From sequence record ON548432.1: a DNA stretch of 44,240 nucleotides. The stretch is one strand, 5' to 3'. Below are positions 1 to 44,240 of this stretch, in pieces. Within the stretch, counting starts at the first letter, position 1, and each line of letters starts with the position of its first letter. The notes beneath the pieces were generated by a model. The model searched no databases. It was given only the letters and a program-made list of their open reading frames with translations, and had not been told where the DNA came from. The position numbers were made by a program, and so were the translations under genes. This stretch comes from Escherichia phage vB_EcoS_SCS92.

Positions 1-513
1 TTAACCCCGGTACACATTAAATGAGAAGCCGTTGTTAAGACCACCACACAGTAACGGGCGTAAGGCGTCGTCAGCGGCGGTAATCGCGGTTGTGGCCCCG
101 CTGTTGCCGTTGTTGAAGTAGGTAACTGTTACCGCACCCTCTACACGCTCGGTCTGCACGGAACGTCCATCGGAGTTAGCCCGAACATCAGTGCCCGCTC
201 CATACGTAACAGCGGCGATTACCTGCGCCCGGATTAACTGCGGTGGGATAACATTATCAGCTACGGTGAAGCCGTTTAGTGTTGTTCCCGTACGTGGGTA
301 CGCCAGGGACTGCTCGGCGGACACACGGCGGCCGCACATCTGCGGTTCTGCAAGCCCGACATAAGTAGCGCCGTTGCGCAAGGCTACTTCGGTGGCCGTA
401 TCGTCTTCCGGTAGCTCAAGGCCATAATTAGCCGCTAACGCGCGGGCGTCGGCCAGGCTAATGTAACTGTCAGCATTAGGGACGATTTCTCCCGTTTCCA
501 CGATTAGCGGCAT
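1..513 (-). CDS. DnaT-like (PF17948-type) phage structural protein, putative head-tail adaptor
   Basis: 170 aa. N-terminus IVETGEIVPNADSYISLADARALAANYG resembles the phage DnaT-like family from memory. Lies in the neck gene block between the capsid genes and the genes at the far end of the window. Confidence 0.4.
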   Translation of the reverse strand: MPLIVETGEIVPNADSYISLADARALAANYGLELPEDDTATEVALRNGATYVGLAEPQMCGRRVSAEQSLAYPRTGTTLNGFTVADNVIPPQLIRAQVIAAVTYGAGTDVRANSDGRSVQTERVEGAVTVTYFNNGNSGATTAITAADDALRPLLCGGLNNGFSFNVYRG

Positions 514-732
514 GAATTATTCCTCTGATTTACGGCGACGACGCTTGGCCCCACCGCCGTTTGTGTGCGCTTCTTCGTTGTCCGGTTGGGTAGTGACCAG
601 TTCATCCGCGTCTACAACACCGCGAACTGGCATCACCTGCCCATCAACAATATCAACGTGGGTGTACTTTTCGCGGATTACATAATTATCTGCCATGACC
701 TTTCCTTATTACGGCCCCGAAGGGCCGTTGTA

Positions 733-1074
733 TTAAGACACAGTTGCTACAGTGCTGCTGGAGATAATATTACCATATGCATCGTGAACAACCACTTTAT
801 ACGTGCCTGAATCAGCGCGAGCAGTGGTGGCTTTGGTGTACGTAGCTGAGGTAGCGCCTGCAATGGCGTTGTTGTTCTTGTACCACTGGTAGGAGTATGG
901 CTCCAGACCGCCAGTTACGGTTACGGTCAGTGTCATAGTTTCCCCTGTGTTTACTGAGGTAGTACTCGCCAGCGCAGATGAGAAAGACGCGGGGGCGATA
1001 TTTGCCATATCGATTTTAGCGCCTACGGTATCGGCTGAAACACCGGTAATGCGACGTTTGATTACATCAACCAT
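733..1074 (-). CDS. Ig-like domain protein, probable virion surface/decoration protein
   Basis: 113 aa. Ig-like motif EPYSYQWYKNN...DSGTYKVVVHD. ATG at 1074 preceded by AAGGGG Shine-Dalgarno. Confidence 0.5.
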   Translation of the reverse strand: MVDVIKRRITGVSADTVGAKIDMANIAPASFSSALASTTSVNTGETMTLTVTVTGGLEPYSYQWYKNNNAIAGATSATYTKATTARADSGTYKVVVHDAYGNIISSSTVATVS

Positions 1075-1086
1075 TTTTAAGCCCCT

Positions 1087-1386
1087 TTAGTTTACAGTTC
1101 CTGCGTTTTTAAGCGCAGTCAACAGATTTGCTACGGTAGTGCGCAGCGCGGTAACATCGGTTCGGAGTTTGTTGTACTCCGCTACAATGGCGTCGAACTC
1201 TTCCTTAGTCGGTGCCGCGGCGGACTGCACCCCGGCAGCGGCAGTAACGGCCGCGGGAGCAGCTACAGTAGCTGACTTTTTAACCCCACCAACTACGCTG
1301 GTAGTAGCAGGCGTGACTGGGATATCAAAGTCACCGAAGTCGACATTCTGAAGGCTGCGCGGCAAGCCTTTTCCGGTCTTAGCCAT
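1087..1386 (-). CDS. hypothetical structural protein (Ala/Thr/Val-rich)
   Basis: 99 aa ORF directly downstream of the major capsid gene. GAGGT Shine-Dalgarno before ATG at 1386. Confidence 0.35.
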   Translation of the reverse strand: MAKTGKGLPRSLQNVDFGDFDIPVTPATTSVVGGVKKSATVAAPAAVTAAAGVQSAAAPTKEEFDAIVAEYNKLRTDVTALRTTVANLLTALKNAGTVN

Positions 1387-1401
1387 AATTTACCTCTTAG
1401 T

Positions 1402-1428
1402 AAATGAAAAGAGGGACCGAAGTCCCTC
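1402..1428 (-). terminator. rho-independent terminator/attenuator after the major capsid gene
   Basis: GAGGGAC-cgaa-GTCCCTC hairpin followed on the minus strand by TTTTCATTT, between the capsid stop (1446) and the next start (1386). Confidence 0.45.
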
Positions 1429-1445
1429 TCGATTATAGCTTAACC

Positions 1446-2495
1446 TTAAGCACCGACACCAGTTACCAGGAAGGCAATCGGTACGTGCTTGCGGTCAACC
1501 ACACGGTTCCAGTTGGAGGAGTTCGCCAGGTCCTGCCAGGAAGCAGAGCGCGGGGTAGTCTCGGTGCCGTTGCCAGTGATTACTGCACTGGTGAAGCTGT
1601 AACCAAACGGATGTAGCAACCAGGTCTTACGGGTCCACAGGGTTTCAACGCCGCCGCCGTTGCCGCGGGACGCTTCGCGCTCGTATTCCAGCGGGTTGGA
1701 CGGAGAACCTTCACCGTAACCGATAGCGCCGTTGCCGAAGATGATGGAGATGAACTTACGGGTCGGGCCAGTGCCGACTACGGTCATGCTGTCGTCAACA
1801 ATCACGCGGTAGCCCTGGTAGGTGGCGAACATGGTGTTGTTGTCCGCGTCACGGATGAAGTCGATAAGCTGCTGCTTACGTGCCTGCGCATAAACGAAGC
1901 TGTGCATCGCGATAGCACCTAACACTTCACCGCCGTTACCAATCAGAGCGTCACCCATAGTCTGTGTAGCATCGATGAACGCACCGGGGTCGAAGCCCAG
2001 AGTAGCGGACACGTCAATTACCATGTCGTTCCGCTCGTGGTAGGCATCGGTAGCGGCTACGTTGTCGTTGTACAGGCCAAGCGCGGTAGCAATCAGACGG
2101 CGTTGTGCCTGACGCTGCCAGAAGTTATCCAGACGTGACGCTACGGATTGCAGCGGGTTCTGGCTGGTCAGTTCAACGGTCAAATCCGCCTGACCGAAAC
2201 CTTCGTTCAGGTACGCAACGCGCGCCATCATCTCGCCGGTCTGCACGTTACGCGGGGTGGCGATGTCCTGGTATACGTCGTTCGAGTAGTTCGGCTCGAT
2301 AGAGGTATCAATCGCTTTCCAGAAAGGAATATTAGCGACGTTGGACGGGCCGCGGGCAATCTCGGCGGCGTATGGGGTCGGGGTGAGAATACCAGACTGG
2401 AAGAACGCGGTTTTTTCTACCGGGTCCTCGGTCATATAAGACGCCAGGACCGGGATGTTGCCAGTTACGATATCGCCGATAGTGGTAATTGCCAT
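1446..2495 (-). CDS. major capsid protein
   Basis: 349 aa. Directly downstream of the scaffold gene and followed by an attenuator hairpin. Size and position are typical of an HK97-fold capsid protein; the call is by position, not by a recognised motif. Confidence 0.7.
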   Translation of the reverse strand: MAITTIGDIVTGNIPVLASYMTEDPVEKTAFFQSGILTPTPYAAEIARGPSNVANIPFWKAIDTSIEPNYSNDVYQDIATPRNVQTGEMMARVAYLNEGFGQADLTVELTSQNPLQSVASRLDNFWQRQAQRRLIATALGLYNDNVAATDAYHERNDMVIDVSATLGFDPGAFIDATQTMGDALIGNGGEVLGAIAMHSFVYAQARKQQLIDFIRDADNNTMFATYQGYRVIVDDSMTVVGTGPTRKFISIIFGNGAIGYGEGSPSNPLEYEREASRGNGGGVETLWTRKTWLLHPFGYSFTSAVITGNGTETTPRSASWQDLANSSNWNRVVDRKHVPIAFLVTGVGA

Positions 2496-2497
2496 TA

Positions 2498-3199
2498 TTA
2501 TTTCCTCAGGGCTTTAAGTTGCCGTTCAAATTCGGCAGGGTTCGATTTATACAGGGCTAAACGCTCTGCTTCACTCATGTCTTTAAACGCTGGTGCGGCC
2601 CCGCCGCCTTTGCTACCGGAAGCCCCGCCGCCGGAAGCTGCATTTGCTTTAATCAAATGCGAAAACGCTTTGTGCTCTCGCAGGTATTTGCGGAACTGTT
2701 CCGGGTCAGTCGTGATTACGTTACCGTCTGCGCCGACAAACTTAGTAACCACATCATCACCTTCGAACTCAGTCTTAACGAACGGCGCAAGGATGTCCAC
2801 TGCTTCCGGGGTAATAAAGTCACCCGCGAAAGAGCCTAGCACCGCTTTACGTTCGCTGCCGAGGATGCGCTCTGCCATTTTGGAGATGCGGCCATCTTTC
2901 TCGGCTAACACCGGGTCATACTGGCTACGAATCGTCTTTTCAAACTCGTCCATCTTACCGGCGGCCTTTAACGCCTCCTGGTGCGCACGCTGCCGTTCTT
3001 CTTCGGCCTCTTTTGCTTTACGGGCGGCTTCTTTCTTCTCCGCCAGCAATGCTTCCTGATTGGCCTTAAGCCCGGCAACTTCTTTCTCAATCAGCGCCTG
3101 AACTTCTTCAGCGGTGAACATTTTAGGAGCGTCACCGCCACCAGCTTTATCTTCTGCTCCAGCTTCTTCCTGGAACGGATAACGTAAAAAACGATTCAT
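2498..3199 (-). CDS. scaffolding protein
   Basis: Charged, helical, coiled-coil-like sequence (EEVQALIEKEVAGLKANQEALLAEKKEAARKAKEAEEERQRAHQEALKAAGK) immediately upstream of the capsid gene. Likely ATG at 3199 (MNRFLRYP); the track extends to 3253. Confidence 0.55.
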   Translation of the reverse strand: MNRFLRYPFQEEAGAEDKAGGGDAPKMFTAEEVQALIEKEVAGLKANQEALLAEKKEAARKAKEAEEERQRAHQEALKAAGKMDEFEKTIRSQYDPVLAEKDGRISKMAERILGSERKAVLGSFAGDFITPEAVDILAPFVKTEFEGDDVVTKFVGADGNVITTDPEQFRKYLREHKAFSHLIKANAASGGGASGSKGGGAAPAFKDMSEAERLALYKSNPAEFERQLKALRK

Positions 3200-3281
3200 A
3201 GTCAGTATGTCCCCTGGACGTTGGAATCCGGGCCACCCGGATTTACATGTCAAGAATAAATTATTCCAACATGCAAGGCAA

Positions 3282-3545
3282 CTATTCCAGAATATTCCTC
3301 ACGTAATCCTGCAACATGAACACTTTCAGTCTCAGTTGCCGTACGCATTCGGCGTTCTGAACGTCGATAGCTAAATCCTCGTCCGCGTCACTACTTGGTG
3401 GCGCCAGCTTGCACGGCGGCTGCATCATCGTCGTATCCGGGGATGGAATTGGCGTTGGCGACGGCGCGGGACTTGAGCTGCACGCGCTCAGGGTCAAAAG
3501 TGCACACGCTGCGACCTGGCGTTTTAATGTATTTAACGACTTCAC
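3282..3545 (-). CDS. o-spanin (Rz1-like outer-membrane lipoprotein)
   Basis: 87 aa. Signal peptide with lipobox-like LTLSAC, proline-rich mature part. Overlaps the 3' part of the i-spanin gene in another frame. Confidence 0.5.
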   Translation of the reverse strand: MKSLNTLKRQVAACALLTLSACSSSPAPSPTPIPSPDTTMMQPPCKLAPPSSDADEDLAIDVQNAECVRQLRLKVFMLQDYVRNILE

Positions 3546-3777
3546 GGGTAATCACCTCTGATTTCGTCTTGCCTTCGTTGTCAGCGGCGGCGGCCTTTGA
3601 TTCGTCCTGCTGCTGCCGTTGTGTTTTCTTCGCTAACTCAGCCTGCGCTTTCTGCTGTTGCTGCGAAACGAGATTCGCCCGGCCTTCGTTCCAGCCGCTG
3701 CGATACTGGTAGATGCCGTGGGCGTAAGCCAGGATGATGAAACATGCTCCTGCTACGACAGTTGCTTTAAGATTCAT
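3391..3777 (-). CDS. i-spanin (Rz-like)
   Basis: 128 aa. N-terminal transmembrane segment (VVAGACFIILAYAHGIY) followed by a Gln/Ala/Lys-rich coiled coil. AAAGGGGAAAC precedes the ATG. Confidence 0.55.
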   Translation of the reverse strand: MNLKATVVAGACFIILAYAHGIYQYRSGWNEGRANLVSQQQQKAQAELAKKTQRQQQDESKAAAADNEGKTKSEVITREVVKYIKTPGRSVCTFDPERVQLKSRAVANANSIPGYDDDAAAVQAGATK

Positions 3778-4028
3778 GTTTCCCCTTTCTCGATAAGTAA
3801 AGCCCCGCCTTAAAGCGGGGCGCTAGTCCTTATCATTTAAACATAGAAACGGCGTAATCTCAGTAAACCCGTTACTTTTTACACAAGCAATAGAGTATGG
3901 CCCTTCCGAACGCGTCAGCGTAACTACACTCAGGACTTACGTCCCGCTCCGTTACCTGCCCGCGCCGCGGTCGCTTGTTCATACTTCACAAGCTCAGGTG
4001 GAGCTTAGCACATTTTTAGTGAAAAGTC

Positions 4029-4044
4029 AACTATTCGAATAGTT
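4029..4044. repeat. perfect 16-bp palindrome AACTATTCGAATAGTT
   Basis: Read directly. Sits in a 375-bp ORF-free region and overlaps a TTGACT hexamer on the minus strand. Confidence 0.6.
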
Positions 4045-4096
4045 TATTCCAACATTTACAATTGAGTGGAATAACTGGAATACGTAAATAAATAGT

Positions 4097-4125
4097 TTGC
4101 ACACACCAATATAATAGGGTACTAT
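4097..4125 (+). promoter_or_regulatory. sigma70-like promoter (TTGCAC-N17-TACTAT class) with embedded AATAG-N4-CTATT palindrome
   Basis: TTGCAC at 4097-4102, 17-bp spacer, TACTAT at 4120-4125, about 28 bp upstream of a gene with an AGGAGGTG Shine-Dalgarno. Near-identical copies at 38905, 15547(-) and 16739(-). Confidence 0.5.
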
Positions 4126-4152
4126 TCATTTAACTTAAACAGGAGGTGAAAA

Positions 4153-4356
4153 ATGTATGCAATTTGCGAAGTAGTTCAAGAGTTCGATGAAGAGTTCGAC
4201 GGTGACTTGTGCCGGGTTAAAAAGGTTCTGCAGGTTTTCCCTGACGCAATGTCTGCTTACAAGGCATTAGATATATTTGAACCTGGAAGATACGGGGATT
4301 ATGACACTGTTCTGAGGGTTGTCCATGAGCAGGATTTAAACACAAGATTCCGTTGA
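4153..4356 (+). CDS. hypothetical acidic 67-aa protein (opposite-strand moron in the head gene block)
   Basis: Strong AGGAGGTG Shine-Dalgarno 7 bp before the ATG, own promoter and a downstream hairpin. No recognisable domain. Confidence 0.55.
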   Translation: MYAICEVVQEFDEEFDGDLCRVKKVLQVFPDAMSAYKALDIFEPGRYGDYDTVLRVVHEQDLNTRFR

Positions 4357-4380
4357 AAAATAAAGCCCCATTTCGGGGCC
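4353..4380. terminator. terminator hairpin between convergent genes (stronger on minus strand)
   Basis: GCCCC-atttc-GGGGC stem; the minus-strand RNA is followed by TTTATTTTTC. Lies between the 4356 stop (+) and the 4386 stop (-). Confidence 0.4.
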
Positions 4381-4385
4381 TCTTA

Positions 4386-4847
4386 TCATTCGGGCTTAAT
4401 AACCTTCGCCGCTTTACTGAAGGCCTCTACTCCATCGGCATCGGTAACTTTAACGAAGTATTCGCCGACCGCATTAACCGTCAGAGACAGAGCCTCTGCA
4501 GGGGCGTTTACCACTTCCTTACCGTCTTTGTACCAGGTCAGAGAATACGGCGCTTTGCCTGCCTTAACCTCGACAGTGATGGTTGCGCTGCCGCCCGCCA
4601 GTTCAGCGTCCTGCGGTTGCGCAGAGAAATACACGTCGCCAGCGTCCGCCAGATACGGAATTTCATAAAGCATACCGGCGGCGGGCAACGCAATACCGGT
4701 TTTATCTGCAAACGGCATATCATCTACCGGTGTACCGAGTACACTTTCGTCCTCAATAAATACCACGTTCTCGCCAGAGCCAGACACGCGGGCGTACTGG
4801 ACTACGCGACGAGACGGTACGTCAGTTACTTTGAAAAAGCCCATCAT
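4386..4847 (-). CDS. Ig-like domain protein (second copy), putative virion accessory protein
   Basis: 153 aa. C-terminal Ig-like motif APYSLTWYKDGKEV...GEYFVKVTDADG. Confidence 0.5.
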   Translation of the reverse strand: MMGFFKVTDVPSRRVVQYARVSGSGENVVFIEDESVLGTPVDDMPFADKTGIALPAAGMLYEIPYLADAGDVYFSAQPQDAELAGGSATITVEVKAGKAPYSLTWYKDGKEVVNAPAEALSLTVNAVGEYFVKVTDADGVEAFSKAAKVIKPE

Positions 4848-5890
4848 TATTCCCCTTTCAGATAATCAGCAACACGTTTATCGAGTTCCGCCATCTGCTT
4901 AAGCGTGAGCGGATTCCCGAAACCATCTACAGATATTACGCGAAACTCTTCCGGCGATATACCGCTGTTACGGAAAATCTTACCTCGCACCGGGCCGAGC
5001 GCCTGGTCCTGAAACCATGCTGGTTGTTGTTTCAGGAACTCGTAATATGTTGTGTCCGCGCTTACCTGAGTGCCGCCGTCAGCGCCCTTAGCCGCCCGTT
5101 TTGCGCCTTTATCGAGGAAGTCGAACTCTGAACTGATTACCGGAGCCGTGCACGACCGACAATTCGGATGGGCTGGGGGTGTCGGCCCTTTACCGATTTC
5201 CCACGTCATTCCGTCTCTGGCCCTGCAAATAGCGCTGGTACGGCTATCCAGCGTAGACACCCATTCATATTTCTCGATGATGTCGTCGTTCTGGCGGTAT
5301 GTCTCGTTGCGGGCTTCGTTGGATACGTGAGACAGCGCGGTGCGTATTACTGTAGCTGCGTTACGTTCTGAGATGTCAGCCAGCCCGCCCGCGCCTACGA
5401 CATTCTTAACAATCTGCCGTGTTGTCTGGCCTTGTACAAAGCCCATCTTAACGCCGGTTACAAGACGTGCTACTTCCGTTTCACCCCAGCCGTCCATCAG
5501 CTTAGTGAAATCAACGGGCTTGTCACTCAACGATAATGGCTGAAACTCGGCAGCAGCCCACACCTGTTCAGCGGTAGGTGTAACAAATTCCGCGTCTACG
5601 TTGGCGGTCAGTGTCTTTACGTTCCACTCAGCCTCGTACGCCGCCAGTTCCTTAAGGTCGTCTGTCAGCTTTGTCTGCCAGTCGCCCGTAATCCCTGTCA
5701 GTGCTTCTTCAAGGTCCCGTAACAGTTTATTCAGCCGCGCAGTGCTTCGCCCGTCGTCGCCGAATAACAGCACCTGCCGTTTGATTTCATCCCGCATCTC
5801 CTGAATGAACGGTGTGAGGTCTTTCACCTCACCGGATGCGGTGCGTTGCAGCCATATCTGATGGCTGATGAGGGATGTAAGTAAGCTCAT
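4847..5890 (-). CDS. head morphogenesis protein (Mu F / SPP1 gp7-like)
   Basis: 347 aa, directly downstream of the portal gene. Phage Mu F-like signature region (STLDSRTSAICRARDG). Confidence 0.7.
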   Translation of the reverse strand: MSLLTSLISHQIWLQRTASGEVKDLTPFIQEMRDEIKRQVLLFGDDGRSTARLNKLLRDLEEALTGITGDWQTKLTDDLKELAAYEAEWNVKTLTANVDAEFVTPTAEQVWAAAEFQPLSLSDKPVDFTKLMDGWGETEVARLVTGVKMGFVQGQTTRQIVKNVVGAGGLADISERNAATVIRTALSHVSNEARNETYRQNDDIIEKYEWVSTLDSRTSAICRARDGMTWEIGKGPTPPAHPNCRSCTAPVISSEFDFLDKGAKRAAKGADGGTQVSADTTYYEFLKQQPAWFQDQALGPVRGKIFRNSGISPEEFRVISVDGFGNPLTLKQMAELDKRVADYLKGE

Positions 5891-5924
5891 AGATCAACCC
5901 TGTGGCGCTAAAGTTAATAGCATA

Positions 5925-5949
5925 CTATAAGAAAGCCCCTTTCGGGGCT
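5925..5949 (-). terminator. hairpin (attenuator-like) between portal and head morphogenesis genes
   Basis: AGCCCC-tttc-GGGGCT stem; the minus-strand RNA continues with TTTCTTAT. Confidence 0.3.
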
Positions 5950-5959
5950 ATAGGTGAAC

Positions 5960-7441
5960 TTACTGCTGAGTGGTGTCCTGTTGCTGCGCCGACTGCGGAA
6001 TCTCTCCCGCTACCTGAGCAACAGAACCCAACGGCAGAGGTGCGTCTTCAATAGCGTTCTGAATGTCCTCATCTGTCCAGTCAGTCACACCTGCCTTGCG
6101 CAACGCAGCATAGTAAGCGGTGGCGGGTAGCAGGCCAGCGTTAATATCCGCCATCCACTGAGCGCGGTCCTGAGCTGTCATAGGTTGCAGGAAGAATTCC
6201 ATATTCAGCTTGAACTCAATCTCAGTATCTTCACTAAGCCCAAGCATACCCGCAACCCAGCGCAACGCATCGGTATACGCCATGCTTACATTACGTGCTA
6301 TTGTTGCCATGACTGACGTGTCGGCGCCGCGTTGCAGGCGGGCCGATTCCGCGGTGATTTGCTGCGTCGGGGTGATAAGCTGCGCGCCAATCTGGATGGC
6401 CTGATTCTCTTTATCCAGCATATTCTGTTTGGCGAGGTTAGTTTCCGCCGCCTGAACCAGAAACGCATTTCCGCCGGAGCCGATGTTGTGGCCTGAACGC
6501 GACCCCATGCGTATGCCGTGTGGGTTGGCTTCTTTCCACTGCTCCATGCTCATGTTCTCGCCGGGGGCAATGAACAGTGTCGGTTGACCTACTATAAAGC
6601 TGGCCTCTTCCACATCGGCCGAATTTCTGAAGTGTCCTATATTTAGCTCAGCTAACGGCAGTAAAGGCGCATCGTCTATAGTGGCGTCGTTGTTGCTTGC
6701 GCCAATGAACGTGAACGGGATTTTACCGCGCAACTGTTCGCCGAGTTCCGGGAAGATTTCGATTACTTCATCCTGTGCACCACCTTCGGCATCGAAGCGG
6801 TAGATGCGCTGGCGGTAGCGACCGTCAATCAGGTCAAGGACGCGGTATTGCTCGCCGAATTTTGTTTCAAACTCAGCGCCTGGTTCCGAGTATTCCCACA
6901 CCTCACGTAACACGACCATCGTCACACGGTTCACTGAGCCGATGCGGGTCAGTCGCCAGTTGATGATGTTCTCAGCAGTGTAGAATGCAATGACCGGGTT
7001 TAGTAACCCCGCGTTCTGTTCGGCTGCCGTTGCCGCGGCTGTCTCCGGGGCGTCCACCAGCAACCCGCCACGACCCACCGAATCAATCTCCATTAGCGTA
7101 TCCTGTGCGTGCTGCCACAGCCCGACACCAGAACCGTCCGCGTTACGTAACAGGTACTCCAGTTCAGGCGGTATAATCTGCTCGGGGTCTTTGCGCATCA
7201 CTGACCCGACCATCCCCGCCAGCGTTCTCTTGGTGAAGTTGTAACAGATAGCGCCGTTCTCGTATTCTTCCTGGCGCTGTGCCGCGTAGGTCGGGTCCGG
7301 CTCATTCTTCCCAACGTTGCGCAGATAGCGGATAAGGTCGCCTTCCAGCGCGTGGCGCACCTTCTGCCATTTATCGAAGTGGTGCAGCCATTCCCGGTGT
7401 TTTGTCTTAACACCCTGATTCTGACCGTTCATAGTTAACAT
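5960..7441 (-). CDS. portal protein
   Basis: 493 aa, immediately downstream of the terminase large subunit. Size, acidic C-terminal tail and position are typical of a portal. Confidence 0.75.
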   Translation of the reverse strand: MLTMNGQNQGVKTKHREWLHHFDKWQKVRHALEGDLIRYLRNVGKNEPDPTYAAQRQEEYENGAICYNFTKRTLAGMVGSVMRKDPEQIIPPELEYLLRNADGSGVGLWQHAQDTLMEIDSVGRGGLLVDAPETAAATAAEQNAGLLNPVIAFYTAENIINWRLTRIGSVNRVTMVVLREVWEYSEPGAEFETKFGEQYRVLDLIDGRYRQRIYRFDAEGGAQDEVIEIFPELGEQLRGKIPFTFIGASNNDATIDDAPLLPLAELNIGHFRNSADVEEASFIVGQPTLFIAPGENMSMEQWKEANPHGIRMGSRSGHNIGSGGNAFLVQAAETNLAKQNMLDKENQAIQIGAQLITPTQQITAESARLQRGADTSVMATIARNVSMAYTDALRWVAGMLGLSEDTEIEFKLNMEFFLQPMTAQDRAQWMADINAGLLPATAYYAALRKAGVTDWTDEDIQNAIEDAPLPLGSVAQVAGEIPQSAQQQDTTQQ

Positions 7442-7453
7442 TGAATAATCCTC

Positions 7454-8725
7454 TTAAAGTGCGAAAGTCACCGGGACATTAATAACTGGTTTGCGAATCG
7501 GCATTTCATACGCGATAGGATATGTGGTCCCGTCGTTCTGGTGGTCCACACCACCCGATTTATCCGGTTCGCCGTTCTTGTCGTAAGCCTGTTGCTCAAG
7601 GCATCGCGCCGTAACCGGGCATGCCTGCTCATTAATCATGACCATACCAGATTCAAGCGCCTTGTTCATTGCTGATACGCGGTCTTTAACCGGCGGGTTT
7701 GTTGATTTGGCGCGTACTTCGAAACCGGCCTGCTGTAACTGAGCGATGTCTGAGGTACTGGCGTTGTTGCTTTTACGGTTTTTGCCGCTGGCGTCCGGGT
7801 ACATAACGATATAGTGGCCCTTACTTTTCCATCGCTCAGTTATGGCCCGCACTACGTCAGGCGTATCGAACATATCAACCAACTCGGCAACAGCGTGCCA
7901 GACCTTACCGCGTTGCACGTAAACCGTGCTCGCCATGTGACCTACGTTAAAGTCCTGCCCAATATACAGAGTCTCGCCGGGATTGATTGTTTCGCGACTG
8001 CTGTTTTTCCTGCGGTCGTAAGCATAGTATACCGTTCCGGACGTGAGGTTTACGAACTTGCCGTCGATGTAGGCGTCAATCAACTGACCTGGGTATGTGT
8101 CGCGTAACGACTGCACATAATCTTCTGGCAGGAACGGGTTAGACAGGGTGGACGCCTGAATCATCTCGTAGCCTGGATTCTTTTTGACTACCCAGCGGTC
8201 ATGTACGAAACGGAATCCTTCCGGGGTAGTGAACACGGAAACGGTATTAGCAGGTTTCGGTGTAATAGGTTTATATGTCCGCGGCAACTGGCGGTTACGG
8301 GCGATGACTTTGTTCCACGCGTGCTCGGCGTGCTCCATGTTAAGGGTGTCCAACTCGTCGATTTTCGCACGAAACGATTCGTAGCCAACGATTCTTGCTG
8401 GATTATCAAGTGTACGCAGAACAAAATCCCCAAATTGTCCGGAAGACGTATAGATTATGTTGTCAGACTTGTTGTATTTGTACCGGATACCCCAGTCGGT
8501 GAGCTTTTCTTCCATACGCGGTGCAAGGATGAGGCGCACCAGGTCATAGGTCGGCTCATACATGGCGATGATAGAATCGCTACCACCTTCCATGCTGTCG
8601 AGTAGTGCAGAGTTGCACATAACTTCGGATTTACCCGTACCGAAGCCAGCTACGAATGCCGGAAACTTGCAATGCATACCGAGAAACGCGCCTTGCGGCT
8701 CCGTTGCCGTGATATTAACGTTCAC
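7454..8725 (-). CDS. terminase large subunit
   Basis: 423 aa. Walker A-like FVAGFGTGKS near the N-terminus and a C-terminal nuclease-like region; sits between the small subunit and portal genes. Confidence 0.85.
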   Translation of the reverse strand: MNVNITATEPQGAFLGMHCKFPAFVAGFGTGKSEVMCNSALLDSMEGGSDSIIAMYEPTYDLVRLILAPRMEEKLTDWGIRYKYNKSDNIIYTSSGQFGDFVLRTLDNPARIVGYESFRAKIDELDTLNMEHAEHAWNKVIARNRQLPRTYKPITPKPANTVSVFTTPEGFRFVHDRWVVKKNPGYEMIQASTLSNPFLPEDYVQSLRDTYPGQLIDAYIDGKFVNLTSGTVYYAYDRRKNSSRETINPGETLYIGQDFNVGHMASTVYVQRGKVWHAVAELVDMFDTPDVVRAITERWKSKGHYIVMYPDASGKNRKSNNASTSDIAQLQQAGFEVRAKSTNPPVKDRVSAMNKALESGMVMINEQACPVTARCLEQQAYDKNGEPDKSGGVDHQNDGTTYPIAYEMPIRKPVINVPVTFAL

Positions 8726-9224
8726 CGGACACCACCTTAATTGTTACTTCGCTGATTGGCTCGTCGCGTACTTCTTCGGCGACAACTGTTTTATTCAGGC
8801 CCAGTTTCGCGGCAGCAAACGTAGCAGAGATGCCTGCGGCCCCCGTTTCAGTGAAGTATGCCTCTTCCAGCGCCTGTGCTGTCTCCCAGGCTTCTGCAAA
8901 TGCGGGAATCTCACGCAGCCAAAGCTTAATAATAGGGATAGTGACGCCGATGTGTAAGGCGAAGCGGGCCAGTGATGGCGGTTTATCCTGAATCAGCGGG
9001 CGTTCGTCACCTTTGGACGTGGGCACAAGCTCCCACGACGTGCGGTCGAAGAACTCGATTAACGCGTCACAGTAGTCCGGGTCCCACAATGCCGCAGAAT
9101 TACGGGATGATTGATAAAGGCTCTGTTTACCGCGCGGTCGTTTACGGCGACGGTTTGCGCTAACAGCTTCTTCATGTGCAGCTTGTACCACCTCTGGCGA
9201 TGGCTGCTTAAGTTTCAGCTTCAT
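8715..9224 (-). CDS. terminase small subunit (putative)
   Basis: Overlaps the terminase large subunit start. Likely ATG at 9224 (MKLKLKQPSPE) with AAGGGGA Shine-Dalgarno; the track ORF reaches 9263 through a leader hairpin. Confidence 0.5.
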   Translation of the reverse strand: MKLKLKQPSPEVVQAAHEEAVSANRRRKRPRGKQSLYQSSRNSAALWDPDYCDALIEFFDRTSWELVPTSKGDERPLIQDKPPSLARFALHIGVTIPIIKLWLREIPAFAEAWETAQALEEAYFTETGAAGISATFAAAKLGLNKTVVAEEVRDEPISEVTIKVVSGER

Positions 9225-9240
9225 AGAATCCCCTTGCATA

Positions 9241-9297
9241 TGCGTCTGACCATCAGAGCGCACCAGACGCGCCCTACGCGTCTAAATGGATTATATA
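9241..9297 (-). promoter_or_regulatory. inverted-repeat cluster plus TATATAAT element in the leader of the packaging operon (candidate late promoter, attenuator or pac-associated site)
   Basis: AGACGCG-cccta-CGCGTCT hairpin (9265-9283), a further GCGTCTGAccaTCAGAgCGC near-palindrome, and TATATAAT on the minus strand (9290-9297). Confidence 0.35.
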
Positions 9298-9317
9298 GGG
9301 GGATTGCTCGGGATGTA

Positions 9318-9341
9318 CAGAAAAGCCCTCCGTAGAGGGCT
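9318..9341 (-). terminator. rho-independent terminator ending the minus-strand early gene block
   Basis: AGCCCTC-cgta-GAGGGCT hairpin followed on the minus strand by TTTTCTGT. Confidence 0.5.
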
Positions 9342-9440
9342 TGTATCAGTTATATAGGCCGTGGCGTGGCGCTCTTTTACCGTCGTCGCAATGGTCGTTA
9401 GCTACGGCGATAGCCCTGGCGTTTGGTATGATTAGTAGTC

Positions 9441-9659
9441 TCATATATGTTCCAGTGATTCTCTCCAGTCTGTATCTTGGTTCTCTACACACCCGAGGCA
9501 TTGTACTTCTCCATCCTCGCTCGACCATACCCATTCAAGACCCTCGATAATGGGTTCGTACTCGAAGCCGTACACAGCCCCGTCTTCATCCGTGGCAACA
9601 TAGTTTATATTATCCCACACATGAAAATGTTTACCTTTATATTCTATAGTACGACTCAT
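9441..9659 (-). CDS. hypothetical acidic protein
   Basis: 72 aa; ATGA overlap with the upstream gene. Trp/acidic-rich, no recognised domain. Confidence 0.45.
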   Translation of the reverse strand: MSRTIEYKGKHFHVWDNINYVATDEDGAVYGFEYEPIIEGLEWVWSSEDGEVQCLGCVENQDTDWRESLEHI

Positions 9660-9892
9660 TCCCCGCTCTCCTCTTTAGCAATGCGTTGCTCTGTTTTAGT
9701 GATACCCCGGCGCGTGAATAACACCGGGCTAGTCTTAACGTGCGTCATCAGACGATTGTTATAAATTACGTGGCGCTCACAATCAACGTCTTTACTGTAC
9801 TTAGCAATCGTCATTTCGTTGATACCGGTTTGTCGGCATGTCTCCGCCATCGTACCAAATTCTTTAATCAGGTTAGGAATGCTGGTAATCAT
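9656..9892 (-). CDS. hypothetical protein, possible HTH
   Basis: Likely ATG at 9892 (MITSIPNLIKEF); the track begins at a GTG at 9916. AETCRQTGINEMTIAKY is HTH-like. Confidence 0.4.
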   Translation of the reverse strand: MITSIPNLIKEFGTMAETCRQTGINEMTIAKYSKDVDCERHVIYNNRLMTHVKTSPVLFTRRGITKTEQRIAKEESGE

Positions 9893-10059
9893 CCTAAGAA
9901 ATTCCTCGTTGTCCACATCGCATTCGGATATTTGTTATCGCGGTCCTGCACCACGGCGACCATGTTACCACGTTGCACCAGGCAGAAGTGACGCTGTTGC
10001 TCGCCGTTGTAACGGCGCCAGATTGCTTCTTCGATTGCTGCGTTGATGTCGCTGAACAT
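9889..10059 (-). CDS. hypothetical 56-aa protein
   Basis: ORF below the track threshold, found by reverse-complement reading. ATGA overlap downstream and TAATG overlap upstream. Confidence 0.3.
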   Translation of the reverse strand: MFSDINAAIEEAIWRRYNGEQQRHFCLVQRGNMVAVVQDRDNKYPNAMWTTRNFLG

Positions 10060-10142
10060 TAGTATCTACCCCACAGAAAACCGACCAATAGCCCAATGAA
10101 GTAACTAAGACCAACCAGACTTATAACAACCTCAAGACTCAT
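10059..10142 (-). CDS. hypothetical 27-aa hydrophobic peptide
   Basis: MSLEVVISLVGLSYFIGLLVGFLWGRY; GGGGTGAG Shine-Dalgarno. Very short, tentative. Confidence 0.25.
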   Translation of the reverse strand: MSLEVVISLVGLSYFIGLLVGFLWGRY

Positions 10143-10146
10143 GCTC

Positions 10147-10344
10147 TCACCCCACTATCTCATCGCCAAGCCACGCCGTTTCTCGTATATCGTCTACTAC
10201 ACACGCAGCGTGCTCGCGGCTAATCGCAAAAATGTAGAAACTGAACTTCTTCCCATCGGCGTCGACGTGGTTAACCGAGTAAGGTTTCCACAGGACGCCA
10301 TCGATAACTACCGGCTCAGGCGTGCTCATCTGGCGCCTCAACAA
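10147..10344 (-). CDS. hypothetical protein
   Basis: 65-aa track ORF in the co-oriented early gene array. Confidence 0.4.
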   Translation of the reverse strand: MLRRQMSTPEPVVIDGVLWKPYSVNHVDADGKKFSFYIFAISREHAACVVDDIRETAWLGDEIVG

Positions 10345-10603
10345 GACAACTCAGCATGTCAGTAATCTCCGTCTCAAGCCGTTTTCCTAACGCCGATTTA
10401 GTGCAGTGTTCGGCCCACTCCCCGGATTGCAACAATCCAATCATATTTTCTATGTCCGCCGTGAGTGTGAGTAACAACTTAAATGCCTCCAGTTGAAACT
10501 CACCGTTAATTGACAATTGTCCGCCTAACGTCTGTTTTTCCGACTCAAGCACCAGAATACGACGCTCAAGTGATGAGATTGTGATTTCAGGCATTGGTAT
10601 CAC
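10316..10603 (-). CDS. hypothetical coiled-coil protein
   Basis: 95-aa track ORF in the early array. Confidence 0.4.
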   Translation of the reverse strand: MIPMPEITISSLERRILVLESEKQTLGGQLSINGEFQLEAFKLLLTLTADIENMIGLLQSGEWAEHCTKSALGKRLETEITDMLSCLVEAPDEHA

Positions 10604-10772
10604 CTTTGTTCAGGTTGAAGCGGTTAATCAGTTCGCGGCGCGTCTCATAAAGCGACTCCACCATTTGCTCGGCTACCGCGATTTTATTATTCAGGACGCA
10701 CATCACGTGGCTAATGTCTACGCCGCCGTTAACGGCCTCTACCATCATCTTTTCATATTCACGGTCAGTCAT
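10587..10772 (-). CDS. hypothetical protein
   Basis: 61-aa track ORF in the early array. Confidence 0.4.
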   Translation of the reverse strand: MTDREYEKMMVEAVNGGVDISHVMCVLNNKIAVAEQMVESLYETRRELINRFNLNKGDTNA

Positions 10773-10926
10773 TTTTACGCTCTCCCCACATGCGGTTGAG
10801 ATACTTGTTCTTGTCCGGCCCCGGGAAACTGTTACGTTTCATAAGTTCCTCTCGTGTCGGGAACGGGGTGTGATTGACTTTACGGCCTACACGTAATGGT
10901 TGGCTTACTTGACCTTGTTCGCTCAT
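10765..10926 (-). CDS. hypothetical 53-aa protein
   Basis: ORF below the track threshold; ATGA overlap with the upstream gene stop at 10923. Confidence 0.3.
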   Translation of the reverse strand: MSEQGQVSQPLRVGRKVNHTPFPTREELMKRNSFPGPDKNKYLNRMWGERKND

Positions 10927-11114
10927 TTTGTTAACTCCATCAATTTAGCGGCTAACTCTTTCGCTTGTTCTCTGGATAAAAGCAACACCTCTTCGTTAGT
11001 ATGAATACAGATATCACCATCGTCCCATGTGACTATTTCACCAATATCTCCTGCCTTATCCTTAAAGATATAACGGCCGCAGTACAAATCTCTTTCGTAG
11101 TTAAACATGCTCAT
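10923..11114 (-). CDS. hypothetical protein
   Basis: 63-aa track ORF in the early array. Confidence 0.4.
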   Translation of the reverse strand: MSMFNYERDLYCGRYIFKDKAGDIGEIVTWDDGDICIHTNEEVLLLSREQAKELAAKLMELTK

Positions 11115-11359
11115 TTCTTCTCTCCTGCATAAGCTGCTTTAAGTGTCTGCATCGCGGCGAACCAGAACGCGTCCGCAGGGATGCTATTGCTCAGGTTACT
11201 AACGGCGATGCGTGCCATCAGTTGTGCGTCTTTGAATGCTTCGATGTCTGTGATTTTCATTGGAAATTTACGCATAGCAACCGGGTCATTATCCATAGTC
11301 CATGCGATACATTTGGCTTCAAGTTCCTCGGTTATTGCGATTGTCGGTACGTTACTCAT
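11111..11359 (-). CDS. hypothetical protein
   Basis: 82-aa track ORF; first gene after the promoter at 11393-11421. Confidence 0.45.
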   Translation of the reverse strand: MSNVPTIAITEELEAKCIAWTMDNDPVAMRKFPMKITDIEAFKDAQLMARIAVSNLSNSIPADAFWFAAMQTLKAAYAGEKK

Positions 11360-11392
11360 CTTCTCTACTCCGTTCTCGTTGTCGATGGAGTA

Positions 11393-11421
11393 AATATAAT
11401 AGGGTCGTAGGTAATAGTCAA
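11393..11421 (-). promoter_or_regulatory. sigma70-like promoter (TTGACT-N17-TATATT) on the minus strand
   Basis: Minus-strand reading gives TTGACT, a 17-bp spacer and TATATT, just downstream of the terminator at 11443-11474. Confidence 0.4.
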
Positions 11422-11442
11422 CTAGTCATTGCAGAAAATAGA

Positions 11443-11474
11443 TAAAAAAAATCCCGGCTGGGTCAGGGCCGGGA
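11443..11474 (-). terminator. rho-independent terminator after the endolysin gene
   Basis: CCCGGC-N9-GCCGGG stem followed on the minus strand by a run of 8 T. Confidence 0.6.
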
Positions 11475-11539
11475 TAAAACTGGAGAGCAGAGGTATGGAA
11501 CAGGAGGTGATTTAAGTATCGTCGGATTAGTCTCAGGTG

Positions 11540-12043
11540 TCAACCTTTCACCGCGCGCCCGATAGCCTCTGCCTCTTGCCACGGTTTACCGTCGAACAGC
11601 GCCAGACGACCGGCAGTACGGCGGCGCAGACCAAGTAACGGTCTGCCGTTCTGGTTGATGAACAGTGTCAGCTTAGCCCGCAGCGTCTCGATATCACCAG
11701 AACGCAGTGCCTTACCTGTACCAGTAGCAGCCGCAATCACGCCGGCGCCAGCGTTATATACCAGGTCACACACCGCATCGAACTGAGCCTGTGTTAATGA
11801 ATGGTGTGCTGCTGCGTCAACCGCAGCTACGGCCTTAGCCATGTCGCGATTCAGTAACAGGAGTCCTTGCCCCGGGGTGATGGTCTGCCCAGCCTTAACG
11901 TCTGGCCCGTAGTGACCGTAGCCGATAGTCAGGTACTTCTCGTTCGGCGTAGCACGATACGCAGTACCTCGGAACCCCTCAAACGCAGCGGTGAAATGCA
12001 ACCCATTATCTGAAATGTTTCGAGACACGCTTATGTCCCCCAT
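11540..12043 (-). CDS. endolysin, GH24 lysozyme-like
   Basis: 167 aa. FEGFRGTAYRATPNEKYLTIGYGH matches the catalytic region of T4/lambda-type lysozymes. Sits downstream of the holin genes. Confidence 0.7.
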   Translation of the reverse strand: MGDISVSRNISDNGLHFTAAFEGFRGTAYRATPNEKYLTIGYGHYGPDVKAGQTITPGQGLLLLNRDMAKAVAAVDAAAHHSLTQAQFDAVCDLVYNAGAGVIAAATGTGKALRSGDIETLRAKLTLFINQNGRPLLGLRRRTAGRLALFDGKPWQEAEAIGRAVKG

Positions 12044-12278
12044 ACGACAGCCACGCCTGGCGAATCTGGCGAAGCGCGACTAATGTGATTAATGTCTCAG
12101 GCAGCGTTGGCGACATGCTGCCCTGTAACAGGTGGATACATCCGGCGGCGCAGACAATAGCAGTCAGAATATAAAGCACACGGCCAAATAATCCGTCATC
12201 CACGCTGGGGTGATATACATTAAACAGCGATGTGCCTCCGATTGCCAGCATACCGCCGAACCAGAATAATTCATTCAT
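12006..12278 (-). CDS. holin-like / antiholin membrane protein
   Basis: 90 aa with two hydrophobic segments, between the holin and endolysin genes. Confidence 0.45.
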   Translation of the reverse strand: MNELFWFGGMLAIGGTSLFNVYHPSVDDGLFGRVLYILTAIVCAAGCIHLLQGSMSPTLPETLITLVALRQIRQAWLSYGGHKRVSKHFR

Positions 12279-12579
12279 CTGTGCCTCCTCGACGTGCGAT
12301 GTATTCTCCGGCGACGATACCGGAGAGACGGGAATAGATGGGCATCCAGAGAATTGCGATGATGAATCCGAGGCCAGCTATCTCGCGCTCTCCGGTAATA
12401 CCGAACCATTGAGCCGCGAGAGGTGCGCCGAATACGGCGCAAGTGAAGCCAGTTGCAATAAAGCAGAAGCCGTCGATGGGGCCAGAAATAACGGACTTAT
12501 GTTGTCGTAGTCCGATTACCCCTCCGGCTAGCGCGGCAGCGAGAAGCCAGCCTGTCACTGTTTCAGTAAATTTATCCAA
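12271..12579 (-). CDS. holin
   Basis: 102 aa with three predicted transmembrane segments and a charged C-terminus, immediately upstream of the lysis genes. Confidence 0.55.
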   Translation of the reverse strand: MDKFTETVTGWLLAAALAGGVIGLRQHKSVISGPIDGFCFIATGFTCAVFGAPLAAQWFGITGEREIAGLGFIIAILWMPIYSRLSGIVAGEYIARRGGTDE

Positions 12580-12638
12580 GATGAATCCTCCAGGTGCGTA
12601 TTAAGTATGCAGTAACTGGAGGATAGCACGGTTAGGAA

Positions 12639-13076
12639 TTATCTTAATAACGGTTTGGTAATAATCTTGCCGCCGGTGTTGGTGTCGAACTTAGATGCAA
12701 CTGCTACGCCACCATGTGCTGAATACCCACACTCCATAGCCGCCAGTGCATATGACGAGCCAGACCCTACGGCGGCAAAGCCGTCTGCAATTGGAATAAC
12801 AGAACTTAGAGTGCAATCCCAAGATTTGTAGAACTCCACCTTATACAACGTTTCAATGTCTTTAACCCATACCAAAGCAGAGAAATCAAAATCATAATGC
12901 TTAGGCACTAAAATACTATCGTCCTTCACTAAAAGGATACCAGCTTCAGCATTACCCGCTACACCGATAACAGCAAACTCGTTCTCATATATCTTGGTAT
13001 CTGTGTTGTAGATGTGGTCCCCGGCTACTCGGGTGTCACAGGCCATTGTCTTTCCGTCAAACGCGATAGTAGTCAT
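12639..13076 (-). CDS. HslV-like (proteasome-type Ntn-hydrolase) peptidase
   Basis: 145 aa. Starts MTTIA (the Thr nucleophile position of HslV), and has the GSGSSYALAA region aligning with HslV GSGGPYAQAA and a C-terminal DTNTGG region. Confidence 0.6.
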   Translation of the reverse strand: MTTIAFDGKTMACDTRVAGDHIYNTDTKIYENEFAVIGVAGNAEAGILLVKDDSILVPKHYDFDFSALVWVKDIETLYKVEFYKSWDCTLSSVIPIADGFAAVGSGSSYALAAMECGYSAHGGVAVASKFDTNTGGKIITKPLLR

Positions 13077-13390
13077 TTATGTCTCCAGATGTATTGTCGT
13101 CTCTGTGGTTTCGTCGGAATATCATCGTACCCCAGCGATTTCCAGTAATTAAATAGCCGGTTCGCGATAGCTGCGCGTTCCTTTGTTTTAAACTCACCGA
13201 GATTCACGGCCTTTCCGTTCTGGAATCCACAGGCGTGGATAGCTTTACGCCGTTCTTGTATCTCTGGGTACAGCACGTTACGGCGACGCTTGTGTATACG
13301 TGTCTTCGCTCTCGGTGACAGCGGCGCAAGGCCGCTTCGTTTCAGGATGTCAGTTGCAAGGCTCATTGCGATACTTCTCCAGAATCTCAC
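13073..13390 (-). CDS. hypothetical basic protein
   Basis: Track ORF of 105 aa; the real start may be the internal M (MSLATDIL, near 13366). Lys/Arg-rich. Confidence 0.35.
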   Translation of the reverse strand: MRFWRSIAMSLATDILKRSGLAPLSPRAKTRIHKRRRNVLYPEIQERRKAIHACGFQNGKAVNLGEFKTKERAAIANRLFNYWKSLGYDDIPTKPQRRQYIWRHK

Positions 13391-13601
13391 CTACTCTATC
13401 GTATGCATATTCGTCCGGTATTACGCCGTAACCCAGGTCGTTGTCCAGCTTAACTAACATATCGAGTATATCGTTGAGTTCGGCTTCGAGTTTCGCGTAG
13501 TCTTCGTAACTTACATAACGCCCTTCATGAGAGTCCGGAACAGGCGTTATATCTACCACGCCACTCGCGCAGTCTTCTGTTAAATCGTAGCGTATAACCA
13601 T
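13350..13601 (-). CDS. paralogue C of a triplicated small-protein family
   Basis: Starts MVIRYDL with a GGAGG Shine-Dalgarno and a TGATG overlap with paralogue B. The longer track ORF (to 13646) is an upstream extension inside the 94-bp repeat. Confidence 0.45.
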   Translation of the reverse strand: MVIRYDLTEDCASGVVDITPVPDSHEGRYVSYEDYAKLEAELNDILDMLVKLDNDLGYGVIPDEYAYDRVGEILEKYRNEPCN

Positions 13602-13690
13602 CACTCCACCCCCTCCACATGTGTAACTGACCCGCAGTTCGCGCACTCGACGTAATCAGGGTACTGGTCTTTGTATTTCTGTAGCTCGGC
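13597..13690. repeat. 94-bp direct repeat, copy 1 (about 91% identical to 13866-13959)
   Basis: Read directly. Spans the junction of paralogues C and B. Confidence 0.7.
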
Positions 13691-13870
13691 GTTTACTTCT
13701 GCCAGTCTCGACACAAGCCCTTCTATTTCCTTGTCGGCGTCGGCTAGACGTTCCTGGTAATAGTCGTCCAGTTCCTTATAGCTGTCGTACTCTACATAAT
13801 CGCCGTATGCGTACTCAGCCATCTCAGGCTCTGGCAGGCCCCACGCTTTTACCTCATATCTCTGTACCAT
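13601..13870 (-). CDS. paralogue B of a triplicated small-protein family
   Basis: Starts MVQRYEV with a TAATG overlap with paralogue A. C-terminus AELQKYKDQYPDYVECANCGSVTHVEGVE is shared with paralogue A. Confidence 0.45.
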   Translation of the reverse strand: MVQRYEVKAWGLPEPEMAEYAYGDYVEYDSYKELDDYYQERLADADKEIEGLVSRLAEVNAELQKYKDQYPDYVECANCGSVTHVEGVE

Positions 13871-13959
13871 TACTCCACCCCTCCCACATGTGTAACTGAC
13901 CCACAGTTCGCGCACTCGACGTAATCCGGGAACTGGTCCTTGTATTTCTGTAACTCGGC
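13866..13959. repeat. 94-bp direct repeat, copy 2
   Basis: Read directly. Spans the junction of paralogues B and A. Confidence 0.7.
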
Positions 13960-14073
13960 TTCAACTTCCAACAGCTTTAGGTCAAGATTCTGGTAGTCCT
14001 CAAACTTAACCCACTTCCCGTGGCGGTCAATGAAATGGTTGTCGGACCCATACTTAGAATATCTCTGTACCAT
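13870..14073 (-). CDS. paralogue A of a triplicated small-protein family
   Basis: Starts MVQRYSKYG at ATG 14073 with an AGGAG Shine-Dalgarno just after the upstream stop. C-terminus ELQKYKDQFPDYVECANCGSVTHVGGVE. Confidence 0.45.
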   Translation of the reverse strand: MVQRYSKYGSDNHFIDRHGKWVKFEDYQNLDLKLLEVEAELQKYKDQFPDYVECANCGSVTHVGGVE

Positions 14074-14074
14074 G

Positions 14075-14278
14075 TTATTTCTCCTGTTTTCCAAGTCGCT
14101 TAGGTGAGCAGATAGCGCGTACCTCTGAATCGTTGGGCTTGTCACCCTGAAACAGAAAGTGCGCGTTCTCGGCGGCGCGTGCCGCTGACTGGCACGCCTC
14201 CATCGAGTAAAACGTTTCTGATGCCGCCAGGTGCATCTGGCCTGCGGACAGTACCCAGATAAATAAGATGCTGGTCAT
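14075..14278 (-). CDS. small protein with N-terminal signal peptide
   Basis: 67 aa. N-terminus MTSILFIWVLSAGQMHLAAS is hydrophobic with an AxA-like cleavage site; two Cys in the mature part. Confidence 0.4.
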   Translation of the reverse strand: MTSILFIWVLSAGQMHLAASETFYSMEACQSAARAAENAHFLFQGDKPNDSEVRAICSPKRLGKQEK

Positions 14279-14748
14279 TTGATTTTCCCGTGGTTGTCGT
14301 GAAACCCATATTTGTTCTCAGCGTCGGCCCTCGCTGCTCTTGCGGCAGAAAGGTCGTCGAAATATCCTAAATGTACATTTTTACCGTTAACCTTTATGGT
14401 CCCTTTCCATTTACCCGCACGCTGGAACCAATACACTCCAGTAACACCTGACCGGTTGTTGGCGGCTAATTTTGTGTTTCTATGGTTTTCGGATGCTGTT
14501 ACTTTCCTAAGATTGCACAAACGATTGTCACTACGGTCGTGATTTATGTGGTCTATTTGCTCCCCTGGGTGAAGTAAATCGTCGGGGTTAAACATGTCCC
14601 ATATTATTCGATGTGCGCGGTACTGCCTCTTTTCGACCTTCAACACAACATAGCCATCCCTATTCTTACACGTTACTTTTGCTGAGGTCTTCTTCCATGA
14701 AAGAATGCCGGTAGTATGGTCATAATCGAATAGTGTGTGCCATTTCAT
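14275..14748 (-). CDS. HNH homing endonuclease with AP2-type DNA-binding domain
   Basis: HNH motif IDHINHDRSDNRLCNLRKVTASENHRN and an AP2-like C-terminus (SGVTGVYWFQRAGKWKGTIKVNGKNVHLGYFDD...KYGFHDNHG). Confidence 0.8.
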   Translation of the reverse strand: MKWHTLFDYDHTTGILSWKKTSAKVTCKNRDGYVVLKVEKRQYRAHRIIWDMFNPDDLLHPGEQIDHINHDRSDNRLCNLRKVTASENHRNTKLAANNRSGVTGVYWFQRAGKWKGTIKVNGKNVHLGYFDDLSAARAARADAENKYGFHDNHGKIK

Positions 14749-15212
14749 TTGTTGTCAGCGTCCCATTTTCGGCAACCAGATTGCTCCCACCCGTACCTGC
14801 CCTTGCAGATAAGTTTGTACGACTCCACGTCACCTGTGGCCTCAGCCAGCTGTTTTGTCAGGCCCTTAACTTGCCCTGTCAGGTGCGATATGTGCTCAGA
14901 TTTCTTAATGTTGTCTTCCTGTAACTCGGCCACCAGCGACGAAGCATCACGTAACTGGTTTTTAAGTGACTGCACCTCATGCGCCAGGTCTTCGCACTGG
15001 CTGTTATTTACCTGCTGCCGTAAACTGTCTTTCAGCGCTCGTATTTCGTCATCCTTACCGGCGATATGCTGCTGTAGGTTGTGAATTACCTGCTTGACCT
15101 CATCAAGGTCGGATATCCGCACAGACACATTGAAAGATGTGACATCTTTCTTATTTACCTGCTGCCGTAGTTGGTCAATCAGGTACTCGAATACTTCGTT
15201 TTTGTTACTCAT
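14745..15212 (-). CDS. hypothetical coiled-coil protein
   Basis: 155 aa, Gln/Leu/Lys-rich with heptad-like repeats. Confidence 0.45.
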   Translation of the reverse strand: MSNKNEVFEYLIDQLRQQVNKKDVTSFNVSVRISDLDEVKQVIHNLQQHIAGKDDEIRALKDSLRQQVNNSQCEDLAHEVQSLKNQLRDASSLVAELQEDNIKKSEHISHLTGQVKGLTKQLAEATGDVESYKLICKGRYGWEQSGCRKWDADNK

Positions 15213-15397
15213 ACTACGTCTCCTACTAACCCAACCTTCATGACGCCGCGTTCACCTTTCTTGCCTGCACGAAGCCACTCACGCGCAACTTTCTCATCAG
15301 TGAACACAAATTTCGGTACGTGCTTTCCGTCGGGGGCGATAACCCACGCCGACCATACCGGGGTAACTTTAATCAAATGCTCGTTTTTAGTATTCAT
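15209..15397 (-). CDS. hypothetical protein
   Basis: Track ORF begins at a GTG at 15406; ATG at 15397 (MNTKNEHL) is more likely. Confidence 0.4.
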   Translation of the reverse strand: MNTKNEHLIKVTPVWSAWVIAPDGKHVPKFVFTDEKVAREWLRAGKKGERGVMKVGLVGDVV

Positions 15398-15515
15398 ATT
15401 CTTCACTCACTCCGTTATAGACGCCGTTGTAATCTCCGTCGCAGATGAACGGGTAGAGCATATCTTCATACTCGTCCTGCAACTCGCCTAAAGTCACTTC
15501 GCTATAATCTTTCAT
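15387..15515 (-). CDS. hypothetical 42-aa acidic protein
   Basis: ORF below the track threshold. GAGGAG Shine-Dalgarno; first gene after the promoter at 15547-15575. Confidence 0.3.
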   Translation of the reverse strand: MKDYSEVTLGELQDEYEDMLYPFICDGDYNGVYNGVSEEYEY

Positions 15516-15546
15516 CCTCTGTCTCTCCTCTCGTTTGTGTAAATGA

Positions 15547-15575
15547 ATAGTAGCCTATTCTATATTAGTGTGCAA
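15547..15575 (-). promoter_or_regulatory. sigma70-like promoter (TTGCAC-N17-TACTAT class) with AATAG-N4-CTATT palindrome
   Basis: Minus-strand reading gives CTTGCAC, a 17-bp spacer and TACTAT, about 30 bp upstream of the 15515 ATG. Confidence 0.5.
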
Positions 15576-15654
15576 GTAAATTTTATTGGTGTTTGTATTG
15601 TTGCGTCTCCTGCAATAGTCGCTTCGATTGTTGCGTTTGGTGAAATAGAACAAA

Positions 15655-15689
15655 AATGAGAAAAATGATACGCTGCTGTGTAGCAGCGT
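15655..15689 (-). terminator. rho-independent terminator
   Basis: ACGCTGCT-gtgt-AGCAGCGT stem followed on the minus strand by ATCATTTTTCTCATTTTTG. Confidence 0.55.
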
Positions 15690-15722
15690 AAGTCACTCAG
15701 TAAAATCCCAAACTATTGAACA

Positions 15723-15923
15723 TCACACTTCTGGCGGCTCGGGTAACGGCATCCAGTGCGTCACGTACTTATCGTAGTGATTCCAGAAAGGCTTTCTCCC
15801 GTCATCAGGAACGATGTAATAATCGTGTTGAACTGCGTTATTTAACGTTTCATACACCAGGAACTCTTTATCCGTACACCCATTACCCGGCAGCATCTCA
15901 CTACACTTAATCCACTCACCCAT
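15723..15923 (-). CDS. hypothetical protein
   Basis: 66-aa track ORF with a GAGGTG Shine-Dalgarno. Confidence 0.45.
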   Translation of the reverse strand: MGEWIKCSEMLPGNGCTDKEFLVYETLNNAVQHDYYIVPDDGRKPFWNHYDKYVTHWMPLPEPPEV

Positions 15924-16071
15924 ACCTCACACCTCTTTCAATCAAGGATTGCACACCAGCTTTCCACGCCCGCCATGCGAGACGCGTCTTAACGTTCAGG
16001 TACTCTTTCTTCGAACCCTTGTTAACCGGCAGACCCTCGACGACGGCCCACCGTTCGAATGCTTCTCTCAT
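15916..16071 (-). CDS. hypothetical 51-aa protein
   Basis: ORF below the track threshold; ATGA overlaps at both ends suggest translational coupling. Confidence 0.3.
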   Translation of the reverse strand: MREAFERWAVVEGLPVNKGSKKEYLNVKTRLAWRAWKAGVQSLIERGVRYG

Positions 16072-16223
16072 ACCAGAACCTCGCATTCATCCCGATACAC
16101 GAACAATAATGACCCTTTGTACTCAATCATAAAACCATAATGGTTGCTGCTGAACGCCAGAAAAACATCACCTACCGAGATACCGAAATCTATAAGCCTG
16201 CGGTCAGTTATTCGAATTCTCAT
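16068..16223 (-). CDS. hypothetical 51-aa protein
   Basis: ORF below the track threshold; ATGA overlap with the stop of the 16220-16516 gene. Confidence 0.3.
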   Translation of the reverse strand: MRIRITDRRLIDFGISVGDVFLAFSSNHYGFMIEYKGSLLFVYRDECEVLV

Positions 16224-16516
16224 TGACGGCAACCTCCCTCAGAGTCGTCGGCACGAGCATCACGATTCGATGCCGTTCTCATAAACAATTTGCCCTTACG
16301 CTGTAGCAAGTCCATCGTTACCACACCTGCACCTGACTTATTAGGGCGACGCAGTATGCTAAAGTTCCATACCCTGGCCTTTGTTACGTCTCTGGCGTTA
16401 CACACCCACAAAGCGCCATTTTCTCTTAGTTCCAGCAATTCAGAAATGTTGAAATTATTTACGGGAATAAACCCGCTAATGAACTGGCGTTCGCATTGAG
16501 GTAATTCTTCCATCAC
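16220..16516 (-). CDS. hypothetical protein
   Basis: 98-aa track ORF in the coupled early array. Confidence 0.4.
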   Translation of the reverse strand: MMEELPQCERQFISGFIPVNNFNISELLELRENGALWVCNARDVTKARVWNFSILRRPNKSGAGVVTMDLLQRKGKLFMRTASNRDARADDSEGGCRQ

Positions 16517-16704
16517 TTCGCCCCTTTGAATTTAAAATTGTTGCCGATGAGCTTCATTTCATACTCTTGGTAATACGCCGCGGAACTTAACCCGTGCTCC
16601 CTTAGTAAGCTAACGACATAAGAACTTCGATACACTGTCGATTTCTTTTCAATAATACCTAAGCTACCGTATATAGTTTTTACTAACTGACCCTTCTTAA
16701 ACAT
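16513..16704 (-). CDS. hypothetical protein
   Basis: ATG at 16704 (MFKKGQL) with a GAGGAG Shine-Dalgarno; first gene after the promoter at 16739-16767. Confidence 0.45.
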   Translation of the reverse strand: MFKKGQLVKTIYGSLGIIEKKSTVYRSSYVVSLLREHGLSSAAYYQEYEMKLIGNNFKFKGAK

Positions 16705-16738
16705 AACCACCACTCCTCTGTCTCGTTCCGATAAGTGA

Positions 16739-16767
16739 ATAGTATCCTATTATATTGGGGTGTGCAA
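16739..16767 (-). promoter_or_regulatory. sigma70-like promoter (TTGCAC-N17-TACTAT class) with AATAG-N4-CTATT palindrome
   Basis: Minus-strand reading CTTGCACaccccaatataataggaTACTAT, almost identical to the promoters at 4097 and 38905. Confidence 0.5.
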
Positions 16768-16836
16768 GAGGATAGTTACGTTGCCGTTGTGATTCTTCGG
16801 GGATGGTTGTGCCATTATTCTTATTACTTGGTAACT

Positions 16837-16860
16837 AAAGGGCAGGCCTTAAGCCTGCCC
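16837..16860. other. GC-rich hairpin GGGCAGGC-cttaa-GCCTGCCC in the divergent early intergenic region
   Basis: Read directly. Lies in a roughly 370-bp ORF-poor region that also has GCTTAAC repeats at about 17015-17050. Confidence 0.5.
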
Positions 16861-17138
16861 AATAATCGTTACATTTTTACGGTTGCGAATCTACGGCACT
16901 TTAAGAAAATCAGATACTTAAGAGATATGCTGTCGATGAGAATAGAGCTTGCCCAGGGCAACCGGAGATACTTAGGAAGGAAAGTTACAACAATTCTCGT
17001 GTTCAGTAAGCCTGCTGCTTAACCCTTTGCTTAACGCACGGGTTAAGCATTCTTACAAGGTGAACAGGAATCAAAGTAACTAAGATATAGAAGCACCTTA
17101 AACGAAGATTTTCTTAATGTCAATAGGTGTGATTATGT

Positions 17139-17167
17139 TTGATTTCCCATTATTCGCAATGTATACT
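17139..17167 (+). promoter_or_regulatory. sigma70-like promoter (TTGATT-N17-TATACT) for the plus-strand replication operon
   Basis: Hexamers with a 17-bp spacer about 30 bp upstream of the ATG at 17200. Confidence 0.45.
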
Positions 17168-17199
17168 TGGTTTCGTTAACTGATAATGAGGGCTTTGGA

Positions 17200-17370
17200 A
17201 TGACACAGAATGAAGTAGCTGAGCGTATCGGGGTTACCCGTCGTACGCTGAATAACTGGTTAAAGAGTGGGAAGTTCCCGGATTGTTGTATTCGCATTAT
17301 GGGCCGCAGGCAGCCTGGTACGTTTGACCCGGAGAAAGTGGAAGCGTGGATTAAGGAGAACGTGAAATGA
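17200..17370 (+). CDS. HTH DNA-binding protein (AlpA/excisionase-like family)
   Basis: MTQNEVAERIGVTRRTLNNWLKSGKFP is a typical HTH. GAGGG Shine-Dalgarno before ATG 17200; the track begins at a TTG at 17167. Confidence 0.6.
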   Translation: MTQNEVAERIGVTRRTLNNWLKSGKFPDCCIRIMGRRQPGTFDPEKVEAWIKENVK

Positions 17371-17600
17371 CAGAGTTTCAGTCACGCGTATTTACGGCAG
17401 TCGTTTCATTAACACGTAAAAAAGGGTCGTGCAGCGTTATCGACTTGCGCCGTAGTTATTTTAAGTACTATAGTTCCGCCATTATTGAAGGGTCGTTGAA
17501 GGTACTGGTTAAATCTGGTGTCGTGAAAAATGTTGGCGGGAAATATAGTGCTGTTGCCGAAGTTCGCGGAATGACCGCTACTTTAGAAGACCTGGAATAA
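17367..17600 (+). CDS. hypothetical protein with C-terminal LEDLE acidic motif
   Basis: 77 aa; ATGA overlap with the upstream gene; C-terminus ...TATLEDLE. Confidence 0.45.
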   Translation: MTEFQSRVFTAVVSLTRKKGSCSVIDLRRSYFKYYSSAIIEGSLKVLVKSGVVKNVGGKYSAVAEVRGMTATLEDLE

Positions 17601-17617
17601 AAGAAAGCCCCGACGCG

Positions 17618-19900
17618 GTGAACGCCGAGGCCAAATTACTTGCTGAAGGAATATACAACATGTCCGATGTAATTTTATCCTACTCGTGGTCACGCCGCAA
17701 CGCGCGGGCGGGGAAAAAGGATATAAATGTCAGAACCGCACACACGGCAACACTGGACGACCTGAAAGAGTTAATCCAGCCGCTCGATGCCGTTCGTGAC
17801 GGGATTAACCCCAAGACTGCGCCCGGTTATATCACGGCCGCGTGCGATTCTACACACAGCACCGTAAAAGACCCGGAAACCGGTGGCTTTAAACAAGCGC
17901 GTAAAGGCTTCTTCTATCGCTGTGACGCGTCTGTGAGCAAATCGTCGCTGGCGTATCTGGACTTCGACAGTGCAACACCGGAAGAGTACCAGGAAGCGGT
18001 GCGCCTGGTTAATCGCAGCCGCCGGGCGATGTGTCTCTACACCACGGCATCACATACCGATGAGGTCGCCCGCTTTCGCGTCGTCATGCCGCTGGCCCGC
18101 CCAGTTGAGGGTGGTGATATCATCCGTGTTCGTCATGGGTTGCTGGAGCACTTCTTCAAAGGCATGGGTGCGGACCGCAGCGGGTTCACTCTGTCGCAGC
18201 CGATGTACCTGCCGCCGGTCGGCGCTACCGTTATCTGGTCGCGCCGCAACGACCTGATCGACCCGAACGAGTTACTGGAAGGCATCCCAGCCGTTGACGT
18301 TAGCAGCGCATCGGATTACCAGATACCGGAAGAACTGCGCACCGCGTTTACAGACGCGTTTGAAGCACTGGCGTTTGAGTACGGCGGCGTCATGACGCCG
18401 CGCGGCCTTAAGATGCCAGCCACACCGGAACATGCCGAAAACTACAGCGACCCGACACCGCGCCCGGACGACTTCCTGCTGTGCTTCCCGCGCGAGGGGT
18501 ATGAAGCGCCAAACGTAACCATGATTCACGACACAGACATTACGGCGACAGAAGGCCTGTCACCGAAAGAGGTGTGGAAGTACGCGTGCGATGCGACCGG
18601 GCTGCCGTTCAGTGAAGTCGCAGAGGCCATCGGTTGGGGGGCGCGTGAATCTGTCTCATGCAGCCTCGACGACCTGGAAGACGACGAGGACTCAGAGGAG
18701 GACGAGTTACCGGAGCCGGTAAAGGCTGATTTCGTCGTTGAGGGGTACATGCCGTCGGATTGTATCTGGGGTATCGTCGGAGAATCGGGCACGTACAAAT
18801 CATTCTATACGCTGGGGATGATGTACCTGAGCGCCGCCGGATACCGGTTTGCAGGGGCTGACACCCAGCGTTGTCACCATTTCTATATCGACGGCGAGGG
18901 TGGGGCAGCCACACGTACACGTATTGATGCGCTCGCGGCTAAATACGGCGAGGAAGGTAAAGATTATGTACATGTCATCGATATGGGCGAAGTCGGCAAA
19001 CTTAAAAGCCTGATTAAGTTAATGCGCGAAACTGCTGGCGACGAGCCAATTGGCATGGTTGCGTTCGACACCCTTAACCAGACCCTGGCACTGACGATTG
19101 ATAAGTTCGACGAGAACAGTTCATCAACAGCAATCGGCATGGGTAAAGTTATCGCCATTCTGAAAGAAGTACGCGATGCAACTAAAGCCGCTGTCGGTGT
19201 CGTTCACCATACTCCGAAGGGCGGAAAGAAAGCCCGCGGCAGTGGGGCGCTGTATGCGGGTGTTGATGTGGAACTGACAATCGAACGTGCAACCGACCGT
19301 CAGATAAACGTATATCACTCGAAATTCAAGCACGGGCCTCAGCAGAAGACGGTTGGCATGGTGCTGGAGTCGGTACAGTTCCGTGAAGCGCCGCCGCCTA
19401 AAGAATACCGAGCGGTTGAGTTCCTGGGTAGCACAGAGGAATACGGCACAATCGTAAACCTGGACCTGCCTGAACCACACAAGGCGCTTGTGTTGATGCC
19501 GTGGGGTTTCGAGCCGTTCAAAACTGACGAGGAGAAAGAGCGGGAAGAAGGGTTGACGAAAGAAGGTAAGAAAAAAGTAAAGGAAGAAGTTAAACGCGGC
19601 AGGGATGAAGTAAGGAAGGAGTCAATACTTTCGGCACTGGAAGACCTGCAACAGTCAGATGACACAGGTCGCGGTTTTACTCAGCAGCAGATAGTGGCTC
19701 GTTCCGGTGACTTCTCTGTGACTAACACCCATCTTGATAAAATGTTGAAAGATGGAGAACTAATGCTTGGTTGCGATGCTAACGGCGAAGTAGTACCGAG
19801 AACATATCGTATACCCGAAAGAATAGGGGATAGATTAAGGCCGAAGACACTATACGAACCAAATGAGATGCTGGTGGTGACAGAGGAGGATTTGGAATAG
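17618..19900 (+). CDS. primase-helicase (RecA-fold ATPase with N-terminal primase-like domain)
   Basis: Walker A GIVGESGTYKS and Walker B-like VAFDTLNQ in the C-terminal half, large N-terminal domain, C-terminal TEEDLE. Likely ATG at 17660; the track starts at a GTG. Confidence 0.6.
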   Translation: MNAEAKLLAEGIYNMSDVILSYSWSRRNARAGKKDINVRTAHTATLDDLKELIQPLDAVRDGINPKTAPGYITAACDSTHSTVKDPETGGFKQARKGFFYRCDASVSKSSLAYLDFDSATPEEYQEAVRLVNRSRRAMCLYTTASHTDEVARFRVVMPLARPVEGGDIIRVRHGLLEHFFKGMGADRSGFTLSQPMYLPPVGATVIWSRRNDLIDPNELLEGIPAVDVSSASDYQIPEELRTAFTDAFEALAFEYGGVMTPRGLKMPATPEHAENYSDPTPRPDDFLLCFPREGYEAPNVTMIHDTDITATEGLSPKEVWKYACDATGLPFSEVAEAIGWGARESVSCSLDDLEDDEDSEEDELPEPVKADFVVEGYMPSDCIWGIVGESGTYKSFYTLGMMYLSAAGYRFAGADTQRCHHFYIDGEGGAATRTRIDALAAKYGEEGKDYVHVIDMGEVGKLKSLIKLMRETAGDEPIGMVAFDTLNQTLALTIDKFDENSSSTAIGMGKVIAILKEVRDATKAAVGVVHHTPKGGKKARGSGALYAGVDVELTIERATDRQINVYHSKFKHGPQQKTVGMVLESVQFREAPPPKEYRAVEFLGSTEEYGTIVNLDLPEPHKALVLMPWGFEPFKTDEEKEREEGLTKEGKKKVKEEVKRGRDEVRKESILSALEDLQQSDDTGRGFTQQQIVARSGDFSVTNTHLDKMLKDGELMLGCDANGEVVPRTYRIPERIGDRLRPKTLYEPNEMLVVTEEDLE

Positions 19901-19926
19901 GTAAAAAGAAAGGGGCTTTAAGCCCC
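19901..19926 (-). terminator. terminator hairpin between the convergent primase and HTH genes
   Basis: GGGGCT-tta-AGCCCC stem; the minus-strand RNA is followed by TTCTTTTTAC. The stem overlaps the HTH gene stop. Confidence 0.45.
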
Positions 19927-20133
19927 TTCACCTAACGCCAACCACTTGGCGTCTACTTCAAGCACTTCCGCCAGTTTAAACAGCGTCGCCGGGCGGACAT
20001 CCTGAGTTACCCCAAGTGCAAGCTGGTTAATCGCGCCCTGGGAGACACCGGCCAGGACAGCCAGACGGCGCTGGGAGATGCCGAGTTCTTTACGGCGTTG
20101 TTCTACACGAATGCCTAGTTCAGATGGTTGCAT
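19918..20133 (-). CDS. XRE-family (Cro/CI-type) HTH transcriptional regulator
   Basis: 71 aa. QRRKELGISQRRLAVLAGVSQGAINQLALG is a classic HTH_XRE motif. AAGGAG Shine-Dalgarno. Lone minus-strand gene with a divergent promoter region. Confidence 0.8.
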   Translation of the reverse strand: MQPSELGIRVEQRRKELGISQRRLAVLAGVSQGAINQLALGVTQDVRPATLFKLAEVLEVDAKWLALGEGA

Positions 20134-20164
20134 GTCAGCTACTCCTTAGTTAGTTGATATGTGA

Positions 20165-20193
20165 ATAGTACCATATTAATTATTTTAGAAAAG
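20165..20193 (-). promoter_or_regulatory. extended -10 promoter (TGnTACTAT) for the HTH regulator gene
   Basis: Minus-strand reading TGGTACTAT about 25 bp upstream of the AAGGAG Shine-Dalgarno; weak -35. Confidence 0.4.
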
Positions 20194-20197
20194 CCCA

Positions 20198-20226
20198 TTG
20201 ACATGTGAATAGTTCGCTATTATAGT
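20198..20226 (+). promoter_or_regulatory. near-consensus sigma70 promoter TTGACA-N17-TATAGT with AATAG-N4-CTATT palindrome in the spacer
   Basis: TTGACA at 20198-20203, TATAGT at 20221-20226, 32 bp upstream of the ATG at 20258. A weaker tandem copy (TTGATA ... TAATTA) lies at 20154-20182. Confidence 0.6.
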
Positions 20227-20257
20227 TAACCCATACCAAACGAGAGGTGAGAAACAA

Positions 20258-20758
20258 ATGTTAGAACAATTCTTAAAATTACTGGAACGTTTCGTAGTTG
20301 CACATGAACTGATTGCTGCGAACAGTGCGAAACAGTCAGCACAAGTTGCAGCGCCGTTAGAAGTAGAGACGGTAGTGTATACCAAAGAAGCGGTAGCTGA
20401 GTGCGAAAAAGAAGCAACAAAAGAAATCCCTGTTGAAGGTGAAGACATCGTTGACGCTAAACCAGCAGAAGAAGAGAAGCCGAAACGCAAGCCGCGTAAA
20501 GCTAAAGTAGAGGAGCCGACTCCAGAACCAGAAGAAGAGAAAGAAGAGGTCGATTACCAGTCTCTTCGTGACCAGATTCAGGCTATCGACGATGCAATTA
20601 ACGAAGGTCCGAGCGATGCCGCGTGCGACGATTCCGATGAACTGCTGGAGGAGTTCACCGGTAAGAAAATGAAGATTGCCGCGATTAAAGACGAAGACCT
20701 GGCTGAATACCTGAAACGCCTGACGGCGATTAAGAACAAGTATTTCGAAGAAGAATAA
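20258..20758 (+). CDS. highly acidic hypothetical protein (first gene of an early operon)
   Basis: 166 aa, Glu/Asp-rich with a short Lys-rich patch. GAGAGGTGAG Shine-Dalgarno. Followed by the hairpin GCGGCC-tccg-GGCCGC. Confidence 0.5.
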   Translation: MLEQFLKLLERFVVAHELIAANSAKQSAQVAAPLEVETVVYTKEAVAECEKEATKEIPVEGEDIVDAKPAEEEKPKRKPRKAKVEEPTPEPEEEKEEVDYQSLRDQIQAIDDAINEGPSDAACDDSDELLEEFTGKKMKIAAIKDEDLAEYLKRLTAIKNKYFEEE

Positions 20759-20801
20759 TTTATCTGGCGGCCTCCGGGCCGCTTTAACAGAGGGTCGTAA
20801 T

Positions 20802-21074
20802 ATGATTTACCAACTCTACCGAGGTATTGACCGACGGGATAACACAGAGGCGTTGTGGCTGTTGCGTGCGCCGTCCGGCGCGCACCAGATGGAAGAGATG
20901 GCCTACCTCGGCAAAGTACCGAAGCCGAAAGATATAGGCCGTCACCTGTCGCAGATTAAGCGCACGACATTCGTTAAAAGTGACTTTTATGTCTTCGAGT
21001 CGATGTATAGCTGGGCGATGCATTGTGACCACAAGACACGACATTTAATTGACCAGTGGGAGGTCAGGGTATGA
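20802..21074 (+). CDS. hypothetical protein
   Basis: 90-aa track ORF with a Shine-Dalgarno-like AGAGGG. Confidence 0.45.
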   Translation: MIYQLYRGIDRRDNTEALWLLRAPSGAHQMEEMAYLGKVPKPKDIGRHLSQIKRTTFVKSDFYVFESMYSWAMHCDHKTRHLIDQWEVRV

Positions 21075-22312
21075 TTCTAAAAGAACGAGGCGGCAATAAT
21101 GATGTACACGCCTTACTGTCACCGTCAGGCGCTAAAAAGTGGCTAGTCTGCGCTGCGTCGCTGGCGTGTGAAAAAGATATCCCTAACACGTCGGGTAAAG
21201 CCGCTGTATTAGGAACCGCCTGCCACACCATAGCTGAGGTCCATCTCAATGCCTATATACGCGGCACTGCGTTGCCGTTGGAGCGTGAAGTCGGCGCTTA
21301 CGTACTGGATGAAGGCAAAGGTCAGATTAAGGCGCTAATCAGCCCGATGAAAGGCGCGGTACTGATTACGGCGGACATGATTGAGCAGGTGCGCAAGTAC
21401 ACCGACTACTGCAAAGCGATTATAGACGTAGCGACTTACGCCAAGCTGGAAATGCGTGTTAATCTTACTGAGGTATTGCATCCGGGGTATGAAGGCGTTG
21501 AGACGTTCGGAACTGCTGACCTTGTTGCCATACAGGAACTGGCTAACACCGACGAACACATGCTTATCATCTGCGACCTGAAAACCGGGCGGCATCGTGT
21601 CGAAGCGAAAGAAAACAAGCAGCTTATGCTTTATGCTCTCGGCGTTTATCGCCGACTCAAGAGACGGTATAGCATAACAACCGTTCGACTGGTCATCTTC
21701 CAGCCGTACGCTGGCGGTGCATCGGAGTGGGACATCTCGGTTGAAGGTCTGGAACTGTTCGCTAAGTTTGCACAGAAACGGGCGCTGTTGGCTCTTGATG
21801 CCTATTTCCGGGGTAAAAAGAACCTGAAAGCGTCGGACTTCAAGCCGTCGGTAGATGGTTGTCAGTGGTGTCGGTTCTCTGAACAATGCGCAGCGCGTAC
21901 AAAAACCGTTAACGCGGGGCTGGCGGAAGAACTGGAGGACGACTTTGCACTTGAGCTTACGCCAGAGCAACTCGTAGCTGAGTATGAGAAGTTGCCGTTG
22001 TTGCGCCAGCACATCGACAAGGTTGAGAAAGCTATGGCTGCTACGTTACATTCCGGTAAGAAAGTGCCGGGTTACAACTTGGTTGAAGGACGCCCGGGTA
22101 ATCGTGCGTGGAAAGATACCGATGCAGTATCAGAAGTCTACGGTGACAAGCTGACAAAAGGAGTTCTTATGACACCGACCGAAGCTGTTAAAGTCGTACC
22201 GGAAGAAGAACTGAAAGACTTCATTACACGTAAGCCTGGGGCGCCATGCGTCGCAACGGCAGACGACAAACGTCCTGAGTGGAATCAGGTGACCGAGGAG
22301 GATTTAGAATGA
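21071..22312 (+). CDS. PD-(D/E)xK exonuclease with Cas4-like Cys cluster (DUF2800-like)
   Basis: D...ICDLKTG nuclease motif and C-terminal CQWCRFSEQC cysteine cluster. Likely ATG at 21071 with a GGAGG Shine-Dalgarno. C-terminus QVTEEDLE. Confidence 0.65.
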   Translation: MILKERGGNNDVHALLSPSGAKKWLVCAASLACEKDIPNTSGKAAVLGTACHTIAEVHLNAYIRGTALPLEREVGAYVLDEGKGQIKALISPMKGAVLITADMIEQVRKYTDYCKAIIDVATYAKLEMRVNLTEVLHPGYEGVETFGTADLVAIQELANTDEHMLIICDLKTGRHRVEAKENKQLMLYALGVYRRLKRRYSITTVRLVIFQPYAGGASEWDISVEGLELFAKFAQKRALLALDAYFRGKKNLKASDFKPSVDGCQWCRFSEQCAARTKTVNAGLAEELEDDFALELTPEQLVAEYEKLPLLRQHIDKVEKAMAATLHSGKKVPGYNLVEGRPGNRAWKDTDAVSEVYGDKLTKGVLMTPTEAVKVVPEEELKDFITRKPGAPCVATADDKRPEWNQVTEEDLE

Positions 22313-22512
22313 TTCAAGTAAATGAAATGCCCACAGATAAAGATTTTGTGATGATATGGCGCTGGGGCGGTTATATCCATTCGGAATCGTTTACGTTCCT
22401 GAACGGCACGATGGTGCGATACAACCATGTGGAGGATGAATTCGAACCCGTTGATATGAATGATTTCGAGAACATAGTCCGTATTGCGAAATTTTATTTG
22501 ACACCTGAATAG
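22309..22512 (+). CDS. hypothetical protein
   Basis: ATG at 22309 with an AGGAGG Shine-Dalgarno, overlapping the nuclease stop. Confidence 0.4.
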   Translation: MIQVNEMPTDKDFVMIWRWGGYIHSESFTFLNGTMVRYNHVEDEFEPVDMNDFENIVRIAKFYLTPE

Positions 22513-22526
22513 TTAGCTATTATAGT
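22498..22526 (+). promoter_or_regulatory. sigma70 promoter TTGACA-N17-TATAGT with AATAG-N4-CTATT palindrome
   Basis: TTGACAcctgaatagttagctatTATAGT, overlapping the stop of the upstream gene, 60 bp before the ATG at 22586. Confidence 0.55.
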
Positions 22527-22585
22527 TCTAATCACTGGCCGGGCAGCTTCCCGGAGTAAACGAAACTTAAAAGCGAGAAATTAAG

Positions 22586-23212
22586 ATGGGTATTAAACTG
22601 AATCTGCGTAAAGTAAACACTGCATGGGTTAACGTATTCGAACGTGCTGCCGACTCTGAGGACGAAAACCGGTCAATTATTAAGGGTAAATACAGCGTTA
22701 CGTTCATCATGCAGCCTGACCACCCTCAAATCGACGCGCTTTATGACACCGTTTACGCTGGAGTTGAACAAGCAATCGGTGCCGCCGCTGCCGAGAAATG
22801 GATGAAAGCCAACTACGGTGTAGACCACCACGCGGACAAGTGCGTGATACGTGACCTGGCAATGCGAGACAATCCTATTGAGGATTTTGAAGAAGGTCTG
22901 TATTTCCGGGCCACTACACCGTCACAGCCGGTGATTATGACATCGGCTAAAGGTGAAAAACAAACAGAGCCTGATTTCAACATCGACGGCGAACAGAATG
23001 AAGGCGAGCAGGTATATAGCGGATGTGTCGCAAACGTATCTGTAGAGTTATGGTGCAGCCAAAGATTGAAAAACCTGTGCGCTACCATCCTGGCGATCAA
23101 GTATATGGGTGAAGGTAAAGCGTTCGGCGGCTCCAGTGTAGTAGCGAGCACTGACGACCTGGAAGACGACGAAGAAGATGAAGCACCGCGTCGCGAACGT
23201 CGCCGCCGTTAA
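22586..23212 (+). CDS. ssDNA-binding protein (T7 gp2.5-like / DUF2815-like), putative
   Basis: N-terminal KLNLRKVNTAWVNVFE...KGKYSVTF pattern, acidic DDLEDDEEDE stretch near the C-terminus, and position between the nuclease and the polymerase. Confidence 0.5.
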   Translation: MGIKLNLRKVNTAWVNVFERAADSEDENRSIIKGKYSVTFIMQPDHPQIDALYDTVYAGVEQAIGAAAAEKWMKANYGVDHHADKCVIRDLAMRDNPIEDFEEGLYFRATTPSQPVIMTSAKGEKQTEPDFNIDGEQNEGEQVYSGCVANVSVELWCSQRLKNLCATILAIKYMGEGKAFGGSSVVASTDDLEDDEEDEAPRRERRRR

Positions 23213-23234
23213 TTTCTGAATCAATTTAACTAAG

Positions 23235-23255
23235 GCCCTTCATTGGGCCTTTTTA
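23235..23255 (+). terminator. attenuator-like hairpin upstream of the DNA polymerase gene
   Basis: GGCCC-ttcatt-GGGCC stem followed by TTTTTACT. Confidence 0.4.
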
Positions 23256-23271
23256 CTAAGGGTCGAAAATA

Positions 23272-25452
23272 ATGAGATACTTATACCTGGACTTTGAAAC
23301 ATTCTCCGAGGCCGATTTAAAGAAAGTCGGCTCCTACGCTTACGCTGAACACCCAACTACCGAAGTGCTTATCTGTACCTATGCTTTTGACGACGAGCCT
23401 GTGCAGGTATGGGATTGCACCGACGGCAGCGACATGCCAGGTGATTTGCACCGCGCACTGCGCCGTCTGGTGAAGCCGAACAGCCGCATCAAGATGGTAT
23501 GGCACAACGGTGGGCTTTTCGATAGGCTCATCATGAAGCATTGCTGGGGCTTTGATATTCCGGTAAGCAACACCATTGATACGATGATTTGGGCGTTTCG
23601 TCACGCGCTGCCGGGTTCTCTTGATGCGCTGTGCGAAGTGCTGGGCGTGTCTGCAGACAACGCGAAAGATAAACGCGGCAAGGCTCTGATTAAGCGTTTC
23701 TCTAAACCGACGCCGAAGAACTACAAAATCCGCCGCTACACCGCAGAAACTCACCCTGACGAGTGGGCGATGTTCATCAGGTACGCCGTGAGCGACATCA
23801 CTGCGATGCGTGAAGTCTTCCATAAGCTGCCGCGTTGGGGTAACTCCGAGTTCGAAGACCGTGTACTGGAACTTGACCAGTTAATCAACGACCGTGGGTT
23901 TAAGGTTGATGTGACGCTGGCGGAAGCCGCGATTGAAGCCGTGGAAAAACACAAGGCCAAGCTACAGGAAGAAGCACAGCGCAAATACGGCGGCTCGCTT
24001 ACTGGTAAAGACTTCCTGCCGATTCTGCGTGAACTGGCCCCCGCACACCGCATACACAACGCACAGAAGTCGACGCTGAATGACCTGCTGGCCGATGATG
24101 ATTTACCTGACGACGCCCGCACGATTATCGAAATGCGCCTCGGGGCCGCGTCAACAGCGTCCACGAAATATAACCCGCTGCTGTTAGGCCGCTCGTCGGA
24201 CGACCGACGCCGCGGTTGTATCCAGTACGGTGGGGCAAAGCGTACGTTACGGTTCGCGGGTAAAGGCTTCCAGCCACAGAACCTGGCGCGCGGGTACTAT
24301 CACGATGATGAACTGGATAAAGGTATTTCAGCGTTACTTAAAGGCCGCGCGCATCGCCGTTTCGATGTAGCCAAGCTAACGGCATCGACGGTGCGTAGCT
24401 GCATCATACCGGAAGCCGGGCGTAAGTTTGTCGTAGCTGATTACTCTAACGTTGAAGGTCGCGGGTTGGCATGGCTGGCGGGAGAAGAAACCGCTCTCGA
24501 TACCTTCCGTGCGGGATTGGATATTTACTGTGTAACCGCGGGTAAGATGTTCGGCATGGACCCTGATTACATTCTGAAAGCACGTAGTGACCTACGCCAG
24601 ATAGGTAAAGCATGTGAATTGGGCCTTGGCTATGCTGGTGGTGTCGGTGCTTTCGTTCAGTTTGCTAAGAACCTCGGACTTAACCTGGTTGATATGGCAA
24701 AAACAATGGACGGGACATTCCCCGACCATATATGGGCCGCTACTGCACGCGGCTATGAATGGGCACGTATTCAGGAAGCCAAGCGACCTCCGCGGCCAGG
24801 TGAAAAGGATGACCGACCATCGTATATTCTTGATAAGAAAGTGTGGCGTACCTGTGACGCTATCAAGCGCATGTGGCGCGAGTCCCACCCGGAAACAGTA
24901 GCGTTCTGGCGGGATATTGAAGACGCCGCTATGGCAGCTATCCGCAATCCAGGTAAAGAGTTCACTGCGGGACCGCGGGGTGTTAAGTTTTCGCGTAACG
25001 TAGAAACGGACAACAACGGCAACAAAGTCGCTGGTTGGTGGTTGCGCATGACGTTGCCGTCGGGTCGCGTTATGTCTTATCCGGGGGTCGGGTTGAGCGT
25101 GTCGAAAGAAACAGATGGAGACGGGAAGGTGTCTACTAACGTGCGCATTAAGTACCAGGGCGAAAATCAGCTAACCCGTCAGTGGGGGTTCCAGTACACC
25201 TACTCGGGTAAACTGGTGGAAAACTGCACTCAGGCATTGTGCCGTGATTTGCTGGCTAATGCCCTGCTGAACGTAGAAGCAAACGGCTACCCGATTGTAC
25301 TTCACGTACACGATGAGATTATCTGCGAGACACCAGATTCACCGGAATACAATGTAGCAGAGCTTGAGCGGTTGATGTGCGAATTGCCGGAATGGGCGGA
25401 GGGGTTCCCTCTTGTAGCTGAAGGTGCGGAGATGAAGCGATATGCCAAGTAA
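23272..25452 (+). CDS. DNA polymerase, family A (with 3'-5' exonuclease domain)
   Basis: Exo I YLDFETFS, pol motif A VVADYSNVEGR, motif B RQIGKACELGLGYAGG, motif C VLHVHDEIICE. Confidence 0.9.
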   Translation: MRYLYLDFETFSEADLKKVGSYAYAEHPTTEVLICTYAFDDEPVQVWDCTDGSDMPGDLHRALRRLVKPNSRIKMVWHNGGLFDRLIMKHCWGFDIPVSNTIDTMIWAFRHALPGSLDALCEVLGVSADNAKDKRGKALIKRFSKPTPKNYKIRRYTAETHPDEWAMFIRYAVSDITAMREVFHKLPRWGNSEFEDRVLELDQLINDRGFKVDVTLAEAAIEAVEKHKAKLQEEAQRKYGGSLTGKDFLPILRELAPAHRIHNAQKSTLNDLLADDDLPDDARTIIEMRLGAASTASTKYNPLLLGRSSDDRRRGCIQYGGAKRTLRFAGKGFQPQNLARGYYHDDELDKGISALLKGRAHRRFDVAKLTASTVRSCIIPEAGRKFVVADYSNVEGRGLAWLAGEETALDTFRAGLDIYCVTAGKMFGMDPDYILKARSDLRQIGKACELGLGYAGGVGAFVQFAKNLGLNLVDMAKTMDGTFPDHIWAATARGYEWARIQEAKRPPRPGEKDDRPSYILDKKVWRTCDAIKRMWRESHPETVAFWRDIEDAAMAAIRNPGKEFTAGPRGVKFSRNVETDNNGNKVAGWWLRMTLPSGRVMSYPGVGLSVSKETDGDGKVSTNVRIKYQGENQLTRQWGFQYTYSGKLVENCTQALCRDLLANALLNVEANGYPIVLHVHDEIICETPDSPEYNVAELERLMCELPEWAEGFPLVAEGAEMKRYAK

Positions 25453-25573
25453 ACTGATTATTGCGGTACTGGCGGGATTCGCCGCCGGTGTCTACTGTCA
25501 CGAGGGTCAATACGGCATGATGGTTGCCGTATTAGGTATGTTAGTAACAATTTATCTGTGGGTGCTGGAATGA
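25442..25573 (+). CDS. hypothetical 43-aa membrane protein
   Basis: ORF below the track threshold. Begins inside the polymerase stop region; two hydrophobic segments (LIIAVLAGFAAGVY, MMVAVLGMLVTIYLWVL). Confidence 0.3.
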   Translation: MPSKLIIAVLAGFAAGVYCHEGQYGMMVAVLGMLVTIYLWVLE

Positions 25574-25659
25574 AAATTTACTGGTTCTACGAAGAAGACC
25601 GCCGGATCTGTCCGCGCTGTGGTATTGCGCATACGAAACGTGAGGGGTGCGTATTATGA
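25570..25659 (+). CDS. hypothetical 29-aa CxxC peptide
   Basis: MKIYWFYEEDRRICPRCGIAHTKREGCVL; ATGA overlaps with both neighbours. Confidence 0.25.
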   Translation: MKIYWFYEEDRRICPRCGIAHTKREGCVL

Positions 25660-25808
25660 CAATGTTTGTATTTAGGACCATAGTAACCATGCTCGCACTG
25701 TTACTCGGTGCGGGAATAGCTGCTATGTTCTGTTACGGCCTGTTCTTTCAGTTTGCCGGTGTTGCCATTCTAGGCTGGGTTTTCCTTACCTGGATGCTGC
25801 GGTCATGA
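25656..25808 (+). CDS. hypothetical 50-aa membrane protein
   Basis: Two hydrophobic segments; ATGA overlap with the VRR-NUC gene start. Confidence 0.3.
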   Translation: MTMFVFRTIVTMLALLLGAGIAAMFCYGLFFQFAGVAILGWVFLTWMLRS

Positions 25809-26089
25809 CTAAAGAGGGACGCATACAGAAATACGCAAAAGAGCGATTCGAGGCCCTTGGTGGCCTCGTTCGTAAACTTTCCTACGAAGGACGTTCCGGC
25901 GCCCCTGACCTGCTGGTAATTCTCCCCGGCGGCATCGTCTGGTTCGTCGAGATAAAGAAAGACGAAAGCACGAAGCCGGATCCCCACCAGTTACGGGAGC
26001 ACGAGCGGATGCGTAAGCGTGGTGCTAATGTTTTTGTCGTTGGTTCGTTTAAACAGGTTGACGACCTAATAGCGAACTATTATAGTTAG
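25805..26089 (+). CDS. VRR-NUC domain nuclease
   Basis: 94 aa. GAPDLLVILPGGIVWFVEIKKDES fits the PD-(D/E)xK pattern of VRR-NUC. Confidence 0.7.
   Translation: MTKEGRIQKYAKERFEALGGLVRKLSYEGRSGAPDLLVILPGGIVWFVEIKKDESTKPDPHQLREHERMRKRGANVFVVGSFKQVDDLIANYYS
26058..26086 (+). promoter_or_regulatory. sigma70 promoter TTGACG-N17-TATAGT with AATAG-N4-CTATT palindrome
   Basis: Overlaps the 3' end of the VRR-NUC gene, 34 bp before the ATG at 26120. Confidence 0.5.
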
Positions 26090-26119
26090 TCCTACACCAA
26101 CAATATAAGGAATTGAGAA

Positions 26120-26311
26120 ATGAAACACGAATATGACCGCAAACCAGCACGTGACATCGTACCTGGCGACATGATTTTCAACGTTAAGACCCGTCGGCCT
26201 GTTGCCGTTGATACGGTGTACGTCGAGTCGAACGGTAAACTGGTTATCGAAGATGTAACCGGTAACGTTACGGCGTTCGGGCGTAAAGAGTTAGTTCTGG
26301 TGGCAAAATGA
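26120..26311 (+). CDS. hypothetical protein
   Basis: 63-aa track ORF with an AAGGAA Shine-Dalgarno; ATGA overlap with the methyltransferase start. Confidence 0.4.
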   Translation: MKHEYDRKPARDIVPGDMIFNVKTRRPVAVDTVYVESNGKLVIEDVTGNVTAFGRKELVLVAK

Positions 26312-27102
26312 ACTATTACAACGAATGGGATAAAGGCGCAGCCGCGTGGCTGCGTGAATTAATAAAACAGGGTCACATACCTTTTGGAGTTGTAGATGAA
26401 AGAAGCATTACTGAAGTTAAGCCAGAAGACCTCGACGGATTCACCCAGTGTCATTTTTTCGCTGGTATCGGCGGCTGGCCTCTCGCGCTCAGACTTGCGG
26501 GAGTTCCGGAAGATGCGCCTCTCTGGACGGGAAGCCCGCCTTGCCAACCGTTTAGCGCAGCGGGAAAGCAACTCGGACAGTTCGACCCGAGACACCTCGC
26601 ACCTGTGTTCCTCGACCTCATCAGCGAGTGCCGCCCTCCAGTCCTCTTTGGGGAGCAGGTTGCGCCAGCAATTGCAAAATCGTGGATGTGCGATTTACAA
26701 ACTCACCTGGAAGGAGAAAACTACGCCGTCGGGTTTGCCGTACTCCCAGCTTGTAGCGTCGGCGCACCGCACAAACGCGACCGACTTTTCTTCGGCGCGC
26801 AGCAACTGGCCAACACCGTGTGCGAACAACTCGGCGGGAGCAGGCCATCAGGGCAGGAACGGGGGCCACAATCTGCAAACAGAGGCATCTCTGACACAGC
26901 CAATCCGCATCACGGCTTCTGGTCAGAGGCAGACTGGCTCGGATGCCGGGATGGAAAATTCAGGCCAGTTGAACCCGGCACATTCCCGCTGGCTGATGGG
27001 ATACCCGCCAGAGTGGGACGATTGCGCGGTTACGGCAATGCCATCGTCCCGCAAGTAGCTGCTGAATTTATAAAGGCATTCATGGGGGCGGTAAATGAGT
27101 AA
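26308..27102 (+). CDS. DNA (cytosine-5)-methyltransferase
   Basis: Motif I FFAGIGG, motif IV PPCQPFS (catalytic Cys), ENV-like GEQV, RDR motif VIII, motif X GNAIVPQVA. Short (264 aa), so a compact target-recognition region. Confidence 0.8.
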   Translation: MNYYNEWDKGAAAWLRELIKQGHIPFGVVDERSITEVKPEDLDGFTQCHFFAGIGGWPLALRLAGVPEDAPLWTGSPPCQPFSAAGKQLGQFDPRHLAPVFLDLISECRPPVLFGEQVAPAIAKSWMCDLQTHLEGENYAVGFAVLPACSVGAPHKRDRLFFGAQQLANTVCEQLGGSRPSGQERGPQSANRGISDTANPHHGFWSEADWLGCRDGKFRPVEPGTFPLADGIPARVGRLRGYGNAIVPQVAAEFIKAFMGAVNE

Positions 27103-28519
27103 GTTTCAAAGGCGTGAGTACCAAAAGCTCATGACTTCGTTCATGCTGCGGCACCATCGCTGCAACATATGGGCAAGCATGGGCGCTGGGAAGACTGGCA
27201 GCGTACTGTGGGCATTAAACCGACTGTTCCGAAACGGCCAACTTAATGATGACGACCGCGTGTTAATCCTCGCCCCGCTGCGGGTTGCGTCTGGTACGTG
27301 GCCTGCAGAGCAAGAGAAATGGCAATTCCCATGTCTGCGTGTTGTAGATGCGACTGGTTCAGAGAAGCGCCGCATCGCGGCGCTGGAGTCAGATGCTAAC
27401 GTGGTTTGCACGAACTATGAGGTTATCGAGTGGCTGATTGACTACTACGGCAAAGACGACTGGCCTTTTACGGTTATCGTTGCAGATGAAAGCACGAAGC
27501 TTAAATCATTCCGCAGCCGTTCAGGTGGTAGCAAGCGTGCAAAGGCGCTTAGTAAAGTGGCTTTCGGAAGGGTTAAGCGTTTTATTAACCTGACTGGTAC
27601 ACCGTCACCAAACGGCCTCAAGGATTTGTGGGGCCAGAACTGGTTTATCGACGCTGGCGAGCGCCTGGGTTCGTCGTATACAGCATTCACCGACCGCTGG
27701 TTTAATTCGGTACAGAAAGGAAAATCTGCGATGGCACGTGAATATCACGCCCGCCCTGGTGCAGATAACGAGATTCACCAGAAGATGAAGGACATCAGTC
27801 TGACGATTGACGCCGCCGAGTGGTTCGGTTGTGAAGCGCCTGTTATCGTGCCGGTTGAAATCGACCTGCCGAAGAAAGCACGTCAGGCGTACATCGATAT
27901 GGAGGAGAAGTTATTCGCGGAACTGGAAAGCGGAGAAGTTGAAGCGGCTAACGCTGCGGCGAAGACGTCGAAGTGCCTACAGATTGCCTCCGGTGCCGTG
28001 TATGTATCGGGGCCAGATGGCGAATCAACCAAAGAATGGGAGAAAGTGCACGACACGAAACTTGATGCGCTGGAGTCAATTGTGGAGGAGTTGCAGGGCG
28101 CGCCGTTGCTGGTCGCCTATCAGTTCAAGCACGAACTTGAGCGCATCCTTAAGCGATTCCCACAGGCGCAGGCGTTTTCCAAAGGCGCGAAGGGTAATAA
28201 GCAGATGGAAGCGTGGAACCGCGGCGAAATAGAAATCTTATGCGTACACCCTGCGTCAGCCGGGCATGGTTTGAATTTACAGGACGGCGGCCATCATCTG
28301 GCGTTTATTTCACAAGGCTGGAATCTTGAGCACTATTTGCAGGTTGTCGAGCGCATCGGCCCTGTTCGCCAGAAACAAGCTGGGCACGAGCGCCCGGTGT
28401 TCCTTTATCACATAGTCGCTAAAGACACGCTGGACGAGGTTGTTGCCGCGCGTACCGACGAGAAGAAATCGGTACAGGAAGAGTTGCTTAACTACATGAA
28501 GAGACGAGGTAAGAAATGA
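27095..28519 (+). CDS. SF2 DNA helicase (SNF2/DEAD-like)
   Basis: Walker A SMGAGKTGS, motif II VIVADESTKLK, and C-terminal helicase motifs. Confidence 0.8.
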   Translation: MSKFQRREYQKLMTSFMLRHHRCNIWASMGAGKTGSVLWALNRLFRNGQLNDDDRVLILAPLRVASGTWPAEQEKWQFPCLRVVDATGSEKRRIAALESDANVVCTNYEVIEWLIDYYGKDDWPFTVIVADESTKLKSFRSRSGGSKRAKALSKVAFGRVKRFINLTGTPSPNGLKDLWGQNWFIDAGERLGSSYTAFTDRWFNSVQKGKSAMAREYHARPGADNEIHQKMKDISLTIDAAEWFGCEAPVIVPVEIDLPKKARQAYIDMEEKLFAELESGEVEAANAAAKTSKCLQIASGAVYVSGPDGESTKEWEKVHDTKLDALESIVEELQGAPLLVAYQFKHELERILKRFPQAQAFSKGAKGNKQMEAWNRGEIEILCVHPASAGHGLNLQDGGHHLAFISQGWNLEHYLQVVERIGPVRQKQAGHERPVFLYHIVAKDTLDEVVAARTDEKKSVQEELLNYMKRRGKK

Positions 28520-28653
28520 ACATCATAGCCCCGATTCCAGCATTGCAAAAACGTATCAAGGAACTCGAAGAGGAGGTTCTACGCCTACGGCAACAGAGAG
28601 ATGCCGCTAATGCGCAACTGGCGTTTGTGCTGGAGAAGTTATCAGAAGAGTAG
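28516..28653 (+). CDS. hypothetical 45-aa coiled-coil peptide
   Basis: ORF below the track threshold; ATGA overlap with the helicase stop. Confidence 0.3.
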   Translation: MNIIAPIPALQKRIKELEEEVLRLRQQRDAANAQLAFVLEKLSEE

Positions 28654-28655
28654 AG

Positions 28656-28681
28656 AAAAGGCCCCGTTTGGGGCCTTAGTT
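28656..28681. terminator. bidirectional rho-independent terminator between the replication and tail modules
   Basis: GGCCCC-gttt-GGGGCC stem flanked by an A-run upstream and TTAGTTTTAAT downstream, so it is T-rich on both strands. Confidence 0.6.
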
Positions 28682-30862
28682 TTAATCGCAAAGTAAGGAT
28701 TTGGTGAAGTTTGGCACCCACGGCATCCTGTCAGAAATTACTAAATCTCTGATTAATATGCCGCAGTCTGCAGATGCGCCGCTATAGGTAACTTGGATAT
28801 TAAAACTAGTTGCCTGGCTTCTGGCAAGACTGATGGCTGCAAAATAATCGTTACCGGTCTGTGGTGATATAGTCACATATGAGGTTCCTAGTCCTATTTT
28901 TACGACAGTATTTGTCCCATAACTGGTAAATTGATGACGGAAAAGAACATAAACGCGGTCGTGATTGTTGAAAACCGCGTTTGTAGTTGTGATTGGTATT
29001 GTGAATGTTTTTGTGGTAGCGTCTCGTGCAAAGGTAACCTGTAGATTATCACCAGAAGTAGCCATAGTTACGCCTGATTCCTGCGGGTAAGCAGAACCGT
29101 TATTGGCGTTAAGCGCAGACCTTTTAAAAAGAACAAATGGTTTTGAAGACATTTGTTCACTCTCCCAGGTACTTGTCCCACTATCGTCCCAAAAAAGACC
29201 CTTAAAATAATACATTACACTGGATGACACGGTCCAACCGGCTAAATCAAACATGCTCCCGGTTGCATCTGTTAAGTCACAGTTAATAAATCTATTAAAT
29301 CTGTTGGTGGAGTTCTGGTATACGCAACAAGGTGTCGTTGTTCCTGTTGTGATATTAGGGTCCGCAAATGATACTGAGTTGAATGTTACGTATTCGCACC
29401 CATCCATGATAATGCCGCCGCGAGTCACAGCGCCGGAGCGTTGGATATTAGTAAATGTACTGTTACGCATATTCGCAAGAAGGGCAAAAGTACAGTCCGC
29501 TGTTAATGACCCATCGGCATTGTGGGCTTCTCCGTGGAAATCTGTAAAATGAATATCGCGGAAGCCCTTGACATCAGATGCACTATTTCCGGCTAGGCTT
29601 TCTGAATAGATGGCGTATGTTGCGCGACTCGCCCATCCTACACGGTCGAATGTACATGCAAAAATCTGTCGGTCTACATGGCAGGAGAACCTGATACTAG
29701 GGTTGCCAGATGTCGCCCATGAAGGGTTGTTGTCGATTGTGCTGAAAAACATACAATCCCGGAATGACAGGCCTGTTAAATTTCCACGGTCGATATCTGT
29801 ATTAGTCCTGAGCACAAGCCCACCGCCTAATGTCCATACGTGGCTTAATTCCAGGTTCTCCACGTCTCCAGATGTTGCGTTTTTAGGGTGGATAACAACA
29901 GCAGCATCGAAGGTTCCAGATACAGATATCCGACGGACGACGGAATTACGGCAGCCGCCAATGTGCAGCCCAACCACATTCGGCTGGGAACCATCTGCGT
30001 TTATCTGGAAACCTTCAATATAAAACGGGTCTTGTCCTGTGTTATCAATAGCGACTATAGCGGGTCCTGTGGAACCGGCAATTACGTTAGTGCCAGTAAA
30101 GTCAGGGAGAGCCATAAAGTATGTTTCTGGGTAGACCCCAACAATACGCGTCCTTTTTGGAAGGTTAAGAGTAGAATCAAGCCAAAAGAACCCAGCCGGG
30201 AAACGTAAAGTAACCCCAGTACCGATATTCTCGCTAGTTGCTGCCGCTAAAGCCTGCTCAATGTATGTCCTTACGCTTCCTAGTGCTTTTGACGCGTTAA
30301 CATCGTTTAGAGCTGCGATCACGTTAGCTGGAAGGTAGTCAAGTATGTTTATCTCTGTTTTTGCTGCTTGAGTCTTGCGGTAGTCAAACTCTGCCTGTAC
30401 GGTCCTGCCGGATGTTGTCCCAACTAACCCTGCGCCAGTGCTTAGGGCCAAATCACGGCGCAATGCAGCTTCACTAACGGCAACCCATGCGGTCTGGCCT
30501 ACTCCGCCCGTAGACGCCGGGGTTGAAGATGCCGGGATGGTTTTTGGCAGAGCACCCTTCCATGCATAATAGTTGCCGTCGCCTGATGGCCCTGGCCACA
30601 ACACCGCCAGGTCAGCGTCGTTAACGCCCAAAGTCCCACCTGTTTCGAATGTGAAAGACGCAGGTCTGAAACCCGCGTCGCGCAACACGGCAGGAAGCGT
30701 CTTCTGCGCCTGCCCGGTAACCTGATTTGTTGCGTAATCAATGTCTGCACCCGTAGCTACACCGCCGGATTTGCCAGTGATAACCTCGGCCTCGAAAATC
30801 TGATGTTTCTTGGCGGTCTGTAAATCCGCCAGGCTTAAAACGTCACCGCATCCGCTTGACAT
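28682..30862 (-). CDS. tailspike / receptor-binding depolymerase (beta-helix type)
   Basis: 726 aa, last gene of the tail module. N-terminal region (GNYYAWKGALPKTIPASSTPASTGGVGQTAWVAVSEAALRRDL) resembles the conserved N-terminal anchor of other phage tailspikes such as K1F endosialidase; the rest is Asn/Gly/Thr/Ser-rich and repetitive. Confidence 0.7.
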   Translation of the reverse strand: MSSGCGDVLSLADLQTAKKHQIFEAEVITGKSGGVATGADIDYATNQVTGQAQKTLPAVLRDAGFRPASFTFETGGTLGVNDADLAVLWPGPSGDGNYYAWKGALPKTIPASSTPASTGGVGQTAWVAVSEAALRRDLALSTGAGLVGTTSGRTVQAEFDYRKTQAAKTEINILDYLPANVIAALNDVNASKALGSVRTYIEQALAAATSENIGTGVTLRFPAGFFWLDSTLNLPKRTRIVGVYPETYFMALPDFTGTNVIAGSTGPAIVAIDNTGQDPFYIEGFQINADGSQPNVVGLHIGGCRNSVVRRISVSGTFDAAVVIHPKNATSGDVENLELSHVWTLGGGLVLRTNTDIDRGNLTGLSFRDCMFFSTIDNNPSWATSGNPSIRFSCHVDRQIFACTFDRVGWASRATYAIYSESLAGNSASDVKGFRDIHFTDFHGEAHNADGSLTADCTFALLANMRNSTFTNIQRSGAVTRGGIIMDGCEYVTFNSVSFADPNITTGTTTPCCVYQNSTNRFNRFINCDLTDATGSMFDLAGWTVSSSVMYYFKGLFWDDSGTSTWESEQMSSKPFVLFKRSALNANNGSAYPQESGVTMATSGDNLQVTFARDATTKTFTIPITTTNAVFNNHDRVYVLFRHQFTSYGTNTVVKIGLGTSYVTISPQTGNDYFAAISLARSQATSFNIQVTYSGASADCGILIRDLVISDRMPWVPNFTKSLLCD

Positions 30863-30874
30863 ATAGAGTCCTCT

Positions 30875-33442
30875 TTAATTAAAACCATTGCTGAATCCGT
30901 CGGAGAAGCTGCTGCCGTATGGCGCGACGCCGTCGTATTTATAGAATCCGTCGTCATAGTTGTAACCAGTAATCTTGACCGTGCGGTCGTCGCCGGGGTC
31001 GATTGAAGAAACAACTATCTTCTGAGCATTATGCCTTGCTTCGTTGCCGAATGAAAACTCAGTTTTTAGTGCGCTATTCCCTGTGTAGATTGCCTCCTCC
31101 GGCGCGGAGAGCATAATCACCTCGCGGTCGTGGCTTCCTTTGATAACAGAAATACTCTGCACGGAGCCATCGCGCTTCTTGAGGATGATGGAGTGGTCAT
31201 CGCCGGGGGTAAACGTAACAGGTTGCGACAGTGTCAGCGTAAGCCCATTAACGGCAACAACATAACCATCCTGAGGCGCGATACGTGAACCTTTAACCAC
31301 GCTGATTACGCCGCCGGGAGTAGCGAGAGCGCCTTCTTCGGTAGCTTCGAACTCTACGACAACTTTACTTAACGTGTTGCGCTGGTAGCGACGCCACGCC
31401 AGCCAGTACGCTTGCTGATAGTTACGTACACCCTTCGATTCGTACTCCTCGGTGTTCGCGCCGAGTTCTTCCGGGATATAAATCGTCTCCTGTACGTTAG
31501 TATCCGGGTCAATGTACGAGAACGACAGGCTATCGTAGGTTGTCGAATCGTTGAACGTGCGCGTCCATTTCTCTGTACCAGTAGTTTTGCTGCGGTGGGT
31601 GAACACCATTTCGGGCCCCGCAACCGGACGATCAAATCGCAGCATAATATCCGCACCTTTACGGTACGCAGTACAGAAAACGGCTTCCGCGATGGTCTGA
31701 ACGATGTCCTGCATCGTGGTGTCGTAGTCGTCGAACGTGTAGCAGAACTGCCCCGCTAATTCACTTCCAAAATAGGATTCAATTTCTTCCTGCACGGCAA
31801 GTAACTTGTCCATGTTTGCCGTTGTCAGTTCCAGATTACCCACCACAGGGTCACGCGCCAGCCTGATTAGCGACTGCACGGCCTGAGTGTTCGGTGTCAT
31901 TACCGTATCGAATACGCCGTTACCTAAGTATTTGTAGCACATCTCGGTAGCAATCATGCGCAGTTCCGGTTCTGACACCTCGGCGGCACGTGGGGTTTGT
32001 TTACGAGCGCAGTGTACAGTAGTGCGGTTGCCGTAGTGCGGGGTTGTATCCAGTGACTGCCCGTACAGATTAGTGAAAGTAACCTCGTCGCTAACAGTAC
32101 CCTCAAAATCTTTATCAGTATCGGAAACACGGCGCATACGGGCGCGGAATCTGGAAGCGGTAGGCAAGCTTCCGTATAGGGTAATACCAGTGTAATCGGT
32201 GTTTCTCCCTGTAACAGTGCCTTGCACGGTGAATATGCCACCAACGGGCTGTTTCAATTCGTCCACCATCTGGTATTGCAGTTCCACCGTAACGGAGGCA
32301 CGGTTATAATCGCCGTTATATTTATACATGCCGTTGCTGGCGGCGACATTGGCTACAACACGGTTGACCGTACCGCGGGTGATGTACGCCCATTCAGAGA
32401 GGGAAGCCGCGTAAGTGTCCGCCGGACCTATGAGATGGTTACCCTCTTCACCTATAAACCACACCGATGACCCTAGCTGGTTCCATATTGATTGATTTGT
32501 ACTGACGTCCACAATAAGGGTCGTTTCACTAACAGAAAGAACCGTGTACCTCCCGTCCAGGTTAACCTCATTACCTAAAGACCCAGGAGTTGTGTCCGCA
32601 TATACGTTATCGAAATATGCCAGGTCTCCGACAGCCAAAAACTCATCGAAACCAGCGTCATCGCCTACTACAACGCCGGTTGTTCCCTGCCGCTGGACAG
32701 TGTAGTCCTGCACGTCTATAGCGATATCATTAGGGGCGGGAAGAACAGCGCCATCGACATCGGCGTTTTTAAATGTAACGTACAATTTCTGGTCTATCGG
32801 GTCGCCAATATGCAATTGTGGGGCGTTGGTGTTATTCGGCGAAGTGTAAGGGGAATACACCGCCACCGACGAGCCAGTTATCTCGCTGATTCGGGTATCT
32901 GCCTCAGTTACACCGTCTTCCTCAATATGCAGATACCCTCGACCGGCGTCATAGTACGCATATTCAATAAGTGCACCCGCGGCATTAAACACCTTATATG
33001 TTTGCATCAGGTCATTGGGGATGGTCTGCACTGTCCCGCAGATATCATAGGAACGCTCATAAGGTCGTGGCTTGTTTGAGCGGTCGGTGAGACTGTTGTT
33101 AGGCGACGTAGCCTGATTGTTGGTAGCGGAATAATTAGCGTTAGCCGCTGTGTTTAGCCCGAACAATTTGGCGATTGGCTTAAGGATGAAACTGAATACA
33201 CTCCCGATGGCGTCGCCAATGCCGCCGCCAGCGCCCTCAATAATGTGGTACACGGCGTCCTCGTCTTTGAGCGCGTCGAAGTCGTCTGTAACATCAGTAT
33301 CATCCCCAATCTCGCCAAGATAGACGCGTACCGGAACGCCGTCCGGGATACGGTTAACGACAAACTCCATCGGCATCCCGACGTGTTTTGTACGGTTGAA
33401 AGCCCCGTCGGCATTTCGCGTGTAGTGCAGGATTATCGCCAA
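30875..33442 (-). CDS. tail tip / central fibre protein (lambda J-like)
   Basis: 855 aa, directly downstream of the K-like gene; called by size and position. Confidence 0.55.
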   Translation of the reverse strand: MAIILHYTRNADGAFNRTKHVGMPMEFVVNRIPDGVPVRVYLGEIGDDTDVTDDFDALKDEDAVYHIIEGAGGGIGDAIGSVFSFILKPIAKLFGLNTAANANYSATNNQATSPNNSLTDRSNKPRPYERSYDICGTVQTIPNDLMQTYKVFNAAGALIEYAYYDAGRGYLHIEEDGVTEADTRISEITGSSVAVYSPYTSPNNTNAPQLHIGDPIDQKLYVTFKNADVDGAVLPAPNDIAIDVQDYTVQRQGTTGVVVGDDAGFDEFLAVGDLAYFDNVYADTTPGSLGNEVNLDGRYTVLSVSETTLIVDVSTNQSIWNQLGSSVWFIGEEGNHLIGPADTYAASLSEWAYITRGTVNRVVANVAASNGMYKYNGDYNRASVTVELQYQMVDELKQPVGGIFTVQGTVTGRNTDYTGITLYGSLPTASRFRARMRRVSDTDKDFEGTVSDEVTFTNLYGQSLDTTPHYGNRTTVHCARKQTPRAAEVSEPELRMIATEMCYKYLGNGVFDTVMTPNTQAVQSLIRLARDPVVGNLELTTANMDKLLAVQEEIESYFGSELAGQFCYTFDDYDTTMQDIVQTIAEAVFCTAYRKGADIMLRFDRPVAGPEMVFTHRSKTTGTEKWTRTFNDSTTYDSLSFSYIDPDTNVQETIYIPEELGANTEEYESKGVRNYQQAYWLAWRRYQRNTLSKVVVEFEATEEGALATPGGVISVVKGSRIAPQDGYVVAVNGLTLTLSQPVTFTPGDDHSIILKKRDGSVQSISVIKGSHDREVIMLSAPEEAIYTGNSALKTEFSFGNEARHNAQKIVVSSIDPGDDRTVKITGYNYDDGFYKYDGVAPYGSSFSDGFSNGFN

Positions 33443-33798
33443 AATTCAATCTCCGTGTACGTGTCTCTGAGGTCCGCCAGCCGGTCAAGTCGTACCTGAC
33501 GGGACGCAAGCTCGCAATGACTCACCATCCCGTCGAAGTAAACTCCCGCGTGCCACACGATACGACCGCCACGGCGATACCCCATAAGCACCGCACAGAA
33601 GTTTTCAGGCTTATCAATCTTCGTAAGCCCCTTCGTGTCACGATGGCCTTCGTCGAACGCTTCGTTAATCGCCGTTGGGCTTGTAACGTCGAACGCCGGG
33701 GTTTCTAACCCGGCATCGGCCCGTACAATGCGAACGTGATGCCAGCAATTGCGCTTGCGAAAGTCGTAAGGTATGCCCGTGTAGTCGTTAATATTCAT
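33433..33798 (-). CDS. tail assembly protein K-like, NlpC/P60 (C40) peptidase fold
   Basis: 121 aa with a Cys...His...His arrangement (RNCWHH, VWHAGVYF) typical of NlpC/P60. Confidence 0.6.
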   Translation of the reverse strand: MNINDYTGIPYDFRKRNCWHHVRIVRADAGLETPAFDVTSPTAINEAFDEGHRDTKGLTKIDKPENFCAVLMGYRRGGRIVWHAGVYFDGMVSHCELASRQVRLDRLADLRDTYTEIEFWR

Positions 33799-34310
33799 GT
33801 GGTCAACAGGCCGCGTAATAACGGTATCTCTTTAGGTGTCATCAGTATACCAGTGCTTCGCTGGTTCAGCATAGGTGTACCAACATCCGCGGAGAACTCG
33901 CCCTTCTCCTGGTTGATGGCCTGCAACTCATACATGACAGGACCGTCAGCCGGATAAGACAGGTCTGTGCTGACGTAACGACGGAAGACGAACTTCGGCA
34001 ACTCGGTGTTACTCATAGGGATTTTATCCATCTCATCGTCAAGTTGATTGAGAATATCCGGTAAAGTAAATGTCGTCGTCTGGTCCATATCACTGTTGTT
34101 AGCCGCACCCGACGCTTCCATAGGAGTAGGTTCGAACGTGATTGTTTCTCCCGTCTCCAGCGTTGCCGTAAGTTCCTGTAGCCCGCGCACAAGATAGTAC
34201 GTCTTTGACAGCAACGGGTGGCTGATTTGCAACGTGATGTAGTCCATCTCGCCGTCGGGATTTGAGGCCAGCTTACGGCGATAGGCGGCTTCTACAGATT
34301 CCTGGCTCAT
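33795..34310 (-). CDS. minor tail protein (lambda L-like position)
   Basis: 171 aa, between the distal tail protein gene and the K-like gene. Confidence 0.45.
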   Translation of the reverse strand: MSQESVEAAYRRKLASNPDGEMDYITLQISHPLLSKTYYLVRGLQELTATLETGETITFEPTPMEASGAANNSDMDQTTTFTLPDILNQLDDEMDKIPMSNTELPKFVFRRYVSTDLSYPADGPVMYELQAINQEKGEFSADVGTPMLNQRSTGILMTPKEIPLLRGLLTT

Positions 34311-34313
34311 AAA

Positions 34314-35714
34314 TTAACCGTCCACATTAAAATCAATACGAGTGATGTATTTACTACCCCACGCCGAATCCGCTTGTGGTATGGAGGCGTAACCGTCAAC
34401 AGCCTGAACGTTTATCACGGAGCCGTCGGAGTAGGTAATGTCAATGCTTGTCGCGCCATTCATGGTTACTTTTGCTGATGCCGTTGGACGAGTTACCGGT
34501 GACTCCTCGGTCACTATCGGGGAGGAGGCAAACTCTGAAGGCTCCATCTGGATTAGGGCTATAATGAACCCACTGACATCATCCCCTGTGAAGGTGAGGG
34601 AGTTAGACGGAGACAACATGTTTATCTGCGAATAAATCAATCCGCCGGAGTCGTTAGTGTCCGCTGACATTGAAACGTGATACCACCCACCACCAAGATT
34701 GCTTACGAACGACCTTGAGGTGTCGCCTGATATCAAATAGCCGGAGGCTAAGTCAACATAGGCATACTGGAAATTATCTAAAGCGGCTCGGTTGCCGATG
34801 GCTACCGCTGCCGACTGGTACTCATCTGCTTTTATAATAGCACTAATAGAGTATCTTGTTTCTTGTTCTGGGGCCTCTGCCTTGTTTATATAATGGTTAC
34901 CTGATACCGACGTTGCGGTTAATTTAGCAGCATAAGTTTCTTGGAATAACGCCAAAGAACTCGCCGTGGTTGTTGTTCTGGTACGTGAAAATGATGTAGA
35001 TAGTAAGTTGTTAGAATGTTCTACCACATTGGTAGCAGCCTTTTCCGGCGGCACACGCCCAACTGCAGTTCCGTCAATAAACGTAAGAGGCCATTCATTA
35101 GTGGCGGACTGCACAAGATTGCCGTTGCGGTTGATGTAATAAACCTGCGGCCCTTCATACACAATGCGGCTATCAAGAGTCGACGCCAGAAGGTTAATCG
35201 GCGGATACCCGGCAGGGCCTTCATTACTCCAGATTCGTGGAAACGTTGATTGCGCGGTTCCGTAGGCTTTAAGGAAACACCCCAGCCCGTCACCATAGCA
35301 ACCATACAAATCCGGCAGATTATTGACAAGACACTGGTTCTCGAGGTCCTGGAACGGGGATTTCTCGGCGGTTGCCGTGAAAGTAATCGTCCAGTTAATG
35401 CCGTCTTCGGTGGACTCCGCGATGGTGGACGTGATGGTTACCTGATAATCTTCAATACCCATGCCGAAGTCATGCGCCATCCAGAAACTTGACGCACCGC
35501 CGTCCACTTTCTCAAGGAACGACAGAAACGCCTGTCGCCCTAGTGCAGATGTAATCAGGGTTACGCTTATTGGGAACACATCATAATACGTGTCACGGCC
35601 CTGGCGCACTCCACCGCCGGCTAAATCTACACTCCAGACGTTGTTGCGTCTGGTCATTGAGTAGCCTTTCGATACCACCGGCTTAAGGCTACGTGGGAAA
35701 TATAAGTCGCTCAT
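34314..35714 (-). CDS. minor tail / distal tail protein
   Basis: 466 aa; ATGA overlap with the tape measure stop. Confidence 0.5.
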   Translation of the reverse strand: MSDLYFPRSLKPVVSKGYSMTRRNNVWSVDLAGGGVRQGRDTYYDVFPISVTLITSALGRQAFLSFLEKVDGGASSFWMAHDFGMGIEDYQVTITSTIAESTEDGINWTITFTATAEKSPFQDLENQCLVNNLPDLYGCYGDGLGCFLKAYGTAQSTFPRIWSNEGPAGYPPINLLASTLDSRIVYEGPQVYYINRNGNLVQSATNEWPLTFIDGTAVGRVPPEKAATNVVEHSNNLLSTSFSRTRTTTTASSLALFQETYAAKLTATSVSGNHYINKAEAPEQETRYSISAIIKADEYQSAAVAIGNRAALDNFQYAYVDLASGYLISGDTSRSFVSNLGGGWYHVSMSADTNDSGGLIYSQINMLSPSNSLTFTGDDVSGFIIALIQMEPSEFASSPIVTEESPVTRPTASAKVTMNGATSIDITYSDGSVINVQAVDGYASIPQADSAWGSKYITRIDFNVDG

Positions 35715-38026
35715 TATTTAAACCCCGGCGCATTTCTTGTGGCCTTGCGGGCCTTGCTAATCTTACTGTTACTGTTCTGCAAAGAGGCAGCCACTTGCTC
35801 CTCGATGATGATACGCAAACGGCCTTCATCATCTTGCTCAGTGGATACGTTGCCGATTTGAGAACTCGTGTTGTTTACGATAGTAACATTAGACGGTCCG
35901 GAAGAAGACCCGTTTTGCCCCATAATTTCTTTCATCTGCTGTGCGGTGCGTACACGTGACGCACCAGCGGGCATGATAACTTCTGGTTTACCGCGTTCGG
36001 CGATGGTTGAAGCCTGCCCCGCGGATAACTGTCCGCCCTGTTCACGTGCGGACCTGATAGCGGAAATCTGCGCCATACCCGCCCCAACGGCAGCAGCGGC
36101 AGCTACAGGAGCCAGGAACGGGCCAACTACAGGGATAGCCGCTGTTGACTTATACGCCTCAATAGCCGCGGTGTACGTGGCTATAGTGGCCTGCACGATA
36201 GCGAATGCCTTGTACGCGCCAGAAGCCTCGCCCAAAGCCGAACCGATGTTTGAGGCCATGTTACCGAAGGCCGTTGCCGTTGCGTCGGCACGCTTCGTGG
36301 CGTACTGCTCATTGATGGCGTTAAGCGCCGCCTGGTACTGCTTCTCACTAATAAGCCCCTGCTCACGGTACTTATCCGCTACCTTCAGTTTCTGCTGTTC
36401 CTGGATGTCGAGAAGCTCAAGCTCAGTAGCGTTCTGACCCATAATCTGTGCCATGAAGTCCTCGCCTTTCTGCTGCTTTTCCTGCTGCTCTTTTCTTTTC
36501 TTATCCAGTTCTTCCTGTCTGGCCTGCTCGGCTGTGAGCATAATTTGAGTTTTGGCGTTTTCATACTGCTGCTGGCTTATCGTTCCGGCGCGGTTGAACT
36601 CCTCCAGTTTCGCCAGTTTCTGTTCTTCCGCAGCGGTAATGCGCGAAATCTCATCTCCGGTTGTGCGGTCGACAGTAGCCAGGAAATCTTCCGCCGCTTT
36701 TTTCTGTCGTTCAGCCGCCGTTTCTTCGCGTTTGGCTTGTGCCGCCAGCCGTTTCTCGTTCGATTTAGCCTCGCGGTCTGCCTTCTCTTTCTCGGTCTTG
36801 TCAATGCGGGCGATGTCTTGCTGAGCTTCCGTGTCGCGAGCGGCATTATACGCGGCTATCTGTTCTTTGGTGACAGCTTCACGTTTAGCGAACGCCTGTT
36901 TATCGAGTTCAGCTTGCGCCCGGATGCGCTCACGGTCGCTTAAGATGGCAATTTGCTGGTTTTTGACGATGGCGTCGTTCTGTTCCTGGAATCTCTGCGT
37001 GGTTGAGTTGACGTTACGGCCGAGATTCTTTTGGGCCTCCGCCGCCGCGTTTGCCGACTTCTCCGCGTTCTCCAGTGCCGTGGCGTTCTTGTTGGCATTG
37101 TCGGTCAGGCGGATAAGCTCCGGGTTCAGCTGTTTTGTGTTACCCAGCCAGTCGGTAAACACATCGGCGATGCGGCGGGCATTCTCCGCGGTTGGTTCTT
37201 TGTTAAACGCACTCTGCGCCGCTATCATCTCCAGCGCCTGGTCACGGTTAACCCCGAACTTACTGCTAAGCTCTGCGATATTCTGCGCCAGCATGTTGAC
37301 GCCTACGATGTTACCCTCGTAAGTGCCGCCGAGTTTTTCTAATGTGTCGCCTACATCTGCACCCTTAGACACCAGCGCATCATACTGGCTAATAGCTGAT
37401 GCTGTGGAGGCTTTCCATGTTTCCCATGATTCCGCGTCCTCACGAACAGCTTTAGCTGTTTGCTGTGCGATAAGGTCAGCGTTAGCCTTAGCCAAAGCGA
37501 GCTGAGTCTCCGCCGCTTCTCTGCTGATTTGGGTAAGCTGGATAAGGCCGTCTGTCAGTTCGAGGGAGCCAGATGCCGTTTGTTGGAAAGTATCTTTTAA
37601 CTGTTTCTGTGCGGCTTCGAGGTCTTTTGAACTGCCTTCTGCTTCGGTTAGCGATTTATACAGGACGCCACCAACAGCTGATGCAAGAGCAATTACAGCC
37701 CCAAGCACCGCACCACCGGGGCCGAAAGCACCCGCAAGCTGCGAACCTTGCTGTCCTATCGCGACGAATGCGGACGTACCGGATTGCAACTGGACAACCA
37801 TGTCCTGCACCTGGAAGCCTACCTGCCCAGCGGCATTACGGAACTTAGCGAAACCGTCAGAGGCGGCTTTAGACGTAGCGGAGTTTACTTTATTAACATC
37901 CGGAGTCAGCTTGTTTACTGCGGTATCCGCACGGTCTGCAGACGACGCCATAGCGTCAAGCTGTTTGGCAGCTACGTCAGCACCTTCTGTTTTTACTCTG
38001 GCAATTAGGGAAGCCGTATCAGCCAT
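35714..38026 (-). CDS. tail tape measure protein
   Basis: About 770 aa, helical and Ala/Gln/Lys/Glu-rich, downstream of the G/GT chaperones. Likely ATG at 38026 (MADTASL) with a GAGGG Shine-Dalgarno. Confidence 0.8.
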   Translation of the reverse strand: MADTASLIARVKTEGADVAAKQLDAMASSADRADTAVNKLTPDVNKVNSATSKAASDGFAKFRNAAGQVGFQVQDMVVQLQSGTSAFVAIGQQGSQLAGAFGPGGAVLGAVIALASAVGGVLYKSLTEAEGSSKDLEAAQKQLKDTFQQTASGSLELTDGLIQLTQISREAAETQLALAKANADLIAQQTAKAVREDAESWETWKASTASAISQYDALVSKGADVGDTLEKLGGTYEGNIVGVNMLAQNIAELSSKFGVNRDQALEMIAAQSAFNKEPTAENARRIADVFTDWLGNTKQLNPELIRLTDNANKNATALENAEKSANAAAEAQKNLGRNVNSTTQRFQEQNDAIVKNQQIAILSDRERIRAQAELDKQAFAKREAVTKEQIAAYNAARDTEAQQDIARIDKTEKEKADREAKSNEKRLAAQAKREETAAERQKKAAEDFLATVDRTTGDEISRITAAEEQKLAKLEEFNRAGTISQQQYENAKTQIMLTAEQARQEELDKKRKEQQEKQQKGEDFMAQIMGQNATELELLDIQEQQKLKVADKYREQGLISEKQYQAALNAINEQYATKRADATATAFGNMASNIGSALGEASGAYKAFAIVQATIATYTAAIEAYKSTAAIPVVGPFLAPVAAAAAVGAGMAQISAIRSAREQGGQLSAGQASTIAERGKPEVIMPAGASRVRTAQQMKEIMGQNGSSSGPSNVTIVNNTSSQIGNVSTEQDDEGRLRIIIEEQVAASLQNSNSKISKARKATRNAPGFK

Positions 38027-38390
38027 CTTCTCTGCCCTCAAATATTCCGTCTAAGCCCATGATAACCTCGGCTTCGAACAAACTTATGCCGTAACCGGCG
38101 ACATCACGAAACGCTACCAAATCTTGCCATTTGAGCGCATCGCGCGGGATTATAACGATAGTATCATCTGTTTCGCGCTGTAGGAATTTAATGGCACGGT
38201 ATTTCTCGAACACGTCGATAAGAGAAACGGGGCATTCCGGCCCCGTCGCTTCTTTCATCTGCGGTTCTTTAATCACGCCCATTGCAATCAAAGCCGCCTG
38301 GTGGCCCGCCGCGATGTCGTCGAATTGCTTACGTTTGTGGCGGTCGACAAAGCACCATTGCGCAAATTCATACAGCGCTTTTACTTTTCC
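38019..38390 (-). CDS. tail assembly chaperone, -1 frameshift extension (T part of G/GT)
   Basis: The -1 frame stays open from the G stop to 38019. Slippery heptamer GGAAAAG lies immediately before the G stop codon (minus strand, 38384-38390). Confidence 0.4.
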   Translation of the reverse strand, partial: GKVKALYEFAQWCFVDRHKRKQFDDIAAGHQAALIAMGVIKEPQMKEATGPECPVSLIDVFEKYRAIKFLQRETDDTIVIIPRDALKWQDLVAFRDVAGYGISLFEAEVIMGLDGIFEGREDG

Positions 38391-38797
38391 GAGAGTTTCT
38401 CACGGCTATCGGTGTGATGCTTAACTACGGCCTCTGCCAACCCACTGTACTGGTCGAACAGGTTAGCAAGCGCCTCTTTGCTGAATGGTTCGTCGAATGA
38501 CCAACCGGTGACGATTTCCACGGCAAGCTGCTTGTTCAGGTCCATCACCCGCCAGCCCTTCTCATCATTATAGCGCGCCCAGTTATTCAGCGCCTCGCAC
38601 TCTTTATCTAATGGCGCAAGTTCTTCCGTAAGGCGTCGAATTGCCGTTGTGTAGGCGCGGCCCGCACGAACACCAGCGTCACAATCGGGGCCAATGACCT
38701 GTAGCCATTCACCAGAGTCTTTACCACTCGGCAGAAGGATAGGCATTTTAGTGCCAGCAGCATGGCGGTCCGCAAAATAAAAATCAGAAAGTTTCAT
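38381..38797 (-). CDS. tail assembly chaperone (lambda G-like)
   Basis: 138 aa, immediately upstream of the tape measure gene, with a slippery site at its 3' end. Confidence 0.5.
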   Translation of the reverse strand: MKLSDFYFADRHAAGTKMPILLPSGKDSGEWLQVIGPDCDAGVRAGRAYTTAIRRLTEELAPLDKECEALNNWARYNDEKGWRVMDLNKQLAVEIVTGWSFDEPFSKEALANLFDQYSGLAEAVVKHHTDSREKLSEK

Positions 38798-38904
38798 TCT
38801 TTAATCCTTTGGTTAAGAGGTTACTGGTTAAGGTTGACGCGCCAGACGGGAACCACCCGCTTTTCGTGTGCGACACTAGGCGCAAAATTATTCTAGCACA
38901 CTAC

Positions 38905-38933
38905 TTGCACACCCCAATATAATAGGGTACTAT
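38905..38933 (+). promoter_or_regulatory. sigma70-like promoter (TTGCAC-N17-TACTAT class) with AATAG-N4-CTATT palindrome, driving the opposite-strand island
   Basis: CTTGCACaccccaatataatagggTACTAT, 28 bp upstream of the ATG at 38962. Confidence 0.55.
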
Positions 38934-38961
38934 TCACCAGTAACTTACTGAGGGTATAATT

Positions 38962-39288
38962 ATGCGTAAATTAGTATTAGCTCTGGGGTTTATGTCTTTT
39001 GCTACTTTTGGAGCCCCGTGCGAACAGGTATTTAGTGAATCCGTTCTTATGACTTCTGGTGTGCTTGATAAAGCCGACCTTACTATTGTAAAGGCATTTA
39101 AAGACTCTACAGTTCGCGAGTGTGAGGCTGCCGTAGTGGTTGGTAAATCGGGCCTGCCTCCGCAAGCCGTAACATACTCGGTAATACGTTCTGTAGAGAA
39201 AAACGGAGACGCGTTTTACAGCCTACTGACAGCCACCCGCCTGCAAATGGTGATGACCGGGTGGGCGATAGGCGCGGAAAGTAAATAG
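38962..39288 (+). CDS. small secreted/periplasmic protein with signal peptide (candidate superinfection-exclusion factor)
   Basis: 108 aa. N-terminus MRKLVLALGFMSFATFGAP is a signal peptide. Opposite strand to the tail genes, with its own early-type promoter. Confidence 0.5.
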   Translation: MRKLVLALGFMSFATFGAPCEQVFSESVLMTSGVLDKADLTIVKAFKDSTVRECEAAVVVGKSGLPPQAVTYSVIRSVEKNGDAFYSLLTATRLQMVMTGWAIGAESK

Positions 39289-39353
39289 TCGCCTTTATTT
39301 AAAGGAATGCACTGTGGTTAAATAGGACAAATCCTAAACACGAGGAAGTAAGC

Positions 39354-40484
39354 ATGGCCCGGAAGAAAATAACCGACGAACAGTTGCAGGAAGAATTGAA
39401 CGCCGGGATGAAGAATATCGATATCGCCCGTAAATACGGAATCTCAGACCGCGTTATTCGTATCCGTAAAGCGAAGCTGGCTAAGAAAGGTGTAGGCCAC
39501 GGGCGTGACGTTAGCCACCTTGTCCCAGACGGCTACAAGATTAAAGGGACGTCGTCCCTGGTGGACGAGTTCGGCAACACTAAGTTGCAATGGGTTAAGA
39601 CCGACGCTGATGCCGAACGTCAGGTTGAATTGATGAAAGCCGTAATAGAGGGCATGAAGTCAGAGATTACGCCCGTTGCGCCTGTTAAACCGGCACGAGC
39701 CAAACGTGACGATAAACTACTCAATCTTTACACGGTATCTGATTTCCATCTCGGTATGCTGGCATGGGCCGATGAGAGCGGCGACGACTGGGACATGAAG
39801 ATTGCAGAAGACCTGTTCTCTCGGTGGTTCGACGCGGCGTTTCAGAAAGCACCGGATGCAGGAACAGGAGTTATTAACCTGCTTGGCGACCTTGCACACT
39901 TCGATAGTCTGGACGCCGTTACCCCGGCAAGTGGTCATGTTCTCGATGCGGACACGCGCTACCAGAAACTGGTTCGCTACATGATTCGTATGGTCCGCCG
40001 TGTTGTCGATATGGCCCTTGTTAAGCATAAAAATGTTCGCTTGCTTATCGTACAAGGGAACCACGACGAAAGCGGAATGATTTGGTTAGCTGAGATGTTC
40101 AGTACGCTGTACGACAATGAGCCTCGTGTGTTCGTCGATACGTCGCCGGATGTTTACAAGATGGTGCAACACGGCAAAACGACGCTGTTCTTTACACACG
40201 GGCATAAATGCCGGTTTGAGGTGGTCGAACCCATTATGATAGCTAAGTTCAGAAAAGCATTTGGCGAAAGCGAGTACAGTTACGCACATGTCGGTCATCT
40301 CCACCATCAAAAGATTGTAGAAAGTAGGAATATGGTAGTGGAACAACATCGCACTCTCGCGGCGAAAGATGCATATGCTTCCCGCGGTGGGTGGATGTCT
40401 AAGAGGTCCGCTAATGTCATAACCTATAGTTCAGAGTTCGGGGAAGTAGGTAGGCTTTCGATCTCACCGGAGATGCTAAGATGA
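39354..40484 (+). CDS. HTH-fused metallophosphoesterase (calcineurin-like)
   Basis: 376 aa. N-terminal HTH-like region (NIDIARKYGISDRVIRIRKAKL) and C-terminal metallophosphoesterase motifs (DFHLG, LLGDLAHFD, VQGNHDE, FTHGH, HVGHLHH). Confidence 0.65.
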   Translation: MARKKITDEQLQEELNAGMKNIDIARKYGISDRVIRIRKAKLAKKGVGHGRDVSHLVPDGYKIKGTSSLVDEFGNTKLQWVKTDADAERQVELMKAVIEGMKSEITPVAPVKPARAKRDDKLLNLYTVSDFHLGMLAWADESGDDWDMKIAEDLFSRWFDAAFQKAPDAGTGVINLLGDLAHFDSLDAVTPASGHVLDADTRYQKLVRYMIRMVRRVVDMALVKHKNVRLLIVQGNHDESGMIWLAEMFSTLYDNEPRVFVDTSPDVYKMVQHGKTTLFFTHGHKCRFEVVEPIMIAKFRKAFGESEYSYAHVGHLHHQKIVESRNMVVEQHRTLAAKDAYASRGGWMSKRSANVITYSSEFGEVGRLSISPEMLR

Positions 40485-40951
40485 AGTACCTTGATGTTTC
40501 AAAACAATTTAAATACTGCCCTGATACTGGGCAGGTTACCAGGATATCTACTGGTGCTGAGGTTGGTACGGTTGGTGTAAGAGGCTATCTGTGCTGCGGT
40601 ATGGGTGGCAAAACAGTGTATGTCCACCGCATAGCATGGTGTCTTTATAATAAATGTGACTTAGACAGGAAAACTCAAATAGACCACATAAACCATAACA
40701 GGCTAGACAATAGAATAGAAAATCTACGCGCCACCGACAATACAGGGAACAGTAAAAATAAAACTATGAGAAAGATAAATAAATCCGGGGCTACAGGTGT
40801 AAGTTTCCACAAAGCCGCGGGTAAGTGGCGCGCGTTTATAAAAGTTAACTACAAACAAGTGCATTTAGGGCTTTACGACGATTTTGATGTAGCGGTTGCC
40901 GCGCGTAAAGCCGCCGAGAGTAAATACGGTTTCCATGAAAACCATGAGTAG
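40481..40951 (+). CDS. HNH homing endonuclease with AP2-type DNA-binding domain (second copy)
   Basis: IDHINHNRLDNRIENLR HNH motif and AP2-like C-terminus (SGATGVSFHKAAGKWRAFIKVNYKQVHLGLYDD...KYGFHENHE). Paralogous to the gene at 14275-14748. Confidence 0.8.
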   Translation: MKYLDVSKQFKYCPDTGQVTRISTGAEVGTVGVRGYLCCGMGGKTVYVHRIAWCLYNKCDLDRKTQIDHINHNRLDNRIENLRATDNTGNSKNKTMRKINKSGATGVSFHKAAGKWRAFIKVNYKQVHLGLYDDFDVAVAARKAAESKYGFHENHE

Positions 40952-40964
40952 GGGAGATTGATTT

Positions 40965-41195
40965 ATGACTTCAAAATACAACCGCACAATGACAAATACT
41001 CACGGCAGCACTATGACAGTAGACGTTTATGATGTGCTCCGCGCCTTCGATATACGCGACCCGGCGCTACAGCACGCATTGAAGAAGCTATTGTGCATGG
41101 GCTTGCGCGGACACAAGGACACCGGAACCGACTTAGCGGAAGCAATTGAAAGTCTGGAGAAGTTACGGGAATACCGAAGCAATATTGATGAGTAA
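40965..41195 (+). CDS. hypothetical conserved phage protein
   Basis: 76 aa. VDVYDVLRAFDIRDPALQHALKKLLCMGLRGHKD resembles a recurrent small phage protein family seen from memory. Confidence 0.45.
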   Translation: MTSKYNRTMTNTHGSTMTVDVYDVLRAFDIRDPALQHALKKLLCMGLRGHKDTGTDLAEAIESLEKLREYRSNIDE

Positions 41196-41223
41196 GAAAA
41201 AGGCCCCGAAAGGGGCCTTAGTT
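41196..41223. terminator. bidirectional rho-independent terminator
   Basis: GGCCCC-gaaa-GGGGCC stem with an A-run upstream and TTAGTTTTA downstream, between the convergent stops at 41195 and 41224. Confidence 0.55.
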
Positions 41224-42396
41224 TTATGCGTAGGTGATACGTTGAATTACGATAGACGACTGGTACTGGTTGCCGGTGGCCTGCCCCTCAATGGACTGAG
41301 TGATTGACTCGGGTCCGCCAATCTCTGGTGTTACTGCTGTAAGCTCTGCGCGTTTCAAACTGAAAGACATAGCCCCGTTTACCCCCGCCAGAATAGAGTT
41401 AATCTCTACCTGCTGTTCGTTGATAAACTTCTGAATCATCGCCATGTCGTACAGCTTGCCGGAGATGGAGAAAGTGTTAGCCGCGCGGCTACGCTCAACA
41501 AACGCTACGTTAGTGTTACCAAGTTCGAACTGCGCGGACGCGCTGTTATCGTTGGTGATAGTCAGACTGTCGCATCGCAACGGCGTAGAACCATCGAACA
41601 CGGAAACGTCAACCGAAGAAAACGGCTCATCACCAAAAGTAACAGATGAGAAGTTGGAACCGGTCGGCGGCGTGGTGAGAATCTCCTGACTGCGACCGAT
41701 GAATGGGAAGCTGCCAGTTACCATCGCGTTAACAGCCTGTTCGATGGTAAAACCAGAAACTTCCACGCCTTTGGTTAACGTGTACGCGTCAGTACCGCCG
41801 CACTGGCCTTTGTACCAGGTAAGGATAGAGAACGTCTTACACGTATTACCGGTTTCCAGCGTGTCGCCAGTTTTAGCCTTACTAGTTTTTGTCTCGGTGG
41901 TCAGGGTGTGTTGGATGCCTGCACCAGTAACAACCGTAGCCGTTACTGCAGTAACAATAAATGGTTTTGCATTATCGCCAGTTAAATCGGTAAACGCAAT
42001 CAGGTCGCCTACCCCAACTCCGTCAGTGATAAAGCTGCCGGTGGCACGTGTGAACGTCTTGCCAGCCGGTGCGACGGTAATCGATAGCCCTGACAGAGAT
42101 ACGCCAGCCTGCCACGTAGAGCCTAAAGCCCCGGCTAGCCAGTCATCCTGGCTTTTCGAGCTAAGCTCAATAGCATATTCACCGCTAACCTGCTTGTTAC
42201 CGGTGCGGATGGATGTAGTTTCGCGGCTGCCGTCCAGTTCGTTGGAGGTCAGCGTGTCACGGGTAATGGCAGGAACGCCGCCTGTGTTACGCAGTGGCGA
42301 CCATACCGGGTTAGCCGGTGTTACGCCCGGGGTAGTTTCCGCCACATAGAATTGCGCGGTATTCGCGCCCTTAAAAGGAGTTGTAGCCATATTCAC
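41224..42396 (-). CDS. major tail (tube) protein, putative
   Basis: 390 aa, Thr/Gly/Ser-rich, downstream of the neck genes and upstream of the chaperone and tape measure genes; called by position. Confidence 0.5.
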   Translation of the reverse strand: MNMATTPFKGANTAQFYVAETTPGVTPANPVWSPLRNTGGVPAITRDTLTSNELDGSRETTSIRTGNKQVSGEYAIELSSKSQDDWLAGALGSTWQAGVSLSGLSITVAPAGKTFTRATGSFITDGVGVGDLIAFTDLTGDNAKPFIVTAVTATVVTGAGIQHTLTTETKTSKAKTGDTLETGNTCKTFSILTWYKGQCGGTDAYTLTKGVEVSGFTIEQAVNAMVTGSFPFIGRSQEILTTPPTGSNFSSVTFGDEPFSSVDVSVFDGSTPLRCDSLTITNDNSASAQFELGNTNVAFVERSRAANTFSISGKLYDMAMIQKFINEQQVEINSILAGVNGAMSFSLKRAELTAVTPEIGGPESITQSIEGQATGNQYQSSIVIQRITYA

Positions 42397-42809
42397 AGCC
42401 TCTTGGTGAATGCAATAAAGTTAATTGACAATGGTCTTTTGGCCCATCCGTTTTCTACAATCAGCGGCCCCAGGCTAACCGATTGAACCTCGGCGCAGAT
42501 GTCGTTACGTGAAAATGACTTACCTGATTTAAACGCCGTGTTAAGTAAGTCTGCCATTTTATTGATTGGCGCGCTACCTTTCACCGATGCGTAGTTAATG
42601 TCTATCTGATAGACACCGGCGCGTTGTTCCGTGAAGAATAAGTCAGCCTGCTCGGTATCCGCCAGCAACATGTAACTTGCCAGATACGGCGTATCTGTTG
42701 ACGTCGGCGCGTCGATGTTTTCAAGCGCTACCTTGATGCCGTTGGTGGTTCCGAAGGCTACCAGCGGCACATCAAACGCTTTTGTTAAGTCCTCAAAGTA
42801 GCCCATCAT
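42393..42809 (-). CDS. tail terminator / tail completion protein (putative)
   Basis: 138 aa, immediately upstream of the major tail gene; called by position. Confidence 0.4.
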   Translation of the reverse strand: MMGYFEDLTKAFDVPLVAFGTTNGIKVALENIDAPTSTDTPYLASYMLLADTEQADLFFTEQRAGVYQIDINYASVKGSAPINKMADLLNTAFKSGKSFSRNDICAEVQSVSLGPLIVENGWAKRPLSINFIAFTKRL

Positions 42810-43306
42810 CTCACCTTGCTAGCTTCTTCTTCGAGCAGTTTATTGAATCGCTGAACGTTAACCCGGACAACACCTTGCGGAGCCTGAAGGGAATATCCGT
42901 CTGTGGTTGTTCTGCTGGGCGCTTTCGGCCTCAATGGGCCAACAAATTTAGAGCCTAAGTTAGAAGGACGCTTAGGGCCATGGAAGCCGGTAGCGTAACC
43001 CCCGAACTCTATAACTTCCGCATACGGCAGATTATTTGTCAGGGTGAACTCGCTCCAGTCGGGTAAACCAGACACGGTAGAAACCATGGCACTTATTGCG
43101 TTCGCCCCGCTAGGGTCAGTACCGCGGCTTGTACCGGAAGCAGGAGTACCGCCAGATGCCATCCAGTTCATGCGAAACCGACCAGTATCTACCGGACTCG
43201 CCTTTATAATAGCGGAAAACAGCTTGATAGACACCTGACGCATCACCTTCTCAGGGTTCTTCTTCGCCTTTTCCACGAACTTAGAGACATCAAGCGCGAA
43301 ACTCAT
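42806..43306 (-). CDS. neck protein, HK97 gp10-like
   Basis: 166 aa. PVDTGRFRMNW matches the PVDTG.LR signature of the HK97 gp10 family. Confidence 0.55.
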   Translation of the reverse strand: MSFALDVSKFVEKAKKNPEKVMRQVSIKLFSAIIKASPVDTGRFRMNWMASGGTPASGTSRGTDPSGANAISAMVSTVSGLPDWSEFTLTNNLPYAEVIEFGGYATGFHGPKRPSNLGSKFVGPLRPKAPSRTTTDGYSLQAPQGVVRVNVQRFNKLLEEEASKVR

Positions 43307-43662
43307 TTTCTCACCTGAATAAAATATGCCACGACATCATCGTTAACCATCTTCGTCTCGATAGCTACGATAGACCATTGCGCGCCGCTAAACTGAACCT
43401 TGTCTTCCATCTTCGGAACGACGCTGTAATCGGCTTTAACAATCATGTCGGCCGCCTGAATCGTCGAACCGTTTACCAGTCCAGCATTAACCGGAACCGG
43501 AACCGCTTTCAACGGCAACACTTCATCCGCAGACCAGACGTACTCACCGAGAACTTCATCCCACACTTTCGAACCAGCACGAACCAGAGATACCGTGCTG
43601 CCGAATTTGGTTAGCAGGCGTGTACCCACGCCTTGCATACGTTTACTGAAAGCGGTGCTCAT
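43303..43662 (-). CDS. head-tail joining (head closure) protein, putative
   Basis: ATG at 43662 (MSTAFSKRM) with a GGAGG Shine-Dalgarno and a TGATG overlap with the upstream gene; the track ORF extends to 43716. Confidence 0.4.
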   Translation of the reverse strand: MSTAFSKRMQGVGTRLLTKFGSTVSLVRAGSKVWDEVLGEYVWSADEVLPLKAVPVPVNAGLVNGSTIQAADMIVKADYSVVPKMEDKVQFSGAQWSIVAIETKMVNDDVVAYFIQVRK

Positions 43663-44180
43663 CAGGCGGCCTCCAGTCTCGAAATAACCAGCAACGCGGA
43701 CGGGGCTGTACCCCATGCGGTTACGGTAGCCGCTTGCGGGTATACACCACCGAAGTTAGTTCCGACGCTATCCCGCATAATCTGAACGGCAAACGTCTGG
43801 CCTGCTGTTGGGTTAATAACAACGCGAGATTCAATCGGGATTGTGGTGTCCGCGCTTACCAGTTTCGTGGCGGCAGGTGAGCCGTACTGAGCACCGTTCA
43901 GAAGAATGCGTGATAACAGGATAGACGTTCCGCTGGCACCTGTGCGGCCTGCCTGTAACTTGATGCGAACGGCGTAGTTACCGGCGGTGTTGAATGTAAC
44001 CAGCCCCGCAGCATTAATCATTACCGGGTCGGATGCACTACCCTGAGCTGCACCGAAAGTTAACTGCAATGCCGTATCTACCGCGGTAGGCGCTTGGGTT
44101 ACCGTAGACGCGGCACGGAGAACTTCAACCTCTTTAACACCTGGAGTGGCGTAAATAGGTGAGTCAGCCATCTGTGTCAT
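43662..44180 (-). CDS. hypothetical structural protein
   Basis: ATG at 44180 (MTQMADSP) with a GAGGT Shine-Dalgarno; the track begins at a TTG at 44192. Sits in the neck gene block. Confidence 0.35.
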   Translation of the reverse strand: MTQMADSPIYATPGVKEVEVLRAASTVTQAPTAVDTALQLTFGAAQGSASDPVMINAAGLVTFNTAGNYAVRIKLQAGRTGASGTSILLSRILLNGAQYGSPAATKLVSADTTIPIESRVVINPTAGQTFAVQIMRDSVGTNFGGVYPQAATVTAWGTAPSALLVISRLEAA

Positions 44181-44240
44181 TACCTCGCGCAACGCTGCGG
44201 GGGTAATAAGCCCGGTAGTGTTATCGGGGAGGTTTGCGCC

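Follow-up and report, generated by a model that had tools for sequence, protein, structure and literature searches.

What does a 375-bp stretch with no evident gene do in a densely coded phage genome? The question arises at positions 3778-4152 of Escherichia phage vB_EcoS_SCS92 (ON548432.1), of which the whole stretch of 44,240 nucleotides, hereafter the window, was analysed. This phage is a Kagunavirus (Guernseyvirinae) with an established gene order and is collinear with Escherichia phage NTEC3. The original prediction had called the region ORF-free and had proposed a regulatory hub or late promoter, a small RNA locus, or an origin or packaging site. All the features that it listed are present where it had placed them; its control and promoter reading was sound, the small RNA half right and the origin or packaging site without support. 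The region is a control region and no new kind of system, yet the leader RNA that it encodes is uncatalogued.

The region splits into three parts (3778-3995, 3996-4082 and 4084-4152), the last of which belongs to an insert with these features:

~4084-4361, plus strand: variable insert, absent from many relatives; its left part is 4084-4152
4097-4128, plus strand: promoter-like 32-nt element, member of a repeat family
4113-4126, plus strand: operator AATAGGGTACTATT within the 32-nt element
4153-4356, plus strand: 67-aa gene with an AGGAGG ribosome-binding site

The insert is missing from fKuEco01, from about ten Kagunavirus contigs and from all Jerseyviruses, and in genomes that lack it the terminator of the Hoc-like gene lies immediately upstream of the promoter region, directly abutting TATTCCAGTTATTCC. 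The plus-strand promoter predicted at 4097 corresponds to the 32-nt element, which is repeated at 38905-38936 with 97% identity and has close reverse-strand copies near 16738 and 15546. Its core pattern, AATAG-N4-CTATT, is strongly over-represented (12 sites with at most one mismatch compared with 0.94 expected; 0 of 100 shuffles), and since it lies inside or beside sigma-70-like hexamers it looks like the operator of a phage regulator. We take 4084-4152 to be the promoter and 5' UTR of the inserted 67-aa gene.

The middle part and its surroundings contain the following elements:

4382-4362, minus strand: terminator after the Hoc-like gene, from the terminator scan
4002-4030, minus strand: sigma-70-type extended -10 promoter, from conservation and hexamers
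4029-4044, no strand: perfect 16-bp palindrome AACTATTCGAATAGTT, read in the sequence
4031-4082, no strand: GAATA/TATTC site array upstream of the -35, in both genera; its members on the plus strand are CTATTC at 4031, GAATAG at 4037, TATTCC at 4045, GGAATA at 4068 and GGAATA at 4077

The terminator that follows the Hoc-like gene ends the leftward transcript of the upstream head genes, and directly after it comes the minus-strand promoter, which had been suggested as a possibility and is now phylogenetically footprinted in two genera, Kagunavirus and Jerseyvirus. It comprises a -35 hexamer TTGACT (4030-4025), a 17-nt spacer, the dinucleotide TG (4010-4009) and a -10 hexamer TAAGCT (4007-4002), and TG.TA.GCT is kept in 89 of 89 homologous loci. 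The TG two bases upstream and the retained A at position 2 and T at position 6 place it among the extended -10 promoters. The Jerseyvirus promoter is TAGACT-17-TGtTACGCT, the spacing of 17 nt being constant across both genera although the spacer sequences are unrelated. The -35 matches the consensus at 5 of 6 positions in Kagunavirus and at 4 of 6 in Jerseyvirus, while the -10 hexamer TAAGCT has only 3 of 6 consensus positions, which is why a generic promoter scan did not list the promoter. In the PVP-SE2 record, the homologous position carries the annotation of a phiSITE promoter. Promoters of the sigma-54, sigma-E and T4-late types were dropped, as matching elements were not seen by eye, and no phage-encoded RNA polymerase was found in any annotation examined. 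Together, the promoter footprint, the preceding terminator and the conserved site array bear out the proposal of a regulatory hub or late promoter for the spanin-scaffold-capsid genes.

In the array upstream of the -35, the arrangement GGAATA-N3-TATTC and the direct repeat TATTCC-AGT-TATTCC are common to both genera. The palindrome, predicted and confirmed as perfect, is centred at -41.5 relative to the presumed start and is made of CTATTC and GAATAG, two adjacent members of this array. The window has one further perfect 16-bp palindrome, at 18385, and the one at 4029-4044 is by itself not beyond chance, because first-order Markov simulations yield 0.84 per genome and at least one in 55% of simulated genomes. 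Its meaning comes instead from its location and conservation: it is nearly invariant in Kagunavirus, and its Jerseyvirus counterpart, TATTCAAAAAGTAGACT, is not palindromic. The original prediction had described it as the arms of the promoter palindrome in inverted order, which is right as to the half-site letters, but it is the junction of two GAATA-type sites and not a lone inverted operator.

Only two GAATA/TATTC clusters occur in the 44-kb genome, and likewise two in Jerseyvirus Ent3. Each cluster lies a short way ahead of a head-gene start, on the sense strand. The second lies outside the 375-bp region and belongs to the same regulatory set:

3254-3300, minus strand: second related site array and putative promoter, conserved in both genera

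Its layout before the scaffold gene is GGAATA-TTCT-GGAATAG-TTGCCT-17-TATTCT, with GGAATAATTTATTC falling within the spacer and -10 of the putative scaffold promoter, and the transcript would then form a 5' hairpin that shows compensatory changes. A protein probably binds the array at 4031-4082. When 18 small or unassigned proteins were searched against Pfam, the only DNA-binding candidates were a 71-aa HTH_3 protein, a 56-aa HTH_17 protein and a NinH-like protein, and no array-binding protein was identified.

The remaining part, 3778-3995, is transcribed ahead of Rz and has the following features:

3778-3995, minus strand: non-coding 5' leader RNA of the Rz/Rz1-scaffold-capsid unit, from covariation and conservation
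3973-3993, minus strand: P1, hairpin GCUUGU/ACAAGC with a 9-nt loop, 1-2 nt after the presumed start
3906-3970, minus strand: P2, irregular hairpin of 65 nt, from a covariance model
3899-3910, minus strand: nearly invariant block UUCGGAAGGGCC at the 3' foot of P2, from alignments
3778-3850, minus strand: P4, interrupted hairpin of 73 nt and 27 base pairs, from a second covariance model
3821-3802, minus strand: GC-rich apex hairpin GCCCCGCU-UUAA-GGCGGGGC, from the terminator scan
3801-3792, minus strand: tail UUUACUUAUC after the apex hairpin, read in the sequence
3872-3982, minus strand: 36-aa ORF, annotated as a hypothetical protein in some relatives

Judging from the position of the -10, transcription would start near 3994-3995, giving a leader of about 218 nt whose first base is G3995 or A3994 and whose last base adjoins the Rz ATG (3777). 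Mean identity within Kagunavirus is 96.4% in the leader, compared with 91.2% in the Rz CDS and 93.5% in the scaffold CDS. Three elements (P1, P2 and P4) have covariation support, and searches with the two covariance models returned a single copy in each Kagunavirus or Jerseyvirus genome. Besides UUCGGAAGGGCC, the sequences CUAUUGCUU and AGAUU(A)CGCCGU are conserved as blocks; the intervening linker varies, with deletions in Jerseyvirus and in two other sequences, L034 and L200. CsrA or boxA-like sites in the conserved single-stranded blocks were considered and dropped, the resemblance being too weak.

P1 varies within Kagunavirus by loop changes or stem extension (L034, L200), and at its position Jerseyvirus has a different hairpin, ACGCU-UUC-AGCGU. 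P2 consists of 23 base pairs in four helical segments separated by internal loops, with the apex GGGAC-GUAA-GUCCU, and its model gives one match per genome, with scores of 89-120 bits for Kagunavirus and of 40-48 bits (E 1e-8 to 1e-10) for Jerseyvirus. On 99 unrelated viral loci this model gave nothing better than E = 0.1; these were chance loci from a scan of viral contigs with the gapped DNA pattern ACCGCG...TYCGGAAGG, which had returned almost only chance matches. In P4, the base helix is formed by GUUUCU (3850-3845) paired with GGAAAC (3783-3778), plus UUU/GAA, and it covers the ribosome-binding region of Rz, AAAGGGGA at 3788-3781. An RNase III site needs some two turns of duplex RNA, often with an internal loop, and P4, whose 27 bp form four coaxial segments, fits this by structure alone.

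In alignments that were fitted to the models and hold few independent lineages, the P2 pairs are complementary in 95.9% of cells, compared with 25-40% when partners are slid, and 10 pairs show double-sided changes, compared with 0-3 when slid; for P4 the corresponding values are 97.9% versus 49-58% and 8 pairs versus 1. Because most compensatory changes separate the two genera, the independent covariation events are fewer than these cell counts suggest. The compensatory changes nevertheless exceed the slid controls, as expected of a conserved structured RNA, and the covariation check across relatives that the original prediction had called for thus supports the P2 and P4 folds in two genera. 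RNAalifold on a plain MAFFT alignment of the two genera recovered only part of the fold, since the genera were misaligned in P2c and lower P4, and this alignment was replaced by the model-based ones. Conserved G-U pairs would be C-A on the opposite strand, indicating that the minus strand is the functional one. Comparative analysis establishes the sequence elements and their conservation, together with the fold, the strand and the non-coding nature of the leader.

In a third Guernseyvirinae lineage, TS6, Rz is likewise preceded by a long leader that is very structured (z = -5.4) and has a P2-like tip, and the 2.3-kb record of phage MB78 carries the P2 motif at 877-966. A scan of the genome collection with the Rz alignment returned only three short contaminant-like contigs, and a metagenome scan yielded further Kagunavirus and no new lineage. 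Against Rfam 15 at a permissive threshold, the best matches in 3500-4500 reached 13-19 bits (E>1), far below gathering, and none spans P2; ARAGORN found no tRNA, and the promoter and leader had no blastn match in 5,426 E. coli genomes.

The leader overlaps the 36-aa ORF, and we examined whether relatives hold a conserved protein gene here, which was not the case: the region contains no ORF of at least 60 aa, and the 36-aa ORF is not conserved, so that the description as ORF-free is true in substance. Of 59 distinct sequences, 36 keep the 36-aa frame intact with an ATG and 36 codons, and one further copy starts at GTG; in 21 of the 59, including all Jerseyvirus types, the frame is broken or without a start. 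It is cut to 9-17 aa by 1-nt indels in four sequences, frameshifted in another and deprived of its start in L034 and L200, and its start region is deleted in all 13 Jerseyvirus-type sequences. The intact copies have many differences when tabulated at the amino-acid level, and neither Pfam nor PHROG gave a match. A leader peptide was also considered and dropped, the tiny ORFs differing between the genera.

The hairpin that had been noted as GCCCCGC-N6-GCGGGGC at 3802-3821 is indeed present and constitutes the tip of P4. Its stem has 8 bp, 7 of them G-C pairs, closed by a 4-nt loop, and it is the first-listed minus-strand terminator-like site in the scan. Compensatory variants occur, GCCCUGC/GCAGGGC in three loci and GCCCGGC/GCCGGGC in Jerseyvirus. 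The tip resembles an intrinsic terminator, probably a leaky one, and it may not terminate at all, because the tail is weak in Kagunavirus (UUUACUUAU, 6 U in 9) and poor in Jerseyvirus (UUAGCGUAU, 4 U in 9). The P4 helices 3' of the U-rich tail also show compensatory changes (U-A to A-U, G-C to U-A and A-U to C-G), indicating that the fold is selected in read-through RNA.

Taking these results together, we postulate that the region provides Rz/Rz1, scaffold, capsid and the genes downstream with a promoter under separate regulation and with a leader that stabilises and attenuates their transcript, a reading to which we assign a probability of about 0.6. Host RNA polymerase would restart at TTGACT-17-TGnTAAGCT, starting near 3995, and a phage or host DNA-binding protein would probably act through the GAATA/TATTC array, at about -36 to -87. 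P1 would cap the 5' end of the transcript, probably guarding it against decay, and a fraction of the transcripts could stop at the P4 tip. In the read-through RNA the complete P4 would fold and hold spanin translation low; alternatively, spanin translation could depend on melting of P4 or on its cutting by RNase III. The downstream head genes would use their own ribosome-binding sites and, probably, the second related promoter at about 3250-3290. In this scheme, we infer from the sequence where and when transcription starts, how efficiently it terminates, how translation is affected and that a protein binds.

The same elements could also be read as a stand-alone sRNA of about 175-200 nt, with its 3' end at the 3821-3802 hairpin and trans-acting on targets in the host or the phage. 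Expression of Rz and the head genes would then come chiefly from read-through or other promoters. A promoter followed by a structured RNA and a terminator-like hairpin has the geometry of an sRNA gene, the distance from start to U-rich tail is about 195-204 nt, and the head genes could draw on the possible second promoter, ahead of the scaffold gene. However, three compensatory P4 helices use 3801-3778, bases past the would-be 3' end, and selection therefore acts on a longer RNA. In addition, the U-tract of Jerseyvirus is poor, the hairpin lies 24 nt before the start of Rz, which would have no other promoter, and neither target complementarity nor an E. coli homologue (5,426 genomes) was found. 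We regard this reading as unlikely; the small RNA locus of the original prediction stands as a conserved structured non-coding RNA and falls as a terminated small RNA.

Another explanation, which we consider quite improbable, is that the leader directs processive antitermination, through either a put-like nascent P2 RNA or a promoter-loaded protein of the lambda Q or AlpA kind, so that polymerase passes the P4 tip and further terminators within a long late unit. The geometry does match lambda pR'-6S-tR', and further terminator-like sites on the minus strand lie after the portal, Hoc-like and capsid genes. A second -10-like hexamer past the -10, which doubles as the 5' strand of P1 in both genera, could speak for it as well: in Jerseyvirus it is TACGCT, an exact copy of the -10, but the Kagunavirus copy, TGAGCT, is without the critical A at position 2. 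P2 is one long hairpin, unlike the two stem-loops of put, and has no Rfam match, and no Q-like or AlpA-like protein was found in the annotations of relatives or in the Pfam search of the 18 small or unassigned proteins. Two other proteins were rejected as antiterminators: a 145-aa protein by the holin genes, which two database sources name an HslV-family peptidase or ATP-dependent protease, and a 166-aa early protein, which is acidic and of low complexity. Q and AlpA sites sit in the promoter spacer (PMC9371919), whereas here the spacer is not conserved between the genera and the conserved sites lie upstream of the -35. It is just as improbable that the leader is a new antitermination device, with P2 and the invariant UUCGGAAGGGCC bound to RNAP or with an unrecognised protein acting through the GGAATA array. 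If it were, antitermination would carry polymerase through the P4 tip and several terminator-like hairpins of a head-tail unit of about 20 kb, and Q-like or put-like logic would have been built from unrelated parts in the strictly lytic Guernseyvirinae.

That the palindrome and GGAATA repeats form a DNA-level site for replication, packaging or recombination has in its favour the short direct and inverted sites in an AT-rich stretch, but seems very hard to credit, given that both clusters stand directly before promoter-like hexamers and head-module gene starts, on the sense strand, far from the replication genes (17-28 kb) and the terminase genes (7.4-9.2 kb), and that the adjoining conserved sequence is constrained as RNA, the G-U pairs showing selection on one RNA strand. 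The weakest alternative, a real small protein gene at 3872-3982, is already largely refuted and next to untenable: the ORF is annotated in fEg-Eco06, Bas70-76 and fKuEco01 and is intact in the sequences counted above, but in other lineages it is frameshifted, deleted or deprived of its start, it lacks a credible ribosome-binding site, the amino-acid differences tabulated among its intact copies are many, it has no family match, and the same bases carry RNA-type compensatory changes.

Phages of the Guernseyvirinae (Kagunavirus, Jerseyvirus) rank with the most frequently isolated candidates for use in phage therapy and food safety, and hundreds of their genomes are deposited. In the literature we found no description of the timing of their head-gene and spanin expression and no transcript-end data; the RNA-seq paper on Kagunavirus K1B4 gives gene-level classes only (PMC12645636). 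Our analysis defines a promoter for the Rz/Rz1-scaffold-capsid unit, and the pair of genome-unique site arrays points to a dedicated regulator. The covariation-supported leader motif, which is absent from Rfam, could be curated as a family, and the 36-aa "hypothetical protein" is a mis-annotation that recurs and should be corrected. Should read-through or spanin translation be under the control of the leader, the leader would offer a handle on lysis timing and burst size.

Among known systems, the put sites of HK022 are two adjacent stem-loops of about 70 nt in total. They share with the present leader a structured RNA directly downstream of a phage promoter and upstream of terminators, but here there are a small 5' hairpin and one 65-nt hairpin, with no sequence or Rfam link. 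Phage leaders that are processed by RNase III or occluded by structure, and the 5' hairpin of ompA mRNA, control translation and decay. P4, whose long, interrupted 27-bp duplex takes in the ribosome-binding site, resembles the lambda N leader and the T7 inter-cistronic sites, and P1, within 1-2 nt of the presumed 5' end, resembles the ompA stabiliser; the likeness is structural alone, no sequence relationship was found, and P4 adds a terminator-like tip. The repeated AATAG-N4-CTATT element of Kagunavirus has been reported as "phage promoters" for fBC-Eco01 from a PHIRE search, with the consensus tgAATAGTa-ccTATTat-T (PMC9825357). The half-site letters GAATAG/CTATTC recur here both in the palindrome and at 4113-4126, but the half-sites of the palindrome face outward without a spacer.

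The late region of lambda has the same -35 TTGACT and 17-nt spacer, and it too stands just ahead of lysis and late structural genes. In both systems the untranslated RNA measures about 194-200 nt (194 nt in lambda) up to a hairpin and a U-rich tail. It differs in that no Q homologue was found here, in the annotations of relatives or among the 18 proteins scanned, that the spacer is not conserved, and that the candidate protein sites lie upstream of the -35. The body of the leader is here a conserved structured RNA, whereas we know of no comparable structural constraint on the body of lambda 6S RNA, and the terminal hairpin abuts, and pairs with, the ribosome-binding site of the next gene.

The 375-bp region 3778-4152 matched 180 phage records, 172 of them with at least 95% identity; all belong to Kagunavirus, a genus of the subfamily Guernseyvirinae, and come from phages of Escherichia and Salmonella. 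In the best-supported reading of this region, transcription starts anew past the terminator of the Hoc-like gene as a unit of its own, with a leader. The features concerned are the following:

3391-3777, minus strand: Rz, the i-spanin gene, left flank of the region
4153-4356, plus strand: 67-aa gene, right flank of the region
3993-3973, minus strand: hairpin P1, beginning 1-2 nt from the inferred 5' end of the leader
3970-3906, minus strand: hairpin P2, 65 nt, four helical segments with internal loops
3850-3778, minus strand: interrupted hairpin P4, 27 bp, whose tip is the GC hairpin of the original prediction
3254-3300, minus strand: second GAATA/TATTC cluster with a putative promoter, between Rz1 and the scaffold gene
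4097-4128, 38905-38936, ~16735-16766 (minus strand) and ~15543-15574 (minus strand): four copies of the 32-nt repeat element TTGCACACnCCAATATAATAGGnTACTATTCA

Further right lie minus-strand genes for Hoc-like, head-morphogenesis, portal and terminase proteins, and further left Rz1 and the scaffold, major capsid and connector genes. Escherichia phage NTEC3 is collinear with the window and equal to it in length and coordinates; the two differ by 1,461 substitutions without a single indel, in a mosaic pattern that leaves many 1-kb bins untouched, and the differing bases in the studied region are polymorphisms present in other Kagunaviruses too. Elsewhere, a 103-nt direct repeat (13597-13699 and 13866-13968, 89% identity, copies 269 nt apart) was seen in a small-gene region, and records of relatives report inteins in the minor head protein, helicase and DNA polymerase (fEg-Eco06, 3570-5375; Ent3, 25318-31475). 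Since ARAGORN detected no tRNA anywhere in the window, the tRNA-Ser annotated in Salmonella phage celemicas (1468-1545), which overlaps the Hoc-like gene's end and terminator, may have been called in error.

All elements listed in the original prediction were found in place, and its proposal of a regulatory hub or promoter is supported by the comparison of DNA upstream of Rz from 48 viral contigs, 31 metagenome contigs, one genome-collection contig and GenBank phages. The -10 element TG.TA.GCT is kept in 89 of the 89 loci with enough sequence, at a fixed 17-nt spacing and below a conserved upstream array. The promoter reads TTGACT, 17 nt, TGnTAAGCT in Kagunavirus and TAGACT, 17 nt, TGtTACGCT in Jerseyvirus, and the spacer sequences of the two genera are unrelated; hexamers kept at a constant distance while the sequence between them diverges are what a real promoter should leave as its footprint. 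It is not among the sites listed by a generic promoter scan, because its -10 hexamer matches the consensus at only three of six positions. The PVP-SE2 record carries a predicted promoter at the homologous place, and we infer that transcription starts at G3995 or A3994. Another promoter, TTGACT-17-TATATT (11393-11426, minus strand), follows the endolysin gene within ACTAGTTGACTATT; it has TAGTTGACT in common with the promoter described here, and its homologous site in Jerseyvirus Ent3 is at 40956.

The perfect 16-bp palindrome AACTATTCGAATAGTT (4029-4044) highlighted in the original prediction is present, but as a unit it is incidental; it is composed of TATTC followed by GAATAG of the array. 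It is one of two in the window (the other, at 18385-18400, is within the helicase-primase gene) and is not significant by itself, given that simulated genomes contain 0.84 on average; nor is the palindrome as such conserved, since Jerseyvirus reads TATTCAAAAAG there. What is conserved, in Jerseyvirus as well, is the array upstream of the -35, which on the minus strand consists of the direct repeat TATTCC-AGT-TATTCC, a gap of 17 nt and GGAATA-N3-TATTC, with an extra GAATAG immediately 5' of TTGACT in Kagunavirus. Only two stretches of the 44-kb genome (4031-4082 and 3254-3300) hold at least four GAATA/TATTC within 70 nt, and Ent3 has such clusters at the same two places only. The second cluster has the layout GGAATA-TTCT-GGAATAG-TTGCCT-17-TATTCT and is conserved in both genera; 3' of it, before the scaffold gene, lies a 5' hairpin AUCCGGGUGGCCCGGAU with compensatory changes between genera, the whole falling within 3200-3300 on the minus strand. 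The two sites point to a putative dedicated DNA-binding regulator of head-gene promoters; phage-encoded candidates are a 71-aa HTH_3 protein, a 56-aa HTH_17 protein and a NinH-like protein.

A related motif, the operator AATAG-N4-CTATT, is highly enriched, with 12 sites (0.94 expected), which sit in promoter-like contexts, and has been described earlier in a relative as putative phage promoters (PMC9825357). Four near-consensus early-type promoters, TTGACA-N4-AATAGnnnnCTATT-ATAGT, hold this operator in the spacer (20198-20227, 22498-22527, 26058-26087 and 20154-20183); two of them flank the divergent gene of the 71-aa HTH_3 regulator (19918-20133), the obvious candidate for binding it. An operator-like TATAGTATGCTATT also directly follows a terminator-like hairpin after the portal gene, ahead of the head-morphogenesis gene (both elements within 5916-5949), and a minus-strand terminator-like site (1430-1409) follows the capsid gene.

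Between the inferred start and the Rz ATG, the minus strand would give a leader that measures 218 nt in Kagunavirus but ~191 nt in Jerseyvirus. This leader is more stable than shuffled sequences (z = -2.3), and we consider the compensatory variation in its alignments more telling. Two covariance models, R1 (P2 and the conserved tail, 3884-3974) and R2 (the 3' domain with P4, 3778-3862), were built from Kagunavirus sequences alone and then used to align Jerseyvirus sequences. R1 gave exactly one match per genome, scoring 89-120 bits for Kagunavirus genomes and 40-48 bits for those of Jerseyvirus, and among 100 loci of a chance-pattern scan it matched only the one Kagunavirus contig. In alignments fitted to these models, standard pairs fill 95.9% of P2 cells, against 25-40% in controls with shifted pairing partners, and 97.9% of the R2 domain against 49-58%. 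Changes on both sides, most of which separate Kagunavirus from Jerseyvirus and some of which fall within Kagunavirus, affect 10 of 23 P2 pairs (0-3 in controls) and eight pairs of the R2 domain (one in the control), and P2 reaches a covariation score of 0.297, the controls no more than 0.05. Within Kagunavirus the double changes are GGGAC/GUCCU to GGUGC/GCACU and to CGGAC/GUCCG, GGUAAC/GUUAC to GGGAAC/GUUCC, and GCCCCGC/GCGGGGC to GCCCUGC/GCAGGGC. On the opposite strand, several of the invariant G-U pairs would turn into C-A mismatches, so it is the minus-strand RNA that is under selection. In conservation within the genus, the leader (96.4%) exceeds both the scaffold gene (93.5%) and Rz (91.2%).

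Jerseyvirus has a different hairpin at the position of P1, and the linker consists of three nearly invariant blocks (UUCGGAAGGGCC, CUAUUGCUU and AGAUUACGCCGU) with variable stretches between them. The tip of P4 (3802-3821) was the first-listed minus-strand terminator-like site of a scan; in the lower helices of P4 the U-rich "terminator tail" is paired with an upstream A-rich stretch, and the base helix GUUUCU/GGAAAC takes in the six bases ahead of the Rz start codon as well as half of the Shine-Dalgarno core GGGG. Because the covarying lower helices lie 3' of any termination point, the fold is selected in RNA reading through into Rz. The suggested small RNA locus is half right: there is a conserved structured RNA, but one selected as a leader in read-through RNA and not as a small RNA. 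Readings as an origin or packaging site are unsupported.

Salmonella phage TS6, of a third Guernseyvirinae lineage, has a 615-nt intergenic region before Rz (886-1500) with TTGACA-N8-TATAAT and a predicted leader that is longer and very stable (z = -5.4). The apex of this leader, CAGGGAC-GGGCC-GUAA-GGCCU-UGA-GUCCCUG, resembles P2, the R1 score there not being significant; a 39-aa ORF is annotated inside this region. Dhillonvirus shares a distant Rz but has no leader, and E. coli genomes contain no homologue. The P2 motif was found (R1, about 35-48 bits) at 877-966 of a 2.3-kb record of Salmonella phage MB78 from the 1990s (X87092), which identifies MB78 as a Jerseyvirus-like phage, on which older experimental work may exist; its downstream scaffold-like gene is annotated with ribosomal frameshifting (p26/p28).

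That the region is free of ORFs also holds in substance: the one of 36 aa annotated in some records (3872-3982, minus strand) failed all tests applied. Single-base indels shorten it to 9-17 aa in four lineages, one more has a frameshift, two lack the start codon, and the start region is deleted in 13 of 13 Jerseyvirus-type sequences; intact copies differ at numerous amino acids (amino-acid changes alone were tabulated), and no protein family match was obtained.

On the plus strand, some Kagunaviruses match only positions 1-305 of the query. In fKuEco01, about ten metagenomic Kagunavirus contigs and all Jerseyviruses the Hoc-like gene terminator directly adjoins TATTCCAGTTATTCC, so ~4084-4361 is a variable cassette. 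Its ~278 bp, present in only some Kagunaviruses, comprise the promoter-like 32-nt element and the 67-aa gene, whose product has no Pfam match and nothing better than a weak PHROG match of unknown function. All four copies of the element stand 25-35 nt 5' of a ribosome-binding site and start codon; its TTGCAC and TATAAT hexamers, separated by only 7 nt, do not fit the canonical sigma-70 layout. The 67-aa and Hoc-like genes have a bidirectional terminator (4362-4382) in common.

From the promoter and array elements and the RNA fold we infer the following effects. Transcription would restart past the Hoc-like terminator at the extended -10 promoter, controlled by whatever factor occupies the GAATA array; P1 would protect the 5' end, the tip of P4 could act as a weak terminator, and in read-through RNA the base of P4 would occlude the Rz ribosome-binding site. 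By its predicted shape, P4 could also serve RNase III as a substrate. The substantive result is a leader RNA, undescribed and supported by covariation, together with two regulatory site arrays that form a genome-unique pair, in a phage subfamily with many sequenced members.

Of the parts that define Q-type and AlpA-type antitermination (PMC9371919), none is clearly present here: no Q-like antiterminator protein was found in relatives' annotations or in Pfam scans of 18 small or unassigned proteins, the promoter spacer, where Q and AlpA have their sites, holds no element conserved between the two genera, and the one -10 copy that resembles a pause element is ambiguous. Less probably, an RNA mechanism like that of put, the cis-acting antiterminator RNA of HK022, may operate at the leader. 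The geometry of the separate transcription unit with its leader resembles that of the lambda late region, where a TTGACT -35 and a 17-nt spacer precede a 194-nt RNA ending at tR' before the lysis genes.

Follow-up and report, generated by a model that had tools for sequence, protein, structure and literature searches.

The DNA analysed here (the window) is a 44,240-nucleotide stretch of Escherichia phage vB_EcoS_SCS92, sequence record ON548432.1, which differs from Escherichia phage NTEC3 (Kagunavirus, Guernseyvirinae) by substitutions only. It contains seven exact copies of a 14-bp inverted repeat, AATAGNNNNCTATT (AATAG-N4-CTATT), starting at 4113, 15546, 16738, 20208, 22508, 26068 and 38921, whereas dinucleotide-preserving shuffles gave a mean of 0.05 copies and a maximum of 1, in agreement with a previous sequence-only reading that had counted seven perfect copies and put the chance expectation far below one. 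This is the top-enriched 5+5 palindrome of the window, and when up to one mismatch is allowed the number of sites rises to 12, against 0.94 expected.

All seven perfect copies fall inside -35/-10 frames with 17-18 nt between the boxes, ahead of genes that have Shine-Dalgarno sequences, and both classes of frame described earlier were confirmed. In class 1 (TTGCAC-N17-TACTAT) the palindrome overlaps the -10 box, specifically with its right half-site. Two of these elements lie on the + strand, namely 4097-4126 (-35 TTGCAC at 4097-4102, predicted operator AATAGGGTACTATT at 4113-4126, -10 TACTAT at 4120-4125), which would drive a 67-aa gene at 4153-4356, and 38905-38934 (-35 38905-38910, operator 38921-38934, -10 38928-38933), which would drive 38962-41195. 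The other two lie on the - strand, at 15546-15575 (-35 15575-15570, operator 15546-15559, -10 15552-15547), reading from 15515 leftwards, and at 16738-16767 (-35 16767-16762, operator 16738-16751, -10 16744-16739), ahead of 16704-15723. In class 2 (TTGAC(A/G)-N17-TATAGT; all on the + strand) the palindrome occupies the spacer and reaches the -10 box. The element at 20198-20226 (-35 TTGACA 20198-20203, operator 20208-20221, -10 TATAGT 20221-20226) would drive the replication operon starting at 20258, with a gene for an XRE-type helix-turn-helix (HTH) protein diverging from it; that at 22498-22526 (-35 22498-22503, operator 22508-22521, -10 22521-22526) would drive a gp2.5-like SSB gene (22586-23212) together with that for DNA polymerase; and that at 26058-26086 (-35 TTGACG 26058-26063, operator 26068-26081, -10 26081-26086) would drive 26120 onward, i.e. 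a 63-aa protein, a methyltransferase and an SNF2 helicase. A longer, asymmetric form of the motif, TATAATAG-N4-CTATTCA, is oriented along transcription in class 1 and opposed to it in class 2. From the end of the palindrome to the start codon there are 26-64 bp at the seven sites, so that the 25-60 bp originally given was nearly right.

Of the five sites with one mismatch, four are found in intergenic promoter regions. The first, AATAGTACCATATT at 20164-20177, may be a degenerate eighth operator ahead of the XRE gene; it belongs to a duplicated class 2 frame (TTGATAtgtgAATAGT..., 20154-20183), lies downstream of a candidate XRE promoter, TTCACA(20209-20204)-16-TAAAAT(20187-20182), and is also present in EC3-1 and Bas76. 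Two others are possible weak operators centred on the -35 box of leftward promoters: 11413-11426, on TTGACT (11421-11416) of TTGACT-17-TATATT, which recurs with the identical mismatch at Jersey 42338 and EC3-1 39780, and 4022-4035, on TTGACT (4030-4025) of TTGACT-17-TAAGCT, ahead of the spanin/head block and conserved at EC3-1 32453. The fourth, AATAGCATACTATA at 5916-5929, lies between the portal and head-morphogenesis genes and is conserved at EC3-1 34361, its function being uncertain.

The repeated motif in itself is not new, as two papers on sister Kagunavirus phages already list the same 20-mers as "phage promoters" found with PHIRE, a program that extracts repeated 20-mers: Table S2 of the fBC-Eco01 paper (consensus tgAATAGTa-ccTATTat-T, 7 copies) and Table S4 of the VB_EcoS-Golestan paper (TAATAGGGTACTATTCATTA and similar 20-mers, 7 copies). 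Both lists include the imperfect site of the 20164 type, and the Golestan list contains the 5916 site; the counterpart of the 4022 site is given in the fBC-Eco01 paper as a host promoter (HP1). As far as these tables and the text accompanying them go, only 20-mers are reported, with no mention of the palindrome, the -35/-10 frames or a link to a regulator. The GenBank entry for Salmonella phage Jersey (KF148055) annotates promoters at 29238-29266, 32925-32953 and 42343-42371, which are orthologues of those at 26058, 22498 and 11421 of the window, and another at 39893-39920, a class-1-type site with the palindrome; however, they are annotated there merely as matches to TTGACA(N15-18)TATAAT, and the embedded palindrome goes unmentioned.

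The fBC-Eco01 paper labels its 20-mers "Phage RNAP promoter", crediting them to a phage-encoded RNA polymerase. We regard this explanation as effectively refuted, since all the elements have host-type -35 and -10 boxes 17-18 nt apart, the motif, a palindrome, is found in both orientations with respect to genes, and no such polymerase was annotated in NTEC3, Bas76, EC3-1, Jersey, VSiA or Tsm2, nor was a polymerase domain detected by Pfam in the eight large proteins scanned. The class 2 promoters at 20198, 22498 and 26058 are the top sigma-70 matches in 14-28 kb (11/12, 11/12 and 10/12, respectively), whereas class 1 fits the consensus more poorly (7/12, under the threshold of the scan tool). 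Relatives never depart from TTG in the -35 box or from TA...T in the -10 box, while their remaining hexamer positions drift (TTGCAC/TTGCGC/TTGCAG/TTGACA). The sequences thus support the view that the seven elements behave as host sigma-70 promoters.

Would the palindrome then be simply the conserved spacer of strong early promoters, as the sequence-only reading had offered as a fallback, or an operator for a phage regulator? Orthologous loci were retrieved via the XRE protein, without using the motif as bait, giving 26-33 orthologous Kagunavirus sequences per site. Column conservation was 0.95-1.00 in the half-sites, 0.83-0.94 in the central N4 and 0.82-0.91 in the flanks. The palindrome was perfect in 25/27 unique orthologues of the 15546 site and in all 29 of the 16738 site (29/29), the latter with five different N4, and the 26058 site was represented by 11 different 14-mers with eight different N4, its half-site columns nevertheless scoring 0.99. 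The 4097 site was kept in nine distinct relatives' sequences despite differing downstream genes. Beyond Kagunavirus, AATAG-N4-CTATT is carried by Jerseyvirus and by Serratia phage Tsm2, where it occurs in both class 1 and class 2 frames; orthologues of the 22498 promoter are found at Jersey 32953, Tsm2 4171 and L193 6831. The distance from the -35 box to the palindrome varies, with values of 4, 7 and 10-11 nt and, for Cornellvirus, 19 nt; at Jersey 16957, the orthologue of the 38905 promoter, it is 7 nt.

Other Guernseyvirinae lineages have different palindromes at their promoters. In the Cornellvirus phages VSiA and SE1 it is TATTA-N6-TAATA (TATTAG-N4-nTAATA), with three and two perfect sites, respectively, including one 19 nt past the -35 box in the orthologue of the 38905 promoter in both; no clear site was seen at the VSiA promoter adjoining the XRE gene. 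Lineage L177 has AATAC-N4-GTATT (four sites, each in a promoter, vs. 0.23 expected), and L193 and L199 have TTAGC-N2-GCTAA (three perfect sites each, vs. <=0.01 expected), which at L193 6831, the orthologue of the 22498 promoter, stands in the same frame, with the -35 and -10 boxes retained. These variants were picked post hoc among about 3,600 patterns in every genome. By themselves, the counts in VSiA and L177 are only marginally significant, and it is their location in promoters that gives them weight. In two further lineages, defined by the XRE helix 3 sequences SQSALSF and SQGCFGH, no clearly enriched promoter palindrome was observed within 10 kb on each side of the gene.

One may also consider that no protein binds the palindrome, which would have been inherited with duplicated promoter cassettes while its right half-site was conserved as a -10 box. 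Indeed, the class 1 copies have about 36 bp in common (TTGCACACcCCAATATAATAGGnTACTATTCA), those of class 2 have common flanks (TGAATAGT...CTATTATAGTT), CTATT overlaps TACTAT or TATTAT, and the frame at 20154-20183 is a duplicated one. Yet the left half-site, which has no role for RNA polymerase, is conserved as strongly as the right one, with the N4 between them free; two unrelated frames share the palindrome, in varying register and orientation; and other lineages have related but different palindromes, which have replaced it with the boxes kept at least in the L193 orthologue of 22498. Duplication without a binding protein is therefore unlikely. A host DNA-binding protein is more improbable still: although the half-site is common to E. 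coli, Salmonella and Serratia phages, Salmonella is host to Jerseyvirus as well as to Cornellvirus, which have unlike palindromes at orthologous promoters, and this argues against a host factor. We know of no enterobacterial regulator with an AATAG-N4-CTATT consensus. Thus, the varied registers, the presence of both orientations, the conserved half-sites around a free N4 and the lineage-specific replacement with boxes kept support the reading of the palindrome as an operator module separate from the promoter spacer, in line with the candidate operator first proposed and against the spacer fallback, which we reject.

As to what may bind it, the best candidate, supported by homology and distribution, is the 71-aa XRE protein encoded at 19918-20133 on the - strand (Pfam HTH_3, E 2.3e-12), a 434-Cro-like protein proposed here as the repressor. 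In the PDB, 434 Cro, a protein of the same size, comes out on top (E 2e-6), aligning with the XRE protein over residues 6-68, i.e. its full length. Orthologues are present in Jersey, VSiA, SE1, Tsm2 and further IMG/VR lineages; every lineage with promoter palindromes also has the protein, and it is the sole recognisable DNA-binding protein common to them all. By comparison gp20258, which is likewise conserved throughout, is acidic (pI 4.5) and of low complexity. Sites lie beside its gene in Kagunavirus (20164 and 20208), L177 (2396 and 2461), Jersey (35812) and L193 (9896). Helix 3 has a distinct sequence in each palindrome lineage, but it also differs among the proteins of Kagunavirus, Jerseyvirus and Tsm2, which share AATAG (SQGAINQ, SQSLITH and SQGMLNH), and L178, with SQGRVSH, keeps AATAG-like sites; no residue-to-base code could be derived. 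In a low-time-resolution RNA-seq study of Kagunavirus K1B4, an HTH gene (XRE or another) is among four early-peaking genes (PMC12645636).

The XRE protein had been named as the only clear HTH candidate, and while it remains the best one, it is not the sole HTH protein, since a 56-aa HTH_17 protein (Pfam PF12728, E 2e-7) is encoded at 17200-17370. Its matches are confined to records of this phage group, almost all from Salmonella or Escherichia phages. Binding by this protein, by gp26120 (the 63-aa product of 26120-26311, directly after an operator-bearing promoter) or by an uncharacterised small protein is a doubtful alternative. In its favour, neither HTH_17 nor gp26120, whose distributions agree, occurs in VSiA and SE1, where AATAG-N4-CTATT is likewise missing, and gp26120 is called a "transcriptional regulator" in the EC3-1 record. 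However, both are missing from Tsm2 (tblastn, E 1e-2), which has the palindrome, and from Cornellvirus (VSiA, SE1), L177 and L193, where promoter palindromes are still present. Across Kagunavirus and Jerseyvirus, HTH_17 identity is 86-100%, but the EC3-1 copy reaches just 71% and its helix is changed, whereas the palindrome there is the same. For gp26120 there was no Pfam match at the curated threshold (one sub-threshold hit), and its PHROG family is of unknown function. The binder could also be one of the many small proteins without known function.

The motif with its enrichment, promoter context, conservation and lineage-specific replacement, together with the homology and distribution of the XRE protein, are the observations on which we base the following model, which we consider probable. 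In this virulent Kagunavirus, the early and DNA-metabolism units would begin with seven promoters read by host sigma-70 RNA polymerase, each with a 14-bp operator in its core, made of 5-bp half-sites, AATAG and CTATT, flanking four bases without constraint. The operator would be bound by the 434-Cro-like protein as a dimer. With the operator centred at about -12 in class 1 and -18 in class 2 from the predicted start, RNA polymerase would be blocked by such a dimer. A rising level of the protein would lower the activity of these promoters, its own included, while those of structural genes, with imperfect sites or none, would stay relatively favoured. The binding itself, repression over activation, and the timing are what we infer. 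A bound protein that activates, or works both ways (e.g. by a MerR-like change of the spacer), seems improbable to us. Class 1 promoters are indeed weak relative to the consensus, and in three class 1 regions a TATATT resembling a -10 box, though not accompanied by a good -35, faces divergent late genes from the opposite strand; yet the operators, centred at about -12, -18 and -33, overlap positions contacted by RNA polymerase, the protein consists of one Cro-type HTH domain, for which no activation surface is known, and the class 2 promoters, being near consensus (10-11/12), should need no activator.

If repression by the XRE protein is correct, the palindrome system would be an ordinary kind of phage gene switch. 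The operators of 434 Cro are 14 bp long, conserved in their outer bases and variable in the middle. The resemblance extends to the single-domain HTH_3 protein, to palindromic 14-bp sites that, like those of 434 OR/OL, overlap the -35 and -10 boxes, and, as in lambdoid phages, to an XRE gene that points away from the replication genes, with sites between the two. In contrast to 434, the annotation shows neither a CI partner nor an integrase or lysogeny module, so that no bistable switch is expected; the predicted half-site is AATAG rather than ACAA; and instead of a tripartite OR/OL there are seven perfect and about four imperfect sites spread over 44 kb, one per promoter. Many dispersed operators at or near promoters, by which one repressor controls the whole genome, are known from P1 C1 and mycobacteriophage L5 gp71, both immunity repressors of temperate phages. 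Their sites, of 17 bp in P1 and 13 bp in L5, are asymmetric, and those of L5 act inside transcription units too, whereas in this virulent phage the sites are symmetric and restricted to core promoters.

Exactly seven copies of AATAGNNNNCTATT occur in the window (at 4113, 15546, 16738, 20208, 22508, 26068 and 38921), as against 0.05 in shuffled sequences, and AATAG-N4-CTATT is the most enriched palindrome with two 5-bp arms in the window. This bears out the sequence-only reading, which had counted seven perfect copies and put the chance expectation far below one. That reading had also placed all copies within promoter-like elements of two classes, and these frames are found as described. In class 1 (TTGCAC-17-TACTAT; 4097 and 38905 on the plus strand, 15575-15547 and 16767-16739 on the minus strand) the -10 box lies inside the right half of the palindrome, and in class 2 (TTGAC(A/G)-17-TATAGT; 20198, 22498 and 26058, all on the plus strand) the palindrome lies in the spacer. 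The elements have the TTGACA-like -35 box and the TATAAT-like -10 box of sigma-70 promoters, at a spacing within the usual 16-18 bp: those of class 2 are the three best sigma-70 matches within 14-28 kb, agreeing with the consensus at 10-11 of 12 positions with 17-bp spacing, and those of class 1 agree at 7 of 12, keeping TTG and TA...T, which are invariant among relatives. The palindrome lies 26-64 bp from the start codon, close to the 25-60 bp that had been proposed, and Shine-Dalgarno sequences precede the starts. A longer asymmetric motif, TATAATAG-N4-CTATTCA, runs along transcription in class 1 and opposite to it in class 2. When one mismatch is allowed, 12 sites are found in the window where 0.94 are expected; the imperfect ones lie in front of the gene for XRE (20164), centred on the -35 TTGACT of leftward promoters facing structural genes (4022 and 11413), at 5916, and within a tail gene (31771), the last probably by chance. 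A role in RNA is unlikely because transcription is predicted to start downstream of the palindrome, and an Rfam search of the window returned no known RNA family.

Three lines of evidence, namely register, footprint and replacement, support the view that the palindrome is a module separate from the promoter, as would suit the candidate operator for a phage regulator that had been proposed. The alternative offered with that proposal, that it is simply the conserved spacer of strong early promoters, is rejected by a variable register, a free N4 and the replacement of the palindrome elsewhere. The distance from the -35 box to the palindrome is 4 nt in class 2 and 10 nt in class 1; in Jersey (a Jerseyvirus, KF148055) it is 7 nt at one promoter (16957, TTGCAT-aaccgtt-AATAG..., with -10 TATTAT) and 11 nt at another (39910), and in Cornellvirus it is 19 nt. 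For the footprint we used 80 IMG/VR loci that were retrieved via the XRE protein and not via the motif, and relied on flanking sequence alone to locate the orthologues of five sites in the window, the sample in Kagunavirus being 26-33 unique sequences per site. Conservation in this sample was 0.95-1.00 in the half-site columns, 0.83-0.94 in the N4 and 0.82-0.91 in the flanks, and the orthologues of P26058 (promoters are named here by their -35 position) have eight different central N4 between constant half-sites.

As for replacement, AATAG-N4-CTATT is absent altogether from the Cornellvirus VSiA and from phage SE1, and TATTAG-N4-nTAATA is found in promoter regions of both (three perfect copies in VSiA, a count only marginal by itself, and two in SE1), including a site at VSiA 14749 and SE1 25391 that lies within the promoter orthologous to P38905. 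In the IMG/VR lineage L177, four promoters carry AATAC-N4-GTATT, among them the two of the XRE intergenic region (four copies against 0.23 expected, again only marginal by itself). Two further IMG/VR loci, L193 and L199, have three perfect copies each of TTAGC-N2-GCTAA, where at most 0.01 are expected, and one copy lies in an orthologue of P22498 that has kept a -35 TTGACT and the -10 TATAGT and is recognisable because of its hairpin-containing leader. These variants were chosen post hoc from about 3,600 candidates per genome, and the argument rests on promoter location and orthology. Counted from the dyad outward, all of the variants have in common a G or C at position 3, an A at position 4 and a T at position 5.

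Other palindromes were seen in the same genomes. At 5569-5595 of Jersey, the promoter at the P4097 position carries a perfect 10+4+10 palindrome, AATGGTATAT-CTAT-ATATACCATT, instead of AATAG-N4-CTATT. At 43197 of the Kagunavirus EC3-1, and in related IMG/VR loci, one more perfect palindrome (AATAGTAACCTATT) adjoins the terminator TACGCTGCTACACAGCAGCGTA, and neither a -35 nor a -10 box is evident there; at the corresponding place in the window, near 15669-15690, there is no perfect or one-mismatch copy. A scan of the collection with TGAATAGNNNNCTATTAT returned 120 loci, of which 35 are Guernseyvirinae-like and 85, presumably chance matches, are without substantial similarity to the window; the scan served merely to supply additional sequences.

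Two HTH proteins are recognisable in the window, the 71-aa XRE protein (19918-20133) and a 56-aa HTH_17 protein (17200-17370). The sequence-only reading, which had named XRE as the only clear candidate regulator, thus overlooked the second, although XRE does stand as the best-supported candidate. It matches Pfam HTH_3 (PF01381) over residues 11-65 of 71 (E 2.3e-12, 47 bits against a cut-off of 23), its PDB matches include 434 Cro, 434 repressor and P22 C2, and 434 Cro, which likewise has 71 aa, is its best solved relative (E 2e-6, residues 6-68). As in the Cro subtype (about 60-75 aa), it is a single domain and has neither an oligomerisation nor a peptidase domain at its C-terminus. Palindromic sites lie over promoters including its own control region, where the XRE promoter region has site 20164 on one side and site 20208 on the other. 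Operators of 434 Cro are 14 bp long, constant in their outer bases and variable at the centre, and the window palindrome has the same geometry.

XRE is present in all palindrome-bearing lineages, always divergent from the replication operon. AATAG-N4-CTATT goes with XRE helix 3 SQGAINQ in Kagunavirus, SQSLITH in Jerseyvirus and SQGMLNH in the Serratia phage Tsm2, and a degenerate AATAG-like operator goes with SQGRVSH in the IMG/VR locus L178; TATTAG-N4-nTAATA is paired with TQSAISH in Cornellvirus, AATAC-N4-GTATT with TQGGIGH in L177, and TTAGC-N2-GCTAA with SQGYISH in L193 and L199. Operator type follows XRE clade, and the sole HTH protein common to the lineages is XRE; this lends indirect support to XRE as a dimer that would bind the operator and repress transcription. 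Among the proteins conserved across lineages that were scanned, no other has a DNA-binding domain. No residue-to-base code between helix 3 and operator emerged, three lineages with different helix 3 sharing AATAG, and a tentative correlation of residue 32 in the helix with position 6 of the operator was broken by L178, with its AATAG-type sites. In the XRE lineages SQSALSF and SQGCFGH (Guernseyvirinae-like IMG/VR contigs L182-L188, L206; L192, L194-L196) there was no clearly enriched promoter palindrome in the 10 kb on each side of the XRE gene; single perfect promoter palindromes were seen in these contigs, AACCAACATTGGTT at 13191 of L182 and ATACTAGCGTTCTAGTAT around 15485 of L195. One may also consider that the palindrome is bound by a DNA-binding protein of the host, but this is unlikely, as Jerseyvirus and Cornellvirus share a Salmonella host and their palindromes differ.

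Other phage proteins were considered as binders as well. HTH_17 was attractive at first because it appeared to be present wherever AATAG-N4-CTATT occurs and missing in VSiA and SE1: Kagunavirus and Jerseyvirus have both it and gp26120 (63 aa, 26120-26311) at 86-100% identity, and VSiA and SE1 have neither. As a general binder HTH_17 is rejected, since Tsm2, a member of the Guernseyvirinae without HTH_17 and without gp26120, keeps AATAG-N4-CTATT (in a class 1 frame at 10097 and in class 2 frames at 4171 and, with one mismatch, 225) and Cornellvirus has its own palindrome family; gp26120 is rejected by the same Tsm2 argument. Cornellvirus, L177 and L193 are likewise without both proteins, yet have promoter palindromes. 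The HTH_17 protein (plus strand; excisionase/MerR-like) shows 71-100% identity over 442 phage records, nearly all Salmonella or Escherichia, with no match under 60% identity in that search; its PHROG matches include terminase small-subunit HTH families, and its candidate promoter (TTGATT-17-TATACT, 17139-17167) has no palindrome. We also rejected gp20258 (20258-20758, plus strand, 166 aa, pI 4.5), which is acidic and of low complexity and therefore no DNA binder. It is the first gene product of the replication operon, conserved in all five Guernseyvirinae lineages compared and without a Pfam domain, and it has 2,305 homologues in the protein collection, with 82-100% identity to the window protein among the 120 matches listed; some records call it a "13.88 kDa late protein", a name at odds with its length.

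A search gave 488 related records. Escherichia phage NTEC3 (OK539620.1; Kagunavirus, Guernseyvirinae) is equal in length to the window (44,240 bases) and differs from it by 1,461 substitutions and no indels, the differences falling in blocks (several 1-kb bins with none, others with 90-140), which has the look of a consensus guided by a reference, or of a mosaic recombinant, rather than of an independent assembly. None of these substitutions falls in the seven sites or their promoter boxes. The window and its close relatives are virulent siphoviruses, and the annotations of NTEC3 and five relatives contain neither an integrase nor a CI-type repressor nor an RNA polymerase. There are two HNH homing-endonuclease genes (14275-14748, minus strand; 40481-40951, plus strand), which have the same Jersey and VSiA genes as matches, with 46-48% identity. 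Neither is found in the related phage Bas76, which is consistent with mobile insertions.

In the Cro-like model that we infer as to binding, sign of regulation and timing, XRE would be made early and would turn down about seven early or middle promoters plus its own. Operator centres lie at about -12 in class 1, -18 in class 2 and -33 at the imperfect sites 4022 and 11413, and repression is the economical reading because all of these overlap RNA polymerase contacts and class 2 is near-consensus. Perfect operators precede units of small early genes (16704-15723; 15515 leftwards; 4153-4356; 38962-41195) and of replication genes (from 20258, 22586 and 26120 onward), and the promoters of the head and tail blocks (such as TTGACT-17-TAAGCT at 4030-4002, TGcTAGAAT at 38898-38890 and TTGACT-17-TATATT at 11421-11393) have imperfect sites only, or none. 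The -35 of the candidate XRE promoter, TTCACA(20209-20204)-16-TAAAAT(20187-20182), abuts operator 20208-20221, and a weak operator (20164-20177) lies just downstream, an arrangement that suggests negative autoregulation. It is possible, though rather improbable, that a lone Cro-type protein is the global timer of a strictly virulent subfamily, with one operator per early or middle promoter giving joint shut-off, and that the operator-helix pairs (AATAG, AATAC, TATTAG, TTAGC) are "immunity-like" specificity groups; if so, co-infecting related virulent phages would cross-repress or escape each other's early programmes.

Several further features of these promoters were observed. A decayed tandem copy of a class 2 promoter (TTGATAtgtgAATAGTACCATATTAATTA; 20154-20183, plus strand) lies within the XRE control region, 44 bp upstream of P20198, with which it has the 17-nt repeat TTGAYATGTGAATAGT in common. 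Between P22498 and the gene for a gp2.5-like SSB there is a leader, CACTGGCCGGGCAGCTTCCCGGAGTAAAC (22531-22559, plus strand), which contains a 5-bp GC hairpin and has no Rfam match. Jersey and VSiA have almost the same leader, and Tsm2 and L193 have a related hairpin. The fold of the window hairpin (22537-22554) is of ordinary stability (z 0.62); the leader may serve as a translational operator or as a processing site. Kagunavirus contigs (L012-L129) keep the promoter/operator cassette at 4113, 38921, 15546 and 16738, often with a different first gene behind it, and there are at least four kinds of leader/start sequence after P4097 and three after P38905; a conserved cassette with a changing first gene marks these promoters as places where small early "cargo" genes are swapped.

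The motif itself is already published, with a wrong attribution. In the paper on the Kagunavirus fBC-Eco01 seven "Phage RNAP promoters" are listed, with the consensus tgAATAGTa-ccTATTat-T (PMC9825357), and in that on VB_EcoS-Golestan, another Kagunavirus, seven PHIRE sequences, e.g. TAATAGGGTACTATTCATTA (PMC7203180). Both lists include the imperfect site before the XRE gene, and the available text of the two papers makes no mention of the palindrome, the host-type boxes or a regulator. Promoters of a phage single-subunit RNA polymerase would call for such an enzyme, and none is annotated in NTEC3 or the five relatives, nor did Pfam find an RNA polymerase domain among the eight large window proteins scanned. 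In the GenBank record of Jersey, the Jersey counterparts of window 26058, 22498 and 11421 are entered as sigma-70 promoters, and so is a class-1-type site (39893-39920). Kagunavirus RNA-seq consists of gene-level, low-resolution time courses only, with a helix-turn-helix gene among four early-peaking genes (PMC12645636). The literature searched contained no experimental work on Guernseyvirinae promoters and no transcription map, nor any Cro-like regulators of virulent phages with dispersed operators.

Repressor/operator control of early phage promoters is textbook matter and will not surprise specialists. If the Cro-like model holds, the published assignment to a phage RNA polymerase would be corrected, and the regulatory map would come down to about seven host-polymerase promoters, one 14-bp operator and one 71-aa repressor, in a group (Kagunavirus, Jerseyvirus and Cornellvirus of the Guernseyvirinae) whose members are common candidates for phage therapy and biocontrol. 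The lineage-specific operator variants are a natural set for the evolution of Cro-type specificity, and the promoter/operator cassettes could be compact repressible parts for phage engineering.

Among known systems, the window system would work like 434 or lambda Cro on PR and PL, having at the sequence level what characterises a Cro-type XRE repressor. A lambdoid immunity region, with a divergent cI-type gene and tripartite OR and OL, is a different thing, for here CI is missing, the operators are not tripartite and the sites lie dispersed: the annotations of NTEC3 and its relatives show no lysogeny function, no integrase and no second gene of XRE/CI type, and the XRE intergenic region has two sites only, the remaining ones being scattered, one per promoter. 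Dispersed operator sites are found with P1 C1 and L5 gp71, and the one-per-promoter arrangement seen here is reminiscent of these two regulators more than of the lambdoid region.

Follow-up and report, generated by a model that had tools for sequence, protein, structure and literature searches.

ORF67, the putative payload of an exchangeable accessory cassette between the Hoc-like and spanin genes of a virulent Escherichia Kagunavirus

Morons, in the work of Hendrix, Juhala and colleagues on phages HK97 and HK022, are reportedly units of promoter, gene and terminator which lie between conserved structural genes. In phage genomes, counter-defence genes are over-represented in the variable accessory regions (bioRxiv 10.1101/2023.04.06.535777). 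Kagunaviruses are small virulent siphoviruses (PMC7203180; PMC11990801), described without lysogeny genes (PMC7203180). Here we analyzed the open reading frame of a 67-aa protein, ORF67, in the sequence of Escherichia phage vB_EcoS_SCS92 (ON548432.1); the whole stretch of 44,240 nucleotides is referred to as the window. A first-pass annotation, made from the letters alone, had read this gene as a moron inserted antisense in the late genes, with a class 1 promoter of its own and a strong ribosome-binding site, and followed by a terminator hairpin. It had proposed comparative genomics and structure prediction as checks, and a lack of conservation and expression of the ORF as evidence against the reading. 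We estimate a probability of about 0.55 that ORF67 is the payload of an exchangeable accessory cassette and a putative early inhibitor of a host protein.

The region 3300-4900 of the window matches 303 phage records, with Escherichia Kagunaviruses (Guernseyvirinae) at the top, and the phage was identified as a Kagunavirus. No integrase or lysogeny module was found among the annotated relatives. Phage NTEC3 (OK539620) is near-identical to the window, with the same length (44,240 bp) and coinciding coordinates, and all differences between them are substitutions: 68 in the region 1800-6400 and none inside ORF67. The absence of substitutions in ORF67 was discarded as a signal, given that about 3 were expected and the difference is not significant. 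In NTEC3 and in the BASEL phages Bas70-76, ORF67 is already annotated as a hypothetical protein, and all seven BASEL Kagunaviruses carry an identical or near-identical ORF67. ORF67 is an ordinary phage accessory gene, already deposited, and its cassette is an ordinary kind of phage feature. With regard to the records, NTEC3 shows no CDS for the 349-aa major capsid protein ORF found at 1446-2495 (minus strand) of the window, and phage SHAK7858 carries an Autographiviridae taxonomy line, yet its genome is Kagunavirus-like.

The features of the locus and the cargos found at the same site in related phages are collected in Table 1. The ORF67 protein has a predicted molecular weight of 7.9 kDa, a predicted pI of 4.5 and a charge at pH 7 of -6.4, and the GGAGG core of its ribosome-binding site ends 6 nt before the ATG; both the acidic product and the strong ribosome-binding site described in the first-pass annotation are thus borne out. 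ORF67 is antisense to both flanks, the Hoc-like and Rz/Rz1 genes being on the minus strand, and the PHROG and Pfam matches of these flanks confirm their identity as an Ig-like gene and the spanins. The G+C content of ORF67 is 43.1%, in relation to 53.5% in Hoc and 56.1% in Rz, and is among the lowest 7% of 204-nt windows. A 42-aa antisense ORF inside ORF67 (4217..4345) was rejected, with nothing backing it.

Table 1. Features of the ORF67 locus in the window, and alternative cargos of the same slot in related phages.
Feature	Position	Strand	Evidence or size
ORF67 CDS, acidic soluble 67-aa protein	4153..4356	+	ATG to TGA; homologues, dN/dS, model
Ribosome-binding site AGGAGGTG	4141-4148	+	Read directly from sequence
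Phage promoter motif, presumed early: -35 TTGCAC (4097-4102), conserved 17-nt spacer, -10 TACTAT (4120-4125)	4097..4125	+	Repeats, conservation
Whole accessory cassette (insertion in relation to empty-slot relatives)	4084..4361	+	Alignment with empty-slot loci
G+C-rich hairpin: Hoc terminator, possibly bidirectional stop for ORF67	4362..4382	.	Terminator scan, minus strand only
Hoc-like Ig-domain head decoration gene; right-hand conserved flank	4386..4847	-	phrog_3945, E 1.6e-84; Ig-type Pfam matches
Conserved non-coding core, 306 nt, with palindrome, inverted repeat, promoter-like site, leader and terminator	3778..4083	-	Conservation, folding, scan
Rz spanin gene; left-hand conserved flank	3391..3777	-	PHROG (phrog_2536 and phrog_5672 for Rz/Rz1)
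Rz1 spanin gene, embedded; left-hand conserved flank	3282..3545	-	PHROG (phrog_2536 and phrog_5672 for Rz/Rz1)
Slot cargo: membrane peptides			33 aa and 70 aa
Slot cargo: proteins of unassigned role			57, 81, 83 and 94 aa
Slot cargo: lipoprotein with lipobox			
Slot cargo: clamp-like protein			173 aa; phrog_3007
Slot cargo: EndoVII/HNH-like proteins			phrog_1035
Slot cargo: N6/N4 DNA methylase			PF01555, E 6e-30

Close homologues of ORF67 numbered 18 among 5.8 billion clustered proteins, and an exhaustive profile search of 1.8 billion proteins recovered only 22 representatives of the family, almost all of them stand-alone proteins of 63-75 aa. The alignment, which covers Kagunavirus, Jerseyvirus, Cornellvirus, Jedunavirus and a 60-kb Klebsiella phage, has 16 columns without any variation; C5, an F-D-G turn, L-Q and a C-terminal F-R are among them, and identities between genera are 46-63%. 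Values of dN/dS in relation to three closer homologues were 0.08, 0.17, and 0.23, and ORF67 is under purifying selection; the ORF is conserved, contrary to the outcome which would have spoken against the first-pass reading. According to the AlphaFold2 model (pLDDT 86.6), the protein is confidently predicted as a compact fold with a beta-hairpin, a helix and a strand (beta-beta-alpha-beta), and no signal peptide or membrane segment was found in its sequence. In the profile library, the sole family matched by ORF67 is the unannotated PHROG 27256, a weak match (E 4e-4) which places residues 2-67 on positions 4-65 of the 65 in the profile. Judged from its sequence, ORF67 is a real gene.

Searches for a function gave no Pfam, PADLOC or PDB sequence match for ORF67. 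The search of its model with Foldseek against PDB returned nothing significant (E > 0.8), while the matches in BFVD were all uncharacterised phage proteins. A ClpS-like adaptor fold was considered and rejected, as no significant structural superposition was obtained, and no similarity in sequence or fold was found to characterised anti-defence families with solved structures. A tRNA scan gave nothing usable. Furthermore, the ORF67 peptide had no match in the full-text literature, nor ORF67 in the supplements of the accessory-gene screen of Silas et al. and its follow-up. For the BASEL Kagunaviruses, high sensitivity to restriction-modification and variable sensitivity to Old are reported (PMC11990801), and because these carriers (Bas70-76) show such sensitivity to restriction-modification, ORF67 is not expected to be a broad, Ocr-like anti-restriction factor.

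The promoter of ORF67 corresponds to a 29-nt motif, TTGCACACCCCAATATAATAGGGTACTAT, which has four copies in the window, at 4097 (plus strand), 15547 (minus), 16739 (minus) and 38905 (plus), in relation to 0.61 expected; none of 100 shuffles gave four. TCA follows every copy, and 27-37 nt further on a block of genes in the same orientation opens with the start codon of its first gene. Besides ORF67, the motif heads a series of small genes running leftward from 16704, an internal restart at 15515, and an island of four antisense genes which begins at 38962 in the tail module. Since there are four copies, each ahead of the first gene of a block, the class 1 promoter of the first-pass annotation proves to be a real repeated element. 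The ORF67 copy agrees with the generic sigma-70 consensus at 7 of 12 positions, and it was missed by a generic sigma-70 scan because its -35 agrees at only three of six. It is kept 5' of every alternative cargo of the slot and in the Jerseyvirus VSt10. By their position, the promoters of this motif are presumed to be early, and from the conservation of the spacer, the site of a regulator may overlap the promoter.

The antisense island headed by the copy at 38905 spans 38905-41195 (plus strand) within the tail module, and encodes a membrane protein, an SbcD-like phosphoesterase, an HNH endonuclease and a small ORF. In one relative, the membrane protein is annotated as superinfection immunity.

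Downstream of ORF67, the hairpin sits in the 29-nt gap which separates the convergent stop codons of ORF67 and Hoc. Its tail is ATTTTTC on the minus strand, the Hoc side, and CTCTTATCATTC on the plus strand, where the T-tract is weak. Most cargo-bearing alleles show T-runs on both sides of the terminator (AAAACTAAGGCCCC...GGGGCCTTTTATCA), while empty-slot alleles show a T-run only on the Hoc side; the allele of the window is Golestan-like, with the weaker plus-strand tail. A terminator dedicated to ORF67 was rejected, and the hairpin is taken as a shared and at best bidirectional terminator, because it is also present in empty-slot relatives and was called on the minus strand only. The hairpin reported 3' of the gene is thus present; however, it does not belong to ORF67 alone, being part of the phage backbone and common to the convergent Hoc gene.

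The interval between Hoc and Rz was measured in 43 loci, with 39 related loci fetched through the Hoc-like protein. In nine of the 43, the interval is 339-343 nt long and empty, with both the promoter and the ORF absent. Filled intervals range between 507 and 1308 nt, and that of the window is 608 nt. In the alignment, the window departs from the empty form directly after GGAATA (4077-4082) and becomes homologous to it again at the hairpin, and these breakpoints therefore delimit an insertion at approximately 4084-4361. Filled slots show the same promoter (TTGCA-N18-TACTAT) and ribosome-binding site followed by unrelated ORFs, with at least 10 non-homologous cargos across relatives. Of about 300 related phage records, only about 19 have ORF67 at this site. 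Phage K1B4 has a slot of 925 nt with a different cargo, and the RNA-seq study of K1B4 annotated no gene there. The comparison of loci thus shows a slot which is either empty or filled by unrelated genes behind the same promoter. A second cargo slot is seen at the junction of the portal and head-morphogenesis genes (5891-5959), which is 69 nt long and empty in the window; in VSt10 it is occupied by the ORF67 cassette, and in M01 and K1B4 by other antisense ORFs.

Homologues of ORF67 were also found at other sites. In the Salmonella phage VSt10, a 63%-identical ORF67 lies between the portal and head-morphogenesis genes, in a unit which has a promoter of the same type, a ribosome-binding site and a good terminator of its own, and the Hoc-Rz slot of this phage contains an EndoVII-like gene in place of ORF67. 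Unrelated phages of Klebsiella and Salmonella also carry homologues, within runs of early genes. Both Shemara and Geezett have a sigma-70-like promoter ahead of the homologue: TTGCAT-N17-TATAGT in Shemara, where the homologue comes first behind this promoter and a terminator, and TTGACG-N17-TAGAGT in Geezett, where the homologue opens an antisense pair located between the MuF-like gene and the portal gene. Kpn2-P2 and several metagenomic contigs show the homologue amid runs of small genes, near genes which encode Lar-type restriction-alleviation, N4 gp8-like and sub-threshold Acb1-like proteins. In Klebsiella phage vB_Kpn2-P2, the gene immediately 5' of the homologue (L009 2024-2482) is annotated as an RNA ligase, and its match to the anti-CBASS Acb1 family is sub-threshold (E 1e-3, 19.3 bits in relation to a cutoff of 27). 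A conserved partner gene was rejected, as the genes 3' of the Geezett and Kpn2-P2 homologues are unrelated to each other. From the contexts compared, ORF67 is shown to move between sites and phage groups.

On these data, what the first-pass annotation observed is confirmed, and its moron reading is supported. The comparative genomics proposed there found nine empty loci, with exact boundaries, and at least 10 alternative cargos between the same two flanks; the base composition of ORF67 is distinct from that of Hoc and Rz, and horizontal transfer is seen in homologues from Jerseyvirus, Cornellvirus, Jedunavirus and the 60-kb Klebsiella phage, in differing contexts. An empty or variable slot together with a relocated unit in VSt10 therefore supports a moron-like reading. 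However, prophage expression or lysogenic conversion does not apply, the phage being virulent, and for this reason we prefer the term accessory cassette over moron in the strict sense. By its organization, the ORF67 cassette may be said to correspond to the structural definition of a moron and, with variable non-homologous content between core genes, to the definition of a phage accessory region.

The non-coding core between Rz and the cassette is present in every relative, empty-slot ones included. It is 96.7% identical between the window and VSt10, in relation to 74-87% for the flanking genes, and at least 95% identical in 178 of the 180 phage records with a match. On its minus strand we read a promoter-like sequence, TTGACT-N17-TGcTAAGCT (-35 at 4030..4025 and -10 at 4007..4002), with a structured leader of approximately 190 nt 3' of it and a terminator, found by the scan at 3821..3802 (minus strand), directly ahead of the Rz ribosome-binding site. 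The folding energy of the leader is -72.5 kcal/mol on the minus strand and -56.1 kcal/mol on the plus strand. Its consensus structure shows six pairs with compensatory double changes, where shuffles gave 1.0 ± 0.9 and slid controls 0-2, and nine G-U pairs which would be mismatches if read on the opposite strand. No Rfam family was matched by the whole window at gathering score or by the region 3760-4160 at E up to 10. Possibly, the core serves the lysis and head operon as a leader of the attenuation or antitermination type, or as a small RNA. A 36-aa ORF in this region of Bas74 (Bas74_0007, approximately 3872-3982, minus strand) and SHAK7858 is probably not a gene; the Bas74_0007 ORF is truncated, frameshifted or start-less in at least eight relatives.

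The same core contains a perfect 16-nt palindrome, AACTATTCGAATAGTT, at 4029-4044, an 8-nt inverted repeat, TTATTCCA/TGGAATAA, formed by 4044-4051 with 4067-4074, and a third TGGAATA at 4076-4082. This operator-like cluster lies between the two divergent promoters. The window has 11 copies of the heptamer ACTATTC in relation to 4.6 expected, eight of them in promoter-like contexts. In the replication module, a stand-alone antisense gene at 19918-20133 (minus strand) encodes a 71-aa protein with a helix-turn-helix look of the Cro/CI type by eye, and two ACTATTCAC -10-like elements lie 5' of it; this protein is a candidate regulator of the ACTATTC-containing sites.

According to the main reading, the phage promoter, the strong ribosome-binding site, ORF67 and the terminator common to Hoc would form a self-contained, horizontally exchangeable cassette in the hypervariable Hoc-spanin slot of a virulent Kagunavirus. 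Host sigma-70 RNA polymerase would transcribe ORF67 from the 29-nt promoter, independently of the neighbouring head and lysis genes and antisense to them, and since this promoter also heads presumed-early blocks of small genes, synthesis of ORF67 would begin soon after infection. Cassettes would be swapped by recombination, with the conserved promoter as the left homology arm and the conserved terminator as the right one. The protein itself would be cytoplasmic and stoichiometric, and would bind and neutralise a host protein. As to the target, our guess, which we hold at somewhat less than even odds, is that ORF67 is made early, is soluble and inhibits a host protein stoichiometrically, the target most likely being part of a defence which only some hosts possess; this guess is based on the size and charge of the gene product, its dispensability, its patchy distribution and the nature of the slot. 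A target defence present in only some hosts would explain that ORF67 is dispensable and patchily distributed. We consider it rather unlikely that ORF67 founds a new family of counter-defence proteins or host inhibitors, with a fold lacking a solved relative, on a promoter-bearing mini-cassette. As part of that same doubtful proposal, the mini-cassette would hop from one head-gene junction to another in Guernseyvirinae and would also enter the early regions of enterobacterial phages unrelated to them, with the conserved promoter and terminator of the slot as a natural landing pad for genes of this kind.

Ranked next after inhibition of a defence is a general role in host takeover, in which ORF67 would inhibit or redirect a housekeeping function early, unrelated to immunity, and thereby speed infection; transcription, division, a nuclease or a protease adaptor would be possible targets, and we rate this role as unlikely. 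A role in competition between phages, as superinfection exclusion of other phages or mobile elements in the infected cell, is improbable. Other cargos of the slot, such as the lipoprotein with a lipobox and the two membrane peptides, are exclusion-like, and the second antisense island with the same promoter opens with a membrane protein called superinfection immunity in one record; however, ORF67 is predicted as a compact soluble protein with neither signal peptide nor membrane segment, and cytoplasmic exclusion is of little benefit to a virulent phage whose cycle is short.

The neighbourhood of the operator-like cluster and the leader RNA would suit a regulator of the late switch of the phage, acting on the adjacent divergent minus-strand promoter or on the leader. 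This is very improbable, since phages with an almost identical leader hold unrelated genes or none at that place, ORF67 is placed elsewhere in VSt10 and other phages, and the protein is acidic and has no nucleic-acid-binding motif. Hardly credible is a chance or decaying ORF which is not expressed: dN/dS far below 1, columns conserved across genera at 46-63% identity, a confident fold, and a strong ribosome-binding site and promoter retained in every context all argue against it. An exchangeable cassette with ORF67 as a putative early inhibitor of a host protein is our preferred explanation.

The Hoc-Rz junction of Kagunaviruses and Jerseyviruses is a natural cargo site, with a fixed promoter and terminator and natural empty alleles, and would be a safe insertion point for the engineering of these small therapeutic phages. 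ORF67 and the approximately 10 alternative cargos are candidates for screens of anti-defence or host-manipulation activity. Should a defence system prove to be inhibited by ORF67, the repertoire of anti-defence proteins would gain a new fold.

Compared with T7 Ocr, T7 gp5.9, ArdA and many anti-CRISPRs, ORF67 is likewise small, acidic, dispensable, patchily distributed and probably expressed first; unlike them, it shows no sequence or significant fold similarity to these proteins, its charge density is moderate (-6 over 67 aa), and the phages which carry it are sensitive to restriction-modification. As in lambdoid morons, the ORF67 unit is inserted between genes which are adjacent in relatives, is polymorphic in its presence or absence, has a lower G+C content than its flanks and lies in the late structural region. 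It differs from them in that its carrier is virulent, with neither expression from a repressed prophage nor lysogenic conversion, its promoter is the repeated and presumed early promoter of the phage itself, and its terminator is common to Hoc. The accessory regions of enterobacteriophages described by Silas et al. (bioRxiv 10.1101/2023.04.06.535777) also consist of variable, dispensable and transferred genes between core genes; unlike those regions, the Hoc-Rz junction is a slot for one gene with a conserved promoter built into it.

Follow-up and report, generated by a model that had tools for sequence, protein, structure and literature searches.

The window analysed in this study, a complete phage genome of 44,240 nucleotides, contains on its minus strand an open reading frame (ORF) at positions 12639-13076 whose 145-aa product (MTTIAFDG...AVGSGSSYALAAM...DTNTGG...) was read in the first-pass annotation as an HslV-like peptidase encoded without an HslU partner. 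This raises the question of which kind of proteasome homologue the phage encodes and whether such a protein would function together with the HslU of its host, titrate it as a decoy or work without it.

The ORF is a genuine gene. Its ATG is the earliest usable start 3' of an in-frame stop codon, which makes a propeptide impossible; the sequence GGAG is found 7 nt 5' of this ATG, and the start overlaps the stop codon of the upstream gene gp26 as ATGA. The counterpart in Escherichia phage NTEC3 (Kagunavirus, Guernseyvirinae) is gp25, the name used for the protein from here on. It is labelled 'hypothetical protein' in the NTEC3 record (NC_073318.1/OK539620.1), while the labels given to the homologue in sister phages are 'peptidase HslV family', 'ATP-dependent protease' and 'protease'. 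When comparing the genome with the NTEC3 record the two were found to be of equal length with 1,461 substitutions and no indels, the differences being patchy (0 to 242 per 2 kb) and mostly transitions. Two amino acids of gp25 differ between the two (P142 and R145) and both are as in the remnant of the gene in phage Bas72 (see below), so that the variation looks natural or recombinant.

Searches with gp25 against PHROG gave a match to PHROG 1040, 'peptidase HslV family', over residues 1-141 (E = 2.9e-34). Other searches with the single sequence were marginal: 13.3 bits and E = 0.065 for the Pfam family Proteasome (PF00227), below its gathering threshold of 22.4, although a precomputed PF00227 match exists for some relatives; 13 bits for the NCBIfam HslV equivalog TIGR03692, where the cut-off is 157.75; 12 bits for NF003964 (HslV), where it is 137; and E ~0.65 for phmmer against PDB. 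A family profile was therefore needed. An exhaustive phmmer search over 1.84 billion representatives identified 1,268 clusters at 50% identity (E <= 1e-3), nearly all of them 135-160 aa long and with an alignment that starts at residue 1, and a homologue was found in 674 of 50,697 phage records. Run against PDB, the family profile placed BPH, the beta-proteobacterial proteasome homologue, first (1.2e-10), followed by HslV (3.3e-08 and weaker) and proteasome beta5 (~4e-07). An hhalign comparison of the profile with E. coli HslV gave a probability of 96%, E = 2.5e-09 and an identity of 17%; the numbering of the HslV sequence used reproduces the published F54, F57, A79, K80 and Q114. The likeness of gp25 to the proteasome/HslV superfamily is thereby confirmed as well beyond chance.

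To follow the active site the positions of the proteasome residues were located in gp25 from the family alignments and the hhalign register (all coordinates on the minus strand). A Met-Thr start is shared by 97–98% of the family representatives, and Thr2 (codon 13071-13073), the putative Thr1 nucleophile after loss of Met1, is invariant in a further family alignment. Asp14 (13035-13037), conserved to 99%, and Lys28 (12993-12995), conserved to 100%, pair in hhalign with D17 and K33 of HslV and thus correspond to Asp17 and Lys33 of the proteasome and HslV. In the same register Gly38 (12963-12965; Gly in 75% and Ala in 20% of the family) takes the place of the oxyanion-hole Gly47 of the proteasome (Gly45 of HslV), and Gly41 (12954-12956), Gly in 99% of the family, that of proteasome Gly50. 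The loop Gly104-Ser105-Gly106 (12759-12767), containing the Ser129 equivalent, aligns with the GSG of HslV and is conserved to 100% for the first Gly, 91% for Ser (Thr in 7%) and 100% for the second Gly. Finally, Asp131-x-x-Thr134-Gly135-Gly136 (12669-12686), with D in 98%, T/S in 90%, G in 95% and G in 70%, presumably represents Asp166/Ser169/Gly170/Gly171 of the proteasome, as counted on the T. acidophilum beta subunit. In the family alignments M1, T2, T3, A5, A12, D14, K28, G41, A102, G104, S105, G106, A110, A113, M114, G117, A123, A127, D131 and G135 are invariant or conserved to at least 90%. Taken together, the family conservation and the hhalign register indicate that a complete and strongly conserved proteasome-type active site is kept in gp25, which is probably an active enzyme.

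The structure of gp25 was predicted as a single chain (monomer) with AlphaFold2 from a 120-sequence alignment, giving a model with a mean pLDDT of 90.7 and a pTM of 0.86. The model consists of beta-sandwich strands with helices only at residues 43-51 (H1), 107-115 (H3) and 120-130 (H4), of which H3 and H4 are normal and highly conserved in the family. According to DSSP, H1 comprises 9 residues (12924-12950, minus strand) and is followed by a loop of residues 52-64 (12885-12923, minus strand) in place of the rest of the HslV H1 and H2, so that H2 is absent from the model, and the last strand (residues 138-142) closes the chain, with no S12/H5. Foldseek against PDB ranked ClpQ/HslV, BPH and 20S beta subunits almost equally (E from 1e-7 to 1e-5, query-normalised TM of ~0.65-0.75 for the top matches), and many further phage proteasome-like models are held in BFVD.

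PHROG 1040, the family profile, hhalign and Foldseek thus agree with the first-pass annotation that the phage encodes a homologue of the proteasome-type Ntn peptidases. The Thr, Lys and Ser positions, which it proposed to check, are conserved, as is Asp, and the protein is indeed shorter than HslV, by ~30 residues. The alignment with HslV, which had been seen by eye across the whole length, holds for residues 1-50 and 90-140 but is broken in between, where ~30 HslV residues (the second half of H1 and all of H2) are absent from gp25. The name HslV itself could not be kept, given the score far under the equivalog cut-off, the missing H2 and a family profile closer to BPH.

A better match was found in the work of Fuchs, Alva and Lupas (Bioinformatics 2021, PMC8665760), who by computer analysis described 22 new proteasome homologues, PPH being one of them (representative WP_042125023.1). 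PPH is described there as a compact subunit of ~140 residues without S12/H5, found in Caudovirales phages and prophages and belonging to group I, which radiates from BPH, beside HslV; H2 is missing only in PPH and RPC. The protein gp25 fits this description in its length of 145 aa, in its start with Thr directly after Met1 and no propeptide, in its triad and oxyanion-hole glycine (T2, D14, K28 and G38, together with S105, D131 and T134), in the absence of H2 and of a C-terminal S12/H5 from the AlphaFold2 model, in being encoded by a tailed phage, and in a profile that among PDB entries lies nearest to BPH and HslV, as expected for group I. From this match to the published description we assign gp25 to PPH with high confidence. 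The first-pass annotation is hence partly supported, right at the level of the superfamily and wrong in the detail, the protein being a PPH rather than an HslV. It is not new, as the family has already been named and sister phages have already been annotated; no experimental study of any PPH member, purification or knock-out included, was found in the searchable literature.

There is no difference of substance between gp25 and PPH, the Guernseyvirinae proteins forming a divergent subgroup with 27-41% identity to typical members. This branch lacks the Trp at position 52 that 74-90% of the family keep and has two short insertions relative to typical PPHs, and with these differences its members may also behave differently from them. 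Long PPH-like proteins with an acidic C-terminal extension were seen in Vibrio phage 1.187.O (267 aa) and in Phapecoctavirus ETEC-TG (230 aa), the extension fitting the description of 'RPC' in PMC8665760. A bacterial homologue of 148 aa was also encountered on a 2.9-Mb contig (GCA_963795415.1, locus coordinates 8001-8447), surrounded by ABC-transporter, pirin and cytochrome genes and with no phage genes within 8 kb, in agreement with the non-prophage PPH copies reported in some bacteria (PMC8665760).

When comparing gp25 with the known systems, HslV shares with it the MTTI N-terminus (in E. coli HslV), Thr1, Asp17, Lys33, the GSG loop and the alpha-beta-beta-alpha Ntn fold. The two differ in that the identity is 17-22%, gp25 is ~30 residues shorter and far under the NCBIfam HslV cut-offs, its truncated H1 and missing H2 leave both the HslU tail pocket and the docking face incomplete, and its genome holds no linked hslU, a gene normally placed in the same operon as hslV. 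BPH (PDB 5OVS), the best PDB match of the PPH profile (E = 1.2e-10), is likewise a group I proteasome homologue with no known ATPase partner; however, it is larger (~200 aa), has all four helices as well as a long acidic pore loop, and assembles into double heptameric rings, whereas in PPH both H2 and the pore-loop region are missing.

In accordance with the first-pass annotation, no AAA+ unfoldase was found in the complete 44,240-nt genome by Walker-A scan, Pfam or tblastn. The Walker-A motif scan of the whole genome returned only the large terminase, an SNF2 helicase and three chance sites, Pfam assigned AAA_25 to the primase-helicase and SNF2/DEAD to the helicase, and tblastn of the genome with the E. 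coli HslU sequence gave only a weak coiled-coil match. A phage with HslV and without HslU has been described before, in the case of a jumbo phage (PMC7823757). PhoH was considered as a partner ATPase and rejected, since the order PhoH-x-PPH occurs only with the long, C-terminally extended forms and there is no PhoH in NTEC3. The order itself, a PhoH-like ATPase gene followed by a small ORF and PPH, was observed in 1.187.O (locus 3926-5804) and in ETEC-TG (locus 2701-4687), which belong to two large myophage groups.

With an E. coli host that has HslU and a phage that has no ATPase of that kind, the protein might replace or join the host HslV and use host HslU, thereby redirecting ATP-dependent proteolysis to substrates chosen by the phage. 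This use of the host enzyme had been put forward in the first-pass annotation and is in line with the MTTI N-terminus and catalytic residues shared with HslV and with HslV/ClpQ being among the top structural matches. The C-terminal tail of HslU is received by HslV in a pocket made up of F54 and F57 of H1, A79 and K80 of H2, and Q114 (PMC6429459). In the model of gp25 the H2 part of this pocket is missing and the H1 part is truncated, although the residues that take the places of F54 and F57, as mapped from hhalign, are still hydrophobic. The loss of H2, which carries part of the pocket, together with the halving of H1 would thus take away A79, K80 and a large part of the apical surface that forms the tail pocket, and makes a dependence of gp25 on host HslU unlikely. 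The same is indicated by the position of the family profile, nearer to BPH with no known unfoldase, by the HslV equivalog score of 13 against 157.75 bits, by a family that reaches far beyond the enterobacterial phages (Fuchs et al., PMC8665760) and by the loci inspected, in none of which hslU was near PPH. Judged from the monomer model and the pocket residues in the literature, gp25 is unlikely to use HslU, and we consider a redirection of the host protease an improbable role for it.

The first-pass annotation also offered a second role, that of a decoy in which catalysis is irrelevant and host HslU (or HslV) is titrated so that host proteolysis is blocked. Phages do inhibit host proteases, as T4 does with PinA directed against Lon, and a short HslV-like protein without a partner would suit such a function. 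A decoy would not need its catalytic positions, yet across more than 1,000 clusters all of them show no or almost no variation, and the face that would dock to HslU is the very part that has been lost. Moreover, dN/dS of the PPH gene was 0.129 between NTEC3 and Bas73 and 0.138 between SP-101 and LDT325, two independent pairs, and where present the gene is under purifying selection. A value of ~0.13 points to selection on the whole protein and argues, together with the conserved catalytic residues, against the decoy, which we regard as extremely unlikely.

Some relatives are annotated as 'nucleophile aminohydrolase' or 'aminohydrolase', and the Ntn-hydrolase superfamily includes many amidases that are not proteases, so we also considered an Ntn amidohydrolase whose substrate would be a non-protein amide such as a small molecule, a cell-wall peptide or a signalling compound. 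All detectable similarity in sequence and fold is to the proteasome branch, however, where every characterised member acts on polypeptides, and the support residues specific to proteasomes (the equivalents of Ser129, Asp166 and Ser169) are kept, which makes an activity of this kind very unlikely.

The reading that we favour as the probable one is that gp25 is a stand-alone Thr1 peptidase, independent of HslU. In this mechanism Met1 would be removed by the methionine aminopeptidase of the host, as we infer from the known specificity of that enzyme, which permits Thr in the second position, and from E. coli HslV, which matures in like manner from the same MTTI. Thr2 would thereby become Thr1, whose free amino group and side-chain hydroxyl would attack the peptide bond with the assistance of Lys28 and Asp14 (as Lys33 and Asp17), while the backbone of Gly38 would provide the oxyanion hole (as Gly47) and Ser105, Asp131 and Thr134 would support the site (as Ser129, Asp166 and Ser169). 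The beta-sandwich core is predicted to be kept together with H3 and H4, the helices that in proteasomes make up the ring-to-ring face, while the face where HslV receives HslU would be lost with H2 and half of H1; with that face lost the protein most likely has no need of HslU or of another AAA+ partner. The stand-alone peptidase may self-associate, its oligomeric state being, like the removal of Met1, something that we infer, and it could act on peptides, on proteins in an unfolded state or on some specific target within the infected cell. Proteasome beta subunits show no activity when isolated from the assembled ring (PMC8665760); a PPH unable to form rings might depend on some other activator.

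Between ~16,700 and the terminase every gene is carried on the minus strand, and PPH stands at the end of a block of small genes of unknown function, followed by holin-holin-endolysin. This lysis cassette (11540-12579, minus strand), identified by PHROG 2359, PHROG 2508 and the endolysin PHROGs and by the annotation of relatives, consists of a holin at 12271-12579 with the start TTG at 12579, a holin at 12006-12278 recognised by its PHROG match and an endolysin at 11540-12043 matching the endolysin PHROGs, all on the minus strand, and it lies directly downstream of PPH as had been noticed from the start. On the other side, gp26 (13073-13366, minus strand; phrog_9632/4947) codes for 97 aa of unknown function and its stop overlaps the PPH start. 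It was rejected as an obligate partner since gp26 persists without PPH in Bas72. Pfam gave no match for gp26; by eye its stretch KAVNLGEFKTKERAAIANRLFNYW resembles the AP2-type DNA-binding motif of the neighbouring HNH endonuclease (14275-14748). Further upstream, at 13350-14145 on the minus strand, three tandem overlapping paralogous ORFs (98, 104 and 91 aa; phrog_29624) were observed, with the common ending ...QKYKDQ(Y/F)PDYVECANCGSVTHV(E/G)GVE and, in two of the three, the shared start MREL(R/W)VSYTCG. They are underlain by a 103-nt direct repeat (89% identity, spacing 269), and the middle copy (13601-13915) is unannotated in the NTEC3 record.

In the spacer of 59 nt that separates the stop of PPH from the start of the holin, a hairpin was identified at 12585-12624 (minus strand) with the arms ATCCTCCAG and CTGGAGGAT. 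It contains a perfect 9-bp inverted repeat in which the Shine-Dalgarno sequence of the holin, GGAGG, is paired with an anti-SD, it folds as RNA with -18.8 kcal/mol (z = -2.74), and it is kept in the Kagunaviruses, including Bas72, which lacks PPH. The hairpin may control translation or transcription of the holin. In Jerseyviruses, where the order from PPH to holin is the same, the spacer contains a terminator-like hairpin with a T-run, and this location between the two genes suggests that PPH closes the upstream transcription unit, which would be in line with the earlier guess that it is an early gene. A promoter and terminator scan around the PPH gene gave results no better than shuffled sequence. 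PADLOC gave no match for PPH and thus no link to known defence systems.

Proximity to lysis genes is also found in other phages, in a sample of about ten hand-picked lineages. In Xylella phage Paz (Autographiviridae; locus 3061-4405) PPH comes directly after the o-spanin, its start overlapping the o-spanin stop, in Nonagvirus FritzHoffmann (locus 3501-5768) it is located two small ORFs upstream of the spanins, and in Pseudomonas phage AH02 (locus 3941-7470) it lies ~2.6 kb upstream of the holin. PPH is away from the lysis genes in Jedunavirus, Phapecoctavirus, phiCbK and a Rhizobium phage. The adjacency is suggestive, and may reflect only a hot spot for accessory genes.

The adjacency has a bearing on yet another reading, in which PPH is no chambered protease but a monomeric or dimeric enzyme for highly specific processing, or a protein ligase of the connectase kind, that would cleave or ligate a single phage or host protein and would possibly be tied to the late or lysis stage. 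Connectase, the archaeal proteasome-like protein ligase, is like PPH in having given up parts of the H1/H2 helix pair, PPH being without H2 and half of H1, and it sets a precedent for a proteasome homologue that without this pair is monomeric and a specific ligase. Several of the new homologues may not be compatible with ring assembly (Fuchs et al., PMC8665760), and in three lineages that are unrelated to one another (Guernseyvirinae, Xylella phage Paz and Nonagvirus) PPH adjoins a lysis cassette. In connectase, however, both helices are gone and a two-helix lid is inserted between S3 and S4, while the AlphaFold2 model of PPH keeps a short H1 and shows no equivalent of this helical lid. The helices of the ring-ring contact, H3 and H4, are kept and highly conserved, the adjacency does not extend to the Jedunavirus, Phapecoctavirus, phiCbK and Rhizobium phages and may be a matter of the accessory-gene hot spot, and the gene is dispensable. 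A connectase-like or processing role of this kind appears unlikely.

The dispensability is seen in Bas72, a sister phage without PPH in which the gp26 homologue is directly followed by the holin, the region being 93.5% identical. Here a clean deletion of ~420 bp spans PPH (Bas72 locus 2969-3045 compared with 12579-13076), leaving the 3'-terminal 16 nt of the PPH ORF (ACCGTTATTAAGATAA) and the whole spacer, while both Bas73 and NTEC3 carry the gene. Among the E. coli-phage records that match the 4-kb region by DNA (102 named Escherichia and 11 Kagunavirus) the protein is encoded in about one third (30 and 3). From the clean deletion and this limited occurrence it follows that the PPH gene is accessory, outside the lysis machinery and morphogenesis. 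A role as prohead protease was rejected, the gene being located outside the structural module and deleted in the viable Bas72.

For the biology of these phages, the adjacency in Guernseyvirinae, Paz and Nonagvirus together with the loss of the H1/H2 face would allow PPH to be a small enzyme that needs no ATPase, has a single specific target and plays a part bound up with the end of infection, and not a chambered general protease, although we hold this to be unlikely. If it were true, lysis timing or envelope disruption might, for instance, be controlled by a host or phage protein that PPH processes or removes, a connectase-like ligase being the other possibility. NTEC3 or Bas73 on the one hand and Bas72 on the other form a natural, isogenic-like pair and thereby a ready-made natural experiment on what PPH does.

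Follow-up and report, generated by a model that had tools for sequence, protein, structure and literature searches.

Three stacked alleles of a small-gene family in a hypervariable slot of phage NTEC3, probably brought together by recombination between phages

Genes and direct repeat of the array

Three small genes (A, B and C) lie in tandem, tightly coupled and all on the minus strand, in the complete 44-kb genome of coliphage NTEC3 (Kagunavirus); the window is the whole stretch of 44,240 nucleotides that was analysed (sequence record ON548432.1). Their positions and those of the other features are collected in Table 1. As the initial annotation had noticed, the three proteins start alike, with MVQRY in A and B and MVIRY in C. 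The start block of gene C (ATGGTTATACGCTAC) is a variant of the one found in A and B, and MV[QIVH]RY opens nearly all genes of this slot in relatives. In their N-terminal halves the three proteins are mutually unalignable. Gene A is the short form, with N-terminal module 'SKYGSDNHFIDRHGKWVKFEDY' followed by a type-1 C-terminal module that contains CANCG; gene B is the long form, in which a coiled-coil insert stands between N-terminal module 'EVKAWGLPEPEMAEYAYGDYVEYD' and the type-1 C-terminal module; and gene C combines a family N-terminal module with a different, type-3 C-terminal module (...LGYGVIPDEYAYDRVGEILEKY), its 3' end overlapping the next gene by 17 nt. The near-identical C-terminus reported for A and B was also recovered: they have their last 29 residues in common with two differences (AELQKYKDQ[F/Y]PDYVECANCGSVTHV[G/E]GVE).

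The proposal that the three genes are paralogues agrees with our profile searches. All three match PHROG 29624, a family annotated 'unknown function' (profile of 60 positions): gene A over the full length (positions 1-60, E 9.2e-23), gene B at positions 26-60 (E 3.6e-19) and gene C at positions 15-39 only (E 3.2e-5). Gene C shares only the N-terminal module with the family, and matches the profile of that module with an E-value of 1e-11. A six-frame search of the whole NTEC3 genome found no family members besides A, B and C.

Table 1. Features of the array, its repeat and its flanks (positions in the window)
Feature	Position	Strand	Description
Gene A	13870..14073	-	67 aa, starts MVQRY; ORF and translation
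Gene B	13601..13870	-	89 aa, starts MVQRY; ORF and translation
Gene C	13350..13601	-	83 aa, starts MVIRY; ORF and translation
Start block ATGGTACAGAGATAT (MVQRY)	14059..14073 (gene A), 13856..13870 (gene B)	-	15-nt exact repeat
Repeat copy 2	13866..13968	-	A C-terminal module, Shine-Dalgarno in codons HVGGVE, TAATG overlap, first B bases
Repeat copy 1	13597..13699	-	B C-terminal module, Shine-Dalgarno in codons HVEGVE, TGATG overlap, first C bases
Most parsimonious crossover interval	13629..13633	.	three-way alignment; outer bound, safe interval 13599-13633
Putative imported C cassette	13312..13633	-	322 nt, 0 mismatches to metagenome contigs L045 and L046
Upstream slot flank	14075..14278	-	67 aa, phrog_3766, signal-peptide-like N-terminus; 92-100% identical in most loci, 78% in two
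Downstream slot flank	13073..13366	-	97 aa, phrog_9632; conserved
HslV-like peptidase	12639..13076		beyond the downstream flank

The initial annotation described a 94-bp direct repeat, about 91% identical, at the A/B and B/C junctions. Within these limits the two copies match at 86 out of 94 positions (91.5%), and a repeat search extends them to 103 nt with 92 identical positions (89%). This is the longest direct repeat of the genome, and well beyond chance, as the runner-up is only 40 nt long. Everything the repeat was said to hold is present: the stop of one gene, the Shine-Dalgarno sequence and start of the next, and the conserved C-terminal coding sequence. The stop of A and the start of B form TAATG, those of B and C form TGATG (a 1-nt overlap in both cases), and GGAGG lies 9-10 nt 5' of the ATG at both junctions. 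The repeat is the conserved type-1 C-terminal coding module of the family. Since the last six codons of the type-1 block (HVEGVE) encode the Shine-Dalgarno sequence of the next gene, and the stop overlaps the next ATG, the block is a portable translational-coupling junction. It is found as a single copy in about 95 other GenBank phage genomes, with identities mostly of 90-95%; among the 100 GenBank records with the block, two copies per genome occur only in NTEC3 (two records), 590B and XY2.

The slot in related phages

The array occupies a slot between two conserved genes, and beyond the downstream one follow the HslV-like peptidase, then holins and endolysin. We compared copy number across relatives, asking for both flanks: out of 28 such loci 25 have one or two genes in the slot. 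The three others, with three genes, are NTEC3, 590B and L017, and the third gene of L017 is unrelated to the family. Judged from these 28 loci, only NTEC3 and 590B stack three family members. The triple is seen only in the NTEC3/590B lineage, and both of these phages come from Indian sewage. Nearly all slots examined have kept one type-1 gene or more.

The relatives form more than 500 clusters at 90% identity, among which the N-terminal and C-terminal modules reassort freely. For example, all three NTEC3 N-modules are found elsewhere fused to other C-modules, 16 out of 18 N-module types occur with at least two downstream module types, and the first gene of L025 has a type-4 body with an HVEGVE tail. 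The suggestion that the locus is recombination-prone is borne out, and the slot is a hypervariable accessory site. A literature search on Kagunavirus and NTEC3 gave genome announcements and no paper on this locus.

The family occurs almost exclusively in Kagunavirus-like phages. When 1.84 billion representatives were searched exhaustively with a profile, 38 clusters at 50% identity were recovered, none of them with an annotated distant relative. One distant relative is located in the tail-gene accessory island of another 45-kb phage, and a second one that could be placed is on a 1.1-kb contig with no informative context.

Parental types and crossover

The genes of the array are conserved in relatives, and they occur there in other arrangements. 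The exact gene A protein is also found in Bas72 (L003), L016, L034, L038 and L040; the exact gene B protein is found in at least 24 public contigs with five different arrangements, and the exact gene C protein in five public contigs. Exact A-B pairs are present in L034, L038 and L040 (the pair in L036 has a two-residue variant of A), gene B is alone in L042 and behind other genes in L033 and L039, and the exact gene C is behind a different type-1 gene (X-C) in L045 and L046.

The repeat copies have their closest counterparts in other phages as well. Bas72 has a homologous block with 100% identity to copy 2, and copy 1 is 99% identical to a block in L007. The two copies differ from each other by six synonymous and three non-synonymous codons (dN 0.054, dS 0.39), a pair that ranks among the most divergent seen for the block; their longest run of identical bases is 23 nt. 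The cluster had been described as recently expanded; this is not supported, as each copy resembles its counterpart from other phages more closely than the two resemble each other.

A three-way alignment places a switch between two types of locus inside repeat copy 1, bracketed by informative sites at 13634 and 13628. Upstream of 13634 NTEC3 is of the L040/L038 type, with 11 sites different from L045, and over 15300-13599 it matches L040 at 97.8%; Bas72 is 99% identical to NTEC3 over 14286-13784, a stretch that runs through A and 87 nt into B. The 322-nt tract that agrees without mismatch with L045 and L046 spans the end of the type-1 block and the junction, takes in gene C completely and runs 55 nt into the downstream gene. 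Mismatches to these two contigs flank it on both sides: 11 in 13634-13699, and 44 in the 294-nt bin 13073-13366, all of them at or below 13311. The A-B side of the crossover is bracketed by one informative site, 13628, where NTEC3 has the base of L045/L046, unlike eight out of eight tested metagenome contigs with B but without C (GenBank phage XY2 has the base of NTEC3 at this site). Downstream of 13312 NTEC3 is close to neither parental type.

It is quite likely, from these sequence comparisons, that A, B and C are a stack of three alleles assembled by out-of-register homologous recombination between phages, and not by local duplication; our confidence here extends to the genetic architecture and origin of the array, not to the function of the proteins. 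The array would have been built from pre-existing alleles, since the copies are so divergent at synonymous sites, the exact alleles exist elsewhere and the B/C junction maps as a crossover between phages. In the proposed scheme, recombination between an up-A-B-dn type and an up-X-C-dn type, both of which are represented in public data, with the switch inside repeat copy 1, would have produced the up-A-B-C-dn order of NTEC3, the sampled 'parents' being relatives of the true parents. Gene B is itself chimeric, with the first 29 codons of the type-2 second gene of Bas72-like phages joined to a type-1 tail at the central YV-x-Y-[ED]-x-Y block. Three conserved blocks serve as crossover points, i.e. 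the MVQRY start, the central G-x-[WY]-V-x-Y-E-D-Y and the C-terminal block with the junction; through them N-modules, C-modules and whole genes are swapped, gained or lost among the phages without loss of the expression signals. We infer the direction of events; an ancestral triple from which the doubles descend is conceivable, although the triple is confined to the NTEC3/590B lineage. NTEC3 encodes a PD-(D/E)XK nuclease (21071-22312) and an Enc34-type ssDNA-binding protein (22586-23212), which could be candidates for supporting such recombination.

Protein features and candidate function

Among 30 diverse members, C76, C79 and G80 are invariant and H84 is nearly invariant, and the type-1 C-terminal module is under strong purifying selection (dN/dS about 0.14). 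The AlphaFold2 model of gene B (pLDDT 81) has beta strands at 5-9 and 16-19, a helix at 28-69 and a C-terminal hairpin modelled at pLDDT 65-74; compared with a zinc-binding or zinc-hook-like knuckle, the CxxC knuckle offers only three candidate metal ligands per chain. Scanned against Pfam, A, B, C and the neighbouring genes gave nothing above threshold (coiled-coil noise and sub-threshold Lar matches only), PHROGs searches returned unknown-function families only, and a profile search against PDB sequences gave nothing below E 0.07. With Foldseek, the gene B model had no match in the PDB with E below 5, and only family members in BFVD.

We tentatively picture the proteins as dimers, with a small N-terminal beta-sheet bearing a hypervariable hairpin, a long helix and a C-terminal CxxC...H knuckle, whose targets may perhaps be host or defence components. 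Three traits hint at a possible role in host interaction or counter-defence: the proteins are hypervariable and small, and their genes occupy an accessory slot. In the dimer model the hairpin would set specificity; if so, three different N-modules in one genome would give a broader specificity. A more ambitious and rather improbable extension takes the family as a combinatorial library, spread over the whole phage population, of proteins for counter-defence or host takeover, in which the hairpin would be the specificity element, the conserved helix and CxxC tail a shared dimerisation/effector module, and the coupling block would be kept partly for swapping and stacking alleles. NTEC3 would then carry three specificities, and possibly form A:B heterodimers via the shared tail.

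It is also possible, though less likely than not, that this genetic account is right and the stacking is a transient, neutral by-product of frequent recombination among dispensable ORFans, whose proteins have no host-interaction role. The triple is rare and confined to one lineage, one-gene slots such as that of RP180 are common, so that extra copies would be dispensable, and no family, fold or structure match points to any function. The ORFs, however, are intact in more than 500 clusters, the C-terminal module evolves under the constraint given above, its Cys and Gly residues are invariant and its His nearly so, and a type-1 gene is found in nearly every slot. The family itself is therefore probably functional, but it does not follow that the stacking is adaptive.

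We consider it improbable that these are Lar-like restriction-alleviation proteins, in which a zinc ribbon modulates type I restriction-modification. The CANCG region has a weak similarity to Pfam PF14354 (Lar_restr_allev; E 0.11 for A, 0.10 for B and 0.009 for fused relatives), but the scores (13.1, 13.3 and 16.6-16.7 bits, respectively) are far from the gathering threshold of 28.6. The N-module of the distant relative P0150 matches phrog_3592 ('Lar-like restriction alleviation protein') with an E-value of 5.8e-5, and gene C does so with 0.078; however, there is only one CxxC knuckle and no full ribbon, and Foldseek gave no significant match, a 'restriction alleviation protein' appearing at E 2.3.

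Other accounts of the array

If one gene had recently been duplicated or triplicated in situ and its tandem copies had diverged since (the 'accordion' type), this would explain the head-to-tail order and the MVQRY start and 29-aa tail common to A and B, and amplification is a known counter-defence route in phages (e.g. T4 tifA, PMC9391042). We regard this origin as very improbable. The copies have a dS of 0.39 and are among the most divergent pairs of the block, no alignment is possible between the N-terminal halves, alleles identical to A, B and C are present in other genomes in other arrangements, and the B/C junction maps as an inter-lineage crossover.

It is extremely unlikely that the repeat acts in cis as a nucleic-acid element, be it a promoter, a terminator, a regulatory RNA or the target of a site-specific recombinase, and not as a coding module. 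The block is conserved at 90-95% DNA identity over about 100 phage genomes and holds the ribosome-binding site of the next gene, but most substitutions between the copies are synonymous, Rfam gave no match at a permissive E-value (12000-16000), a promoter and terminator scan found no promoter-like or terminator-like site inside 13350-14073, and no integrase or invertase is annotated in the NTEC3 genome. RNA folding gave the junctions a lower stability than their shuffled controls (z +1.8), which argues that no structured element is present. Site-specific cassette systems (integron, shufflon, DGR) were rejected on a similar ground: the 72-feature annotation has no integrase, invertase or reverse transcriptase.

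That the repeat was collapsed or expanded in the NTEC3 assembly has a negligible chance of being true: the XY2 GenBank record does have terminal redundancy in this region, but the copies differ at 11 out of 103 positions and are adjoined by unique sequence, the same triple is found in the separately deposited 590B genome, the short contig L047 independently has the B-C junction, and several contigs from Logan and ENA have the A-B junction.

Implications

The array documents at nucleotide resolution how small accessory genes are gained and exchanged by lytic phages. With the crossover in a coding block that carries the ribosome-binding site of the next gene and the stop/start overlap, an imported cassette would be ready for expression. 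Our analysis also flags an uncharacterised, strongly diversifying two-module family, whose members are reasonable candidates for host-interaction or anti-defence screens in phages under development for therapy against uropathogenic E. coli. The NTEC3 annotation can be corrected: its deposited record lacks gene B (annotated in the record of phage 590B) as well as the gene of the major head protein.

Comparison with known systems

In the hyperplastic regions of T4-type phages, PeSL cassettes have promoter-plus-terminator stem-loops between genes, the promoter being an early one of the sigma-70-like type (Arbiol et al. 2010, PMC2839356; Comeau et al. 2014, PMC4122927). The NTEC3 array is like them in that short conserved sequences bearing expression signals flank variable non-essential genes, and serve as homologous recombination sites for inserting, deleting and replacing cassettes between related phages. 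PeSLs are intergenic, however, whereas the NTEC3 linker consists of a coding C-terminal module with a Shine-Dalgarno sequence and a stop/start overlap. The array (13350-14073) has no promoter, terminator or stable stem-loop, and is not classed as a PeSL; exchange of the NTEC3 type is also intragenic, at the central block.

The internal-protein genes of T-even phages are another variable cassette locus, and their capsid targeting sequence (CTS) is removed by the prohead protease. These small proteins share a short N-terminal peptide and are otherwise highly diverse, much as MVQRY is followed by variable bodies. The T-even CTS is a prohead packaging signal; what the NTEC3 family shows is the conserved N-terminal pentapeptide. 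In the distant relative P0151 the equivalent motif, VVKRY, is also found internally, in repeated modules, and AlphaFold2 puts the last residue of MVQRY at the start of strand 5-9; the start motif therefore looks like a structural element. T-even internal proteins have been described as countering defence (review PMC3012670).

As in the accordion amplification of T4 tifA (PMC9391042), a small accessory gene is arrayed by recombination between short homologies. Accordions consist of near-identical copies made in situ with a dosage benefit, whereas the NTEC3 copies would be old, divergent alleles imported from other genomes. We rejected the accordion on the dS of 0.39, the 89% identity over 103 nt only with the rest unalignable, and the occurrence of the alleles separately elsewhere. 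Poxvirus K3L is another case of such amplification.

Mosaicism is general in tailed phages, e.g. through the 'boundary' or linker sequences of lambdoid phages and domain swapping in tail fibres. There, as in NTEC3, crossovers at conserved gene or domain boundaries give new combinations, and in principle there is no difference between the two. The NTEC3 array is a well-resolved but ordinary instance of phage gene shuffling, compact and densely sampled.

Gene array and direct repeat

The three neighbouring minus-strand genes A, B and C of Escherichia phage NTEC3, with their MV(Q/I)RY starts, are all present as the initial annotation described them. Stops and starts overlap by one base (TAATG at A/B, TGATG at B/C), and the ribosome-binding sites reported with these overlaps were found as well, a Shine-Dalgarno GGAGG lying 9-10 nt upstream of the ATG at each junction; the starts of A and B are further marked by a 15-nt exact repeat, ATGGTACAGAGATAT.

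The direct repeat had been described as 94 bp at about 91% identity, which agrees with our count within those limits (86/94); it extends to 103 nt (92/103 identical). A whole-genome repeat search makes it the longest direct repeat of the genome (the runner-up has 40 nt). The two copies differ by six synonymous (stop codon counted) and three non-synonymous codon changes, giving dN 0.054 and dS 0.39; the repeat is therefore under purifying selection as protein, and the copies are old. The repeat is a C-terminal protein module (type 1, AELQKYKDQFPDYVECANCGSVTHVEGVE) plus a gene junction: embedded in the last six codons, including GTG GAG GGG GTG GAG (VEGVE), is the Shine-Dalgarno for the gene that follows, and the module's stop codon overlaps the following ATG. 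This tail travels with the junction and not with the protein body: in one relative (L025), a protein with a type-4 module ends in HVEGVE directly before the following MVQRY gene. An Rfam search of the repeat/junction region gave no match, and a promoter/terminator scan found neither promoter-like nor terminator-like sites inside the array. The junction RNA shows less structure than its shuffled counterparts (z about +1.8), fitting the expectation for an open translation-initiation region.

Coordinates of features in the NTEC3 genome
Feature	Position	Strand	Remark
Gene A	13870-14073	-	67 aa, start MVQRY; ORF/translation
Gene B	13601-13870	-	89 aa, start MVQRY; ORF/translation
Gene C	13350-13601	-	83 aa, start MVIRY; ORF/translation
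Repeat copy 1	13597-13699		B/C junction
Repeat copy 2	13866-13968		A/B junction
Upstream flank gene	14075-14278
Downstream flank gene	13073-13366
HslV-like peptidase	12639-13076		downstream of array
HNH homing endonuclease gene	14275-14748	-	HNH_3 plus AP2-like; 200 bp upstream of array
Coiled-coil protein gene	14745-15212		155 aa
Segment deleted in 590B	14242-14982		741 nt
ORF, phrog_247 major head protein	1446-2495	-	349 aa, E 3e-119
DUF2800 / PD-(D/E)XK nuclease	21071-22312	+	candidate phage recombination function
Enc34-type ssDNA-binding protein	22586-23212	+	candidate phage recombination function
30-nt promoter-like sequences	16728, 20154, 20198, 22498, 26058	+
Related 32-nt pair	4097, 38905	+	ahead of two accessory genes
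40-nt GC-hairpin terminator-like repeat pair	28645, 41187
Accessory island	38962-41195	+	between tail chaperone and tail tube genes
Second HNH gene	40481-40951		in island
76-aa ORF	40965-41195		in island

Protein family and module reassortment

Profile HMM searches place all three proteins in PHROG 29624 (unknown function), in keeping with their initial description as paralogues: the match spans the whole of A (E 9e-23), the C-terminal half of B (E 4e-19) and a central part of C (E 3e-5). A second profile, covering 46 N-terminal alignment columns, recovers A (E 1e-14), B (E 5e-19) and C (E 1e-11), and no further members among the six-frame ORFs of the genome. No Pfam family reached threshold for the three proteins. 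A profile search of 5.8 billion proteins gave 503 clusters, almost all on contigs about 44 kb long; only 38 clusters came from an exhaustive HMMER search against 1.84 billion representatives of 50%-identity clusters. The family is narrow, though very diverse internally.

Members start with MV[QIVH]RY. Next come 8-25 hypervariable residues, among which at least 18 types can be recognised, then a conserved block G-x-[WY]-V-x-Y-E-D-Y-x-x-L-E, an optional coiled-coil insert, and a C-terminal module. Of the latter at least five kinds exist; A and B carry type 1, and C carries type 3 (...LGYGVIPDEYAYDRVGEILEKY). The tail is strongly conserved, with an invariant CxxC and a nearly invariant His. An AlphaFold2 model of B (mean pLDDT 81, 30-sequence alignment) predicts short beta strands at 5-9 and 16-19, a single long helix at 28-69 and the CxxC on a C-terminal hairpin. 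Foldseek with this model found no match in PDB and only family members in BFVD, and a profile search against PDB sequences found no match.

Elsewhere, the N-module of each of the three genes is joined to other downstream modules: that of A with long type-1 and type-2-like tails, that of B with type 2, and that of C with short and long type 1 and another tail. At least two downstream types were seen for 16 of the 18 N-module types (rough classification, 168 sequences). Fusions occur too, with three kinds of partner: a zinc-ribbon module lying downstream, an 'IIAYRVVG' domain, and the N-terminus of the coiled-coil protein encoded upstream. In some relatives (L020, L021; P0002, P0017, P0026, P0049, P0121) the type-1 stop codon is lost, fusing the protein with a downstream module, either a Cys-rich zinc ribbon (SGCRKED..EC.H.W...C..CG), found likewise at the end of the L019 coiled-coil protein, or a domain of about 60 aa with the end IIAYRVVG. 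Within the coiled-coil gene, a 20-nt stretch (14911-14930) resembles the AELQKYK part of the repeat; since the metagenomic protein P0131 joins the N-terminus of the coiled-coil protein to a type-1 tail, this similarity also seems to mark a crossover site.

Slot contents in relatives

Among GenBank phage records, 100 contain the 103-nt block, most of them with 90-95% identity. Seven matches are surplus: one in each of the two NTEC3 records, one in phage 590B, two in phage XY2 and two in a 164-kb composite record. One of the two in XY2 (MN927226.1; L006, L032) reflects terminal redundancy (about 127 nt) of a record cut within a tandem of type-1 genes; in the true order, the upstream flank is followed by a 60-aa type-1 gene, then B, then the downstream flank. 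Copy number across related phages, a comparison that the initial annotation had proposed, varies from one to three genes in the slot between the flanks: among 28 loci with both flanks, one gene is found in 10, two in 15 and three in 3 (NTEC3, 590B and L017, the third gene of L017 being no relative of the family). In this sample, three family members together are limited to the NTEC3/590B lineage. Most loci show 90-100% identity in the flanking genes; slot contents are frequently unalignable.

Distribution of alleles and mapping of crossovers

Copy 2 has a 100% identical counterpart in Bas72 and copy 1 a 99% identical one on an IMG/VR contig, whereas the two copies share 89%, so that each is nearer to another phage's copy than to its partner. 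The exact protein B is encoded on at least 24 public contigs and in varied contexts: after A (L034, L038, L040; the A of L036 differs by 2 residues), behind another type-1 gene, of 60 aa (L037, XY2), behind a DUF551 gene (L033), ahead of unrelated genes (L039), or alone directly after the upstream flank (L042). The exact protein C was found in NTEC3, 590B, a 590B-like short contig and two further loci, L045 and L046, where a different 64-aa type-1 gene precedes it.

NTEC3 15300-13599 matches L040 at 97.8% of nucleotides, ending exactly at the B/C junction, with four mismatches over the upstream flank gene, A and B. NTEC3 13633-13312 is 100% identical to L045/L046 (322 nt); around this tract there are 11 mismatches in the adjoining 66 nt upstream and 44 downstream to 13073. 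At position 13628 NTEC3 differs from 8/8 tested metagenome contigs with B but without C, and does not differ from XY2; L045/L046 are the same as NTEC3 at 13628 and different at 13634. These two sites place the crossover between 13634 and 13628 (outer bound 13599-13633), which by either bound falls inside repeat copy 1. Over NTEC3 14286-13784, a span that takes in A plus 87 nt from the start of B, Bas72 shows 99% identity, and it attaches the N-module of B to a type-2 tail; B itself is thus a chimera joined at the central block.

Genome setting

The window, 44,240 nt long, corresponds to the whole genome of NTEC3 (OK539620.1 / NC_073318.1; Guernseyvirinae, Kagunavirus), a phage from sewage in India. 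The array sits within a long minus-strand series of small genes, with the HslV-like peptidase, two holins, an endolysin and then terminase genes downstream. Gene B is unannotated in the deposited record, yet annotated in the near-identical 590B; a second unannotated gene encodes the major head protein. The HNH gene upstream of the array is carried by some relatives (L037, L040) and missing from most. 590B has an in-frame deletion relative to NTEC3, bounded by GCCAG microhomologies, which takes out the C-terminal half of the coiled-coil protein, the entire HNH gene and the first 14 codons of the upstream flank gene, leaving a 125-aa fusion ORF.

A 30-nt promoter-like family (TTGACA..TGAATAGT...CTATTATAGT) with an internal palindrome lies upstream of plus-strand gene blocks. 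The accessory island holds a phosphoesterase, the second HNH gene and a 76-aa ORF whose match to phrog_2452 is confined to that family's C-terminal third and which may be a gene fragment. The equivalent island of another 45-kb phage (L048) carries P0142, a distant member of the A/B/C family.

Function

In our view, a host-interaction or counter-defence role would fit these proteins best, given their small size, the accessory slot, the extreme diversity confined to one N-terminal hairpin, the conserved tail and the CxxC plus His; they would probably be dimeric. Stacking three N-modules may be advantageous, or it may be a neutral, transient product of recombination. Several sub-threshold signals point to Lar-like restriction-alleviation proteins; as none passes a family threshold, this is a lead of low probability.

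Origin and comparison with known systems

The array is a stack of alleles brought together by homologous, out-of-register recombination at conserved coding blocks between co-infecting phages. The A-B pair would derive from an out-of-register crossover in the shared N-module between a phage carrying A followed by a type-2 gene and a phage carrying B. Of the earlier view of a recently expanded, recombination-prone paralogue cluster, paralogy and recombination stand, and the recent expansion does not; recent local expansion is contradicted by the dS of the copies, the closer copies in other phages and the mapped B/C crossover. The PD-(D/E)XK nuclease and the Enc34-type ssDNA-binding protein could promote exchange, as could the HNH endonuclease, whose double-strand breaks could stimulate recombination in the adjacent slot.

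The family is uncharacterised, and the locus is a clear, well-sampled case of the mosaicism that is ordinary in phages. In mechanism it is similar to the modular shuffling that PeSLs mediate in T4-type phages (PMC2839356, PMC4122927), but the array lacks the promoter and terminator stem-loop that are the PeSL hallmarks; unlike PeSL, the NTEC3 linker is a coding block with a translational-coupling junction. In combining a conserved leader with variable bodies, the family is like the internal proteins of T-even phages (PMC3012670).

Follow-up and report, generated by a model that had tools for sequence, protein, structure and literature searches.

What is the function of the DNA between the two divergent early operons of the Kagunaviruses? 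In the stretch of DNA analysed here (44,240 nucleotides, referred to below as the window), whose coordinates are identical to those of Escherichia phage NTEC3 (OK539620.1; Kagunavirus, Guernseyvirinae), positions 16768-17138 are flanked by the minus-strand promoter of the leftward early operon (TTGCAC-N17-TACTAT) and by the rightward promoter (TTGATT-N17-TATACT) of the replication operon (HTH gene, phrog_5169 gene and helicase-primase gene), both of which are present as proposed in the preliminary description of this DNA. That description interpreted repeats in the region as iterons of a replication origin and mentioned a non-coding RNA as an alternative. The intergenic DNA is 70-95% identical across 447 phage records, and the core is carried by 375 phage records; our main comparison set comprised 33 distinct relatives from two genera (Kagunavirus and Jerseyvirus) plus subtypes. 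Judging from sequence comparison, we propose, with a probability of about 60%, that the region carries an undescribed non-coding RNA gene of ~255 nt on the minus strand, equipped with its own promoter and terminator (Table 1). A conserved leftward promoter, strand-specific covariation, a leftward terminator and the lack of a conserved open reading frame all speak for this alternative.

The region is annotated in GenBank as protein-coding (UDG73278.1, 71 aa), and a longer version of the same frame is annotated in Bas73. The 95-aa open reading frame mentioned in the preliminary description (16735-17022) indeed exists and, as read from the sequence, is not preceded by a ribosome-binding site. However, stop codons and 1-nt indels interrupt this frame in the majority of relatives, among them the close Kagunaviruses L018, L019, L027 and L028 as well as every Jerseyvirus sequence; its product matched no PHROG family, and most related records have no annotation here. 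On the minus strand, open reading frames do not exceed 30 aa and are located in variable or module-specific parts, and no reading frame is conserved on either strand. Because of the broken frame and the missing PHROG family, we rejected the coding interpretation, the probability of which is practically negligible.

The predicted promoter of the RNA possesses a -35 hexamer TTGACA in 33 of 33 distinct relatives, a -10 hexamer TAAGGT, TAAGTT or TAAGCT, and a spacer of 17 nt in 32 relatives and 18 nt in the remaining one. The -10 hexamer is weak, matching the consensus at three of six positions, and for this reason the promoter was missed by a consensus scan. The GenBank record of Salmonella phage Jersey annotates a same-strand promoter at this site, albeit with other hexamers. 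The -35 elements of this promoter and of the rightward replication-operon promoter are 15 bp apart in a back-to-back arrangement, and a 45-bp block across both of them is invariant in the relatives. At the other end of the predicted RNA, the strong GC hairpin GGGCAGGC-cttaa-GCCTGCCC reported earlier is present, although it spans 16840-16860 and does not start at 16837. It was scored as terminator-like on the minus strand only (hairpin energy -19.9 kcal/mol) and is followed by a short U-tract (UUUAGUU). Four relatives carry a compensatory variant of the stem (GGGCAGGU/ACCUGCCC), while the tail TTTAGTTACC is invariant. In Jersey-type phages, which are devoid of the 3' 'module B', no terminator was scored, and the transcript may therefore run into the leftward operon there.

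Table 1. Features of the intergenic region and its borders (coordinates of the window; features of the RNA are predicted).
Feature	Coordinates	Strand	Remarks
ORF judged spurious	16807-17022	+	GenBank CDS UDG73278.1 (71 aa); 95-aa version from 16735
Leftward early operon promoter box	16735-16767	-	33-nt box, three copies in the genome; left boundary of the predicted RNA, outside the RNA
Predicted non-coding RNA, ~255 nt	16833-17088	-	From promoter to terminator; both ends inferred
Predicted sigma-70 promoter of the RNA	17095-17123	-	-35 TTGACA 17123-17118, 17-nt spacer, -10 TAAGGT 17100-17095; predicted start ~17088
5' rod, ~100 nt, five stacked helices	16983-17081	-	Comparative fold
Rod helix H1	17081-17076 with 16988-16983	-	
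Rod helix H2	17073-17068 with 16996-16991	-	
Rod helix H3	17066-17061 with 17005-17000	-	
Rod helix H4	17056-17052 with 17010-17006	-	
Rod helix H5 (apical)	17049-17040 with 17025-17016	-	Contains GCTTAAC copies
Conserved unpaired linker UUUCCUUCCUAAGUAUCUCCGG / CCUUCCUAAGUAUCU	16962-16982	-	Has the first CYUAAGUAUCU (direct repeat 16966-16976)
Second hairpin S2	16930-16961	-	11 pairs, 98.9% of cells paired
Second copy of CUUAAGUAUCU / UAAGUAUCU (direct repeat)	16912-16922	-	3' of S2; conserved in most relatives
3' segment GAUUUUCUUAAAGUGCCGUAGAUUCGCAACCGUAAAAAUGUAACGAUUAUU, part of module B	16861-16911	-	Sequence-conserved
Intrinsic terminator, leftward	16833-16860	-	Stem GGGCAGGC/GCCUGCCC 16860-16840, then UUUAGUU 16839-16833
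Rightward replication-operon promoter	17139-17167	+	TTGATTTCCCATTAT invariant in relatives

The predicted RNA folds with a minimum free energy of -78 kcal/mol (z = -4.29 compared to dinucleotide shuffles). Covariance model R1 has a single match in the window and matches all 33 relatives on the minus strand (E values of 1e-16 to 1e-48). The same five-helix architecture was obtained when the Kagunavirus and Jerseyvirus groups were folded separately. In the MAFFT alignment A1, which was not fitted to a model, 99.5% of 956 cells are paired (30-50% with slid partners), and three pairs show double changes. The corresponding values are 96.2% (34-45% with slid partners) for the Kagunavirus-only alignment A2, with double changes in five pairs (36 cells), and 93.8% (37-47%) for the model-fitted alignment A3, with double changes in 16 pairs (145 cells). 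The phylogeny behind these comparisons is shallow (two genera plus subtypes), and many of the double-change cells descend from few events. From the alignments we counted about a dozen independent covariation events; the number of covarying pairs did not differ significantly from a shuffle control (101/500 for A2, 74/500 for A3, 282/500 for A1). Examples from the unfitted alignment are two pairs of H4 (AU18/GU13/GC2 and GC23/AU8/UA2) and a pair of H2 (CG18/UA15). In H3, GUUCA/UGAAC of one group corresponds to GUUUCA/UGAAAC of the other, i.e., an insertion on both sides, and in H5 four pairs have double changes inside Kagunavirus alone. The latter helix also accounts for most of what had been noticed as GCTTAAC repeats. 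The three copies (17017-17023 and 17029-17035 on the plus strand, 17042-17048 on the minus strand) are present; the apical hairpin has copy 1 in one arm and copy 3 in the other, and the two arms co-vary in relatives (TGCTTAA, TGTTTAA, CGCTTAA, CCGCC); copy 2 occupies a loop position and is not conserved.

Single-sequence folding does not discriminate between the two strands (-78 vs -75.4 kcal/mol), so that the strand can be told apart by the comparative G·U bias only. The minus-strand reading has 124 G·U cells and 93.8% of cells paired, compared to 19 G·U cells and 86.3% for the plus-strand reading, and the same bias is seen in the unfitted alignment. Covariation thus appears to maintain a secondary structure on the strand that is predicted to be transcribed.

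Besides the rod, the predicted RNA contains parts that are conserved in sequence. The linker is nearly invariant in both genera, yet unpaired in every prediction. It harbors one of the two AGATACTTA(A/G)G direct repeats, which were found at 16912-16922 and 16966-16976 as described earlier, with no further exact copies in the window. The pentamer UAUCU occurs four times in the RNA sense in the intergenic region of NTEC3 (p ~0.006) and is weak elsewhere; as the shared UAUCU copy is part of a homologous segment, it does not represent independent evidence. In S2, four pairs vary by G·U-compatible changes only (UG21/CG12, UA23/UG10, GU32/GC1, AU18/GU15). An alternative short hairpin within S2 (16961-16949, followed by GCUCUAUUCU) was scored as terminator-like in the window, in L022 and in phage Jersey. 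The 3' segment is almost identical among the E. coli and Salmonella phages that have it, and in ORH001, DUEC01 and L052 it is joined to an unrelated 5' head. A shorter signature, ..CUGAU..UGCCGUAG.., was recognized by eye in other tail types.

In other Kagunaviruses, RNA heads of unrelated sequence occupy this site, leftward promoters are found in three other cassette types, and at least four unrelated rods could be distinguished. ORH001 and L052 have a leftward TTGAAA-N18-TATAAT (11/12) and the same terminator as the window, whereas the K1ind2 head has a leftward TTGACA-N16-TAAAAT (11/12). In the KMB36 head, TTGACT-N17-TAAGCT is combined with a UUCG hairpin that is followed by a U-rich tail, and the L022 type has a compound hairpin of -32.6 kcal/mol followed by UUUU. 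The heads of KMB36 and fPoEco01 have a similar fold and different sequences. The neighbouring genes do not follow these exchanges: in KMB36 and ORH001 the central regions are unrelated, although the N-terminal regions of the helicase-primase are 100% identical (182 aa compared) and the HTH proteins 97% identical, whereas NTEC3 and Jersey have the core in common with only 57% identity of the helicase-primase. The HTH protein (HTH_17) is 81-88% identical across all lineages.

No known RNA family was found at this locus. Rfam 15 gave no match at E ≤1 over 15500-18500; with permissive filters, the best match of a 361-nt query was Hrs12 (20 bits compared to a threshold of 70), which is at chance level only. 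None of the Rfam families, which include 6S RNA, tmRNA, known phage motifs and cis-regulatory leaders, reached its gathering threshold, and a scan for tRNA and tmRNA genes found none. Positions 16833-17130 have no homology in 5,426 complete E. coli genomes, which means that in sequence the predicted RNA neither duplicates nor imitates an RNA of the host. Scans of metagenomes, IMG/VR and GTDB for the conserved motifs retrieved only Guernseyvirinae-type contigs of ~44 kb and one contaminated bacterial assembly; with matches confined to Guernseyvirinae, no deeper covariation can be gained. In the literature on Guernseyvirinae, we found no paper on an RNA, a promoter map or an origin, and the sole Kagunavirus RNA-seq paper (phage K1B4; reads PRJNA939978 / PRJCA028359) reports gene-level data for annotated genes only.

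Several phage RNAs bear a general resemblance to the predicted one. The lambda OOP, P22 Sar and P4 CI RNAs are made by the host polymerase from early regions; each is antisense to an adjacent gene, and their length is ~70-80 nt, with P4 CI RNA larger once processed. Like the RNA proposed here, they are short non-coding transcripts of an early/regulatory region of a tailed phage, with their own sigma-70-type promoter and intrinsic terminator; however, the latter is ~255 nt long with a 100-nt rod, has no conserved gene opposite to it, and shows neither sequence nor Rfam similarity to them. An early promoter drives the pRNA of Bacillus phage phi29 (~170 nt), a component of the packaging motor in phi29-like podoviruses with protein-primed genomes. 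This RNA is likewise highly structured, acts as an RNA rather than as a message and is conserved by covariation with little sequence identity, but Guernseyvirinae belong to the siphoviruses and have ordinary terminase genes, and no similarity was detected.

Could the region nevertheless be an origin of replication? An iteron-type origin it is probably not. Iteron origins and the ssi sites of RSF1010, which are single-stranded DNA hairpins (the RepA helicase of RSF1010 belongs to the AAA_25 family), similarly combine repeats and hairpins with a neighbouring AAA_25 (RepA-like) helicase gene. However, an array of at least three direct repeats of ~17-22 bp in regular phase is not present: Tandem Repeats Finder detected no tandem array (none at score ≥30), no direct-repeat family has more than two copies or exceeds 13 nt, and no DnaA box with ≤1 mismatch was found in the region. 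Neither is a repeat conserved in the manner of a protein-binding site, nor is the element co-inherited with its would-be initiator protein, as the KMB36/ORH001 and NTEC3/Jersey comparisons indicate. The repeats behind the earlier proposal were thus in part hairpin arms: GCTTAAC copies 1 and 3 vary jointly and copy 2 lacks conservation, while the AGATACTTARG copies, only two in number, are conserved. GCTTAAC occurs 12 times in the window compared to 6.6 expected, and hence is not a rare word by itself, although three copies within 32 nt form a cluster. Counted singly, the short repeats are close to chance level, whereas their conservation is far above it.

Helicase-primase might still initiate replication here in another way, via hairpins of minus-strand single-stranded DNA or by transcription-activated or RNA-primed opening. 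The cumulative GC skew has its global minimum at ~17 kb, the 40-mers with the highest AT content in the region (17085-17155, 25-27.5% GC) are below the first percentile of the genome, the helicase-primase gene with its AAA_25 domain adjoins the region, and DNA polymerase I and helicase-primase form a T7-like set in this phage (a PDB sequence search for the primase type of the latter gave no informative match). Furthermore, hairpins of single-stranded DNA can accommodate G·T as well and are therefore compatible with the observed wobbles. The T7 primary origin, T4 oriF/oriG and ColE1 RNA II similarly combine promoters at an AT-rich stretch, a divergent point of replication/transcription and a structured transcript next to replication genes. 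However, the skew is confounded by gene orientation, as its switch coincides exactly with the orientation switch, and the AT-rich 40-mers coincide with the two promoters; both features are equally expected from divergent transcription with back-to-back promoters. In contrast to promoter-dependent or RNA-primed origins, the predicted transcript ends at a terminator instead of entering an unwinding element, a promoter for an antisense regulator was not found, and the element does not co-vary with helicase-primase; unrelated heads next to identical helicase-primase N-terminal regions argue against a cognate origin. Nor does a DNA hairpin need an upstream promoter and a downstream terminator on exactly the structured strand. 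We therefore regard an origin as decidedly improbable, although, more speculatively, the RNA could prime or license an origin for the helicase-primase and Pol I replisome. A cis-acting leader, in which the predicted promoter serves as a second, upstream promoter of the leftward operon and the structured RNA as an attenuation or antitermination element controlling the passage of polymerase through the terminator 16860-16833 and later ones into the early, lysis and head genes, is also unlikely. The order of promoter, structured RNA, terminator and operon would fit such a function, read-through is expected in Jersey-type phages, where no terminator was scored in the interval from the core to the operon promoter, and the alternative hairpin of S2, terminator-like in three lineages, could be a switch. 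Yet a strong promoter belonging to the leftward operon itself (one of the three copies of the box) lies directly downstream of the terminator, and no cis-regulatory family of Rfam matched. HK022 put RNA (~70 nt, two stem-loops) must fit the host RNA polymerase and is therefore conserved; put and lambda nut are also stem-loop RNAs situated just after an early promoter and before a terminator and operon, and the resemblance to put appears to be one of gene order only. Here, the 5' domain is swapped between otherwise near-identical phages that have the same left operon start and polymerase-facing context, which is hard to reconcile with an RNA obliged to contact host RNA polymerase. Finally, the region might act purely as DNA, with AGATACTTARG (two copies), AGTTAC/GTAACT and the invariant block around both -35 hexamers as operators for the HTH_17 protein or host factors at the divergent early promoters, and no functional RNA. 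The similarity of the HTH protein in all lineages, the invariance of the block and the distance of 54 bp (about five helical turns) between the AGATACTTARG copies are in line with this. Operators, however, leave the compensatory long-range complementarity and the strand-specific G·U bias unexplained, and the central region is replaced wholesale despite a near-identical HTH protein; we consider regulation at the DNA level alone very unlikely.

If the locus is a non-coding RNA gene, as we favour, host sigma-70 RNA polymerase would start at TTGACA-N17-TAAGGT (17123-17095), back-to-back with the replication-operon promoter, read leftward across the region and stop at the intrinsic terminator 16860-16833, before reaching the leftward early operon's own promoter. 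The transcript, whose synthesis and exact ends we infer, would fold into the five-helix rod of ~100 nt, followed by the unpaired CCUUCCUAAGUAUCU linker, the second hairpin, the second UAAGUAUCU and the conserved 3' segment. It would probably represent a new family of phage sRNAs. Our best guess is that it is a trans-acting early RNA which uses its conserved unpaired motifs and the 3' segment to bind a host or phage protein or an mRNA, with the exchangeable rod as a specificity or decoy domain. A duplex search with two conserved unpaired segments against all 71 translation-initiation regions of the phage revealed no significant target. The HNH endonuclease gene at 40481 gave the best duplex (-24.3 kcal/mol), but this value was reached by 2 of 30 shuffles; furthermore, the gene is mobile and not conserved, and the RNA residues involved are not conserved in Jerseyvirus, so this target was rejected. 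More speculatively, and with low probability, the RNA could be a modular early effector in which the 3' segment and terminator stay constant, whereas conflict between phage and host puts the exchangeable 5' rod under diversifying selection; the rod might, for example, sequester a host defence or RNA-binding protein.

Jerseyvirus and Kagunavirus are among the most often isolated phages of Salmonella and E. coli and are used in biocontrol and therapy. If the predicted RNA exists, an early non-coding RNA gene that is structured and conserved has been overlooked in at least 375 deposited genomes, and its swappable 5' domain would mark a hotspot for the exchange of modules. The annotation of UDG73278.1 and similar CDSs would then have to be corrected, and the locus would caution that repeats and GC skew alone are insufficient to call this region an origin. 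The RNA would further provide a clean model of phage RNA function in small, virulent and engineerable phages, one of which (Bas73) belongs to the BASEL collection. Should the modular effector proposal prove true, the locus would be an RNA-based counter-defence cassette in phages widely used for therapy and biocontrol.

The window corresponds, with unchanged coordinates, to Escherichia phage NTEC3 (OK539620.1; Kagunavirus, Guernseyvirinae). The intergenic region lies at the main divergence point of this genome. To its left, minus-strand genes occupy 16704 to 1, small early genes coming first and genes for lysis, terminase and head following; to its right, the replication operon starts at 17200 and encodes an HTH_17 DNA-binding protein, a phrog_5169 protein, an AAA_25 helicase-primase, a nuclease, DNA polymerase I, a methyltransferase and a second helicase. 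Among phage records, 447 match the 495-bp intergenic region (70-95% identity) and 375, of which 326 are from Salmonella phages, match its 180-nt core alone; no sequence similar to the RNA region (16833-17130) was found in 5,426 complete E. coli genomes. Relatives drawn from GenBank, IMG/VR, metagenomes and GTDB include 33 distinct sequences that carry the core. Alignments split the region into six parts (A-F). NTEC3-type and many Salmonella phages have part B; Jersey, Shelanagig and ER11 lack it, and L018 and L022 carry another module in its place. The region probably represents a new family of structured small RNAs encoded by phages.

Features of the region and related elements (positions in the window unless a relative is named)
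Feature	Position	Strand	Remark or basis
Part A			promoter box of left operon
Part B	16776-16911		includes GC hairpin
Parts C-E (core)	16914-17094		in 33/33 distinct sequences
Part F			invariant ~45-bp block, two promoters back-to-back
Predicted RNA promoter, -35 TTGACA	17123-17118	-	sequence, conservation; 17-nt spacer
Predicted RNA promoter, -10 TAAGGT	17100-17095	-	sequence, conservation
Rod of five helices (H1-H5)	17081-16983	-	RNAalifold
Second hairpin (S2)	16961-16930	-	RNAalifold
UUGCC-CUG-GGCAA hairpin	16949-16961; L022, 3438-3450; Jersey, 1540-1552	- (window)	
GUAACUUCAAGUUAC hairpin	Jersey, ~1670-1691		
GC hairpin	16840-16860		
GCTTAAC	17017, 17029; 17042	+; -	
AGATACTTA(A/G)G direct repeats	16912, 16966		
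Flanking promoters	16739-16767; 17139-17167		leftward; rightward
33-nt promoter box	4097-4129; 16735-16767; 38905-38937	+; -; +	
GTTGCCGTTG	103, 16780, 21271, 21991, 25014(-), 26201, 36273, 43510(-)		
CDS UDG73278.1 (GenBank)	16807-17022	+	
Other annotated CDSs	Bas73, 3234-3554; ORH001, 1531-1710 and 1798-1899; DUEC01, 758-910		

RNAalifold, applied separately to the Kagunavirus and Jerseyvirus groups, gave one common predicted architecture, a rod followed by the hairpin S2, with energies of -41.9 (minus strand) vs -34.8 (plus strand) and -48.3 vs -39.7 kcal/mol in the two groups. Of the 956 pair cells in the plain MAFFT alignment of the 33 sequences, 99.5% hold standard pairs, and only 30-50% are paired if the 3' partner is slid by 1-3 columns. 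One H4 pair is GC in 23 sequences, AU in 8 and UA in 2; another is AU (18), GU (13) or GC (2), and an H2 pair is CG (18) or UA (15). The two genera differ in H3, GUUCA/UGAAC against GUUUCA/UGAAAC. The apical hairpin H5 consists of the GCTTAAC copies that had been described as repeats; its arms vary jointly (UGCUUAA/UUAAGCA, UGUUUAA/UUAAACA, CGCUUAA/UUAAGCG, CCGCC/GGCGG), with double changes at four pairs within Kagunavirus alone. A covariance model trained on 18 sequences of Kagunavirus recovers every Jerseyvirus copy (E 1e-16 to 1e-21) and finds a single site in the window. The alignment derived from this model is fitted to it and hence biased towards structure; there, pairing holds in 93.8% of cells, compared with 37-47% for slid partners, and double changes occur in 16 pairs (145 cells). 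The sequences belong to two genera and a few subtypes, and pair cells over-count events; we put the number of independent events, compensatory or wobble-compatible, at about a dozen. A shuffle control on the number of covarying pairs was not significant.

In most Jersey-type copies the 5' leader holds GUAACUUCAAGUUAC, a small hairpin which competes with H1 for the AAGUUAC arm and is absent in ER11 and Kagunavirus. The short hairpin UUGCC-CUG-GGCAA, followed by GCUCUAUUCU, was scored as terminator-like in three lineages. It cannot form together with the longer S2 fold, and it might act as a switch or provide another 3' end (giving an RNA of ~150 nt).

G·U on the minus strand (A·C on the plus strand) was found in 124 cells and the reverse case in 19, with 93.8% pairing on the minus strand vs 86.3% on the plus strand. 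This bias is equally clear on the unfitted alignment, where S2 has the pairs UG21/CG12, UA23/UG10, GU32/GC1 and AU18/GU15, and one H4 pair has GU13. Single-sequence folding did not separate the strands. The minus strand, on which the structure lies, is the one that the conserved leftward promoter would transcribe. This promoter has TTGACA in 33/33 relatives, a -10 element TAAGGT (18), TAAGTT (14) or TAAGCT (1), and a spacer of 17 nt in 32/33 and 18 nt in 1/33; in the record of Salmonella phage Jersey, annotators independently marked a promoter on the same strand at this site. As the -10 element is weak (3/6 consensus matches, with T1, A2 and T6 retained), the promoter is not listed in a consensus scan of the window. 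At the other end, the GC hairpin (-19.9 kcal/mol) with UUUAGUU scores as a terminator on the minus strand only. Its stem shows the compensatory variant GGCAGGU/ACCUGCC in four relatives, and its tail TTTAGTTACC is invariant among relatives. The predicted RNA from promoter to terminator is ~255 nt long (MFE -78 kcal/mol, z = -4.3). Across relatives, the terminator loop (16848-16852) is found in either orientation with the stem kept (CTTAA and TTAAG in RNA sense, also TTAGG and TTTAG).

That the leftward transcript is the unit under selection is argued most strongly by Kagunaviruses with other cassettes at the site, among which the covariance model has no match. These core-less phages keep a leftward promoter and ~200 nt without conserved ORF, in most cases with a terminator-like hairpin. 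ORH001, DUEC01 and L052 have TTGAAA-N18-TATAAT (11/12) and, as in NTEC3, the 3' segment of module B (the 3' module with the GC hairpin) plus its terminator; K1ind2 has TTGACA-N16-TAAAAT (11/12) and an L022-type tail; KMB36 has TTGACT-N17-TAAGCT and a GGUGCC-UUCG-GGCACC hairpin before a U-rich tail. The tail type of L022, fPoEco01 and Ivi is a compound hairpin (-32.6 kcal/mol) followed by UUUU. The heads (5' parts) of KMB36 and fPoEco01 have a common hairpin-plus-rod predicted fold with differing helix sequences, and heads and tails are freely combined among cassettes. In f18SE, SS3e and SE2, both 3' modules stand in tandem upstream of the core (module B with its terminator, then the Jersey-type module), and the intergenic region is ~120 nt longer.

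A protein gene at 16807-17022 was ruled out: in the majority of 24 aligned relatives the frame is broken by stop codons or by indels of 1 nt, as it is in the close Kagunaviruses L018, L019, L027 and L028 and in every Jerseyvirus aligned, and it matches no PHROG family. Other hypothetical proteins are annotated inside the region in GenBank (Bas73_0055, two in ORH001, one in DUEC01). Given the lack of conservation of the NTEC3 frame, all of them are probably artefacts of annotation.

The GC hairpin, the GCTTAAC trio, the direct repeats, the flanking promoters and the 95-aa ORF of the preliminary description are all present. Of its two readings, the non-coding RNA is favoured by the comparative evidence; the iteron origin is not supported. 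Short repeat words occur at about chance level by count, no tandem array was found, and direct-repeat families are limited to two copies at most. The conservation of the region, unlike these counts, is beyond chance. Three observations speak for an origin of replication: replication genes adjoin the region, cumulative GC skew has its minimum at ~17 kb, and 17085-17155 holds the most AT-rich 40-mers. Against it, GC skew and gene orientation switch at one and the same place, the two promoters make up the AT-rich stretch, and neither iterons nor DnaA boxes were found in the region. The most telling evidence against it is that KMB36 and ORH001 have identical helicase-primase N-terminal regions (100% over 182 aa compared), HTH proteins 97% identical and the same flanking promoters, but unrelated central regions of ~300 nt; conversely, NTEC3 and Jersey have the core in common, yet helicase-primase identity between them is only 57%. 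An origin would be expected to move together with its cognate initiator, unlike this element. The promoter block itself may still hold an origin activated by transcription.

Over 1-44240, cumulative GC skew has a single global minimum (16-17 kb) and a broad maximum near 29-30 kb, at the next change of gene orientation. The 33-nt box TTGCACACCCCAATATAATAGGrTACTATTCAC has three copies in the window, each ahead of a small-gene block; the copies resemble a promoter class that is strong and early. The 10-mer GTTGCCGTTG has eight copies (0.15 expected from shuffles), the majority within ORFs and with non-conserved flanks; one lies 12 nt upstream of the -35 element of the leftward operon promoter. 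A Jersey-type core copy is also present on a contig of a Bacteroidota assembly (NZ_JACVEL010000022.1, Taishania pollutisoli CZZ-1 scaffold22, 18,987 bp) that is collinear with window 14079-22818, most likely phage contamination. Two linear records break within the RNA region ('templet', NC_073180.1, at the record end; 'pink', NC_073217.1, 5-52), probably reflecting an arbitrary choice of start in circularly permuted genomes.

It is in assigning a function that the argument is weak. The RNA matches no Rfam family, no paper on it was found, and no significant duplex with phage translation-initiation regions emerged from a search. Three features are the likeliest to matter: the CCUUCCUAAGUAUCU linker, which is unpaired and nearly invariant, the second UAAGUAUCU, which lies 3' of S2 and, with its copy in the linker, makes up the direct repeats when these are read as RNA, and the 3' segment, conserved in sequence. 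Our preferred reading is a trans-acting early RNA that would bind a protein or mRNA through these features, the rod being an exchangeable domain. At the RNA level the main rival is action in cis, as a leader or in antitermination; it is most plausible for phages of the Jersey type, which have no scored terminator.
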